Source: Octopus vulgaris (Eukaryota). From it: a stretch of 64,000 bases of DNA. The stretch covers positions 66,092,001 through 66,156,000 of the forward strand of contig OX597830.1 of the NCBI GenBank assembly GCA_951406725.2, read 5' to 3'. The translations under genes and the position numbers were made by a program. The notes under the pieces were generated by a model. It had not been told where the DNA came from. It made no database searches and saw only the letters and a list, made by a program, of their open reading frames with translations. Numbering within the stretch: the stretch's first letter is position 1; each line of letters starts with the position of its first letter. This document shows, in pieces, positions 1 through 64,000 of this stretch.

Positions 1-200
1 TGGAAAACCTAGTGGTGGACCAAGAACTAGATGGTTGGATATTATCCATAGTCTCAGTTGGACGTGCTTGAGAACCCTTTCGCAAAGTCTAATTATGCTG
101 CTTCTGATAGGACCCAATGTAGGAGTTGCTTCAGTCCTCTGCCTCCAACAAACATCTCAGGAATTCTGGGCTGGGCAGAGAAGATAGCTAGCTAGATATG
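1..200 (+). mobile_element. RTE-type LINE C-terminal remnant
   Basis: Reads GKPSGGPRTRWLDIIHSLSW, resembling the GRPRTRW C-terminus of RTE ORFs. A similar relic lies at about 25625-25820. Confidence 0.5.
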
Positions 201-814
201 TTTATATGTATGCATGGACAGAATTTTGGAATAAATGTGCTATATGTACATCATGAGAAAGGAAACAGGTAATTTTCTTGGGGGGGGGGGGGCATTTTTC
301 TTCCCCCACTCCACCCTACTTTAGTAACATTTTCATTTCCATGAGAGACATCCGACTGAAAACTCACACACACACACACACACACACAATATACAAGAGG
401 CCTCCACACGGCTTCCTTCCACTAAATTTCACCTCGAGCCACCTGTTAACCCGTGGCTACAAAAGAAGCACCACCTCAAGGTGCCCACCACCACCACCAC
501 ACACATGCACACACAGTAGGCGCCCATGCGGCAAATTTTGCTCATAAAGCACCTGTCGACATGAGACCACAACAAATAATAGTCACCTGCTCAAGGAACC
601 AAACTCAAAACCGGGTGATTGCAAAACGAATTTCATATATTTAAAGTCAGTGCTTTTAATAATTTAGATTAAAAAAAAAGTAAATGAAAAATTACTTCGT
701 TGTTGCGCAGATTCTAAATATTTCATTGGACTTTGTGGAACATGCCATTGCCAGACAAACATTGAAATCACAGCTACTCTGCATTTCAGTCTAATAATAA
801 TAATTATAAATTTA

Positions 815-990
815 TTTGACTGCAGCCATGCTGGAGCACTGCCTTTAGTCGAGCAAATCGACCCCGGGACTTATTCTTTGTAAGCCCAGTACTTATTCTA
901 TTGGTCTCTTTTGCCGAACCGCTAAGTGACAGGGACATAAACACACCAGCATCGGTTGTCAAGCAATGCTAGGGGGACAAACATATATAT

Positions 991-1062
<72 letters not shown>

Positions 1063-1263
1063 GTGCAGGTGGCACGTAAAAGCCCCACATACATATATAC
1101 GACAGGCTTCTTTCAGTTTCCGTCTACCAAATCCACTCACAAGGCATTGGTCGGCCCGAGGCTATAGCAGAAGACACTTGCCCAAGATGCCACGCAGTGG
1201 GACTGAACCGGGAACCATGTGGTTGGTAGGCAAGCTACTTACCACACAGCCACTCCTGCGCCT
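815..1263 (-). mobile_element. tRNA-headed SINE family A with internal (TA)n tract
   Basis: Minus-strand head ggcgcaggagtggctgtgtggtaag...ggttcagtccc with Pol III A/B-box-like motifs. Family copies end in an (aaaagagt)n tail. More than 20 copies occur in both orientations, e.g. 3498-3890 +, 4246-4652 +, 14983-15383 -, 20753-21185 +, 24578-24982 +, 39548-39955 -, 47393-47790 +, 49232-49628 +, 56835-57224 -. Confidence 0.9.
1001..1059. repeat. (TA)n microsatellite (representative; many TA/TG/CAT/TAA tracts in the window)
   Basis: Directly visible. Others at 18970-19103, 22618-22652, 34116-34157, 45083-45140 and 56053-56085. Confidence 0.95.
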
Positions 1264-2119
1264 ATAAATTTATTATAAATTTATTGATTTTTTTTTTTTT
1301 GCTTGTTAAATTTTGTCCATATTGGGGTATCAAATTCAAGGATTTTAGTTGACCCTACCCACTTTTAATACTATCTCTGGTACTTTGGATTGCACTACCT
1401 ATGTTCAGTTGTCTGCAGGATGAAGGCATCAGCATGTTCTGTCCACCAACCATGGTTTGATGTAGAGGCCATGAATTTGAGCTTGAGTTCATACTCATTA
1501 GATGGGCCAACTCTGCTACACTGGCTTGACAGAGGAGTGCAGTTTTTATACTCTTACCCAGGAGGAGTCAAGTCGGTTACATTGACCCCCCAGTGCTCAA
1601 CTGGTATTTATTTTATTGACCCCAAAAGGATGAAAGGCAAAGTCAGCCTTGATGAAATTTGAACTCAGAACCTAAGGGTATGAAATACCGCTATGCATTT
1701 TGCCCAGAATCCAGCATGCTAGCAATTCCACTAGCTCACCATCTGGTTCTTACTTTATTAATATTGTTAGAAATAAAATGCATGTTGTACTTAACATTAA
1801 AATATAACCCGGACTGACTTAAATACTGGTGTTTTTATGTAGGCATGGCTTAATGGTTAAGATCTTCCCCTCACACCTTGGTTCCAAGTTTTGCTGCACT
1901 GCAGGTGTCCTCTACTACAATCTTCATAGTGCTGGTAGCATGAAAAAGACAGTTAGTACATGCTGTAAAGCGGTTGGTATCAGAATGGCATCCAGCTGTA
2001 GAAACCATACCAAAGTAGACAGTGGAGCATGATGCAGTCCTTAAAAGCCTTTGGATCCTGTCGAACCATCCAATCCATGCAACATAGAAAGAGATATTAA
2101 ATGGCATTTGGAAACCAAT

Positions 2120-2338
2120 TTAACCCTTTCATTACTGTATTTATTTTGAGATGCTCTGTGTTTCTTTGAATTACTTTAAATATAACTAAGTTATAACTTG
2201 GTTATCATTCAGCTAGTTTTAGGAACATAAATTGTGACTAATGTTTGGTGGAAGATTTTAATTCAAAACTTACAAAAACAAGGCATTTGTACTCAGAGCC
2301 AGAGCCGGTTTCAGCCAGGTTGGTAACGAAAGGGTTAA
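2120..2338. mobile_element. TTAA-flanked MITE (piggyBac-like)
   Basis: TTAA|CCCTTTC...GAAAGGG|TTAA. Relatives at 4993-5221 (inverted), 26017-26225 and about 59560-60085. Confidence 0.8.
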
Positions 2339-2869
2339 AGCTGATATTGGAATTAGATATAGTCCTGCAGTCTACCAGATCCTGTCAGACCATCCAGCCC
2401 ATACCAGCCTGAAAGATAGACATTAAATGATGGTGTTATATAGTGCTGGTGCCACGTAAAGCTGCACACAGCCCACCCTGTAAAGTGGTTGGTATTAGGA
2501 AGGGCATCCAGCCATAGAAACTATGCCACAACAAATAATTGGAATTTGTACAGCTCCATATCAAACTGTCCAACTCATGACAGCATCAAAAACAGATTAT
2601 TACTATTATTATTACTATTATTATTATTGTTATTATTATTGTTATTATTTTGAACACGAACATTAAAATGAAATATTTTTGTTTTTGAAATATTTTGTTT
2701 ATAATTGAAAATACTACTTTAATTATCTAATGTGAAGATTAAATTAATAAATAATCAATAAGGATTATGATACATAAATACTGCCATTATTGAAATTTAA
2801 GCACAAACCGAACAAAATAAATACTCTTCTCATGTATTCGAAGTATTACAATGAGCTGCTGCTGCTGTA

Positions 2870-3310
2870 TGACGGGGTGCTGAAAAGTTCCTGGCTTCAA
2901 GGATATTGCGAAGGGCCTGGTTGGAGACCCTTTGAACAGGGTTTATAAAAACTAAAGGACTGCTGCATTAAGTGTATGAACCTGAGAGAGGGATCTCTTA
3001 AATAAACTCATAATTAACCGATCCTCCTTATTTCTTTACTACCCACAAGGGGCTAAACATAGAGGGGACAAACAAGGGCAGACAAACGGATTAAGTCGAT
3101 TACATCGACCCCCAGTGCATAACTGGTACTTAATTTATCGACGCCGAAAGGATAAAAGGCAAAGTCTACCTCGGCGGAATTTGAACTCAGAATGTAACGG
3201 CAGATGAAATACGGCTACGCATTTCGCCCGGCGTGCTAACGATTCTGCCAGCTCACCGCCCTCCTGTATTTTCTTTTAGCCAAAGCCAGGAATTTTTCAG
3301 CACCTCTTCG
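2870..3310. mobile_element. mariner-like MITE with nested SINE B
   Basis: TIRs ggtgctgaaaagttcctggctt / aagccaggaatttttcagcacc with TA at both flanks. A SINE B copy is inserted at about 3029-3260. Confidence 0.75.
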
Positions 3311-3988
3311 TATATGCTTCTGTTAAAAGAATGGATGTGTTTGGTAATCAATGCACAAACATACCTCAACATACATCATTTCAAATTAAGTCGGTTTTTT
3401 TTTTACTTCATCATCTTTTTCTTTTAAAGAAATTAATGGAATAAATCGAGTTCAACTAAAATCAATTTATCTGGCTTTACATCGATTTCAGCAAACATAG
3501 GTGCAGGTGTGGCTGGGTGGTAAGAAGCTCACTTCCTAACCACATGGTTCCAAGTTCAGTTTCACTGCGTGGCACCTTGGGCAAGTGCCTTTTAGTATAG
3601 CCTTGAGCTGAACAAATCCTTGTGAGTGGATTTGGTTGACGGAAACTGAAAGAAGCCCATTGTATGTGTGTGTATAGACATCTGTGTTTGTCCTCTACCA
3701 CCGCTTGACAACTGGTGTTGGTCTGTTTGGTTTTGTAACTTAGCAGTTCAGCTAAAGAGACCAATAGAATAAGTACCTAGTTTAAAAAAAAAAAAATAAG
3801 CGCTGGGGTCAATTCATTCAGCTAAAAAGTTTTCAAGGTGGTGCCCCTGCACGGCTACAGCCTAATGACTGAAATGAAATAAGTAAAAGATATTTAAAAG
3901 AATAAAAATATTTCTAATAATCTAAAACTCAATACTGAAGTGGAAAAATCAAATAAGAGGCATGTGAAAATATGTACAACCCATTTAT

Positions 3989-4217
3989 TTATTTACTACC
4001 CACAGGGGGCTAAACATAGAAGGGACAAATAAGGACAGACAAAGGGATTAAGTCAATTACATCGACCCCTGTATGTAACTGGTACTTATTTAATCGACCC
4101 CAAAAGGATGAAAGGCAAAGTCAACCTTGTCAGAATTTGAACTCGGAACATAACAGCAGATGAAATACTACTAAGCATTTCGCCCAGCGTGCTAATGATT
4201 CTGCCAGCTCGCTGCCC
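3989..4217 (-). mobile_element. tRNA-headed SINE family B
   Basis: Head ggcagcgagctggcagaatc...gagttcaaattc and tail ...cccctgtgggtagtaaata. Other copies at 3029-3260, 6199-6414, 38529-39304, 46200-46410, 48352-48754 and 57342-57572. Confidence 0.85.
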
Positions 4218-4992
4218 TCCATTTATTAAAACAGACATGAGCTATAGGCATAGGAGTGGCTGTGTGGTAAGTAGCTTGCTTACCAACCACATGGTTCCGG
4301 GTTCAGTCCCACTGCGTAGCACCTTGGGCAAGTGTCTTCTACTATAGCCTCGGGCTGACCAAAGCCTTGTGAGTGGATTTGGTAGACGGAAACTGAAAGA
4401 AGCCCGTCGTATATATGTATGTGTGTGTATATGTTTGTGTATCTGTTTGTCCCCCCAACATCGCTTGACGACTGATGGTAGTGTGTTTATGTCCTCGTAA
4501 CTTAGCGATTCGGCAAAAGAGACTGATAGAGTAAGTACTAGGCTTCCAAAGAACAAGTCCTGGGGTTGATTTGCTTGACTAAAAAAAAAAAAAGGCAGTG
4601 CTCCAGCATGGCCACAGTCAAATGACTGAAACAAGTTAAAGAGTAAAAGAGTAATGAATTTAAAAAAGAATTTTTTTTTTCGTGTTTTCCTTTCCCAAGT
4701 CAAGTCACATGTCCTGGAGCCAGTTACTGGTTTAACTTGAATTATGTCTGTATTTAAATGGAAATATGACCACTTACATCCTGCATTGTATTAAGGTCAA
4801 CAGCAGTGATCCCATGAACATACATTTGCCAATTATGCCAAATATTCATATTTTTTTAATGATTTATGGCACTTTAACTAACTGGCACCCTCCATCGATC
4901 ATGATAAGGGTTCCATTTGAGCTGATCGACGGAACAGCCTATTCGTGAAATCAATATGCAATTGGCTGAGCACTCCACAGACGTGCATAGCC

Positions 4993-5221
4993 TTAACCCC
5001 TTTGATACCAACCCGGCTGAAACCGGCTCTTGCTCTGTGGTACAAATGTCTTGTTTTCAAAAGTTCTGAATTAAAATCTTCCACCAAACCTTAGTCACAA
5101 TTTATGTTCCTAACACTTGTTTAATGATAACTAAGTTATTTTACTAAATTCTTTGTTATATTTAAAGTAATTGAAAGAAACACAGAGCATCTCAAAATAA
5201 ATACAGTAACGAAAGGGTTAA
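4993..5221. mobile_element. TTAA MITE inserted into a SINE C-type copy
   Basis: The intact copy at 7880-7920 reads ccttaacgtagttctc. Here the TTAA is duplicated around the insert: ccttaa|MITE|ttaacatagttct. Confidence 0.85.
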
Positions 5222-7781
5222 CATAGTTCTTAGGGAGATTCAGCATAGCACACCGAATGTGAAAAAGCTGGCCCTTTGAATTACTGGTACAATTCATTTT
5301 TGCCAGCTGAGTGAACTGGAGCAACATGAAATAAATAGTGTTGCTCAGGGAACACAGCACACTGCCAGGAATTGAATTCATGACTTCACAATTATTACCT
5401 GAATACCTGAACCACAAAGTCACCTTTCTTCACCAGTATGGCACTTTGTTGAAAAACAGTTTGTCAAAATACAATTGATCAAAATCAAGTAATTGGTCAA
5501 AGCCATACTTGCTCAAATCAACAATTAAATTAAAGAACTGTTCAAATTATATAAAATGGACAGTCAACATCCATTGACAAGGTTGCAAAAGCAGCGAAAA
5601 TTTTAGAAGAAAAACTATAAATGATAAATGAATGGAAATTGAACCAGTGTGTGTGTTAGATAATAAAGCATAGAATAAGTACTAGACTTACAAAGAATAA
5701 GTTCTGGGGTCGATTTGCTCGACTAAAGGCTGTGCTCCAGCATGGCCACAGTCAAATGACTGAAACAAGTCAAAAAAGAGTAAATGTAACACTTATTTAT
5801 CCAGACTATTCATGTATTATCTCATAGCGTTGAGATTTTGATTGAGGGATTGTTTACTTTTAGTATGGCATTGTAGGGTAGGTGTGAGAAACTGTATTGG
5901 CAAGTTTGAACATAAAGCAAATGGAATATTTTGGCTGGATCTAGCCGGTTTACCCTGTCAATTGTAATACTTATTTATTCAGATTACCCTATCAACTATA
6001 ATATTTATTCACGTTTTGAATTAATCATGCATTATCTCACAGCTTCGAAATTTTGATGATGTGATTGTATATTTTTAGAATGACATTATAGAGTAGGTGT
6101 GAGAGGCCAGATCTGGCTAGTTTGAGCATAAAACAGGTTGAATATTTGAGCTAGGTATGGCCTGTTTAAATGCTAAAGGGTGAAAAAAGGAAAGGAATAT
6201 TCTTTTCTACTCTAGGCACAAAGGCCTGAAATTTTGGGGGAGGGGCCCAGTTGATTAGATCAACTCCAGTACGCAACTGGTACTTAATTTACCAACCCTG
6301 AAAGGATAAAAGGCAAAGTCAACCTCAGCAGAATTTGAACTCAGAACATAGTGGTAGACAAAATACCGTTAATCATTTCGCCCAGCATACTAATGCTTCT
6401 GCCAGCCTGCCACTTTAAAGGAAAGGAATATTGATGCACAGACTGTTAACTATGAAGAGATGGAACCAATGAAGAACCCTCTAATTTTCTGTTTTAAAGT
6501 GGTTGACATTAGGAAGGAATCAAGCCATATAAAGAATGCCAAAACAGACATTGGAGCTTGACAAAGCCTTCTGATCTGTTGGGTCCTGTCAAACTATCAA
6601 ACCCATGCCAGTATAGAATTCAGATGATGATGATGATGGTGGTCATCATCATCGTTTAACATCCACTTTCCATGCTAGCATGGGTTGGACGATTTGACTG
6701 AGGACTGGCAAACCAGATGGCTGCACCAGTCTCCAATCTTGATCTGGCAGAGTTTCTACAGCTGGATGCCCTTCCTAACGCCAACCACTCTGAGAGTGTA
6801 GTGGGTGCTTTTACGTGCCACCGGCACAAGGGCCAGTCAAGCAGTACTGGCAACAGCCATGCTCAAATGGTGTTTTTTACGTGCCACCTGCATGGGAGCC
6901 AGTCCAGTGGCACTGGCAACGACCTCACTCGAATGTTTTTTCATGTGCCACCAGCACAAGTTCCAGTTAGGCAACGAATGTAACAATTTAACCCTTTTTC
7001 ATAATTTTGAAAAAAAATTATTTTTACTGTAATTCTTTTGATTCTTGACTCAAACAACAATTAATTTGATCAAGGTTTTTTTATTTTACTTTGTTGTCTT
7101 TTTTTTTCTGCAATTAAGTGTTTTTGATAAATAGTATATCACTCAACCTTCACTCCTATTTCAAGAAGTATCCTAGATTGTAGATTGTATTGTTTAATGA
7201 GTGACTAATTTCAGAAAAATTCTACTTATAACTGTTGATATGAAAATAATCCAGAAGATAAAATGGACATTGATAGCAATAAAACTATCTTTTATTCTTT
7301 TTTATTTTTTAATTTTTTTTTTAAATTTTTTGTTGTCTGGACAATAATTTGTACTCTAATTAGATACCATATGCACATAATTTAAGCATAATTTATATTC
7401 CAAGAAATTACACATTGGGTGGAGGAGTTGAACTTTTTTCTTTTACTTCCTGAAAATTTTAAATTCTCTATTTCACTTGATTGAAATTCTTAGGCAAAAA
7501 TATTTTAAAGGATTAAGGTTTTTTTTTGTTTTTTTTCACAATGTTAGCTTTATAACAGCAAATACACTTTTACAGCCTTCGCCTGTCAAGTTCAAAAAAT
7601 AACTTTCAAATTTACTTTTTCATATTTCTTCGCTTATGGGGCATGAACTTGTTCTATCCATCTTAAACAGCAATTATAATAAATCTAGGCACTTCCTTCT
7701 GTATGTCATAACGTTTAAAGGAAAGTCGGTGCATGTTAAACATGAGAAAGGTTTTTACTGAAACTTCATAGCCCATGTATA

Positions 7782-8167
7782 TGGGAAGCACTCCGTCAGT
7801 TACGACGACGAGGGTTCCAGTTGATCCGAATCAACGGAACAGCCTGCTCGTGAAATTAACGTGTAAGTGGCTGAGCACTCCACAGACACGTGTACCCTTA
7901 ACGTAGTTCTCGGGGATATTCAGCGTGACACAGAGAGTGACAAGGCCGGCCCTTTGAAATACAGGTACAACAGAAACAGGAAGTAAGAGCGAGAGAAAGT
8001 TGTGGTGAAAGAGTACAGCAGGGATCACCACCATCCCCTGCCGGAGCCTCGTGGAGCTTTAGGTGTTTTCACTCAATAAACACTCACAACGCCCGGTCTG
8101 GGAGTCGAAACTGCGATCCTATGACCACGAGCCCGCTGCCCTAACCACTGGGCCATTGCGCCTCCAC
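7782..8167 (-). mobile_element. tRNA-headed SINE family C, full length
   Basis: Minus-strand head ggaggcgcaatggcccagtggttaggg...gtttcgactccc. 13-bp TSD TAGCCCATGTATA (7769-7781, 8168-8180). A tail fragment also occurs at about 63955-64000. Confidence 0.85.
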
Positions 8168-8480
8168 TAGCCCATGTATAGTTATGTGTATTAATGCAAA
8201 GTATAGTATGATTAAATACTCTGTGTGTGTGACTCTTGCCCTGGGCCATGAGTAGCCACAAGTGTTATTAAATCCTGAATTGTATACAACAACCACAATT
8301 CAAATAGTTCTGTTGTTTGGGGATGTAAAACAAGAACAAAGCATTCTTCTGTATGAGAAACAAATTTTAGCTTCATTTTAGAAAGATTTCTTCTTTTTAC
8401 CAAATGTATTTGTGTTTCCTGTACATTCTGTGAACTTCTCTGGATTTTTACTTACCTTGATTTTCGAGTATCATAACAAG

Positions 8481-9014
8481 TATATCTCTAACACATTATT
8501 TACATTTGACAAATATTTGTCCTCATCTTGTCTGTTGTTAACACAACGTTTTGGCTGATATACCCTCCAGCCTTCATCAGGTGTCTTGGGGAAATTTTGA
8601 ACCTGGGTTCTCATTCCTAAGGTATTTTTCGATATTATTATTATTATCATTATTATTATCATTATTCAGGTCGCTGTCTGGAATCGAACTCGGACTCTTG
8701 GGGTTAGTAGCCCGCACTCTTAACCACTATGCCATATGCCTGGGACGTAGTGGTTAAGAGTGTGGGCTACTAATCCCAAGATTCAGAGTTCAATTTTCAG
8801 GCAGTGACCTGAATAATAATAATAATGATATCAAAAAATACCTTAAGTACGAGAACCCAGGTTCAAAATTTCCCCAAGACACCTGATGAAGGCTGGAGGG
8901 TATATCAGTTGAAACGTTGTGTTAACAACAAACAAGATGAGGACAAATATCCATCAAATGTAAATAATGTACATAATTCTTCATCTCTTGAATATAGAAC
9001 TATATCTCTAACAC
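8481..9014. mobile_element. Head-to-head inverted dimer of a tRNA-headed short retroelement with hammerhead-like tails
   Basis: 8493-8970 is an imperfect palindrome. It has tRNA-like A/B boxes at the centre, a (TAA)n spacer, and a CTGATGA...GAAACGTT motif in each arm (degenerate in the left). Flanked by the 14-bp direct repeat TATATCTCTAACAC (8481-8494, 9001-9014). Confidence 0.8.
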
Positions 9015-9869
9015 TTAAGAATTTGGTGATGTTATCCAGTAATGATTCATTTATTACATAATAGTGATTTTATAAAAGAAAGGGAGCTTGGACTTGGAGA
9101 AAATACATATGTCAGTGTCATCTGTACACCCTAGATATCTAAGTAATGTCAGGATTTATTGATTCTGAACAGAAGTGGATGATTGCATATTTGGTCATTG
9201 CATCAATACTTTTATTAGTAACATGGGCTCTACAGACCTTTGAACTTTGAAGCAAAAACCTGTTGAATATTTTCTAGAAGAATTTCCTGACAAAATATTT
9301 TGTCAGGCTGAACAATGAAACCAGAAGATATGCAGGTCAAACAGGGCAATGCCACCACCTTCAGTACTTCAATGGCAGAGATGAAGATATATCTCAGAAT
9401 GCTTTTTTCTTAATGGGAATTGTGCAGCTTCCAAGTTGCAGAAACTACTGGAACAAAAATTCAATTCTGAGACAGAAAAATCAATGCCCAAGAATCAATA
9501 GCTTGTAAATACATGTGTAAACACTTATATGTAATCAACCTACCTGGGCAGGTGAAAGTCACATGACAACAAGTAAAAACCACATTCACAATGTGCACCA
9601 ATATAGTTGTATTCTTCGTTGAAGTACTGTTGGTGTTTAGGGAATGAAGTCTCGGTCTTAGCATGTTGTATGTCTACATCATTGTAGGAGCTCATGTTGG
9701 GGAGGCATTGTATTTGAGAAGAGAGATGCCATGCTTGAACAAGACAACAACCTCCATGTATGTGTGTAAATGTCTATACATTTTTGTATATATTTAGATT
9801 CAGATGAATTAAGTACATAAGTTGAGGCACCAGAATTTAGTACGGTATTATCCATGCAATTTCAAAATA

Positions 9870-10210
9870 AGGTGGTTAAAATCAAAATAAGCAACAGGAT
9901 ACCCAGAGGTAATGCTATACGATCATTTCAAGTGATTCCATTTAATTAAAAAATGCAACCATCACATCAGTTTAAATGCAGAGCAATCCTCAGCTGCATA
10001 AACACGTAGAATTAAATTAGAACAGATGGACACATTAGTATAATTTTACCTAAAACTTCCAAGAAGGTAAGGAGATAGACAAAGAACATGCCATGCTGTT
10101 TTCACTTCAGCTTAGAATGTAATGGTTGTATTAATTAAATGGAGTCGCATGAAACGATCGTACTGCATTAACTCTGGATATCCTGTTGCTTATTTTGATT
10201 TTAATCACCT
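9870..10210. mobile_element. Fold-back element with hammerhead relic (Penelope-type)
   Basis: Inverted arms of about 95 bp (9870-9966 vs 10117-10210). GAAACGATCGTA-CTGCAT at 10151-10168; ATGCAG-CTGAGGA on the minus strand ending at 9999. Confidence 0.6.
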
Positions 10211-11356
10211 CATTTTTCTATGTATGATAGATAGATATCTTGTCATTATCATCATTTAACACCAACCTTTTCACGCTTGACTAAGTCTGGAATTTTTACA
10301 GTCAGATGCCTTTCCTCTCACCAACCCTATTTCCAAGCAAGGTAATATTTCTCCATGGCTGGATTTATTGTCATGGATGATTGTAAATAAGCAATATCAT
10401 TTACAGCTGTCAAATAATCTCAAGACAGGGTACACATAGCACATATATTTATGTATATACATACAACAAGCTTCTTTCAGTTTCCGTCTACCAATCTACC
10501 AAATCCACTTACAAAGCTTTGGTGAGCCTGGGGTTTTAGGGGAAGACACTTGACCCAGATGCCACACAGTAGGACTGAATCCAAGATTGTATGGTTAGGA
10601 AACATGCTTCTTAACCACACTGCTAAGTGTGTGTGTGTGTATGTGTGTGTGTGTGTGTGTGTGACATACGAGTGACCTCTACGAAACCAGTTGCTTGTAG
10701 TTGTTAACATGGAATATTGAGGTTAATGTCTTTGGAATTTAAGTTATGTATTGCTTAGAATGTGTGGAAAGTTATGTACTGTAATTAAACAAATAGAAAT
10801 ATATGTATGATGCTAGCTTGTGTACATTGAAAGTATATTTACCAATCAGTGCATTACCTGCAGACTGCTATTTGTGCCATTCTCTGTGGAACGATTTATA
10901 AAAGAGCTGAAGACACCTCCGAAAGGAGGTGGGGGCACTGCCACGTCAAAACGGTAGAGGAGTAGGGGCTGAAACCGGACGTGGTTCCTCCTGATGATGT
11001 GTTGAACTAACTGGATTCTATAAAGGAGCTGTTGTGGTAGCAGACCACGAAACACGGTTGTAATTCCTCCTAAGGCTTATTTTTAAAGGTCCAAACAATG
11101 GAACACAAATGCAGAAGAAACCTATATTAATTTACCCTTGTTGAGAAAGAATAAGGATGTGATGTGGCCAGCTTCTCCTTTTGCCCTTCTTTGACATTGA
11201 TAAAATAAGTACCAGATAAAGTATTAAAGTTGATATAATCTAATCCTCCAGTATGGCCACAGTCCATTGACTGAAACCAGTAAAGGAGCTTGTGTGTGTG
11301 TGTTGTATATGTAATATACTGCATATGTGTATGAAAAGATGTGTGTGTGTGTAGAT

Positions 11357-11705
11357 CAGGGGTTCAGGACCATTTTTTATCTATGGACCCCTTCAAATAC
11401 CATTCTGTTCTTTTGGACCCCCATAGCCAGTTGATGTTTAGAAACTAGTTTTATAGAAACTTCTTTCAAAATTCCTCTTTTGTTTTCCACACATTAACTT
11501 GTGTAGGTTGAACTGTGTAAAATGTCAGAGAAAGAAACCTACCTGTTTCCTGCAATACATACCAGTACATACATCTAAAGCAGAATTTTTCCAGGGGCCC
11601 TTAAAATACTATCATGGATCCCCAATTTATTATTTTGTTGCATAGACACAAAAAAATTTTATATGGACCCTCAGGGGCCATAGGGACCTAGGTTGAGAAC
11701 CAGTA
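11357..11705. mobile_element. hAT-like MITE
   Basis: Ends caggggttc.../...ggttgagaaccag with repeated atggacccc subterminal motifs. A relative at 31912-32559 (cagtggttctcaacc...ggttgagaaccatt) contains a nested SINE A. Confidence 0.65.
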
Positions 11706-12179
11706 GTGTTGATTGATAGGTGTGTATGTTGTGTGTTGTGGAATAAGAGAAAAGAGTGGAAGCGATTCTGGGGAATGTCGCCAAACAACTTGCAGACAAG
11801 CTTTGTTGTAGTATGTGTGTGTATGTATATTATTCACAAGTTCTGCCTACCCTTTACAACTTCCCTATTCTAATTATTTCTCGGCCATAACCCAGTTATC
11901 TGCTATAATTAATGCATATAGTAACATATCAACACACCAAGTCTTGGTGACATAATTCTCTATAATTTCCCAGAGAATTACAAAAGTGGCATTATTTGTC
12001 TTGAAGTATGTTAAGTACATCAGTTTCATACAAAACAGTAAACAAAAAGAGTTGTGTTATTTACATTCCATCAATGTGCAGATATGACTGTGATTAAGAA
12101 GCTTGCTTCATAATCACTTGGTTTTAAGTTCAATCCACTGCGTGGGCACCTTGGACTAGAGTCTTCTTTTTTTGGGCCT

Positions 12180-13395
12180 CATCATCATCATTTAACGTCT
12201 TTTGTCCATGCTGGCATGGGTTGGATGGTTTGACCAGGGTTGGCAAACTAGAAGGCTGCACCAGACTCCAGTCTAATTTGGCATGGTTTCCATAGGTGGA
12301 TACCCTTCCTAACACCAACCACTCCAAGAGTGTAATGAGTGCTTTTACATGTGTGACACCAGTATTTGCCACGACAGTAATTTTACTTGGTTTGATAGGT
12401 CTTCTTCTCAGGCAAGACATAACGCTAAAGGTTTCAGCGGTTGCCTCCATGAGGCCCAATGCTCAAAAGGTGCTTTTTAAATGCCACCGGCATGGGTGTC
12501 AGTTACAGAGCACCAACATGAACCACAGCTATGATTTTACTTGACATGTTTCCTCAAATGCAGCATATTGCCAAAGATCTTGGTCACTAGTCATTGCCTC
12601 TGTGAGGCCCAAAAGTTCAAAGATCATGCTTCACCACCTCATCCCATGTCTTCCTGGATCTACCTCTACCACAGGTTCCCTCCACCGAGATTGGCACTTC
12701 TTTACATATCTGTCCTTGTCTATACACATCACATGACCATACCAGTGCAGTCATCTCTCTTGTACCCATCTGATGCCCACTTTTCTCTCAAGATGCTTAC
12801 ACTCTTTCGAACATGTACATTGACATTGCACATCCAGTGAAACATACTGGCTTCATTTCTGTCAAGCCTACGCATGTCCCTAGCAGTCACAGCCCCTATT
12901 TCACTGCCATGTAGCATAGCTGTTCACATACAGGCATCATACAATCTGCCTTTCACTCAGAGAGAGACCTTTGTTGCCAGCAGAGGTAGGAGCTCTCTGA
13001 ACTTTGCCCAGCCTAATCTTATTCTCACAGCTATGCTCTCAGAGCATCTCCACCTCTGCTACTAACTTGGCCACCTAGATAACAAAATGCTATCTACTAC
13101 CTCTAGCTTACCCCACTGGCAGTTTGGAGTTTATTTTCTGCATATTTTCAGTGTTTATTTACCTGTGCCTCTTCCACACACAAAAGCTATTTGCCCTGTT
13201 AACCTTCCTCTGATATTATTGCACCTCTTATGTATCCAAAACTTACACTGGGTGCATCTTATGCAGTTTCTACCTATGCCTTTTCTACAAATCGAGCAGG
13301 GCTGTCTACCTGAAGGGATTTGTGATTTGTCTGCCTTCTTACTTATTAAGTTTGAACAATACCTTAGTTTGAACGAGGTTGATAGAGATTGTATG
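12180..13395 (-). mobile_element. 5'-truncated, decayed RTE-clade LINE (RT C-terminal half plus 3' UTR)
   Basis: Minus strand reads ...YLGGQV...RIRLGWAKFRELLPLL...KGRLYDAC...MLHGSE...RRLDRNEASMFHWMC, with stops and frameshifts. The 3' UTR ends in (ATG)n and matches the many short (CAT)n-tailed fragments. Confidence 0.85.
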
Positions 13396-13407
13396 TGTGT
13401 GTATAAA

Positions 13408-14316
13408 CAGGGTGTTCAGGCCAAAATAAAACACAGTAGCCTATCCAAAAATGAAAGTATTTTAAAACTCCAAGGATATGGCGGTGCCCCAGCATGGCCA
13501 CAGCTCATGAGCTGAAACTAGAATCAATCATATCAACTAGATTATGGCTGGGAGATAATAGTTTACTCAGTATAGTTGCCCTCAGCTTCCACTAGAGCCT
13601 CAAGGTCATTTCAGAATCTAGCACAAGTGTTCCTCAGTGTGTCCTTGGGAAGATCTTCAAACACCTGACCCCGGCCACCAGCTCGGCCCTGGTGTTGCAG
13701 GCAGAGTAGTTGGTGCCTTTCTCAACCACACCCCAAACATAGTAATCCACAGGAATTAGGAGGCCAGAAATTGGAATTGGCAAAGTAATAGAAATTCTTT
13801 GACAACCACTTCTGACTCTCTCTCCAGAGGTATATATAGCAAGGAGCTGAATCTTGTTGCTACCCATATGGCCTTCCAGCAGCAACCCTCTCCAGCCAGT
13901 GCTTGACCAGAGTCTCCAGCAGTTTCACACAGCCATCTGAATTGACTTTGAGACTCCATTCAAAGATACTTGGTGGTATGACATCACCACCACTACAGAC
14001 ACACCCAAAGACCATCATAGTCTGAGAGAATTTGTTTTTCATGACGACCATGTAACATCTTTCAGCCTTTTTAGTGTTCACGGAGCATTGAGCAGCAGTC
14101 ATGATATCAGCATTTTGATACCTGACACGGGTCATGATACAGGTAGCTCTTTTCAAATATTCAGGTGGCTTCCAGTCATGCATGTCAGTTAACTTTTTCT
14201 CATCTATTACTTTAATCTCTAAGCTCATCATTGCTGTTTACTGTTCACCAATACATCAAGCTGCCCCTTAAAAAAAGGAGACATAGAAAATCATCAAACT
14301 TAGTTCAAACCCTCTG
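13408..14316 (-). mobile_element. Tc1/mariner-superfamily transposase remnant (maT/DD37D-like)
   Basis: Minus strand gives MVFGCVCSGGDVIPP, QQDSAP and FWPPN..DYYVWGVVE across frameshifts (ORFs 13860..14231, 13634..13885). Terminal cagggtgttc at 13408. Confidence 0.8.
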
Positions 14317-15446
14317 TGTATGTGTGTGTGTAATCATCATCATCATCATCATTTAACATTGGTTTTCCATGCTTGCATGGGTTGGACGGTTGGACAAGAC
14401 CCAGCAAGCCATAGGGTTTGGCATGTTACTATGACTTGATGCCCTTCTTAATGCCAACCACTGTACAGTTTGTACTGGGTGCTAGTGAGGTAACCATGCA
14501 GCTTGCAATATAGAATAGGGAAAACAGAAAGGAAAAAAAGAGAAAAAGAACCCATGACTAAAATTTTTTTAATTATTATTCCAGCAAGTAATAGATAACT
14601 TTAGATATGTTTCGGTATTATCAGACCTTTTCAGTAAAGTATAGACTTCACTATATTTACTAAAGTAGTAATGAGGAAATCTCTAAGTAAATGTACAGTG
14701 TGTGTACACTTAGCTAGTACAAAATAAAGTTTATAGTTTAGAGAGTGAATTTAGTCAGCAACGTCATTTGTATGGGAAAAAAATAGTTATGTTAGTTTTA
14801 ACATATTTGACACAGTGAACATGTATTATAAACTGGACAGTTTGATTGTTAGAGAGAAAGGGAGAGATGAGCAAATATTTTAACAGCTGTTAGAATTTTT
14901 AATTAATTACTGTTGTTAATTAATTCACCTCCTTCAGTCATTCCTTATCCAGGAAACCTATAATCAACAATGTCACAGCTATTACTCTTTTACTCTTTCA
15001 CTTGTTTCAGTCATTTGACTGCGGCCATGCTGGAGCACCGCCTTTAGTCAAGCAAATCGACCCCGGGACTTATTCTTTTGTAAGCCCAGTACTTATTTTA
15101 TCGGTTTCATTTTGCCGAACCGCTAAGTAACGGAGACATAAACACACCGTCATCGGTTGTCAAGCAATGCTAGGGGGACAAACACAGACACACAAACACA
15201 CACACGCATATATATATATACATATATACGACGGGCTTCTTTCAGTTTCCATCTACTAAATCCACTCACAAGGCATTGGTCGGCCCGGGGCTATAGCAGA
15301 AGACACTTGCCCAAGATGCCACGCAGTGGGACTGAACCCGGAACCATGTGGTTGGTAAGCAAGCTACTTACCACACAGCCACTATGATCATTCTAACTTT
15401 CGTAGAATATTGGCATGTGACTCAACTATCGTAGATATTGTATATT

Positions 15447-15690
15447 CATCATCATCATCATCGTTTAACGTCTGTTCTCCATGCTAGCATGGGTTGGACA
15501 GTTCGACCGGGGATCTGGGAAGCCAGACGGCTGCACCAGGCTCCAGTCTGATCTGGCAGTGTTTCTACAGCTGGATGCCCTTCCTAACGCCAACCACTCC
15601 GTGAGTGTAGTGGGTGCTTTTTACGTGCCACCGGCACAGGTGCCAGGCGAGGCTGGCAACGGCCTCGATCGGATTGGTGCATTTTACGTG
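15447..15690 (-). mobile_element. (CAT)n-tailed RTE 3'-end fragment (representative copy)
   Basis: catcatcatcgtttaacgtc...ccatgctagcatgggttggac...ggatgcccttcctaacgccaacc. Copies in both orientations, e.g. 6644-6970, 17944-18110, 21791-22135, 23449-23900, 26577-26885, 44200-44540, 62915-63218. Confidence 0.85.
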
Positions 15691-18600
15691 AACCAGTCCA
15701 CACCACCACCACCACCTCTTTAAAGGCAGTTGGTAAGATGGGATTTGAGATTTTGGTTGCTATATCTAGCAAGTCATGTGACCACTTAGAGGCTTTCTCT
15801 TTGCTGTTAGCTTTTAGTCAGTATTATAAACTGGTAATCACTTGTCCCTTGTGAAAATTTATCAGAAAGATTAATAAAATACATTTCATTGTCAAAAGTT
15901 TGACTGATTAGTTTATAGTACTTCATTTGTTGTTGTCTGACTTGGCTCTTCAAAGTTCAAATTCTAATCCGGATTGGCATTATCTTTTGTATTGTATCAA
16001 GTCAGTAATAGACAACCTGTGCTGAAGAATAGTATTGAGAATTTGGAAGCGAATGTCATAATCTTTCTAGCTCTACGTAGTGGAGGCACTTGGCTTAGTG
16101 GTTAGGATGCTGGGCTCTTGATCATAAGACAGTGGTTTCAGTTCCTGGACTGGACGATGTCTCGTGTTCTTGAACGAAAAACTTAATTTCATGTTGCTGG
16201 TAAAAGTGAGTAATCTTGTGATGCACCAGTGCCCTGCCCAGGGAGGAATGCATGCACCAGAGTAACTAGGAAACTAGACCTCTGCTCCTCACAAAGTAAT
16301 GTGGACTAACCCACTAATATTGAAATTACATGCTCCAATATGCTGCATAGACCTAACTCACTCTCTCTCATACAGTCCCATCTCACATGGTTGTCTTTTG
16401 TCCCCGGCTCTTGTAATCCCTACCTCTCATAATCCCCTTCTCTCACGGACCCTGTATCTCAAAACCCTGTCTTCCAAAACTATATCACTAAGCTCTAACA
16501 ATAGTGGGATTCAGGGTTTTTGTTTTTATAAGTTAGTTAAAGGCACAGGTGTAGCTGTGTAGTAAGATACTTGCTTCCCAACCACATGGTTCCAGGTTCA
16601 GTCCCACTGCATGGCACCTTGGGCAACTGTCTTCTGCTACAGCCTTGGGCTGACCAAAGCCCTGTGAGTGGCTTTAGTAGATGGAAACTGAAAGAAACCT
16701 GTTACATGAAGGTATGTGTACATGTGTGCATCTTTGCATCTGTGTTTGTCCCCATAACCACACTTAACCAGTGTTGTGTCTGTGTGTTCACATCCCTGTA
16801 ACTTAGCAGTTCAGCAAAAGAGACCAATAGAATAAGTACCAGGCTTTAAAAGGAAAAAAAATAAGTACTGGAGTCAATACATTTGACTAAAAATTCTTCA
16901 AGGCAATGCTCCAGCATGGTCACAGTCTGATGACTGAAACAAATAGAAAATAAAAGATAAAAAGAGGAGAAAGAGCTTCTGCGACTGAAGACAAAAAGAG
17001 AAGAAATCACATCATAGGTTACTCTTGGAACTGAGATCTACCATATTTTAATAGGGGCTTAAAATTTGGAAAAAGGGATTTATAAGGGATTATAATACTA
17101 TCCATGTATAAGAAACTCTTATATTTTTTAACTTAATTTTTGACAAAAAAAAAGGTTCCTTATACCCATTAAAATATGGTAATTTAAATGCTTGCTGCAG
17201 AATGGACTTTACTAAGAGCCAGATAGATAGTGGTGTTCTTAACCCTTTAGCATTTAAACTGACCATATCTAGCGAAAATGTTCTATTTTATTTTATGATC
17301 AAACCAGCAAGATCCAGCCTCTCACACCTACTCTACAATGTCATTCTGAAAATAAACAAATCACACTATTGAAATCTCAAAGTTATGCAATAATGCATGA
17401 TTACTTGAAAACCATCATCATCATCATCATCATTTAATGTCCATTTCCTCTGTTGGCATGGATTGGATGGTTTGAGAGGAGCTGCCCAGGGACCATGTCT
17501 TTTATGGCATGGCTTCTACGGCTGGACGCTTTTTGTAACACTAACCAGCTTACAGTGTGTACCGAGTGCTTTTACACAGCACTGGCATGGGTGCGTCTAC
17601 ATGGCACCAGCACCTGTAAGCCTGCAAGATAGGAATGTTCAGCTGGAGCAGGGATGCAGGGGACAAGCCTGTATGCAAGGACAACCACACTTAGCTTGGC
17701 ATGTCTTTTTCAAGCCTAGCAAATTGCCAGGTGTCTCAGTCTCCAGTCATCCCCTCTGTGAGTCCCAATGTGTCTGTGAATTCTTTCTCCCCACTTCATC
17801 TCATATCAAGCATTACATCTGACACAGAATGCTTAAGGGTGATTGATTAAGGATACCAGCCATTGAATAGGCTTCTGCACAGTTTCCTTGTTGACTCAGT
17901 TTTATTCACAGCTTGGGTCAATTCAAGGCTATTGTAATTGACAAAGCACCCACTACACTCATGGGAGTGGTTGGCGTTAGGAAGGGCATCCAGCCGTAAA
18001 AACATTGCCTGATCAGACTGGGCCTGGTGCAGCCTTCCGGCTTCCCAGACCCCAGTTGCACCATCCAACCCATGCCAGCATGGAAAGCGGATGCTAAATG
18101 ATGATGATGATTTGCCCGAAACCCCATGTGGCAGGATTGAACCCAGGATCATGCGATGACAAAGTGAAATTCTGAAACAGCACATCACGGCACCATGCAT
18201 GTGCTCCGTTAAGTAACAAAAGCAAACAAATAATTAATTATACTTTGCTCTCCCTCGACGAGTGGTATCTTTCTGTGGTATTTATTGATCTGTTTCTCAG
18301 ACAGACAGACTGTGATAGGAAGAATGAAGCTGAGATAGAATACAAGCCATCAACCTTTCTGCTAGTAAGCAATGTTATCAACTCAACTATCTGATACTAT
18401 TATTTTATATGACAGTTTTTTTGAGTTTTTTTTTTTAAATATTTTTTTTTGTACTTTTTCATTATTACCCTGCCTCACGTCATGATGACATACAGACGTA
18501 CCTCAATATATATCAGTAATTGATTCCATGCCATGTGACTTAAATTGAAAAATTATGTAACACAGAAAAACATTTTTTTTTTTTAAATGTATTAGTTCAT

Positions 18601-18971
18601 ATCTATTTTAATAAATGATTGATTCATATTTTTGTATGTATTTTTATTTATTTGATTTGTTTTTTTTTTCACTTCAGTATTGGTTCTTAGATACTTTTTT
18701 TTTTTTTTTTAATTTTTAAGCTTTTAAATATGTTTGCTGAGACTGCCATAAAATAAGATGAATTAACTGAAGCTGAGTTTTATTTTTCCCATTAATTTCT
18801 TAAACAAATGCAGGTTTAGACGTGTGGTAAAGAAGCTTGCTTTCCAACCACATGGTTCTGGGTTCAGTCCTACTGCATGGCACCTTCGGCAAGTGTCTTC
18901 TTCTATAGCCTCAGGCTGACTGAAGCCTTGTGAGTGGATTTGGTTAATGGAATTAAAAGAAGTTCATCATA

Positions 18972-19012
<41 letters not shown>

Positions 19013-19468
19013 CTGTGTGTGTGTGTGTATATATATGTGTATGTATACATATATATATATATGTGTGTGTGTGTATATATATATATATGTGTGTGTGTGT
19101 GTGCACGCATGCCTTTGTATTTGTGTTTGTCCTCAACCAGTGTTGGTGTGTTTATGTCGCTGTAACTTAGCTGTTCAGCAAAGGAGATCAATAGAATAAA
19201 TACCAGGCTTCAAAAAAAAATAATAATGTGCTGGGCTTAATTCATTTGACCAAAAATTCTTCAAGTCAGTGCTCCAGCATGGCTGCAGTCTAATAAATGA
19301 AACAAGTAAAAGATAAAAAATATATATAAAAAAAAACAATATAAACTTGGAAAAGGTAACTCCAAATGATATAAATTAACGTATACCTGTATAAACTGTT
19401 GTTTTACCTTGTTATTCCCCCACATTACAAAAATTAAGCAAAACTAAATGAGAAAAGACTTCCTGTAA

Positions 19469-19965
19469 TCTCTCTCTATATAAAGCCGAAGTTGTCTGTG
19501 TATGGCAGATTTGGTAGCCTTCAACTAACACTATCTCCTCCGAGACCCTCAGTGCAAGTTGACCAAAATTGAGAGTATGATAGAAGAAGGCTTACTCTTC
19601 ATCATCATCATCATCATCGTTTAGCGTCCGTTTTCCATGCTAGCATGGGTTGGACGGTTCTACTGGGGTCTGTGAAGCCAGAAGGCTTCATCAGGCCCAG
19701 TTACATTTCGTATAAAATAAAATTCAAATCAGACCATATTAAGACCAAAAATTATTTACATCAAAAAGGTGCTTTTTTTTCTATGAAAATCCCTATTTTT
19801 TACGATTTTTTTTACTGCTCTGTCGCCATTTTTCAGTGTATTTAAACCAGAAAAATGTTCACGTAAAGGGAATAACAAGCTACATAATGCAAAATTTTTA
19901 CTTTTCAAAAACTCCAATTCTAAAGGGCCGAAACAAACCTGAGCATCACCGGGCGATACTGCTAG
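19469..19965 (+). mobile_element. Non-autonomous Helitron
   Basis: 5' end A|TCTCTCTCTATATAAAG; subterminal hairpin cctgagcatcaccggg; 3' end CTAG|T. Confidence 0.85.
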
Positions 19966-22616
19966 TTAAATTATAATTTACGAAGAATTCATTTGGAATC
20001 TTTGGCATAATGACCTGCATCATGAACGAATAATTTCTTTTTATCTTTTACTTGTTCCACTCATTGGACTCCAGCCATGCTGGGGTACAGCCTTGAAGGG
20101 TTTAGATGAGCGAATCAATCCCCATACTTATTTTTTAAGTCTGATACTTATTCTAACAGTTCCTTTTACCAAATAGCTAAGTTACAGGAATCTAAACAAA
20201 CCAACACCGGCTGTCAAGTTATGGTAAGGGACAAACACAGACATGACACACACACACATAAATGACAGTTCCACATAGTTACCATTTATTAAATTCACTC
20301 CCAAGATATTGTTTAACCCTGAGCTATGGTAAAAGACACTTGCTCAAGGTACCATACAGTGAGAAACCCATAGCATAGGGTCATAAGTACACAGCAAGAG
20401 GTATAACCTTCTCACTGCTTCTTTGCAGGGCTGTCTTAACAGCATTATAAACCCTTGGGCAAATCAATGCATTGATCCCTAAAGTATCTATTTATTGGCA
20501 ACAAGTCACAGTATACATAGATCAGAGTCGGGCCTGTAGACCTGTGGAGCTTCTGGGCTACTGCCTTAAGATGGCATTCCTGCTTTGTCTGGTCATCAAC
20601 CAACTTTCAGTTTTCCACCAGCTTCCTTCTCTGTTCATTCTTGGATGTAGCCCAAAGCATCCACTTCATAGCTTTATAAATACATTTTTTACTAGGCAGC
20701 AGGAGTGGGATGGGCATGTTCTTTGAGAGATTCTTTGAAAATTATTGAACATAGGTGCAGGAATGGCTGTGTGGTAAGTAGCTTGCTTACCAGCCACATG
20801 GTTCCGGGTTCAGTCCCACTATGTGGCACCTTGGGCCAACCAAAGCCTTGTGAGTGGATTTGGTAGACAGAAACTAAAGGAAGCCCGTCGTATATATATC
20901 ATCATCATCATCATCATCATCGTTTAACATCCGTTTTCCATGCTAGCATGGGTTGTGTGTGTATATATGTTTGTGTGTCTGTGTTTGTTCCCCCAACATT
21001 GCTTGACATTGCTTGGTGTGTTTACGTCCCCGTAACTTAGTGGTTCAGCAGAAGAAGCCGATAGAATAAGTACTAGGCTTACGTAGAATAAGTCCTGGGG
21101 TCGATTTTGTTGACTAAAGGCGGTGCTCCAGCATGGCCACAGTCAGATGACTGAAACAAGTAAAAGGAGAAAAAGAGTAAAGAGAATAGAATTCTCAAGA
21201 ATTATTTAAAAAAGAAAAAAACAAGCAAACAAACAGACAAACAGTGCCACTGTCTTTTATTATTGAGTAGATGTGATTTCTGATCTGTTGAAATAGCAGC
21301 TAAATTTTTCATGAATCACATCAAACTATGTATTCTTGTCTACCCCTACTCGAGCACCCAACCCCAAAAATAGAATTGAGAAAACTAAAACGGAAAAAGC
21401 CATACTCAGAGATATATAAAATGACAGGATAGTCATGGCTGGAACAGATTTGATCATAGCACATGACCTGTGGCTAAACATTATTTCCCAGTATCTCTCG
21501 ATACATTTTAAATCAGACTGGAGAAGAAAATAGATATCTGTTTATTACATGTTAATGCTCTTCTCCATCTCTTACCCTTTCGGTCTCTGGAGGAGATAAG
21601 CAAGGCTTTTGACTATTTGCTGCTGTTGTCTCTGTCATCAAAATATTTAACATGCCATCAGCGTATCAACACAAGTAGGTTGGAGTAATGTTTACATGAA
21701 GTAAGTCAAGTGAATCTGTGGTACGAATTTAAATATGTAAGTTAAGAGTTGATGCATCAAATGATGTATGCAAAATAATAATAATAATAATCATCATCAT
21801 CATCGTTTAACATCCGCTTTCCATGCTAGCATGGGTCGGACGGTTCAACTGGGGTCTGGGGAACCCGAAGGCTGCACCAGGCTCCAGTCAGATCTGGCAG
21901 TGTTTCTACAGCTGGATGCCCTTCCTAACGCCAACCACTCCGAGAGTGTAGTGGGTGATTTTATGTGCCACCGACACAGGTGCCAGACAAGGCTGGCGAA
22001 CGGCCACGCTCGGATGGTGTTTTTTATGTGCCACCGACACAGGTGCCAGACAAGGCTGGCAGACAGCCACGCTCGGATGGTGTTTTTTATGTGCCACCGA
22101 CACAGGTGCCAGATGAGGCTGGCGAGCGGCCACGAATAATAATAATAATAATAATAATGGTTTCAAATTTTACCACAAGGGCGGCAGTTTTGAGGGAGGG
22201 GATGAGTCGATTTCATCAACCCGTGTTCAACTGGTACTTATTTCATTAAACAGGAGTTTGGAACATAACTTAGCAAAAAGGGTTCTCACGTAAAATCATG
22301 ATGGGGGATTCTAATTCAAATACGAGCACTTTAAAATGTGATTTTATCATAGAACCAGAGGAGGAGGAGGTGGTGGTAGTTGTCATCGTCATCATCTCGA
22401 GCAGATTGGTATCAAAAGGGGTCATAAACTTTGCTGTGTTTATAGTTTGATCTATGAATCTTATATCTAAAGCTACATGGTTATATAATAAACTAAAAGT
22501 AAATATGCACAACTTACTCTAATAATCACTTTTTAATCAATATCAAGAAAGGAAGTATATATGATATCATCATAAACTTTTATCATCATCATTTTTAGGC
22601 TGTACAGGTCACAGCT

Positions 22617-22655
<39 letters not shown>

Positions 22656-23898
22656 ACATAACCATATTGATTTCTGTTCATCAAGATATTGGTCTTCGAC
22701 CCATAAATTTTATAATTCACACCCACACCTATTTTCCAGGTGATGTTTTGTTTATGCTACACCATCTTGCCTACAGTATTGCTGTTTGTTATGTGCGGAA
22801 GGGATTTTCTGTTTCTTTGGGGTTTTTTTGCATCTTCAGTTAAGTACTCATGTAGCAACCTAATATCAATTTAAGCACTTTCCATTAATGACTCACCTTC
22901 CTACTTCGGTATATCTTCTGTCTCCTACTCGTGTCAGTCATTGGACTGCAGCCGTGCTGGGACTCCGCCTTCAAGGATTTTAGTTGAACAGATTGACTCC
23001 CCGGTACTTATTCTTTAAGTTTGCTATTCATTCTACTGTTCCCTTTTGGCAAACTGCTGAGTTATGGGGACATAAAGAAACCAACAACCATTGTCATGTG
23101 TTGTAGAGGAGGGACAAACACAGGCACAAAAACACACACACACACACACACACATACATATTCTATACCTCAATATATATATATATATATAATTAAGAGT
23201 GAAAGATATTATCTATATTAAATCATACAGAAAAAATTTTAATTTAAATTTTTTCTATATGATTTATAGATAATATCTTTATAATTATAGATAATATATT
23301 TCACTATTGAATTACTTAATAGAGGTTATTTCTCTCAATTATATACATGTATTATATATATTGTGAAATTTGATTTAGAATTGTTAAATTTAATTTTTCC
23401 TTGTCAGTTTGGAATTATATTCCCTATTATTATTATTATTATTATTATAGCCTCGCCTGGCCCCCGTGCCGGTGGCACGCAGCACCATCCATTCGTGGCC
23501 GTTGTGAGCCTCGCCTGGCCCCCGTGCTGGTGGCACGTAAAATCACCATCCGTTCGTGGCCATTGCCAGCCTCGCTTGGTCCCTGTGCCGGTGGCACGTG
23601 GAAAGCACCACCCGATCGTGGCTGTTGCCAGCCTCTCCTGGCCCCCGTGCCGGTGGCACGTAAAAAGCACCATCCGTCCGTGGCCGTTTGCCAGCTCCGT
23701 CTGGCACCTGTGCGGATGGCATGTAAAAAGCACCCACTACACTCATGGAGTGGTTGGCGTTAAGAAGGGCGTCCAGCCGTAGAAACACTGCCAGATCAGA
23801 CTGGGCCTGATGCAGCCTTCTGGCTTCACAGACCCCAGTTGAACCGTCCAACCCATGCTAGCATGGAAAGCGGACGCTAAATGATGATGATGATGATG

Positions 23899-23939
<41 letters not shown>

Positions 23940-26900
23940 AGTATACCGTGAAAATGTCTCACTAACAGCATGTATATGTGTGTGTCTGTGTTTGTCTCCG
24001 ACCACTACTTGACAGTCGGTGTTGATGTGTTTGCGTCCCTGTGACCTAGCAGTTCAGCAAAAGAGACTGATAGAATAAGTACCAGGCTTTACAAAAAAAA
24101 AAAAATACCAATTATTGTGGTCAATTTGTTTGATTAAAAAACTCTTCAAGGCAGTTTCCCAGCATAGCCACAGTCTGACTGAAACAAGTAAAAGATACAC
24201 ACACACACATACATCAAGTTTCCACACAGTTTCCGTCTACTAAATTCACTCAAAAAGTATTGGTTAGCCTGGGGCTCTAGTGAAGGTGCTTGCCCAAGGT
24301 GCTGCACAGTGGGACTAAACCCAAAAGTGAGCTGCTTAACCTCACAGTCATGCCTGTGCTTCAGTATTTATTATTCCTGCAAAATAAGTTCCTAACTGCT
24401 GACCATTTTCTTTGAGATATTGTCAGACAGGTTACTTGCACCAATGGCCTACCATAGTATCTGTGCCACCTACTATTCTTTCACTATATATTCCTAACAA
24501 GTACTTTCTTGATAGGAATAAATAAGGGACTTGTTAAGTCTGAACTGTATATATATATACAGGAAATGCTGCCAGAGACGCAGGAGTGGCTGTGTGGTAA
24601 GTAGCTTGTCTACCAACCACATGGTTCCGGGTTCAGTCCCACTGCGTGGCACCTTGGGCAAGTGTCTTCTACTATAGCCTCGGGCCGACCAAAGCCTTGT
24701 GAGTGGATTTGGTAGACGGAAACTGAAAGAAGCCCGTCGTATATATGTATATATATATATGCGTGTGTGTGTTTGTGTGTCTGTATTTGTCCCCCTAGCA
24801 TTGCTTGACAACCGATGCTGGTGTGTTTATGTCCCCGTTACTTAGCGGTTCGGCAAAAGAGACCGATAAAATAAGTACTGGGCTTACAAAAGAATAAGTC
24901 CCAGGGTCGAGTTGCTCCATTAAAGGCGGTGCTCCAGCATGGCCACAGTCAAATGACTGAAACAAGTAAAAGAGTAAAAGAGTATATATATATAGGAAGG
25001 GCATCCAGCTGTAGAAACACTGCCAGATCAGACTGGGCCTGGTGCAGCCTCTTGGCTTCCCACACCCCGGTCGAACCGTCCAATCCATGCTAGCATGGAA
25101 AGTGGACGTGGTTAGAGCTTTGGGCTCCCAATCATGAGGTAGTGAGTTCGATTCCCAGACTGGGCTATGTATTGTGTTCTTAAGCAAGACACTTTATTTC
25201 ATGTTTGCTCCAGTTCACTCAGCTGTGGAAATGAGTTGCACACCGGTGCCGAGCTGTATCAGTTTTTGCTTATTCCTTAGATAATATGGGTATCGTGGAG
25301 AAGGGAAGCTGGTATGCATGGGTGACTGTTGGTGGTATTTCGTAAACAACCTTGCCTGGACTTGTGTCTCGGAGGGTAACTTTCTCGGTGCAATCCCATG
25401 GTTGTTCATGACCGAAGGGGGTCTTTACCCATGTGGTCTTGGGTCCAGTCTCACTACACAGCACCTTGGACAAGCATTTTCTACTACAACCTTAGACTGA
25501 CCAAAGCTTTCTGAGTAGATTTGGTTGACAAAAACTGAAAGAATTCACAGCTCTGGGTGAGGGATGTGATTAGAATGTCACAGAAAATATTTGCCAATAC
25601 CAAATCTTCAGTCCAAGCCAACCAACTGGAGACACTAGGGGTAGACCAAGAACAGAATGGGTGGATAATATCCATAATCTCAGTTGGTCATGCTTAGGAA
25701 TCCAGCCAAAAAGTGTAATGATGGCTGCTTCTGATAGAACCCCATGAGGATGTGCCTGAGGACTCTACCCTCACAACCCTCCCATCCATACATCTCTCCC
25801 AAGGCAGAGATGGCTGGATGAAAATGGGTGAATCAATAACAGGAAGGGTGTCTAACTATAGAAAATCTACCTCAACAAATTCAATTTCATTCATCCAAGC
25901 ATGGAAAAATGGTTATTAAAGATGATGTGTATAGACTAGTATAGAAATAGTTGAAGTAATTGTAATTAGTATGGTTTGATGATAGTGTTTCCACACAACC
26001 AACAGTTTACTATGTATTAACCCTTTTGATACCAACTCACCTGAGGGCACACCTGGTTCTTTGTTACAAACTTTCTGATTTAAAATTATTAAAGTTAAAA
26101 TGTTACATCAAAATTTCAAGCACCATGTTAATAATTAGTTATTTAACAAAATTTTTTATTCATTTCCAAATGAATTGAAACAAAGGCAATGTATTTCGGC
26201 AGACATATGGGGACAAAAAGGTTAATTAGCACAGGCTGGCTTCTGGAATATCGAAGTTGCCGAGCCTTTGGGCACTTCTCAAGTATTTGATTAACTTTTT
26301 AGTCTGTATCCAATCAATTAACTGTGACTTTTTCAGTAATCACAAAAACAGTAGTAATAAACCAATGAGAGAGCCTGTACGCAGTCATCCAGCATGCTAG
26401 AAATGTCAACCAAGTCTCCTTCAAATCACATCTGACCATCTTAAAAATGAAACTACACATTGGATAGTGTGGTCAAACATATATAGGCATGGTTATGTGG
26501 TTAAAAAGCTCGCTTTGCAACCATGTGGTTTTGAGTTCAATTCCATTATGCAACACCTTTGGTAAATGTCTTCTAATCATCATCATCATCATCATTTAGC
26601 ATCCGTTCTCCATGCTAGCATGGGTTGGACGGTTCAACTGGGGTCTGTGAAGCTGGAAGGCTTCATCAGGCCCAGTCAGATCGGGCAGTGTTTCTACGGC
26701 TGGATGACCTTCTTAACGCCAACCACTCCGTGAGTGTAGTGGGTGCTTTTTACATGCCACCCGCACAGGTGCCAGACAGAGCTGGCAAACAGCCACGAAC
26801 AGATGGTGCTTTCACATGTCACCGGCATGGGGGCCAGGCGAGGCTGGCAACGGACACAAATGGATGGTGCTTTTACATGCCACCAATAATAAACAGAAAT

Positions 26901-29702
26901 GGTGTGGAAGCCTCGGTGTCTGTTTGTCACTCTCTCTCTCTCCCAACACCTGTTGACAACTAGTGTTGTTTATGTCCCTATGACTTAGCAGTTTGGCAAA
27001 AGAGTCTGATAGAATAAGTAAGTACTAAACTTTAAAAACGCATGTACTGAGGTTCATCTGTTCATCTAAAACCTTTCAAGTCAGTAATGTCCCAGCATGG
27101 TCACAGTCCAATGACTGAAACAAATAAGAGATAAATGAAAGGTGGAAAAAAAAAGTGGCATAACCAAGGCTAGGGTGACAGTGATCATAGGCATACAAGA
27201 TCAGTTTGACCTGGGGCTAAACAGCAGCAGGAACAAAAAAATTGTTAAGTCTAAATATGTAATGCAAGTTATTGTAAGGTGTAACTAGTGGAGGCACATG
27301 ATCGTAAGGTTGTGGTTTCAATACCTGGACTGGGCGAGGCGTTGTGTTCTTGAGCAAAACACTTCATTTCACAATTGCTCCAGTTCACTCAGCTGGCAAA
27401 CATGAGTAACGCTGCAATGGACCAGCGTCCCATCTGTCAGCATTATCATCATCGTTTAATTTCTGTTTTTCATGCTGGCATGGGTTGGACGGTTTTACTA
27501 AGGACTGGCAAGCCAGTAAGCTGCACCAGGCTCCAATCTTGATCTGGCAGAGTTTCTACACCTGGATACCCTTCCTAACACCAACCACTCCGAGAGTGTA
27601 GTGGGTGCTTTATACATGCCACCAGCATAGGAGCCAGTTAGGGGAGCACTGACTTCAACCACTTTCAGAAGGTGCTTTTCACATGTCACGGGCACAGAAG
27701 CCAGTCAGGGGCACTGGCATCAACCATATTCAGATGGGGCTTTTTACATGCCACTGGCACGGGGAGCCAGTCGAGGAGCACTGGCTTTCTTTGACCATGT
27801 TCAGAAGGTGATTTTTACATGTCACCAGTATGGGACCCAGTCAGAAGACGCTGGCATTGACCACATTCAGAAGGTGCTTTTTATGTGTCACCAGCATGGG
27901 GAGCCAGGTGGGGAATGGAAACCATGGAAACCAGCCCTTATGAGTTGGTATGACTGATAGAAACCATGGAAACCAGCCCTTATGAGTTGGTATGACTAGA
28001 GAAAAAAAAACTTTATATATTTCTTTCTTTTTATCGAATAAACTAGAATCCGGTAAGGTCAAGCCTATAAACTTAGATACTTTTGTAGAACTATTTACAA
28101 AGAGACTAACTTACTGACTTCAGTGTCAACTATTCAAATCTTTCTATTTGCTTTGTGTTGCTATTCTTTTATTCTTTTACTTGTTTCAGTCATTTGACTG
28201 CGGCCATGCTGGAGCACCACCTGTAGTCGAGAAAATCAACCCCAGGACTTATTCTTTTATTTTATCGTATTGGTCTCTTTTGCCAAACCACTAAGTTACG
28301 CGGCCATGAACACACTAGGATCGGTTGTCAAGTGATGTTGGGGGCACAGACACTCAAACATATACACATACACACACACACACACACACATATATCTATA
28401 TATGACAGGCTTCTTTCAGTTGCCATCTACCAAATCCACTCACAAGGCTTTGGACAGCCCGAGGCTATAGTAGAAGACACTTACTCAAGATGCCATGTGG
28501 CTGGTAAGCAAGCTACTTACCACACAGCCACTAGTTTTTTTGTTTTTTTTTATATAAGTTTACTAGTCTATCGGTACAGGGGCTGTGTGGTGGTGGTTGT
28601 TAAGAAGCTTGATTTGCAACCACATGGTTTCAGGTTCAGTCCCACTGCACAGCACATTGGGCAAGTGTCTTCTCCCATAACTCCAGACTGATCAATGCCT
28701 TGTAAATAAATCTGGTAAATGGAAACTGTGTGGAAGCCCATCATGTGTGTGTCTTTGTGTTTGTTACCCCACTAAATTACAACCAGAGTTGGTTTGTTTG
28801 CATCCTCTTAGTTTAGCATTTTGGCAAAAGAGACCAAAAGAAAAAGTATTTAAAAAAATAAGCACTGGGATTGATTTGTTTGAGTAAACCCTTCAAGACG
28901 GTGTCCCAGCATGGCCACTGTCCAATGACAGAAACAAGTAAAAACAAAAAATAAAGGTAATTTGAATAACAGATACTTAAACCAATTAATGGTGAACTTG
29001 AAGTAACACAATACAAAACTTGATCCGACAACTTTCATAATGATTTAGGTTCAAGCAACCCTACCAACCCACAATAATAGGAAAGTCGTTCTAATGACAT
29101 TTGAAAATGTATGATTATTTGGATTTGAACATGCATTTCTTCAATTTCTGCAATTTCAACCAATCACTGATGTCTATTGAGCTGAAAACATTCCGTGCCG
29201 TATGAATATGTCCCTCGTTTAAGAAACAGATTGGGTTTATTTACATTTCTGAAGAAAAAAAAGATACCCTTCCAGCTCGCAGTGATAGGAAAATTGTTAT
29301 GGTTAAGTGCAGGCGTGGCTGTGAAATTTGGAAATTTTGCTTCGTAACCAACATGGTCTTGGGTTCAGTCGATTTGTTCGACTAAAGGTGGTGCTTCAGC
29401 ATGGCCACAGTCAAATGACTGAGACAGGTAAAAGAATAAAAGAATATTTACCACATCTACACCTATTCCAACTTTTAAGCCGTAATTGCCATACCAAATT
29501 AGCATCAAATCTTCTTGTGTGCAAAGAATTAAATGATGTAAGTGTCTTTTACCGTAGCTGTGGACCAGTAAAAGCCTTGTGAGTAGATCTGGGTGCTGGA
29601 AACTAAAAGCCTGTTTTGTGAGTATATGTAATGTCATTGTCTTGATGTTGTGTGGTAATTGTAAATTACATCACTCTTATACAAACAGTCCTTTGTTGCT
29701 AA

Positions 29703-30079
29703 TCTCTTCTCTCTATATATAAACGGCAGTTTGTCTGTGTGTGTTTCTGTGTGTCTGTTAGCTTGTACCCTCACCCTGACCACGGCTTTCAACCGATTCT
29801 GATGAAACTTGACACACACATAGCCCAATGTCATAATTCAAAACTAACGCAGCGAAAATTTTGAAAAGTTCCCCAGTTCGGAAAAAAATCGATAAATTCG
29901 ACATGGGGTCGAGAATCAGAAACACAAACCACAGACTGTCTAGGGGACGCAACTCAACCTTTTTAACTAAAAAAAAAAATTTACCATCATTTTTTTCCCA
30001 TTTTTTGGCTATAACTCTCTAAAAATGCTTTATAGTTATTTCCCTTACAAACCCGAGCAACGCCGGGCGATACTGCTAG
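29703..30079 (+). mobile_element. Non-autonomous Helitron
   Basis: A|TC...tatatataaa start, hairpin cccgagcaacgccggg, CTAG|T end. Shares its 5' half with 42676-43107. Confidence 0.85.
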
Positions 30080-33000
30080 TCTTTCATAAAAAATACTTCT
30101 GGCCATGGGAAAATACTACCATGCTTGGAATCGAGCACTGGTTGGTAACAGGATGGGTATCTGGCTGTTGAAAATCTGCCTCCACAAATTCCGTCTGGCC
30201 TGTGCAAGCATAGAAAACATCATCATCATGTAATGTCCATTCTCCATGCTGGCTTGGGTTAGATGGTTTTCCAGGAGCTGGTAAACCGGACAGCTGGATC
30301 AGGCTCCAAAACATATCTGTTTTGGCATGGTTTCTGTGGCAGGATGCCCTTCCTAGGACCAACAACTTTACAAAGTGTACTGGTGCTTTTTACATGACAC
30401 CATCAACAGTGATTTATACATGGCAACAGCAGAGATGTTTTTAACATAGCACTAGAGACATGGATGTTGAAGCAAGAACAACAATGATGATGATGATGAT
30501 GGTGGTGGCGACGACGACGATAACTGTTTGAACAGACTTCCAACCTTTATTGTAGCTTAGAAAATGATGATAAAAAGATTAAAAACATATACAACATTCT
30601 GTGAGAGAAAAGATTGCATGTAGCAAGAGAAAAGATAAACTAGACTTCTTTTATGTTGTTGTTGATGACTCATGGGAGAATTGAAGTGAGATATTCATTT
30701 CGAGAAAATGTCATAAGTATTTGTATTGTGTAGGTCTTCATTTAAAATCGCATCTGCAATAGCTTTAGGTAGAAGCATAATGTTGGATATATCAGCAGAA
30801 TAATTCATGATTGCTGATCTAACCTTTTGCTGCATGTGAAATTTTAAATATTACTGACTTCTTTGCACATGAGAAGATTTGATGCTAATTTGGTGTGGCA
30901 ATTACGAATTAAAAGTTGGAATAAGTGTAGATGTGGTAAATATTCTTTTATTCTTTTACTTGTCTGAGTCATTTGACTGTGGCCATGCTGGAGCACCACC
31001 TTTAGTCAAATAAATCGACCCCAGGACTTATTCTTTGTAAGCCTAGTACTTGTTCTATCGGTCTCTTCTGCTGAACCACTAAGTTACAGGGACATAAACA
31101 CACCAACATTAGTGTTAAGCGATGGTGGGGGTGGGACAAATACATACATACAAACAAACAAACAATGGACTTTTTTCAATTTCTGTCTACCAAATTCACT
31201 CACAAGGCTTTTGTCAGCCCGAGACTATAGTTGAAAACACCTGCCCAAGGTGCCATGTAGTGGGACTGAACCCAAAATCATGTGGTTGTTATGCAAGCTT
31301 CTTACCACACAACCACTCCTACACCTATAAATCTGAAAGTTTTTTGCTTTGTTTTGTTTTTGTTTTTTTTTTCTTGCATCACTTGTTTCAGTCTTAGACT
31401 GTGGCCATGCTGGGGCACCACCTTGAAGAATTCTTTTAGTTGAACAAATTGACCCTAGTACTTTTTTTTCTTCTTTTTAGTGGTTCAGTTACTTAAAAAG
31501 CTGAACCACTAAATTATGGGGACGTAAACACCCCGACACTGGCTGTCAAGCAGTGGTGAGGTAAAGACAAAGATACACCCATATAACGACATGCTTCTTT
31601 TAATTTCTTCTTAATCCATTCGCAAAGCTTCGGTCAACCCAACGCTATAGTAGAAGACACTTGCCCAAGGTGCCACACGGTGGAACTGAACCTGGAACCG
31701 TGTGGTTGGAAAGCAAACTTCTTACCACAATTAGATTTTTTGAGCTTTATATCAGTTTAAAATTATAATTTCATGGTAGACGCACAACTGATATCCTAGT
31801 AGCATATTGACACCTGACCCATTTAATTATTCATGCATTAAATATCTGTTTTGCAAGCATTAAAACTAGTTTATATATAATGGGTTCTGTAAGAAGTGTC
31901 ATGTACTAAGCCAGTGGTTCTCAACCAGGGTACATATGAGATTTTCTTGTTCCGATTTGTGGTAAGAAGCTTGCTTCACAGCCACATGGTTTTAGGTTCA
32001 GTCCCATTGCATGGCACTTTGGGCATGGCACTATAGCCTCAGGCTGACCAAAGCCTTGTGAGTGGATTTGGTAGACGGAAACTGAAAGAAGCCTGTTGTG
32101 TGTGTGTATGTATCTGTGTGTATGTATCTGTGTGTATGTGTAGGTATCTGATTGAATGTGTATGTGTGTATGTATGTATGTATCTGTGTGTGTCCCACCA
32201 ACACTTGACAACTGATGTCAGTGTGTTTACATCCTTATGACTTAAGGGTTTGGCAAAAGAGACCAATAGAATAAGTACCAGGTTTAACAAAAAAAATAAG
32301 TACTGGAGTCAATTCATTCGACTAAAATTGTTCAAGGTGATGCCCCAGCATGGCCACAGTCTAGAAAAGATAAAATAAATTGGTTATACTTCTACAATAC
32401 ACAAAATATTTTAATCTTTTTTTATGTAATTTCTAATAATTTTTAATCATAAAACTACAGTACAATTTATTTTTGATTCATTGAATGGCTTTGGAGGTCC
32501 ATGGGGAGTAAAATAGGGATCAGTGGGGTCCACATGCAAAAAATGGTTGAGAACCATTTAATAATTCATGCATTAAATATTTATAGGTGCAGGAGCGGCT
32601 GTGTGGTAAGAAGTTTGCTTCACAACCACATGGTTCCGGGTTCAGTCTCACTATGTGGCACCTTGGGCAAGTGTCTTCTATTATAGCCTCAGGCTGACTG
32701 AACCGTTGTGAGTGGATCTGGTGTATGGAAACTGAAAGAAGCCCATCGTGTATATATATATATATGTGTGTGTGTGCATATATGTTTGTGTGCCTCTGTT
32801 TGTTCCCCCACTATCGCTTGGCTACCGATGTCCCCCATAACTTAGCAGTTCAGCAAAAGCGCTAGACTTACAAAGAATAAGTCCTGTGGAGTCGATTTCT
32901 TTGACTAAAGGCGATGCTCCAGCATGGCTGCAATCAGATGACTGAAATATGTAAAAAAACAAACTATTCTGCAAGCATTAAAACTGGTTTATGTAATAGT

Positions 33001-33879
33001 GGCTTCTGTAAGAAGTCATATGTACAAAACAAAGAAAGCAGACTTTGTCACATGGGTCATTAAATAAGCAAAGATAAAGAAATTATAATTCTCTTGAATA
33101 ACAGTGAATAAAACAATACTTATTAATAGCTAAAGTATTTGATCATTAAAATTTATATGATAGAGGTTACTGCGTTGCCCTGGGATGGAAAAATTAAGTG
33201 ATAATCTTTTTTATCTTGTAAGAAATGAGTCGCGTGAAGATTAAGAAAGAAATTTTAGAGGTTGAATGAAGGAGAAAGTATGAAAAATCATCATCATCAT
33301 CATGTTAATGTCTGCATGGGTGGTTTTGAAGTTTATTGAAACAGGTTTTCGACGACTGCATGCCTTTCCTGTCACCAACTCTCACCTGCTTTCAATTAAG
33401 GTAATGATATTTCCCCGTGCCTAAAAACATGTTTCTGCATGATATTGGAAATAAATAACACTGCTTGTATGATGGTGATGCTCATTTACAACTATCGTGT
33501 GATGTCAAGACACAAACCCACACATGCATGCTACATGTACATACATGCGTGCATGCATATATATATATATTGGCCTGCTCGCTTAGCCAGCAGGGTCGCA
33601 TCATTTGAAGGCTAAAACATTGTGAAGTGCATTGTGACCAGCAATATGTAGCAACATCTGATAGCCTGGTCGGTCACGGTGATTATGATGATATATATAT
33701 ATCCAAACAAAATTTAGAGGAATGATGTCTAAGTTTAGCATAAAGGGGTTGTCCACTTTAGTGGTCAGTCCTCTAAATTTTGTATGTAACACAATTTTTA
33801 ATCTTCGGATTTTTTAAATATGCTAAGCCACTGGTTTTAATTGATTAATATCAATTTCTACCCTTATTATCTAATCTTT

Positions 33880-33910
<31 letters not shown>

Positions 33911-33930
33911 TTCATTTATATCTCGCGTAT

Positions 33931-33990
33931 TTGCCGCTGAAGAGGGGAAATTTCTTATGAATTAACCCCGAAATTGGACCAATACGGTAA
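33931..33990 (+). ncRNA. Type I hammerhead ribozyme, apparently intact
   Basis: Stem I TTGCCG/CGGTAA; core CTGAAGA (33937-33943); stem II GGGG/CCCC; GAAA (33970-33973); stem III ATTG-gac-CAAT; cleavage triplet AUA ending at 33984. Confidence 0.8.
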
Positions 33991-34112
33991 TAACGAATTT
34001 TTTAGAGATTTCTATCGGTTTGTTTTGAGACGCATAAATTATAATGGTTATCAACAAAAATTTTTTGTTTCGGCATATTTGGCATTAGAATTTTTCTTCT
34101 GCCCTTATCTTG

Positions 34113-34161
<49 letters not shown>

Positions 34162-34549
34162 GCACACACACACACAAGAATGCATGTATGTACATATAAC
34201 AAGTTTCTTTCAGTTTCTATATAGCTAATCTGCTCACAAGACTTTGGTTAACCTGAGGCTATAGCAGAAAACACTTATCCAAGATGCCATGCAGTAGGAC
34301 TGAACCTGAAACGGTGTGGTTGGGAAGCAATCTCCTTTATCACATAACTACACCTGCACCTGGTTTGGTTAGTAAGGACTAAATGGAAAACTATATCAAG
34401 TTTAGTTTTCAATACTGTCTGAAACAGAACAACTGATTGGTTCATTTGAAATATTTTTATGCTCTTTGTCCAATGAGGTTATTGCTTTCAAATATAATGA
34501 AAAATGTTCTGTTGTGTCTGGGGAGAGTCATTTTCTTTTTGTGCCTTAT

Positions 34550-34736
34550 TATGTAACACACTCACCAGTAAAATTTCCACGTTTTTCTTATTTTTAGTGT
34601 CCTAAAATTTTCGTTCTTGCAACCTTTTCAATAGTTTTTACTCTCAAAACTATTGAAAAGGTTGGAAGACAACGAAAATTTTAGGACAATAAAAATAAGA
34701 AAAACGTGGAAATTTTACCAGTGAGTGTGTTACATA
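34550..34736. repeat. Near-perfect fold-back palindrome (~187 bp)
   Basis: tatgtaacacactcaccagtaaaatttccacg...cgtggaaattttaccagtgagtgtgttacata. Arms of about 90 bp with a short loop. Confidence 0.9.
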
Positions 34737-35269
34737 CAAGCACCAACAATTTGAACTTTTTGAAAGTCCAATAGATCTGTCACTTTAATGAATTTTAATT
34801 ACCTTTTTTTGATGATATTTGAAAAGAAACAGCAATTTTAGCAAAACACATTAAGCAATACTAATAATAAATCAAAAAATGTAAAAATAAACAAGCTTTT
34901 GATGGTTTTATAGATATTTCAAAATTATGATGCTAGGTGTTTCCATTATTTTGTCCAACCCCTATAAATATTAAATAGAGCCTGAGTGAGAAGTGAAAGT
35001 AGAGGAGATAAATGGCAAAGAGTGCATCGTATGAATGAGAAAGGAAGGGGTGATAGATAAATAACAAAGGAAGGGGTGAAAAAGCCGATAAACCGTGTTT
35101 GAAGTGTGAGTATATGTGTGTGTAAAAGAGAAGTATGTTTGCATGCGTGTGTGTGTATAGTAGAAATGAAATAATGTTCAACGCTGAAAATGTGTGTGAG
35201 TATATGTATGTGTGTGCATGTACAAGAGAACTATGTAAAACTTTACATGTAAGGTAAAGAAAATATTAA

Positions 35270-35462
35270 AAAATAATCCAGAATCCTTGTCTGGTAGGTG
35301 ATCGATCCCAAAATCTAATCAGTTCATGTCAGTCACAAGGCCAAACATTTCTGAAAGTTTTGTTAAAAATCTATTCAGTGGTTCTTGAGATATTTTCGCC
35401 ATGGACAGGCAAACAGATGCAACTGAAAACAATACCTCCGCCTTCGCTAAGGTGGAGGTAAC
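35270..35462. mobile_element. Helentron/HINE-like non-autonomous element
   Basis: Terminal hairpin tacctccgccttcgctaaggtggaggta and a body with ccaaaatctaatcagttc, as recalled for Helentron-associated short elements. Confidence 0.45.
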
Positions 35463-35667
35463 AAGTAACTTTATATAATAGAACCTAAAGCAGTTTGATA
35501 CCAAGGACACTGTTTGTCTGTTTTGTTTTGTTTTTAAGCCCAGAGCAATTGATGCAATTTGTATCAGTGATTATGTGTGTTGTTGTCTTGTAAAAAATTA
35601 CTTGAAATTGATAAATTTTAGAGCTATACTTAATTTAATATTTTTCTTTTTCCATTTGATTTTTCAG

Positions 35668-35729
35668 AGACTAAATGGGTACATACACCTGAATCCCTCT
35701 TGCAGGGGCATATAGCATATAATGTCAAG
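35668..35729 (+). CDS. GULP1: GULP1/CED-6 coding exon (start of PTB domain)
   Basis: Acceptor ttgatttttcag at 35667 and donor aag|gtaagt. 62 nt; after 2 nt it reads TKWVHTPESLLQGHIAYNVK, matching GULP1 as recalled ([20 protein letters not shown]). Absent from the ORF track. Confidence 0.93.
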
Positions 35730-35821
35730 GTAAGTTCCTTGTTGTTGTTGTTGTTGTGGTCATTGTCGTCGTGTGTGTGTAAGTGTGACAGATGTATTTA
35801 TACGTGTGGGTGTGATGTGTG

Positions 35822-35856
<35 letters not shown>

Positions 35857-36258
35857 ATACTAACAATAATGGATATTAAAAAGGTAGATGAAATATCACT
35901 TCTATTTTGTCTTCTAACTTTGCCATTGAAGAATTAATTCTTAGAACATTTAAAAAAAAATTTGTCAACATTTCTATCAGCATTCCCCTCACCAGGACCT
36001 GCTTCACATGTTCCCTTGTTGGTTGCGCAGGGCTGCTGACCCTACACCTACTACCCTCCTGTTGTCTCATCCAGGTTTGGAACCAGCAATTACAGAGTTA
36101 GTTATCTCACAGACTTTATAGATAAAATTTGAAAGCATTAAGCTTGTCATATCTTTCTTAAACAAAAAAAAATAACATTAAGATTATAACTTTTTTTTTT
36201 TATTTTGTCACATCAGTCTCATCTTTAGATATTGAAATATAAATGTAAATATTTTTAA

Positions 36259-36662
36259 AGGATCTTTTCGGTTTGAACAGCAATTTTTTCTAGCGGTGTC
36301 ATATGAAATTGTCACCCATAATTATGACCCTAGTACCGATCTATTGCATTTCAATCTGTTTTAGGGTTAGGGGTGGGGGAAAGGGTATCTTTTTTTTCTT
36401 CAGAAATGTAAATAAACCCAATCTGTTTCTTAAACGAGGGACATATTCATACAGCACAGAATGTTTTCAGCTCAATAGACATCAGTGATTGGTTGAAATT
36501 GCAGAAATTAAGCAATGAATATCTTACAAACTTTAGAATTTTCTCAGTAAATCCAAGAGAAAAAGATGTTTTATAAACACATTCTACCAGTATACGAAGT
36601 TAAAAATTTTTTAGTTACCTAGAAATTATGTTAAAAACTGCCGTTCAAACCGAAAAGATCCT
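36259..36662. mobile_element. MITE with ~28-bp TIRs
   Basis: aggatcttttcggtttgaacagcaattttt / aaaaactgccgttcaaaccgaaaagatcct. An internal segment recurs inverted at about 29130-29272. Confidence 0.8.
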
Positions 36663-38513
36663 TTTTAAAATCTGTCTGTAACCCAGTGAATAAGTTATTA
36701 TCTTTTAGTTGGGAAATAAAAGTTCCTGCTTTGAATCCAATCTAATAGTATGTGGTTGTTTGTCCTTCATTTTCAAAAATGATCAACACTCTACCACTTA
36801 CACACTGCAACAACAGAATGTGCAGCTACACAAGTAACTACTTGAGGTGCTGTGCAATGGGACTGAACCCCAAACCACATGATTGCAAAGTGAGCTTCTT
36901 AACCACACAGCCATGTTTTGAAGAAGCACTGGTATTGGATTGCAGTGAGAGAGAGAGAGCTGTGCCAAATGAATGGCTCCACAACATCCACTCCCCCTTA
37001 TCATCTTGAATCAGACAAGCTGAGATGATGGAATGAATAGCAGGGATTCAGTGGAACAGCCAAGGGGATAAAGTTGTCTCAGTGTGAGAGAGTATCAGAT
37101 GTTGTGTTGTAAGAAACTATTTCTATCCAAATTCTTTGTCCAAGCAATGATTAATAGTGACTATGACAACGAGATAATTAGCATTCTCAGCCATTCATGT
37201 TGTAGAAATGCTTATATACATACATTACAATATTGACTTCCATTTAAGAAATTGATCAAGACATAGATGTGGTTGTATGATTAAGAAGGTGGTTTCTCAA
37301 TCACTTGGTCTCAGGTTCAGTCTTCCACGTGGAATCTTGGGCTAGTGTCTTCTACTTAAGCCCCAAACTGACCAAAGCCTTGTGAGTAGATTTCAGCTTT
37401 CACCATGTTGTACACTCTCTGAAGTGTTTGGCATTAGGAAGGGCATCCAGCTATAGAACATGGTGCATGATGCAGTCCTCCAGCTCATCAAACTAGCCAG
37501 CCTGTACTTACTTAGGAGCCAGATATATTATTATGATGCTTATGATGATGTTGAAGAGAATCAAAACTAAACACAGATATTTAACCTGCTTGTACTAACT
37601 TTTCTGACAGCTTATGGACATCCAAAACTTTGTTTTCATAATCATCTCAAGCAGTCTCTCATTTTATGGGTGTCCCTCCCAATTATTTGGAGGCCCTGGC
37701 CATTAATTACAAGGCATGGAGGTCTGTGTGTGATGCTGGAGTAGAGTGCTTTGAAACCCAAACCCTGGAGACTGCATGAAGAGAGGAGGTGACATCGTCA
37801 TCAAACCCCTGCATCTGTTGTTTGGGGTCACTCTCAGTACTATCAGCACCACAGGATCTGCCTTTCTTGTCTCAGCCATGTCCACTCCCATGAGGAATAA
37901 TGCACTGGAGGCAGAAGAGGATGAATGTCTTGGATCAATACTGTTACCACCTTTGATGGGCCGTCATAAACAGCATAACTCTTAATGTTGTCTAAAGCAG
38001 GTATAACACTTGAGCTTTATAACGAGAAGGAAATGAGATGATTTGTTTGTCTGTTAACAATGTAACTGAAGTGTTTCTAATTAAGAAATGAGACCAGGAC
38101 AGGGAGTTGATTTATTGCTATTAGCAAGGTACTCGACTATTCTTAATTATGTAGGTACTTAATAAGATGTGCCAAAACTTATTAATACAATGTTTGTTTA
38201 ATGTTTTATTGATTTCAGTTGACTGAGGTCATGCTGGAGCAGTGCTTTCTAGGGCATAGTTTATTAGGCGTAGATGTGAGTGCTTATTTTATAGGTCTCA
38301 TAGAGATGAAAGGAAATATGGGCCTCAGTGAGAGTTGAACTCAGAGAGCAGGCATGGTTTGGGGTTCAATCCTACATAGCACCTTGTCAAATGTCTTTCA
38401 TAGTTTCAGGCCAGCCAAAGTTTTGTTAGTGCGTTTGGAAGAAGGAAACTGAAAGAAGCCCATTATGTTTGAGCGCTTGTGTCTTTTTGTCTTGATATCA
38501 CATAATTGTTATA

Positions 38514-39322
38514 AATGAATGCCATTCTTATTTCTTTATTGCCCACAAGGGGCTAAACACAGAGGGGACAAATAGGGACAGACAAAAGGATTAAGTCAAT
38601 TACATCAACCCCAGTGCATAACTGGTACTTAATTTATCAACCCCGAAAGGATGAAGGGTAAAGTCGACCTCGGCAGAATTTGAACTCAGAATGTAACAGC
38701 AAACGAAATACCTATTTCTTTACTACCCACAAGGGGCTAAACACAGAGGGGACAAACAAGGACAGACAAAGGGATTAAGTCGATTATATCGACCCCAGTG
38801 CATAACTGGTACTTAATTTATCAACCCCGAAAGGATGAAGGGTTAAGTCGACCTCGGCAGAATTTGAACTCAGAATGTAACAGCAAACGAAATACCTATT
38901 TCTTTACTACCCACAAGGGGCTAAACACAGAGGGGACAAACAAGGACAGACAAAGGGATTAAGTCGATTATATCGACCCCAGTGCATAACTGGTACTTAA
39001 TTTATCAACGCCGAAAGGATGAAGGGTAAAGTCGACCTCGGCAGAATTTGAACTCAGAATGTAACAGCAGACGAAATACCTATTTCTTTACTACCCACAA
39101 AGGGCTAAACACAGAGGGGACAAACAAGGACAGACAAATGGATTAAGTCGATTATATCGACCCCAGTGCGTAACTGGTACTTATTTAATCAACCCTGAAA
39201 GGATAAATTGACCTTGGAGGAATTTGAACTCAGAACGTAACAGCAGACAAAATACCGCTAAGTATTTCACCCTGGTGTGCTAACGTTTCTGCCAGCTCAC
39301 CGCCTTTAATGAATGCCATTCT
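38514..39322 (-). repeat. SINE B tandem tetramer (184-bp period) inside one TSD
   Basis: Units start at 38529, 38713, 38897 and 39081. 15-bp direct repeat AATGAATGCCATTCT at 38514-38528 and 39308-39322. Confidence 0.9.
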
Positions 39323-42294
39323 GCAGAAACCTGTCTGGCCATGAAGAAATACCACTTTGCCTGAACACAGATAAGGGTTAGCAACAGGAAGGGCATTTGG
39401 CTGTAGAAAATCTGCCTCAGTAAACTCCGTCCAACCCATGCAAGCATGGAAAAGTGGACGTGTAAATGTGATCCAAATAAGGGCATAATTAAATAGCATA
39501 TGATATTTTGTCTACCACTCTACCAGTTCTGTCATCCACTCTCCTTGTTCTTTTATTCTTTTACTTGTTTCAGTCATTTGACTGTGGCCATGCTGGAGCA
39601 CCGCCTTTAGTCGAGCAAATCGACCCCAGGACTTATTCTTTGTAAGCCCAGTACTTATTCTTTCGGTCTCTTTTGCCGAACTGCTAAGTGACGGGGACGT
39701 AAACAAACCAGCATCAGTTGTCAAGCAATGCTAGGGGGACAAACACAGACATACACACACAAACACATACATATATATATATACATATATACGACAGGCT
39801 ATTTTCAGTTTCCGTCTACCAAATCCACTCACAAGGCATTGGTCGGCCCGGGGCTATAGCAGAAGACACTTGCCCAAGATGCCACGCAGTGGGACTGAAC
39901 CCGGAACCATGTGGTTGGTTAGCAAGCTACTTACCACACAGCCACTCCTGCGCCTGTTATTATTATTTTTTTTTTTAATTAATATTCTTATTTAAGATTG
40001 TAAATAAAAAGTATAGACCAGAACAATTCTATTTCACAAAATTATGGAATTACAAACAATAGGTTTTGAGTAATGTGCTCCGAACAACAGATTGTATAAC
40101 ATAGCATTTGATTTCTTTTGTTTCTTGTTAAGGGTGTAATATCTATGAGCAATAATGATTAAATAATATTTATTGCTGAGGTTATTGTCATCGTCATTGT
40201 TAATGCTTTCACTACAAAATTAAATTTCATGGTTATTTCAGTAATGGTGTTAAATATCTATTAAAAAGTAAGATTGGTATTTTCAGCACATCACGTTGCT
40301 TCAATAATCTTGACATATCTCAAGAGAAAATGGCTTCAAACATGACATTCCTCAACAAAAGATAAATTGGTATTTAAAACTGCTTTCTGCTGTAAAAGAG
40401 TTTAAAATGGTGGAGTGACAGCAATTATAGTCATGGATAACTGCACGGCAAACAGCATTTAGCTATTGTCTTCTATGTTCTGCATTCAAATCTTGTTGGT
40501 GTTGACTGCAGTTCTCAACGAAAAGTACAAGTTTGCTGGACCATACTATATATGAATGGTCTTGTGCCTCTGTAAGAAATTGCCATTATCACCATCATCG
40601 TCGCTATTGATTAAGGTTCGAGAAAATATATGAAGATTCACTCCTTAACATTTTATTTTCACTGGATGCCCTTTTCTCCTGATTACCCTGTCATATCTAT
40701 CATCAACGCTCCTTTTTTTTCTCTGTCATTCTCTACATCTACCCCACCCACCCCCGGACACCACAAAAAGCACATATTGCCTACAGCAATATGATTTAGA
40801 ATTGAAATTGTAGTTGTGCTGGAATCGTAGTTGTGGATGGTGCCAGTAACATGTAGAGACATCTATGCCGGTGACTCATAAAGGTACCCATGCCGGTGAC
40901 TCATAGAGGCACCTGTGCCAGTCACACATGAAAGACACCCAATGTCAACCACTCAAGAGTGGTTGACATTAGGAAGGGCATCCAGCCATAGAAACTAAGC
41001 CAAGATCAGTTTGGAACCTGGTGCAGCTCTCCAGCTTGCCAGTTCCAGCCAAACTGTCCAACCCATGCCAGCATGGAAAGCGTATGTTAAGTGATGATGA
41101 TGATGATGATGATACAATAATGACTCCTACAAGACTGGTCCTTCACTTAGTGTTTATCTGAGAGTCAGGCAAGTTGTACTTGGATTAGCCTCAAGGTCAC
41201 TGTCTCTCTCTGACAAATTCCTGTTAAGAAAGGGAACAGAACTAATCTTTTAAGAATTACTTTGTGTGTGTGTGTGTGTTGAAGTCCAGAATCTCTCTTT
41301 TTTTGCCATCTAGCTTAATTTAATCACCAATTTCTATCTGGGTTATTATTTTCTCTAAATATTTATTTCCTGTCAGATTGTTTTATCTTATCTAAACTCC
41401 ATCACACCTAAGTGCAATCCACTGTCTGTCTGTTTTAGGACTTCCTTATCTGGTAATTGCATCCAGTCCTCCCACCACCACCACCACCCCACCCATCCCC
41501 ATCAGCACCTTTCTTTTCCATTATCAAATACTCCACAATTTTTAATCCTAAATTTCATCATAATGATTTTTCTTTTCTCCCCCCCACACTTAAACGAAAT
41601 GCTGTTTTTACCAAAGAGCCTAATTGATCACTTTTCTTTGCAAACAGCTTCAAGTCATAAATCATCATCATCATCATCATAATAATAATAACCATCATAA
41701 TCATTATCGTTGTTGTTGTTGTTGTTGGATGGTACCAGACGTCTTGGTAACTATTCCAGTTTTTGTTTTCTTCGTCTTATTTTTACTTTATACGTTGCTA
41801 CTTGAATTTGGCAAGCATTTCAAATCAATAAAATTCATTATCGTCTTTAGCTTATGTGAAATTCTTTACTTTCCCCAATAAATGGCCAACTTGTGTTCTT
41901 GAATCGGTTCGTGTGCCATCAGGTTCATTGTAGACTTGTGGTGGTCCCTTGGATTTCTTCCCTCTTTTTAGATTTTAATGAAGGAACACCTCATTTGGAA
42001 GGGCAGTTATTTAAAATTGAAGTTCTTTTTTTGAAATTTATTTCAGTTCATTATCATCATCATCATCATCGTCCTTTTAGTGTTCACTTTTCCATGCTTG
42101 CTTGAGTTCAAATGGAATTCATTCAGGCAGAATTTCTACGACTAGATGCCCTTCCTGTCACCAACCTTTATATATTTCCAAGCAAGGTAATATTTTCCCA
42201 TGACCAGATGTGTTTCTCTATGGACAGTGTAAATAATAAAAGTACTACCCCACTACCACCACATATACATACATACATACACACATACATACTT

Positions 42295-42329
<35 letters not shown>

Positions 42330-42491
42330 TACTGTAGAGTAGCATAGATTGCATGAAGCATTATCTGATGTAGATGTTTTCTTTATTTTCTTTAAAGCCA
42401 AAACAATGCAAATTATAAGAAGTAATACAAATTAATAATTTGTATTTTTATCTTGTATTTCAATATTTTGTGGTCAGGACTAAGTTCTGTA

Positions 42492-42522
<31 letters not shown>

Positions 42523-42675
42523 CACAGACACACACTCAGAGAACAGAAGAGAGAAGTTACCTCACAACACCACACCGTATCTTGAAAGGTTTCCTAAAGA
42601 AGAGGTCCTAATCTCAAAATATTTCAATATTACAACATAATAAAGGTACAAACCATCGACTTGTATTATTTCATA

Positions 42676-43107
42676 CTAGCAGCATAGCCCGGCGTTGCCC
42701 AGGTATGTAAGAGCCCCTAGTAGGCAACGACTAATCCCAATCTAGTCCTTTCCCTCTAGGGAACGAAGGCGCATGTGTAGGTTGCAATGTCTTCTCTTCA
42801 CTCGAATACTTCTGTGTATACAATATTCCTAGCTGTCCCTTTGGGCGATAAAAAGGTCGAGTTGTGTCCCCTAGACAGAAAATGTGTTGCATATAAAAAG
42901 CTTAGATTCTCGACCCCATGTCGAATTTATCGATTTATTTTAGAACTGGGGGAACTTTTCAAAATTTTCGCTGTGTTAGTTTTGAATTATGACATTGGGC
43001 TATGTGTGTGTCAAATTTCATCAGAATCGGTTGAAAGCCGTGGTCAGGGTGAGGGTACAACCTGACAGACACACAGACAGACAAACTGCCGTTTATATAT
43101 AGAGAGA
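42676..43107 (-). mobile_element. Non-autonomous Helitron
   Basis: Reverse-complement termini: A|CTAG at 42676, hairpin gcccggcgttgcccagg, and tttatatatagagaga|T at the other end. Confidence 0.85.
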
Positions 43108-43735
43108 TAATTGCTTTGACTTGGCCTCATCATCATTTAAAAGCTGTTTTCCAAGCTGGCATAGATAGAACAGTTTGACTGAAACAAGCAAATCAGAAGA
43201 CTACATCATGTCCTGCTGTCTGTTTTGGCATGGTTTCTATGGCTAGATGCCTTTCCTAATGCCATCCACTTTACAGAGTGTACTGGGTGCTTTTTATGTG
43301 GCACCAGCAGTTGTGAGATCACCAAGTAACTTGCAAAACAAGACCCCTCAACTGGGAGTAGTACTGGGGGACAGAAAAGGTGTTTTGCATTAGAAGAGAG
43401 ACATGGCTTTCTCAGATGGAGAGGAGAAAGAGAAAGACGGGGAAGATGTGACAAAGAGGAGGCAGGGGCCTAAGTTACAGGGTGGTGTTTATAGTGAAGT
43501 GGACTGGGGTTTATATATATATATATATACTTTTATTTGTTTCAGTCATTTGACTGTGGCCATGCTGGAGCACTGCTTTTAGTCGAACTGATCGACCCCA
43601 GAACTTATCCTTTGTAAGCCTAGTGCTTATTCTATCGGTTTATTTTGCCAAACCGCTAAGTTACAGGGACGTGAACACACCAGCATCGGTTGTCAAGTGA
43701 TGGTGTTGGTACAAACGCAGACATACAAACATGTC

Positions 43736-43769
<34 letters not shown>

Positions 43770-45079
43770 CACACACACACAGACGATGGGCTTCTTTCAG
43801 TTTCCATCTACCAAATCCACTCACAAGGCTTTGGGCGGCCTGAGGCTATAGTAGAAGACACTTGCCCAAGGTGCCACGCAGTGGGAATGAACCCGGAACC
43901 ATGTGGCTGGTAAGCAAGCTATTTACCACACAGCCACACGTGCGCCTATGGCTACAAATTCTAATGTATGACCTGCTATATTTTCTTGAAGTGCATCGAC
44001 TGTAACAAGAGATAGCAGTGAAATCATTTTGAATGGAAGTGTTTGTTAGTGGCTGACATTCCACTGCAAAGCACACTAAAAATCTTGTCATCATCAACAA
44101 ACTATGGATATGTGTTTACAGCTGTGTCAGTGTTATTATCAAATGAATGGAGTAGTTGGTCACAAAATGTAGTTTGTTTACCGTTTAGCATTTAAACCAG
44201 CACGTAAAAAGCACCATCCGATCGTGGCCATTGCCAGCCTCGCCTGGCCCCCGTACCTGTGGCACGTAAAAAGCACCATCCGTCCGTGGCACGTAAAAAG
44301 CACCATCCGTCCGTGGATATTTGCCAGCTCCGTCTGGCACCTGTGCGGGTGGCACGTAAAATGCACCCACTACACTCACGGAGTGGTTGGCGTTAGGAAG
44401 GGCATCCAGCCGTAGAAACACTGCCAGATCAGACTGGGCCTGATGCAGCCTTCTGGCTTCACAGACCCCAGTTGAACCGTCCAACCCATGCTAGCATGGA
44501 AAGCGGACGCTAAATGATGATGATGATGATGATGATGATAACTGGCCCAAGTATTCTGCCTGTTTTATGTCCAAACTGGTCAAATCCAGGCTCTCGCACC
44601 TATCTTACAATATCATTCTAAAAATAAACCATCCTATCAGTGAAATTACAAAAGCTCCAAGATAAAGCATGACTAACTGAAAACAATGTGAATAAATCAG
44701 CATTACATTTGACAGGGAAATCTGAATGCTTGAAGGGTTAAATTTCAGCTTAGTATAAATGCTTCTATTCTACATCTGATCATTTCCGTTTTCTGGTCAG
44801 CTAAATATAAACCTGTTCATTCTCTTTCTCACTGACTCTTTGAACATCTCTTTCGTAATGTTTGGTATGGAATCCTATTACTCTTTACTCTTTTACTTGT
44901 TTCAGTCATTTGACTGCGGCCATGCTGGAGCACCACCTTTAGTCGAGCAACTCGACCCGGGACTTATTCTTTGTAAGCCCAGTACTTATTCTATCGGTCT
45001 CTTTTGCCGAACCGCTAAGTGACGGGGACATAAACACACCAGCATCGGTTGTCAAGCAATACTAGGGGGACAAACACAG

Positions 45080-45134
<55 letters not shown>

Positions 45135-48100
45135 CATATATACGACGGGCGTCTTTCAGTTTCCGGCTACCAAATCCACTCACAAGGCTTTGGTCGGCCC
45201 GAGGCTATAGTAGAAAACACTTGCCCAAGGTGTCACGCAGTGGGACTGAAGCCGGAACAATGTGGTTGGTAAGCAAGCTACTTACCACACAGCCACTCCT
45301 GCTAAATATAAACCTGTTCATTCTCTTTCTCACTGACTCTTTGAACATCTCTTTCATAATCTTTGGTATGGAATCGTATTATGGACATTGTTTATCCCTT
45401 TAGCATTCAGATTACTCTGTTAAATGTAATGCTTATCTAGTCACATTGCTTTGAATTAATCATGCATTATCTCATGGCTTTGAGATTTCAATAATGTGAT
45501 TGTTTATTTTTAGAATGACATTGTAGGGTAGGCATGAGAGGCTGGATCTGGCCAGTTTGAACTTAAAGCCAGAAGAATATTTTGGCCTGAGATGGTCTGT
45601 TTAAATGCTAAAGTGTTATATATCCTGATACATGACAGACAACAAGATAAAATCTCTCTATGTATTTATTAGTTTCAGAAATCTGCCTAATTCCTCTTCT
45701 GATTTGAGCAACCTGACAAAATTCTCTTCCAATTTGAGCAATCTGACATACTTTTTGGTGAAAAGTATGCCAGATTATTCGGACACAGCTTACTTTGGGT
45801 AAAGCTGTGCTGATTCTATGAGATGAAAGAAAATATGTTCATGTGATTCTTGATGTTTATATTTTGATCAATTTGATAAATTTAATCAATGTAAGGGAAG
45901 CGTGTTTATAGCACCTTCCGAAAATAAGTTTTATGCCATCATTCCTCTAATCTTGTTGAATACTTGGCTTTAGTATTAATATAAGGGTTTTCAAAATGTC
46001 TAGCTAAGTTATGGGACAGTGTGCAAATGTCCTGATTTGGATTTAGATTATTTCGGAGTTAAAACCAAATTTGTGGAATAAAAGTTGCTATCATTCAGAA
46101 ACTTACTAACAAATGTCATATAGATATAGATGTATGCCCATGCATGGACAGTGTAGAAAATGATAAGATTTAATCATTTTGATAGCAGTGGCATCTAAGA
46201 CAGCAAGCTGGTAGAATTGTTAGCACACCAGGCAAAATGCTTAGCGACATTTCGTCCAACTTTATGTACTGAGTTCAGATTCCACCAAGGTCGGCTTTGC
46301 CCTTCATCCTTTCAGGGTCAATAAAATAAGCACCGGTTGAGTACTGGGTCAGTGTTATCAACTTACCTGCTCCCCTAAAACTTACTGGCCTTGTGCCAAA
46401 ATTTGAAACTAATATCAATGGCATCTCCTCATTTTGGGTTTCATGTGCTTTATATATTTACTTAGGCTGCAGGTGTGATTTTTGTGTTTAAATAGTTCAT
46501 TTCCCAACTACGTGGTTTTAGGTTCAGTCCCACTGTGTGGTACATTGGGCAAGTGTCTTCTTGAGCCTCAAGCCAACCAAAGCCCTTTATTGGGTTTGGT
46601 TACCAGAAACTGAAAAATGCCTATCATGTATGTATACGTGTGTGTGTGTGTATATCATCATCATTTACCGTCTGCTTTCCATGATGGCATGGGTTGGACA
46701 GTTTGAATGGAACTGGTAAGCCAAAGAGCTGCACCAGGTTCCAGTCTGATTTGACATGGTTTCTATGGCTGGATGACCTTCCTAACACCAACCACTCCAA
46801 GTGTGTAATGGGTGCTTTTTACATTCCACCAACATACATACACACACACACACACATACTAGAACAGAACAATCAGAAGTTGTTTTGGTCAGAGGGGTAG
46901 GGTACAGACTGGTCCAACTATCTGAGTGTAGTGGAGCAGACGGCCATACTATGCAGCACTGCTTTGTCTGCTCTTTACTAATGCAAGTATTGCAGTTCAA
47001 AAGACCCTGCAGAGTTCTGTAGAAATGTAAAAAAAAAATTTTTTAAGAGGTGGGGGGACCGTGTCAAGAAATGGTAAACTGTCTTGTAACTATTATAATT
47101 CAAAGAATCAAAAAAAGATCAGGTAATCTCTTAAGAACAAACAGTTTGTGGGTTTATTAAATACATTGGGATGAGGACGTATTTGGTTGTATTTATGTAG
47201 CTTGTATCAGTATGATACGAACAACATCAATAAAGAATATCCCTTGGAATTTAATTTTTGCCTCAAAATTACTCTGTTTTTGAAATTTGTGGTTATGACT
47301 GGTGCCATCTGAATACAATTCGATATAGCTCTCACCTTTCAAAATTCTACACTTTTATCTGAATATTTTTATTTTACAAAAATTAGCTTATTAGGCGCAG
47401 GAGTGGTTGTGTGGTAAGTAGCTTGCTAACCAGCCACATGGTTCCGGGTTCAGTCCCACTGCATGGCATCTTGGGCAAGTGTCTTCTGCTATAGCTCCGG
47501 GCCAACCAATGCCTTGTGAGTGGATTTGGGTAGACGGAAACTGAAAGAAGCCTGTCGTATATATGCATATATATGCGTGTGTTTGTGTGTCTGTGTTTGT
47601 CTCCCGGGCATTGCTTGACAACCAATGCTGGTGTGTTTATATTCCCGTCACTTAGCGGTTCGGCAAAAGAGACTGATAGAATAAGTACTGGGCTTACAAA
47701 GAATAAGTCCCGGGGTCGATTTGCTCGACTAAAGGCGATGCTCCAGCATGGCCGCAGTCAAAAGACTGAAACGAGTAAAAGAGTAAAGAGTTATTATTAC
47801 TTCTGTTACTTATATTTATGCCTTGAGTAAGAAGTCCAGCTTTGCCATCTCTATACACTGCTTTTGCTTTTTACTTACAGCTTGTCATTTGATAAATGCT
47901 ACACCTACCGTCTTTTATATCAGAAAACATCTTAACATCTTTTCATATTCAACTCTAACATATTTACGAAGCTCTTTTCCTGCTTTTTTGTCCTTGTCCA
48001 CTCCTATCCTTTTCCTGTTATAATCTGTCAGTGTATCAAATGCTCACTCTGCCACTGACTTAACTGCAACCAGGATGTCTGCTCTATTCACAGAACTGAT

Positions 48101-49837
48101 GTCTGAGACTTGCAGTAATGTTAAATTCTTACAGATGCATCCTCTTGCTGCTAGTTCCCTGTTTGTGCACATATCTGCCTCTCTACATCTGCACTGCGAA
48201 ATTTGACCTTTTACATAAATGCTTTCTGTATTCATACTCTCTCACTTTTCGCTTACTGCATTCTTCAAATGTGTTGCTGTTAGAGGCATGTCTTCTACTA
48301 CCATTAATATTATTGTTGTCGTCATTGTTGTTGTTATTTATATATTAGAAAGGTGGCAAGCTGGCAGAATCCTTAGCATGCCAGGCGAAATGCTTAGCAG
48401 TATTTCGTCTGCCGTTACATTCTGAGTTCAAATTCCACTTAGGTCGACTTTGCCTTTCATCCTTTCGGGGTCGATAAATTAAGTACTAGTTACGCACTGG
48501 GGTCAATGGAATCGATTTAATCCGTTTGTCTGTCCTTGTTTGTACCCTCTGTGTTTAGCCCCATGTGGGTAGTAAAGAAATAGGTATTTCGTCTGCCACT
48601 ACATTGAATTCGAATTCCTCTGAGATTAACTTTGCCTTTCATTCTTTCAGGGCCAATGAAATAAGTACCAGTTATGTACTGGGGTTGATGTAATCGACTA
48701 GCCCCCTTCCCCACAAAATTTTCAAGGCCTTGTGCCTAGAGTAGAAATAATTATTTATATAAGAGTGTGATGAAAGACAAACTCCTCACCTGAAATTGTT
48801 GACAGGTGTACACATGCTCATGCACACCCACACACACAAACACATACATATATTCTTGGCATCATAAGAATTCCATTTTTGCTCTCCAAAATGGTTTTCA
48901 ACCTAATAATTTACAAGCTATCATATATAAATTTATGTACATGTTTCAAGATGTATTGTTTATACCAAAATAGAATTTCTATGTGTGTGTGACTTTGTTT
49001 GTGTTTGTCTCCATAGCACTGCTTGACAACTGGTGTTGGTATGCTTATGTCCCCATAAATTAGCAGTTCAGCAAAAAAAGTCCAATAGAATGAATAACAG
49101 GCTTTAAACAAAACAGTCCTGGGGTTGGTCCAGTCGACTAAAAATTCTTCAAGACAGTGCCCCAGCATGGCCACAGTCTAAGGACTGAAACAAATAAAAG
49201 ATAAATATATATATATATATATATATAATATAGGTGTAGGAGTGGCTGTATGGTAAGTAGCTTGCTTACTAACCACATGGTTCCATGTTCAGTCCCACTG
49301 CGTGGCACCTTGGGCAAGTGTCTTCTACTCTCGCCTTGGGCCAACGAAAGCCTTGTGAGTGGATTTGGTAGATGGAAACTGAAAGAAGCCCATCGTATAT
49401 ATGTGTATATATATGTGTGTGTATATGTTTGTGTGTGTGTGTTTGTCCCCCCAACATCACTTGACAACCAATGCTGGTGTGTTTACGTCCCCGTAACTTA
49501 GCAGTTCGGCAAAAGAGAATGATAGAATAAGTACTAGGCTTACAAAGAATAAGTCCTGGGGTCGATTTGCTCAACTAAAGGCAGTGCTCCAGCATGGCCA
49601 CAGTCAAATGATTGAAACAAGTAAAAGACATTATATATATATATATATATAGGCACAGGAGTGGCTGTGTGGTAAGTAGCTTGCTTACCAACAACATGGT
49701 TCTGGGTTCCGTTCCACTGCCTGGCACCTTGGGCAAGTGTCTTCTACTAATGTCTCAGGCCGACCAGAGCTTTCTGAGTAGATTTGGTAGATGGAAACTG
49801 AAAGAAGCCTGTCGTTTATATATGTGTGTGTGTGTGT

Positions 49838-50960
49838 GCTTTATCCTGTTTGTATATGAATCATTACTGTGGTAGTGGTTGTTTTCCTTATGTATTTTTG
49901 TTTTTTTTTTGTTTATTCTTCAGTTACATTACATCCTATTTCAACATTTCAACAAATGGCTCTTATTAATAACATTAGATGTTACTAACTGCAGGAGAAG
50001 GCATATCACTGGTAAAAACTCTGTGAACAAAATTTTTGTCTAAGACGCAGTGAGGATGGCCATCTGTATAAACAGTATGGTGGTGGTGTTGGTGGTTGTG
50101 GTGGCGGTGGGGAAATGGTTTTGCAGCTGCCTTGTGCATGCTGTTGTTGATTGTGGTTCTAATGCTCTTGTATCAATCTATTTTGGTGCTAACATTGGTT
50201 ACAGTTAGCTCTGGATTATAGGAATCGTTTCATATACCTGTATGTGCATGCATGCATCTGTATGTGTGTGTGTGTGCGCTGACAAATCCTGGGATTCTGA
50301 CACATGGTAAAACCGCTGTGAATAAAGTATTAATACCAATTGTGGATGTGTTTTGCTTAATGAATCATGTTATACACACTTGCACTAAAATATCTGTCAC
50401 AATGTATATAAATAAAACGTGTGTGTGCATGTATATATAGGCACAGGAGTGGCTGTGTGGTAAGTAGCTTGCTTACCAACCACATGGTCATGGGTTCAGT
50501 CCCACTGCGTGGCACCTTGGGCAAGTGTCTTCTACTATAGCCTCGGGCCAACGAAAGCCTTGTGAGTGGATTTGGTAGATGGAAACTGAAAAAAAGACCA
50601 TCATATATATGTGTGTTGGTAAGTAGCTTGCTTACCAACAACATGGTTCCAGGTTCAGTCCCACTGTGTGGCACCTTGGGCAAGTGTCTTCTACTATAGC
50701 CTTGGGCCGACCAAAGCCTTGAGAGTGGATTTGGTAGATGGAAACTGAAAAGACGACCATCATATATATGTATATATGTGTGTCTGTGTTTCCCCCCCAA
50801 CATCGCTTGACAACTGATGCTTGTGTGTTTATGTACCCATAACTTAGCGGTTCAGCAAAAGCGACTGATAGGATAAGTACTAGACTTACAAAGAATAAGT
50901 CCTGGGATCGCTGCAGTCAGATGACTGAAACAAATAAAAGGATGTTTGTGTTTGTGTGTG

Positions 50961-50995
<35 letters not shown>

Positions 50996-51413
50996 GCTTT
51001 ATCCTGTTTGTATATGAATCATTACTGTGGTAGTGGTTGTTTTCCTTATGTATTTTTGTTTTTTTTTTTGTTTATTCTTCAGTTACATTACATCCTATTT
51101 CAACATTTCAACAAATGGCTCTTATTAATAACATTAGATGTTACTAACTGCAGGAGAAGGCATATCACTGGTAAAAACTCTGTGAACAAAATTTTTGTCT
51201 AAGACGCAGCGAGGATGGCCATCTGTATAAACAGTATAGTGGTGGTGTTGGTGGTTGTGGTGGCGGTGGGGAAATGGTTTTGCAGCTGCCTTGTGCATGC
51301 TGTTGTTGATTGTGGTTCTAATGCTCTTGTATCAATCTATTTTGGTGCTAACATTGGTTACAGTTAGCTCTGGATTATAGGAATCGTTTCATATACCTGT
51401 ATGTGCATGCATG

Positions 51414-51448
<35 letters not shown>

Positions 51449-52481
51449 TGATAAATCCTGGGATTCTGACACATGGTAAAACCGCTGTGAATAAGGTATT
51501 AATACCAATTGTGGATGTGTTTTGCTTAATGAATCATGTTATACACGCTTGCACTAAAATATCTGTCACAATGTATATAAATAAAACATGTGTGTGCATG
51601 TATATATAGGCACAGGAGTGGCTGTGTGGTAAGTAGCTTGCTTACCAACCACATGGTCATGGGTTCAGTCCCACTGCGTGGCACCTTGGGCAAGTGTCTT
51701 CTACTATAGCCTCGGGCCAACCAAAGCCTTGTGAGTGGATTTGGTAGATGGAAACTGAAAAGAAGACCATCATATATATGTATATATGTGTGTCTGTGTT
51801 TCCCCCCCCCCCCCCAACATCGCTTGACAACTGATGCTTGTGTGTTTATGTACCCATAACTTAGCGGTTCAGCAAAAGTGACTGATAGGATAAGTACTAG
51901 ACTTACAAAGAATAAGTCCTGGGATCGCTGCAGTCAGATGACTGAAACAAATAAAAGGATGTTTGTGTTTGTGTGTGTGTGTGTGTGTGTTTGTTTGTTG
52001 TGTGTGTGTGTGTGTGTGTGCTTTATCCTGTTTGTATATGAATCATTACTGTGGTAGTGGTTGTTTTCCTTATGTATTTTTGTTTTTTGTTTGTTTATTC
52101 TTCAGTTACATTACATCCTATTTCAACATTTCAACAAATGGCTCTTATTAATAACATTAGATGTTACTAACTGCAGGAGAAGGCATATCACTGGTAAAAA
52201 CTCTGTGAACAAAATTTTTGTCTAAGACGCAGCGAGGATGGCCATCTGTATAAACAGTATGGTGGTGGTGTTGGTGGTTGTGGTGGCGGTGGAGAAATGG
52301 TTTTGCAGCTGCCTTGTGCATGCTGTTGTTGATTGTGGTTCTAATGCTCTTGTATCAATCTATTTTGGTGCTAACATTGGTTACAGTTAGCTCTGGGTTA
52401 TAGAAATCGTTTCATATACCTGTATGTGCATGCATGCATGTGTGTGTGTGTGTGTGTGTGTGCATTGATAAATCCTGGGAT
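49838..52481. repeat. Tandem triplication of an ~1-1.15 kb intronic segment
   Basis: The block ctttatcctgtttgtatatgaatc...aatcctgggatt starts at about 49838, 50997 and 52021. The copies are separated by SINE A sequence and (TG)n and differ by a few substitutions. Confidence 0.9.
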
Positions 52482-53544
52482 TTGTCAACACACACAAGCA
52501 CGCACACACGCGGCGAGAAACAGAAGAAAATTTGAAGAAAGAAGGAAAACAATAATAATAATAATAATAATATCATCATCAGATTGGCACTGGTTGAACA
52601 AATCCATGATCCACAGTATTTCAGATGTAACCGTCCATCTTTTTAGGGGTATGTCGTAGTTTGGGATTTGGCTGCTACTTCTTGCAGCTTGAGTGACCAC
52701 ATAGACTCCCTTGTTGGTTTGAATTATCAATCATTGTTCTGTGTGGCACATTAAGTTGCATATATTTAATTATCTCCAACCACTGCCAGGTATCAGACAG
52801 GAAGTTCCAATTTCATATCTGATAATAGACACAATTATATACAACAGATTCACTTGCTGTAACTGGCTCCTCAAGATCCTTCCTCTTTCTCTTCTACTCT
52901 CACTGCTACTTTTCATCTTCATTTATTCCTCATGACATAAGCAAATCTATAAATCTTAGCATAGGTTTTTATGGTTCAATAGCTGACTGACTGTCTTTGG
53001 CAAGGAACCTATTTAATTGTTGTGTCCAGAAATGTTTATTGGGCCACAAGTGTACTGTGTTGGCAGGTGAGAGAATGAGATCTATTTCAAACTATGTTTA
53101 ATTATCACCAATTTTGACACTAACAGCAAAAAGGGAGATGTTTTTATTATAAAATTATGTGACCATAGCCATTTTGTTTTATAGGTACAGAGAGAGCTTT
53201 TCTCTCGCTATACACACATGCAGTTGATCTGTTGTAACACTCTTGATAGCAAGTTAACAATCTATATTTCATAATAAACCCCAACAAGGTCCAGTCCTTG
53301 TTGTGTTGTATTGATTTGTGTACCTCAATGACCCTGAAAAATATGCTATGAACAAATAAGAAACTAAAAGATGGATAAGCATCACTTCATTACAGTTATA
53401 ATGTAATGTACTCATTAGTCTATTAAAGAAATCTGCTGGAAACAGCTTTAATGAAGTGGTATTTATCCGTCTTTTTATTATTTATTTATTTGGGTTTTGT
53501 GTGTGTGTGTATAATTGTCAGGCAATGCTTCATGCAAACTATTA

Positions 53545-53958
53545 TCTCTATATATATAAATGGCAAAATGTCTGTCTGTGTGTGTGTATGTGTGTATGTC
53601 CTTTATACAAATCCACAATTTTTCAGTTAGAGAGCTCGCACTTTCTATGGTCATTCAAAACCGTCCAAGGGTGGTCGTGCACATCTTTACATTTCCCCAG
53701 TCACCCCCGCAAAGCCATTAAAAAATCAATAGAAGTGACTTTTTTGTGAATTTTTCTACCCAAAACCCAATCAAAATGCCTGAAACTTGATACGCCAATT
53801 GAATGCCAGCTAGCTGTATGTGATTGGTCGGAGATTTGGACAGTACTCGCGTGTATGTGTGCACACATGCAGCTGTATATGCATGCATTAGCACTATTTT
53901 TGTTGTTTTTGTAAAATCTCAGAAAAATATGACCCGGTGTTGCCGGGTCATAGTGCTA

Positions 53959-53959
<1 letters not shown>
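53545..53959 (+). mobile_element. Non-autonomous Helitron
   Basis: A|TCTCTATATATATAAA start; hairpin tatgacccgg-tgttg-ccgggtcata; CTAG|T end. Confidence 0.88.
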
Positions 53960-53995
<36 letters not shown>

Positions 53996-54041
53996 TAATT
54001 GTCATTTGTAATGAATAGCCTCTTTATTGTTTATTTTTCAG

Positions 54042-54113
54042 TTCTTGGGTGAGAGCGAAGTCGATCAACCAAAGGGCATTGAAATCGTGAAGGATGTCAT
54101 CAGAAAGATGAAG
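54042..54113 (+). CDS. GULP1: GULP1/CED-6 coding exon (PTB domain)
   Basis: Acceptor ttatttttcag and donor aag|gtaatt. 72 nt, phase 0/0. Reads FLGESEVDQPKGIEIVKDVIRKMK (cf. recalled GULP1 [24 protein letters not shown]). Confidence 0.96.
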
Positions 54114-54616
54114 GTAATTCTACTTCACCAGTTTCTCGTCACTGTTGTCAAATCTTGTCCATGAAAGAAATTTATGAAGGAATTTAAATGAAGAAAATCC
54201 AAACGAACAAAAGATGGGTGGAAACTTACCAAAATATATTGTGCTTTGACATATTACATATTTATAGGTGGCAAATTAGCAGGGTCGTTAATGTGTCAGA
54301 TGATGTGCCTTCCAGTATTTTTTATTCTGGTGTCTGAGGTCAATTGTGCCCATCTTTGTTTCAAAATCAATCTAGTACCCATCTTGAGTGGTGCACTGAT
54401 AAAAATCAATTGTATCAAATGGAATGCTATGTGTAACTTGTTCTTATTCACTGCATTCTGAGTTCAGGTCCCTCTATAGGCTACTGAAAATGTGTGACCT
54501 AGTCATAAGGGTTTTTGAACTCATGATTTGCAACATTGTGGTTTCAATTCCAGGACCGAGTAGTATGTTGTATTCTTGAACAAGGCACTTCATTTCATAT
54601 TGCTCCAGTCCATTCA

Positions 54617-55313
54617 GCTGTAAGCAGGGACGTGCCGCCTGGGTAGGCAAGGTAGGCAGTGCCTCCTCTGAATAAAATAGATCGACAGTAACATTTTCCT
54701 TTTATGGCAAAATATGCATCGAATTCAATAAAATTATGAAGGTTACTGTTACTCTGATTACTATGCATAAAATGCAAAATATTTTACTTTTTTTATTGTT
54801 TGTTCCTTCTCAAGCCATGCCTGGCTCATAGGGCCAGTTTCCCGGTTTCCTTGGTGTATAGGTTCCCCACCTGAACAGGACGCCGGTCCTTCGCAGGTGA
54901 GCTGCAAGATGCAGGAGGAAAGAGTGAGAGATGGTTGTGGCGAAAGAGTCAGTAGAAGTTTGCCAATGCCTTCTGCCGGAGCCGCGTGGAGCTTAGGTGT
55001 TTCGCTCATAAACACACATCACCCGGTCTGAGATTCAAATCCTCGACCTTGAGTCCGCTGCTCTAACCACTAGACCATGTGCCTCTACTTTTTGTTGGTT
55101 AGGTAGGCATAATTCGCCTCTGCCTTTCAATCTCAGTATTAAAACTACACATAGGACTGCTGTAGTACACATGCCGCATACATTCCTACAACAACATTTT
55201 CTTTACGTGCTATAAAGGCAGAAGTAAATCTGTCACACGCCTGTGTTTTGCTACATAAACATCACCAACTGCCTAACCTGAGTAATTACTGACAGCACAT
55301 GCCTGGCTGTAAG
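54617..55313. mobile_element. hAT non-autonomous element with 8-bp TSD, nested in a SINE and containing a SINE
   Basis: TSD GCTGTAAG at 54617-54624 and 55306-55313; ends cagggacgtgc / gcacatgcctg; SINE inserted at about 54796-55090. Confidence 0.8.
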
Positions 55314-56048
55314 TAACCCTGCAATGGACTGGCTTCCCATTCAAAGGGTGTGTTGTGATCTCAGTTACTTATACACCATGGAAGCCAGGTAACCTGCCCT
55401 ATGAGTCATAAGACTCGAGACAATAATGCCCATAGGTTGATGATGATAAGACCTAATTGATGTTTTGAAAATTTCTAGTTTTGTAACAATTCCAACAAAG
55501 CACTTTTCTCGTGACATTATCTCGGTAATTTCTAAACATCATTCTACTTTTGTATCTTTGATTTCCTGTTTACATTTCAAACAGAAAATTACAACTGGAT
55601 TCACCGTTTACCGTCCAAGAGACCGCATATTGTTGTTCCTCATTGAAAATCACTATGCTACAATTCGGTTCCCCTTCAGCAATTCTAACAGACACACAAT
55701 AGCATTCTGATTTTCTGTCTACCATTCAATAAACTCTATTATTGTTTGGTTATCTAATCTACAATTCAATGGATACGTTGATACTTTGATCTCATTCCAC
55801 AGTTCAAACAACAACAATAAATTTCTCTTTGATTCCACACCTACAGTTTGCCAAACCTCATGTCACTATTGATTCTTCATATTCAGCTCAACACGCACTT
55901 CGTGATTCTTTGATTCTGCTCCTGCAGTTTCTTAACCCCCAACCTCATTTTATTACTAAACTATTTTATATAAAGTTCAAAGGTGACCAAAACCCTGTGA
56001 GTGAATTTGGGAAACAAAAGCTGAAAGAAGCCCATCAGTTTGCATGCA

Positions 56049-56092
<44 letters not shown>

Positions 56093-56519
56093 GAATTTTA
56101 TCTCTAATTCATATTTTATATATTTATACTGTGAAATTTGATTTAATCCTAAATCTAATTTTTCCCTGGTGCCAGTAAGGTGACGTTGGTAACGATAACG
56201 CTCGAATGGTGCTCTTTTACGTGCCACTGGCGCGGAAGCCAGTTGGCTGCTCTGGCAACGATCACACTCAGATGGTGCTCTTGGCACCCTACTAGCACGG
56301 GCACAAGTGCCAGTAAGGCGACGCTGGTAACGATCATGCTCGAATGGTGGCCTCTAAGTGCCACTGGCATGGAAGCCGGTTAGCCGCTCTGTCAATGATC
56401 ACACTCGTATGGTGCTCTTTGCACCCTGCTAGCATGGATGCCAGTCATCGAATTTGATTTCTTAACATACTTTATATTAGTCTCCAATTGTACTTGGACA
56501 TATTTTAGATTGAATGTTA

Positions 56520-56756
<237 letters not shown>

Positions 56757-58443
56757 CTATGCCCTTCCTAATGCCAAATATGTGTGTGTGTGTGTGTTGA
56801 CATCGAATGATACAGGCTGGCTCGAAATTCAAGCTACTCCTTTTACTCTTTTACTTGTTTCAATCATTTGACTGTGGCCATGCTGGAGCACCGCCTTTAG
56901 TCGAGCGAATCAACCCCAGGACTTATTCTTTGTAAGCCTTCTACTTATTCTATCGCTCTCTTTTGCCGAACCGCTAAGTTACGGGGACGTAAACACATCA
57001 CCATCGGTTGTCAGGTGATGTTGGGAGGACAAACATATACACACACACACATACATATATATGACTGGCTTCCTTCAGTTTCCATCTTCCAAATCCACTC
57101 ACAAGGCTTTGATCGGCCCGAGGCTATAGTAGAAGACACTTGCCCAAGGTGCCACACAGTGGGACTGAATCTGGAACCATGTGGTTGGTAAGCAAGCTAC
57201 TTCCCACACAGCCACTCCTGCACCTACTATTTAATTTATTTTGATGTATTAAATGGGAGAGCTGATTCTGGGCCACCCTGTAGTTGTAAATGAGTGTCAC
57301 TGTCATACAAGTTGTGTCATTCATTTCCAATATTCTGTGAAGGCGGCGAGCTGGCAGAATCGTTAGCACGCCAGGCGAAATGCTTTGCGGTATTTCATCC
57401 GCCGCTGCGTTCTGAGTTCAAATTCCGCCGAAGTCGACTTTGCCTTTCATCCTTTCGGAGTCGATAAGTTAAGTACCAGTTATGCACTGGGGTCGATGTA
57501 ATTGACTTAATCCGTTTGTCTGTCCTTGTTTGTGCCCTCTGTGTTTAGCCCCTTGTGGGTAGTAAAGAGATATATAATATCCTGTGAAAACATGATCTGG
57601 CCACGGAAATATTACCTTGCTCAGAAACCGGTGAGTGTTGTTGATAGGAAGGGCTCCTGGCCATAGAAAATCTCCCTCAACAAACACCATCCAACCCATG
57701 CAAGCATGTAAAACGGTTGTTTCCCATTGCTCCAGTCTGTTCCTCTGTAACTGAGTTTCCACCATGATCGAATGGCATCCCATTCAGGGGTCATGTTCTC
57801 AATCACTTATATGCCGTAGTAACCATGTAGCTGTTGAGTCCCAGGACTCAAGATATTGCTCAGTTTACTTACAATTCACTTGCCAAAACTTGCGGCTGTG
57901 TAGTAAGAAGCTTGCTTCCCAATCACACGGTTCCAGGTTCAGTTCCACTGTGTGGCACCTTGGGCAAGTGTCTTCTACTACAGCCTCAAGTCAACCAAAA
58001 TCTCGTGAGTAGATTTGGTAGACGGAAACTGAAAGAAGGCCATCATATGTGTGTATTTGTGTGTGTCTTTGTGTCTGTTTCCCTACCACCACCACTGCTT
58101 GACAACCAGTGTTGGTATGTTTACATCCCTGTAACTTAGTGGTTCAGCAAAAGAGACCAATGTAAGTCCTGGGCTTAAAAAAATAAGTAGTGGGGGGTCG
58201 ATTTTGTTCAACTAAAATTCTTCATGACAGTGCCTCATCATGGCCACAGTCTAACGACTCAAACAAATAAATGATATATTATACAGTTCAATATGCATCA
58301 TATTACTCTTTGATTCTACACCTAGTTTACCAAACCTCACATTACTATTAATTCTTCATTTGCAGTTACCATTATTTGTTTTTTGATTCCTCGTCTACAG
58401 TTAGACACTGTGTTGTTTTATTGTTTTGTTTTCTCATCTCCAG

Positions 58444-58542
58444 TTCAACAAACACATTAAGAAGGCAGAAGGTCAGAAACCCCCCAAAGTAGAACTTACA
58501 ATATCAGTCGATGGAGTTACTATACTGGACCCCAAAACAAAG
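58444..58542 (+). CDS. GULP1: GULP1/CED-6 coding exon (PTB domain)
   Basis: Acceptor ttctcatctccag and donor aag|gtattt. 99 nt, phase 0/0. Reads [33 protein letters not shown]; lies inside ORF 58426..58617. Confidence 0.96.
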
Positions 58543-58633
58543 GTATTTTTCTTATATTACTCACTAGAACTTTCTAGCAATAGAAGCCATTTTGCAATCT
58601 ACCTTTTAAAAACATAGACACATGGTTGACATT

Positions 58634-59201
58634 TTGGGTTGTCCGGAAAGTTAGTACCGATTTATAGTAGCTTAACTTTCGGCTTATTTTAGAACATGGT
58701 TGAGTCCATAAAATAGGATTTGACTACACCTTCATTTAGAGCACAGTTTAAGCTATTTTTTCGTGGAAGAAAGTTTATGTTCCCATAACCTGTGTTAATT
58801 CTGTAACCCTTTAAAATGGAAGATAAGAAAGTTCATTTTTGGCACTTGATGCTTTGGGAACCAGACAAAAATTGCTGCAGCTCGGCTGGGATGTGTTACC
58901 TCGACCCTCCATATTCACCTGATATTGCTCCTTCAGATTTCCACTTATTCAGGTCTCTGCAGAATAGTCTTAATGGTAAAAATTTCAATTCCTTGGATGA
59001 CGTAAAAAAGATACCGTGATGAATTCTTTGCCATGAAACCACCTCAATTCTGGGAAGAGGGTATTTTCAAGTTAAAGGAAAGATGGAGATGCATTGTGCA
59101 ATGAAATGGTTCATATTTGGTTGATTAAAAATGTAATGGCAAGTATTTATTGACCTTTTTCTTTCCTTTAAAAATCGGCACAAACTTTCCGGACAACCCA
59201 A
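58634..59201 (+). mobile_element. Internally deleted mariner element
   Basis: TIRs ttgggttgtccggaaagtt / aactttccggacaacccaa, with TA on the right. The transposase start MEDKKVHF is joined to QLGWDVL..PPYSPDIAPSDFHLFRSLQN (mariner YSPDLAP-type motif). Confidence 0.92.
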
Positions 59202-59631
59202 TACATTAACTGAAAAAATGCAGTCTGTTCAAAAACACAATGTTATTGTTTAGTCCCAAGTTGTTCTCCCTTTGACCATTCCATCTGTTTTTTAAATGGA
59301 AACTGAAAAAAGCTTGTTGTGTACATCTTGTTTTGACATTAAGTGATTATTACAAATGAATGGCATTTGTTTTCAACATTCTACAAAAACATGTCTGACA
59401 ATGGGGAGAGTATTACCTTATTTGGAAATAGGTGGGGATTGACAACATGAAGAACATCAAGTCATAGAACATCTCCCTTGGTAAACTCTGTCCTACACAT
59501 GCAAGCATGTAAAAGGGGATGTTAAAACAATGACAATGGTGTATCTAATTAATAGTAAATTATCCCTTTTGATACCAGCCTGTCAAAAACTGCCCTTGGT
59601 CCTTTGATGCAAACTTCCTGTTTTAAAGTAA

Positions 59632-59930
59632 TCTTTATATATAAAAGTGAAGTTGTGTGTCTGTCTCCTACGATTTAGATTCCTAACTACTCCCACATTT
59701 TGCGGTGCAGTTTAACCAAAAGCGGGTATCTTATAGTCGTGATTCATATCGACCCCTTCTGGGTATTAGCATGCGTCTACGATGAGTCTACAATTTAAAA
59801 AAAAATTTACCATAATTTTTTCCCATTTTTAATGCATTTTTTGCTATTGTATAAGGGAAGTAACTCTCTAAAAATGCTTATATAGTTATTTCCCTTACAA
59901 ACCCGAGCAATGCCGGGTGATACTGCTTAG
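59632..59930 (+). mobile_element. Non-autonomous Helitron nested in a TTAA-type MITE
   Basis: A|TCTTTATATATAAAAG start; cccgagcaatgccggg hairpin; CTTAG|T end. The flanks are the two halves of the 26017-type MITE. Confidence 0.8.
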
Positions 59931-60110
59931 TATTAATTAAAACTTTCCACTAAAATTTCATGTTAATTATGATTACAAAAACCCAATAAATATTGAAAAA
60001 GTTATCTTACTAATTTCATTAGTTTCAAAATAAATTGAAGCAAAGGCTGTGTTTTTCAACAGAAATATGGTAGCAAAAGGATTATTATATGTTTTTATTA
60101 TTTATTTATT

Positions 60111-60548
60111 TTAACCCGTTAGCATTCAGATTAATTTATCAAATTTAATGCTTATTTATCTACATTTTAAAAAATTAATCATGTGGTGTGTTGTAGCTTC
60201 AAGATTTTGAAGATGTGTTTGTTTATTTTTAGAATGACATTGTAGGGTAGATATGAGAGGCTGGATCTGGCCTGTTTCAACATAAAACTGGTAGAATATT
60301 TGGGTTGGATATAGCTGGCTTAACCCTTTAGTGTTCGCATTATTCTGCCAAAATTAATGCTTCTTCATCCACATTGTTTTGAATTAATCATTCATTAATC
60401 TTGTAGCTATGAAATTTTGATGAGGTAGCTGTTCATTTTTAAAACGATATTGTAGGGTTGGTGTGAGAGACCAGATCTGGCCAGTTTGAACATAAAACAG
60501 GCAGAATACTTTTGGCCGGATATGGCCGGTTTAAATGCTAAAGGGTTT
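60111..60548. mobile_element. Second TTAA MITE family (CCCTTTAGCATT...AATGCTAAAGGG), two adjacent or nested copies
   Basis: Ends ttaacccgttagcattc and gtttaaatgctaaaggg, with an internal ttaacccttta at about 60320. Relatives near 5790-6181, 17239-17410, 44176-44741 and 45395-45618. Confidence 0.7.
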
Positions 60549-61227
60549 ATGATTTAAGGGGTATTTGGTTGTTCTTTCTAGCTGATCTAGCCAGGCTTCA
60601 TTGTTGACTTGTTTGTGTGTATTGTAGTATACAGCATTGCAGTATATAGCACTGATCAACTGAAAAAAGTTTCCAGCCTTTTTACGAGCAAATTAATTAG
60701 AGTCGGTATAACTTCTTACTGTTAGTATTTTGCTTTGTATAGTCTGGCACTAACGACGGGAGCTGAGCAATTCAACACAGCCGAGAGACTGCATAGTTGT
60801 GTTGATTGATTTAATGTTTAATATGTCTGTATTGTAATTAGTAAAGATGGTGGTATATTGGTAAAACAAAAAAAAAAAAAAACAATTAAAGTAATGACAT
60901 GAATAATTAATAACATTTATATTTACATCCTGGAAGTGTCGAAGCTTTGTGATGTGAAATAAATCATTTAAAGGAGCATCTCAAAGTGGATGTGGATATA
61001 AATAACAGTATGTAATATATTGAGTTTAAGAAGAACTTCAGGTTGAAACTTTAGTGTAGTGGGTTGCACATTTGTCATTGTCATAGGAGTTGCCGGTTCA
61101 AGTCCCACCAGCAGCCTTTCACTTTTTTTTATTTTCATTTTTTTTACATCAAAACATCTTTTAACAGAATATATTTTATGCTTTTATTTATAGTTGTAAC
61201 CATTTCAAGTCTCACTTTTAGGATTTA

Positions 61228-61780
61228 CTAGCAGTATTGCCCAGCGTTGCTCGGGTTTGTTTCAACCCTTTAGAATTGGAATTTTTGAAAAATAAAAATA
61301 TGCCAAAAATTTTGCATCATGTTGCTTGTTATTCTCTTTAAGTGAACAGTTTTCTGGTTGAAATATGCCGAAAAATGGCAACACAGCAGTCAAAAATCGT
61401 AAAAAATAGGGATTTTCATAGAAAAAAAAGCACCTTTTTTATGTAAATAATTTTTGGTGTTAACATGGTCCAATTTGAATTTTTTCTTCTATGGAAGGAA
61501 GAGCAAGCCTTCTTCTATCATCATCATCATCATCGTTTAGCATCCGTTTTCCATGCTAGCATGGGTTGGACGGTTCAACTGGGGTCTGGAAAGCCAGAAG
61601 GCTGCACCAGGCCCAGTCTGATCTGGCAATGTTTCTACGGCTTGATGCCCTTCCTAACGCCAACTCTCAATTTTGGTCAACGTGCGCCGCAGGGTCTTGG
61701 AGGAGATAGTGTTAGTTGAAGGCTACCAAACTTGCCACACATACACACACAGACAACTTCAGCTTTATATAGAGAAGAGA
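61228..61780 (-). mobile_element. Non-autonomous Helitron, same family as 19469-19965
   Basis: A|CTAGcagtattgcccagcgttgctcggg...ctttatatagagaagaga|T. The body is colinear with 19469-19965. Confidence 0.85.
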
Positions 61781-62461
61781 TTTCAGATTTTCTCAATGGT
61801 TCTTCGATGTAAACAAATTTACTTTATCACTTTTGATTGAATGAAAGGGAGATCAAAGGTTCTTTTAGTGTAATGGTTAGCATGTCTGTCATGGATACAA
61901 AAGATTGCAAGTTCAAGTCTCACTGGCAGCCACAAACCCTTTTTTAACCCCCACCCCCATCTAAGGGGTTTTTTTTGTTTGTTTTTACCCAATATATTAC
62001 TGTTATTTACAGATGCATCAATTTTGAAACTTATCCTCAAACTGAAAGATTTAATTTTGAACCTCTGTGTGTGAGTTCAAACAGCACAAACATTCAACTT
62101 ATCCTATCATTCTTCCAGGATTGGTAGACTTAATCTGTCACCCATTGCAGTGCCATCATCTGGCCATTGGGTCCCTATGGCAGAATCCACTCTCTTGCAA
62201 GTATTTGGGACCAGGCCTCTCTTTTATACGATAGCAGACTGTGATATAAGAAAGATTTCATCTCTATTTTCAGGGAACCAAGTGACCATATAGAGCTTTC
62301 TCAATAGTTTTTCAGCTACTATGTAGAATATAATGTAATTTAATTAATAGCCTGTTCATCATCATTTCTTGTACTTTGTCAAGAGACATTAATATTGTAA
62401 TTAATATCACGCATTCGTCATTGAAATGTTCTGACCTTCTTTTGTTTTCTTTCGTTTCTAG

Positions 62462-62599
62462 ATCATCTTACACCAGAATCCTCTACATCGTATATCCTAC
62501 TGCGCCGATGACAAATCAGATAAACGAATGTTCACATTCATTGCCAAAGCCGCTGATTCTAATAAACATTTTTGCTATGTATTTGACAGTGAAAAATGT
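62462..62599 (+). CDS. GULP1: GULP1/CED-6 coding exon (PTB domain core)
   Basis: Acceptor tttcgtttctag and donor tgt|gtaagt. 138 nt, phase 0/0. Reads [46 protein letters not shown], with the [14 protein letters not shown] and [10 protein letters not shown] motifs of CED-6/GULP. Confidence 0.97.
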
Positions 62600-63347
62600 G
62601 TAAGTCTGAAAATTTGTGACAAATTTCTACCAAAGCTCAACATTACCTCCATTAACCATTTTGATAACAAACTATCTAAAATCACTTCTTGTTTTATGGC
62701 CCCAAAACCATTCAAAGATCATCCAGTAGAACTTGGATGGTCAGTAGAACACACTATGGCTGTGTGGTTAAGAAATTTGCTTCCCAGCCACATGGTTTTC
62801 AGTTCAATCCCATTGCATGGTTCCTTGGGTAAATGTCCTCTGCTATAGTCCCAAACTGATCAAAGCCTTGTGAATGGATTTGGTAGGTGGAAAATGAAAG
62901 AAGTCTGTCTTTCTGGCCCCTGTGCCGGTGGCACGTAAAAAACACCATCCGATCGTGGCCGTTGCCAGCCTCGCCTGGCCCCCGTGCCAGTAGCATGTAA
63001 AAAGCACCATCTGTCCGTGGCCGTTTGCCAGCTCTGTCTGGCACGTAAAAAGCACCCACTACACTCATGGAGTGGTTGGCGTTAGGAAGGGCATCCAGCC
63101 GTAGAAACACTGCCAGATCAGACTGGGCCTGGCGCAGCCTTCTGGCTTCACAGACCCCAGTTGAACCGTCCAACCCATGCTAGCATGGAAAGCGGACGCT
63201 AAATGATGATGATGATGATATATATATATATATATGTATATATTTATAAATATATATTGTATTAAGGCTTGTTTTTTATGTTTAGTTATAATAAAAACAC
63301 TTTTTTCATTACCTGAAAGGTTCCTTTATACTTCTGTAGAGAACAAA

Positions 63348-63439
63348 TTTATTCTTAAACAAAAATGTTGACAGTGACTTTGAAGTTTTGGCCTGTTAAG
63401 CCAAAGTCACTGTCAACAACATTCTTGTTTAAGAATAAA
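63348..63439. repeat. Fold-back hairpin
   Basis: tttattcttaaacaaaaatgttgacagtgactttg...caaagtcactgtcaacaacattcttgtttaagaataaa. Confidence 0.85.
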
Positions 63440-63456
63440 CTATGTATATGTGTATA

Positions 63457-63950
63457 TCATCGTTATCATCATTTAACATCCATTTTCCAAGCTGGCATAG
63501 TTCAGACAGTTTGACAGGAGCTGACCAGCTGAAGGGCTGTTCAGGTTGGCTCCATGTCTAATTTAGAATGGTTTCTATGGCTGGATGCCCTTCCTAACGC
63601 CAGCCATTTTACAGAGTGTACTGGGTGCTTTTATGCAGCACAGGCACAAGTGCTTTTTACGTAGCACCAGCACTTATGAATCCACTAGATTAGGGATGCC
63701 CAACTGGAGTGGGTTTTGCAAGGGACGAGGTTGTATGCAAGGACAACCGTGCTCTTACCTAGCTTGACATGTCTTTACAAGCACAGCAAACCGACAGGAA
63801 TCTCTGTCCCCTGTCATTCCCTCTGTGAGTCCCAATGTTTGTAGGTCCTTTCTCACCACTTCATCCCCCATCTTCTTGGGTCTACGCCTTCCACATGTCC
63901 CCCACTACAATTAAAGATAAGCACCTCTTGATGCAACTGTCTTTGTTTAT
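63457..63950 (-). mobile_element. RTE LINE 3' fragment
   Basis: (CAT)n tail and UTR leading into the GRRRPKKM...VVRKDL C-terminus on the minus strand. Similar to 17415-17810. Confidence 0.7.
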
Positions 63951-64000
63951 GGATGGAAGCACTCCGTCGGTTATGACGACGAGGGTTCCGGTTGATCCAA

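What the first reader, a model, noticed from the sequence alone, without database searches (positions are those of the whole stretch)
8481..63439. Recurring theme: several unrelated hammerhead-bearing elements in one 64-kb window
Seen: hammerhead cores or relics at 8540-8585, 8878-8923, 9912-10168, 14598-14640, 33931-33990, about 34650-34684 and about 63370-63405. They share the fold but not primary sequence, and most lie in inverted or fold-back structures or beside microsatellites. Inference: the genome hosts a diverse, abundant set of ribozyme-carrying non-autonomous retroelements that protein-based annotation would miss. No autonomous Penelope ORF is present here, so the mobilising partner is unproven.
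Basis: inference. Interest (0 to 1): 0.7.

Follow-up and report, generated by a model that had tools for sequence, protein, structure and literature searches.

The report
Six Penelope-type hammerhead repeat families
The window holds copies of six unrelated repeat families that each carry a hammerhead-ribozyme motif (self-cutting predicted, not tested); one is the end piece of a protein-coding Penelope-like retrotransposon and the others are likely non-coding passengers or stubs of such elements, a known kind of element that appears common across this genome.

Summary
Confirmed, with corrections. All seven listed sites are hammerhead motifs or relics. They belong to six insertions of six unrelated repeat families (78-4200 first-look candidates each); 8540/8878 are two arms of one insertion. 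Core-intact motifs exceed chance (C3-G8: 2 vs 0.05 in shuffles; U3-A8: 2 vs 0.23). The 34650 motif is the published U3-A8 variant. Families A, B, D and E show the Penelope-like-element (PLE) footprint: an inverted 5' arm and a one-sided 3' tail; A and E also show target duplications. 'Non-autonomous, partner unproven' is only partly right. Family A, which has a tRNA-like head, directly follows a decayed PLE reverse transcriptase/endonuclease frame (22 of 25 loci). The genome also holds intact 781-aa PLE frames with a hammerhead in their terminal repeat. Family D is a young 448-nt non-coding unit in partial tandems (retrozyme type); its enzyme donor is not identified. Motif density in flanks elsewhere (about 1.2 per 64 kb) makes this window ordinary. 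Cleavage and circular RNA are untested. The kind is published (Cervera & de la Peña 2014, 2020; Li 2026), and this scan already noted the same theme on other DNA of this genome.

The parts
8481..8494 (+). Left 14-bp target-site duplication of insertion A
   Evidence: Identical to 9001-9014
8495..8740 (-). Family A inverted arm (tRNA-like head, AAT run, hammerhead), lacking the ~30-nt 3' tail
   Evidence: 85% identical to the main arm; ends at family position 226 of 256
8540..8585 (-). Minimal hammerhead, C3-G8, G12A change (predicted inactive)
8741..8812 (+). tRNA-like head of family A (A and B boxes 45 nt apart in the family; both altered in this copy); likely Pol III promoter
   Evidence: A box 22, B box 24, both 17 of 40 heads; ARAGORN calls a tRNA-like fold only at lowered thresholds (15 calls at -ps80, 0 at default)
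8741..9000 (+). Family A main arm = terminal repeat (pLTR) of a coding PLE
   Evidence: 3727 candidates; head follows the endonuclease frame in 22 of 25 loci
8878..8923 (+). Minimal type I hammerhead, core intact, 4-nt palindromic stem III; predicted cut 8918/8919
9001..9014 (+). Right target-site duplication of insertion A
9794..10117 (-). Family B main arm, 5'-truncated, with long 3' tail
   Evidence: 4200 candidates
9912..9999 (-). Family B hammerhead relic: long stem II, palindromic stem III, stem I 3' strand mutated
10118..10216 (+). Family B inverted arm; holds only the 3' half of the hammerhead
14550..14700 (-). Family C fragment (old, 71-82% to other copies; ~316-nt tandem unit at two other loci) with hammerhead relic at 14598-14640
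33907..34124 (+). Family D fragment (positions 1-220 of a 448-nt non-coding unit) between TA microsatellites
   Evidence: 1975 candidates, 95-98% identity among the best 40
33931..33990 (+). Intact type I hammerhead with 6-bp stem I, 4-bp stem II and a paired stem III; predicted cut 33984/33985
34498..34736 (.). Family E head-to-head pair of a ~200-nt non-coding element; plus arm cut short
   Evidence: 2230-2365 candidates
34650..34684 (+). U3-A8 variant minimal hammerhead (mirror copy 34602-34634, minus strand); both copies carry deletions in stem II
63273..63439 (.). Family F fold-back: main arm on minus strand (63273-63403) truncated inside the hammerhead (63370-63403), short inverted arm on plus
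   Evidence: 1375 candidates
5560..5670 (+).

Best explanation
The seven sites are six independent insertions of six hammerhead-bearing repeat families, likely all written into DNA by Penelope-like element (PLE) reverse transcriptase/endonuclease proteins; family A is shown to be the terminal repeat of a coding PLE, while B-F are likely non-coding passengers (retrozyme type) or truncated PLE ends. Shown: motifs, families, footprints, the coding parent of A, intact PLE frames in the genome. Inferred: a PLE protein binds the RNA, nicks AT-rich DNA and starts cDNA at two fixed sites near the RNA 3' end, which gives a main arm with a tail and a shorter inverted arm; copying usually stops early, so most copies are hammerhead-containing stubs. 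D (448-nt unit, partial tandems, TA targets) was likely copied from a multimeric or circular RNA by a Neptune-type enzyme. The hammerheads are predicted to cut such multimers to unit length, the minimal ones (A, C, E) only as dimers; most window copies are decayed and likely inert.
For: Motifs above chance. Paired changes between subfamilies with the core kept: a D relative at 81% (one copy, L047) changes one stem I and one stem II pair on both sides; B relatives at ~70% (L149, L279) have different but paired stems I and II around the same core and stem III palindrome. Two fixed 3' ends, main vs inverted arm, counted from the core: A about +119 vs +84-95; E +185-199 vs mostly +123-132; B mostly +197-227 vs +112-129; D unit positions ~220 and ~270. 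Inverted arm present in A 19 of 30, E 19 of 29, D 16 of 25, B 14 of 19 loci. Duplications of 10-15 bp in E 12 of 29. This matches the PLE inverted copy and tail (PMC8557442 passages) and the two RT start sites shown in vitro (PMC11167929 passages). Coding parent of A: 2 of 30 A loci carry endonuclease sequence upstream; searching with it gave 2932 candidates, with RT-like frames (tblastn to the 781-aa PLE down to E 4e-41) and the A head within 40 nt in 22 of 25 loci. Intact 781-aa RT+GIY-YIG frames in many copies; U3-A8 hammerhead 420-940 nt after the stop codon in 10 loci (11 rows) of that family, and a C3-G8 one in 2 loci of a second family.
Against: No cleavage or circle data. No sequence similarity links B, C, D, E or F to a coding PLE among 58 GIY-YIG loci for which it was partly tested; PLE remnants near D (L041, L138, L172) are separated by microsatellites and look like separate insertions. 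C and F were not tested for fixed ends, and F's majority at G12 is A, so F's intact core is inferred from a minority of copies. B's inverted-arm count is inflated because the query held the fold-back; three D loci are one place and two are a local duplicate. Rfam models do not match. Published tests show low activity: min-HHR monomers did not cut (PMC4209133) and 8 of 9 frog dimers gave no product (Li 2026).
Confidence: 0.82

Rival explanations
1. All six families are only 5'-truncated ends of autonomous PLEs; no truly non-autonomous element is involved.
For: True for A. B extends at least 670 nt upstream in two loci and E at least 21 nt in a few; only the top 40 copies per family were scored.
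Against: D runs through its own unit junction into more of the 448-nt unit in 15 of 25 loci with no coding sequence attached; C has ~316-nt tandem units; no PLE coding within ~3.7 kb upstream of the one long B copy fetched in the right direction (L277).
Confidence: 0.2
2. The fold-backs (notably E and F) are MITEs of DNA transposons and their motifs are chance matches in AT-rich hairpins.
For: E looked like a fixed ~280-bp palindrome when searched with the palindrome; the U3-A8 descriptor reached 2 hits in a shuffle; E's stem I has only 3 contiguous pairs.
Against: Searched with one arm, E occurs solo (10 of 29 loci), with varying turn points, unequal ends and 10-15-bp duplications. It has the unpaired base before stem II, G10.1-C11.1 and the palindromic 15.1-16.1 stretch described for min-HHRs (PMC4209133), and a coding PLE here uses the same U3-A8 core.
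Confidence: 0.05
3. The window is a special cluster or a host-co-opted set of ribozymes that regulate a local transcript.
For: Six families in 64 kb; family-level count 5 insertions of A, B, D, E against about 1.9 per 64 kb in flanks.
Against: Strict C3-G8 motifs: 2 here against about 1.25 per 64 kb in 409 kb of flanks. Most window copies are broken, lie on both strands and have drifted like their families. No protein-like frame was recognised among 9 ORFs of 130 aa or more (read by eye; exons were not tested).
Confidence: 0.03

Closest known systems
Minimal hammerheads in PLE terminal repeats, including the U3-A8 variant of Schistosoma mansoni Cercyon elements (Cervera & de la Peña 2014, PMC4209133; parts 1-2 of 4 read)
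   Same: Type I fold, extra base before stem II, palindromic minimal stem III, many unrelated families per genome, mostly solo stubs, pairs 100-700 bp apart on opposite strands, U3-A8 covariation.
   Different: Different host; B has a very long stem II with a U-U at its base; activity untested here.
Animal non-LTR retrozymes (Cervera & de la Peña 2020, PMC7229834, passages; Li, Clavereau & Pollet 2026, 10.64898/2026.07.22.740005, parts 1-3 of 5 read)
   Same: D (448 nt) and C (~316 nt) are AT-rich non-coding tandem units with one type I hammerhead each; PLE co-occurs in the genome.
   Different: D's unit is slightly above the 170-400 nt of the 2020 paper (within the 51-972 bp of the 2026 preprint); arrays here are short and two-armed; the window copies are sub-monomer; circular RNA not shown; no pLTR homolog found for D.
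EN+ PLEs: Penelope/Poseidon (PAc of Anolis, PMC11167929, passages) and Neptune (PMC8557442, passages)
   Same: RT then C-terminal GIY-YIG, hammerhead in the terminal repeat, inverted 5' copy, one-sided tail, microsatellite targeting by elements with the CX2-5CxxC linker.
   Different: A's parent carries a tRNA-like head at the start of its repeat; the 781-aa family has an extra upstream frame. Clade names rest on linker motifs, not on a tree.
Schistosoma Sm-alpha/Sj-alpha SINE-like elements (seen second-hand in PMC6765202 passages)
   Same: Pol III-type promoter joined to a hammerhead, as in family A.
   Different: There the promoter sits at the 3' end of the cleaved unit and units are tandem; here the head opens the terminal repeat of a coding PLE and copies are solo or head-to-head.

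Membership tests
Type I / minimal hammerhead ribozyme | Core CUGANGA (or U3-A8), GAAA, UH with stems I and II | tested here: met
   Met in window for A(+), D, E; met in family majority for A, B, C, D; F only in a minority of copies
Type I / minimal hammerhead ribozyme | Palindromic or paired stem III | tested here: met
   Palindromes in A, B, C, E, F; 5-bp hairpin in D; partly required by the descriptor
Type I / minimal hammerhead ribozyme | Compensatory changes in stems | tested here: inconclusive
   Seen by eye in one D relative and two B relatives; too few masters for a statistic
Type I / minimal hammerhead ribozyme | Match to Rfam hammerhead models | tested here: not met
   No match at E<=10; whether those models cover minimal variants was not checked
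Type I / minimal hammerhead ribozyme | Self-cleavage at N17 | not testable with these tools
   Needs in vitro assay or raw RNA reads
EN+ Penelope-like element (family A parent) | RT followed by GIY-YIG endonuclease, then the terminal repeat | tested here: met
   RT-like frames with YVDD and a C-terminal nuclease-like frame directly before the A head; the one 120-aa decayed fragment scanned had no Pfam match, so the nuclease call rests on recalled motifs
EN+ Penelope-like element (family A parent) | Intact ORF | tested here: not met
   Longest oriented PLE frame 321 aa among 25 loci about 3.7 kb long; family looks decayed
PLE-mobilised insertion (A, B, D, E) | Inverted 5' copy and one-sided 3' tail | tested here: met
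PLE-mobilised insertion (C, F) | Inverted 5' copy and one-sided 3' tail | tested here: inconclusive
   F copies are often fold-backs but were fetched with a fold-back query; ends not tallied
Non-LTR retrozyme (family D) | Head-to-tail non-coding units, one type I hammerhead each | tested here: met
   448-nt period with two intact motifs at L138 and L042; more than one unit in 15 of 25 loci
Non-LTR retrozyme (family D) | Unit-length circular RNA | not testable with these tools
   Only contigs of unconfirmed RNA runs were available
Non-LTR retrozyme (family D) | Homology to a PLE terminal repeat | tested here: not met
   No match in the PLE loci fetched; the sample of PLE families is small
tRNA-derived SINE (family A) | A and B boxes in a tRNA-like head | tested here: met
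tRNA-derived SINE (family A) | Independent of any coding parent; LINE-type tail | tested here: not met
   It is the terminal repeat of a coding PLE
MITE (family E) | Fixed terminal inverted repeats and short uniform duplication | tested here: not met

The most novel reading that the evidence does not exclude
A recently active Neptune-type PLE enzyme copies a foreign 448-nt hammerhead RNA circle (family D) in trans with no shared sequence, recognising structure alone, while a second PLE lineage (family A) ran on a tRNA-derived Pol III promoter and shed SINE-like stubs; the genome would hold some 50,000 core-intact hammerheads in dozens of families, a natural test set for how PLEs pick templates.
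Probability: 0.3. Interest if true: 0.62.

Novelty: new member of a known kind. Interest (0 to 1): 0.3.

Why it matters
It extends PLE-borne hammerheads and retrozymes to a genome where I found no dedicated description (searches; an octopus repeat annotation, PMC13282606, has no occurrence of 'ribozyme' in its main text). The two fixed 3' ends on non-coding families are genomic support for PLE-driven spread of retrozymes, which the 2026 preprint inferred from co-occurrence and homology. It also warns that such fold-backs are easily filed as MITEs, SINEs or miRNA hairpins. The window itself is not special.

Tried and rejected
Rfam scans: no hammerhead or tRNA match; only sub-threshold miRNA-type hairpins. 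ARAGORN at default: 0 tRNA genes in the window. Two extra one-mismatch descriptor hits were rejected: 60003-60067 lies in a repeat whose majority lacks A6 and a stem III; 55434-55481 has no family over the motif. E as a MITE: rejected. D next to PLE remnants as proof of parentage: rejected, microsatellites lie between. Sequencing runs: no RNA holder listed; contigs hold D and E in runs labelled with four organism codes besides the main one and show the D unit junction, which genomic tandems explain equally well, so no evidence on expression or circles. Three of four B upstream fetches went in the wrong direction and say nothing (L278-L280). Unconstrained folding recovers stems I and II of D, only parts of the fold for E, and not the fold for A. 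Lünse et al. 2017 is not held (title seen in a reference list only). No supplements were read; those of PMC4209133, PMC8557442 and PMC13282606 may list these families.
Full report
Setting. The window is G000:C17:66092001-66156000 of a 2.8-Gb assembly in 227 contigs. It is rich in microsatellites and short repeats. An octopus is my inference from size and repeat content; no call names it.

Observation. I wrote a type I hammerhead descriptor and ran it on both strands against dinucleotide shuffles made in 500-nt blocks. With an intact C3-G8 core it finds 8878-8923(+) and 33931-33990(+): 2 against a mean of 0.05 in 40 shuffles (0.03 in 30 with a shorter stem II limit). With one core change it finds 5 against 0.13 in 15 shuffles: those two, 8540-8585(-), and two hits I later rejected. 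Rfam gave no hammerhead match.

Families. Each site belongs to a repeat family; first-look candidates (lower bounds, not copy numbers) were A 3727, B 4200, C 78, D 1975, E 2230, F 1375. Only the best 40 were scored and 20-30 loci fetched per family, so all tallies below are of near relatives. Alignments (44, 22, 18, 25 and 27 rows) show an intact majority core in A, B, C and D. In F many rows are truncated inside the motif and the majority has A at position 12; several rows keep the CUGA box and a 6-bp stem I. E's majority is the U3-A8 form in 28 rows and 14 of 30 arm-selected loci pass the strict descriptor. The six families are unrelated; the two A sites are one insertion with a 14-bp duplication. 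Diverged relatives keep the fold: one D copy at 81% changes a stem I and a stem II pair on both sides, and B relatives at ~70% have other but paired stems around the same core.

Insertion footprint. PLE insertions often carry an inverted 5'-truncated copy and a 30-40-bp tail at one end (PMC8557442, passages), and the tail matches two RT start sites in vitro (PMC11167929, passages). Here an inverted arm is present in 19 of 30 A loci, 19 of 29 E and 14 of 19 B loci and 16 of 25 D loci (three D loci are one place, two a local duplicate; B's query held the fold-back). Main and inverted arms end at different fixed sites, about 30 (A), 55-60 (E), 50 (D) and 85-115 nt (B) apart; in D either end can be on either arm. 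E first looked like a MITE, but an arm-only search gave solo copies, varying turn points, a common 5' start about 11 nt before the core and 10-15-bp duplications in 12 of 29. TA runs follow the 3' end in D 21 of 25 and B 15 of 20 (130-nt window) but A 1 of 30 and E 4 of 30 (30-nt window), so the two pairs are not strictly comparable.

Partners. Family A opens with a tRNA-like head (A and B boxes 45 nt apart). I had read it as a SINE with a PLE tail; earlier notes of this scan said it is the terminal repeat of a coding PLE, and I tested that. L017 and L020 carry decayed nuclease-like coding just upstream. Searching with it gave 2932 candidates; in 22 of 25 loci the head follows within 40 nt and in 14 the hammerhead part follows within 1 kb; RT-like frames lie upstream. 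No intact frame was seen. Separately, a GIY-YIG search gave 148 matches of 150 scored (6136 candidates), many with a 781-aa open frame that carries RT and GIY-YIG (RT just under the Pfam cut-off), a C-X4-C-X2-C linker, direct repeats 99-100% identical in three of the five copies examined and a sense U3-A8 hammerhead in the repeat of many older copies. No sequence link from B-F to a coding PLE was found. D is young (95-98%), has a 448-nt unit, runs across its own junction in 15 of 25 loci and favours TA repeats, which points by inference to a Neptune-type donor.

Abundance. In 409 kb of flank from the fetched loci there were 11 strict C3-G8 hits (3 from the family used to fetch, leaving 8) against 0, 1, 0, 3, 0 in five shuffles, and 3 U3-A8 hits against 0, 2, 0, 0, 0. 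That is about 1.25 per 64 kb, or roughly 50,000 genome-wide if the flanks are typical, which is not shown. The window's 2 are ordinary. All loci together hold 122 distinct strict motifs in 26 clusters, some singletons being chance.

Mechanism. Shown: motifs, families, footprints, A's parent, intact PLE frames. Inferred: PLE-primed reverse transcription from two fixed RNA sites, early termination, trans-mobilisation of D and perhaps B, C, E, F, Pol III transcription of A, and cutting of multimers. Cleavage and circles are untested; published activity of such motifs is low.

Comparison and verdict. The theme is published: minimal hammerheads in many families across animals (PMC4209133, parts 1-2 of 4), tandem retrozymes including a mussel (PMC7229834, passages), their PLE origin (bioRxiv 2026, parts 1-3 of 5), 235 hammerhead matches in giant squid (PMC6962438, passages), Pol III-driven hammerhead SINEs in schistosomes (PMC6765202, passages). 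Searches for a tRNA-headed PLE or a PLE-dependent SINE returned nothing direct (listings). Earlier notes report the same kinds on other DNA of this genome; they are not independent support. New members of a known kind; interest 0.3.

Noticed in passing
L174 768-2204 and 2126-4468 (G000:C6:133343000-133350000); also L171, L173, L175: Young PLE family with an extra 479-aa upstream frame (no Pfam match) overlapping the 781-aa RT/GIY-YIG frame; terminal repeats 99-100% identical.
   Followed up: partly
L174 ~645-680 and ~5352-5390: In the youngest copies of that family the U3-A8 hammerhead has a G-U at the base of stem II and a broken stem I and fails the strict descriptor, while older copies pass.
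   Followed up: no
L176 4801-4845(+) and 1959-2003(-); L183, L195: Second PLE family whose terminal-repeat hammerhead has a U-U at the base of stem II, as in family B; L176 has U4C in both arms.
   Followed up: partly
L040, L065, L167; L054, L253; L282, L186; L188; L159; L271/L272 upstream of E: Further hammerhead families in flanks, one twice in L065.
   Followed up: no
L247-L276; contigs: Family E starts sharply about 11 nt before the core, at the 5' strand of a bulged stem I; a few copies extend about 10 nt further, so a longer parent may exist.
   Followed up: partly
window 38529-39204: 184-bp unit in 3.7 tandem copies at 96%; SINE-like by recall, not examined.
   Followed up: no
window 59930-60085 (minus) and L140: Another abundant old repeat (1149 candidates) that gave a false hammerhead hit.
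   Followed up: partly
L136 (G000:C5:92313000-92322900): A ~5.9-kb local duplication carrying D and a B-like copy twice.
   Followed up: no
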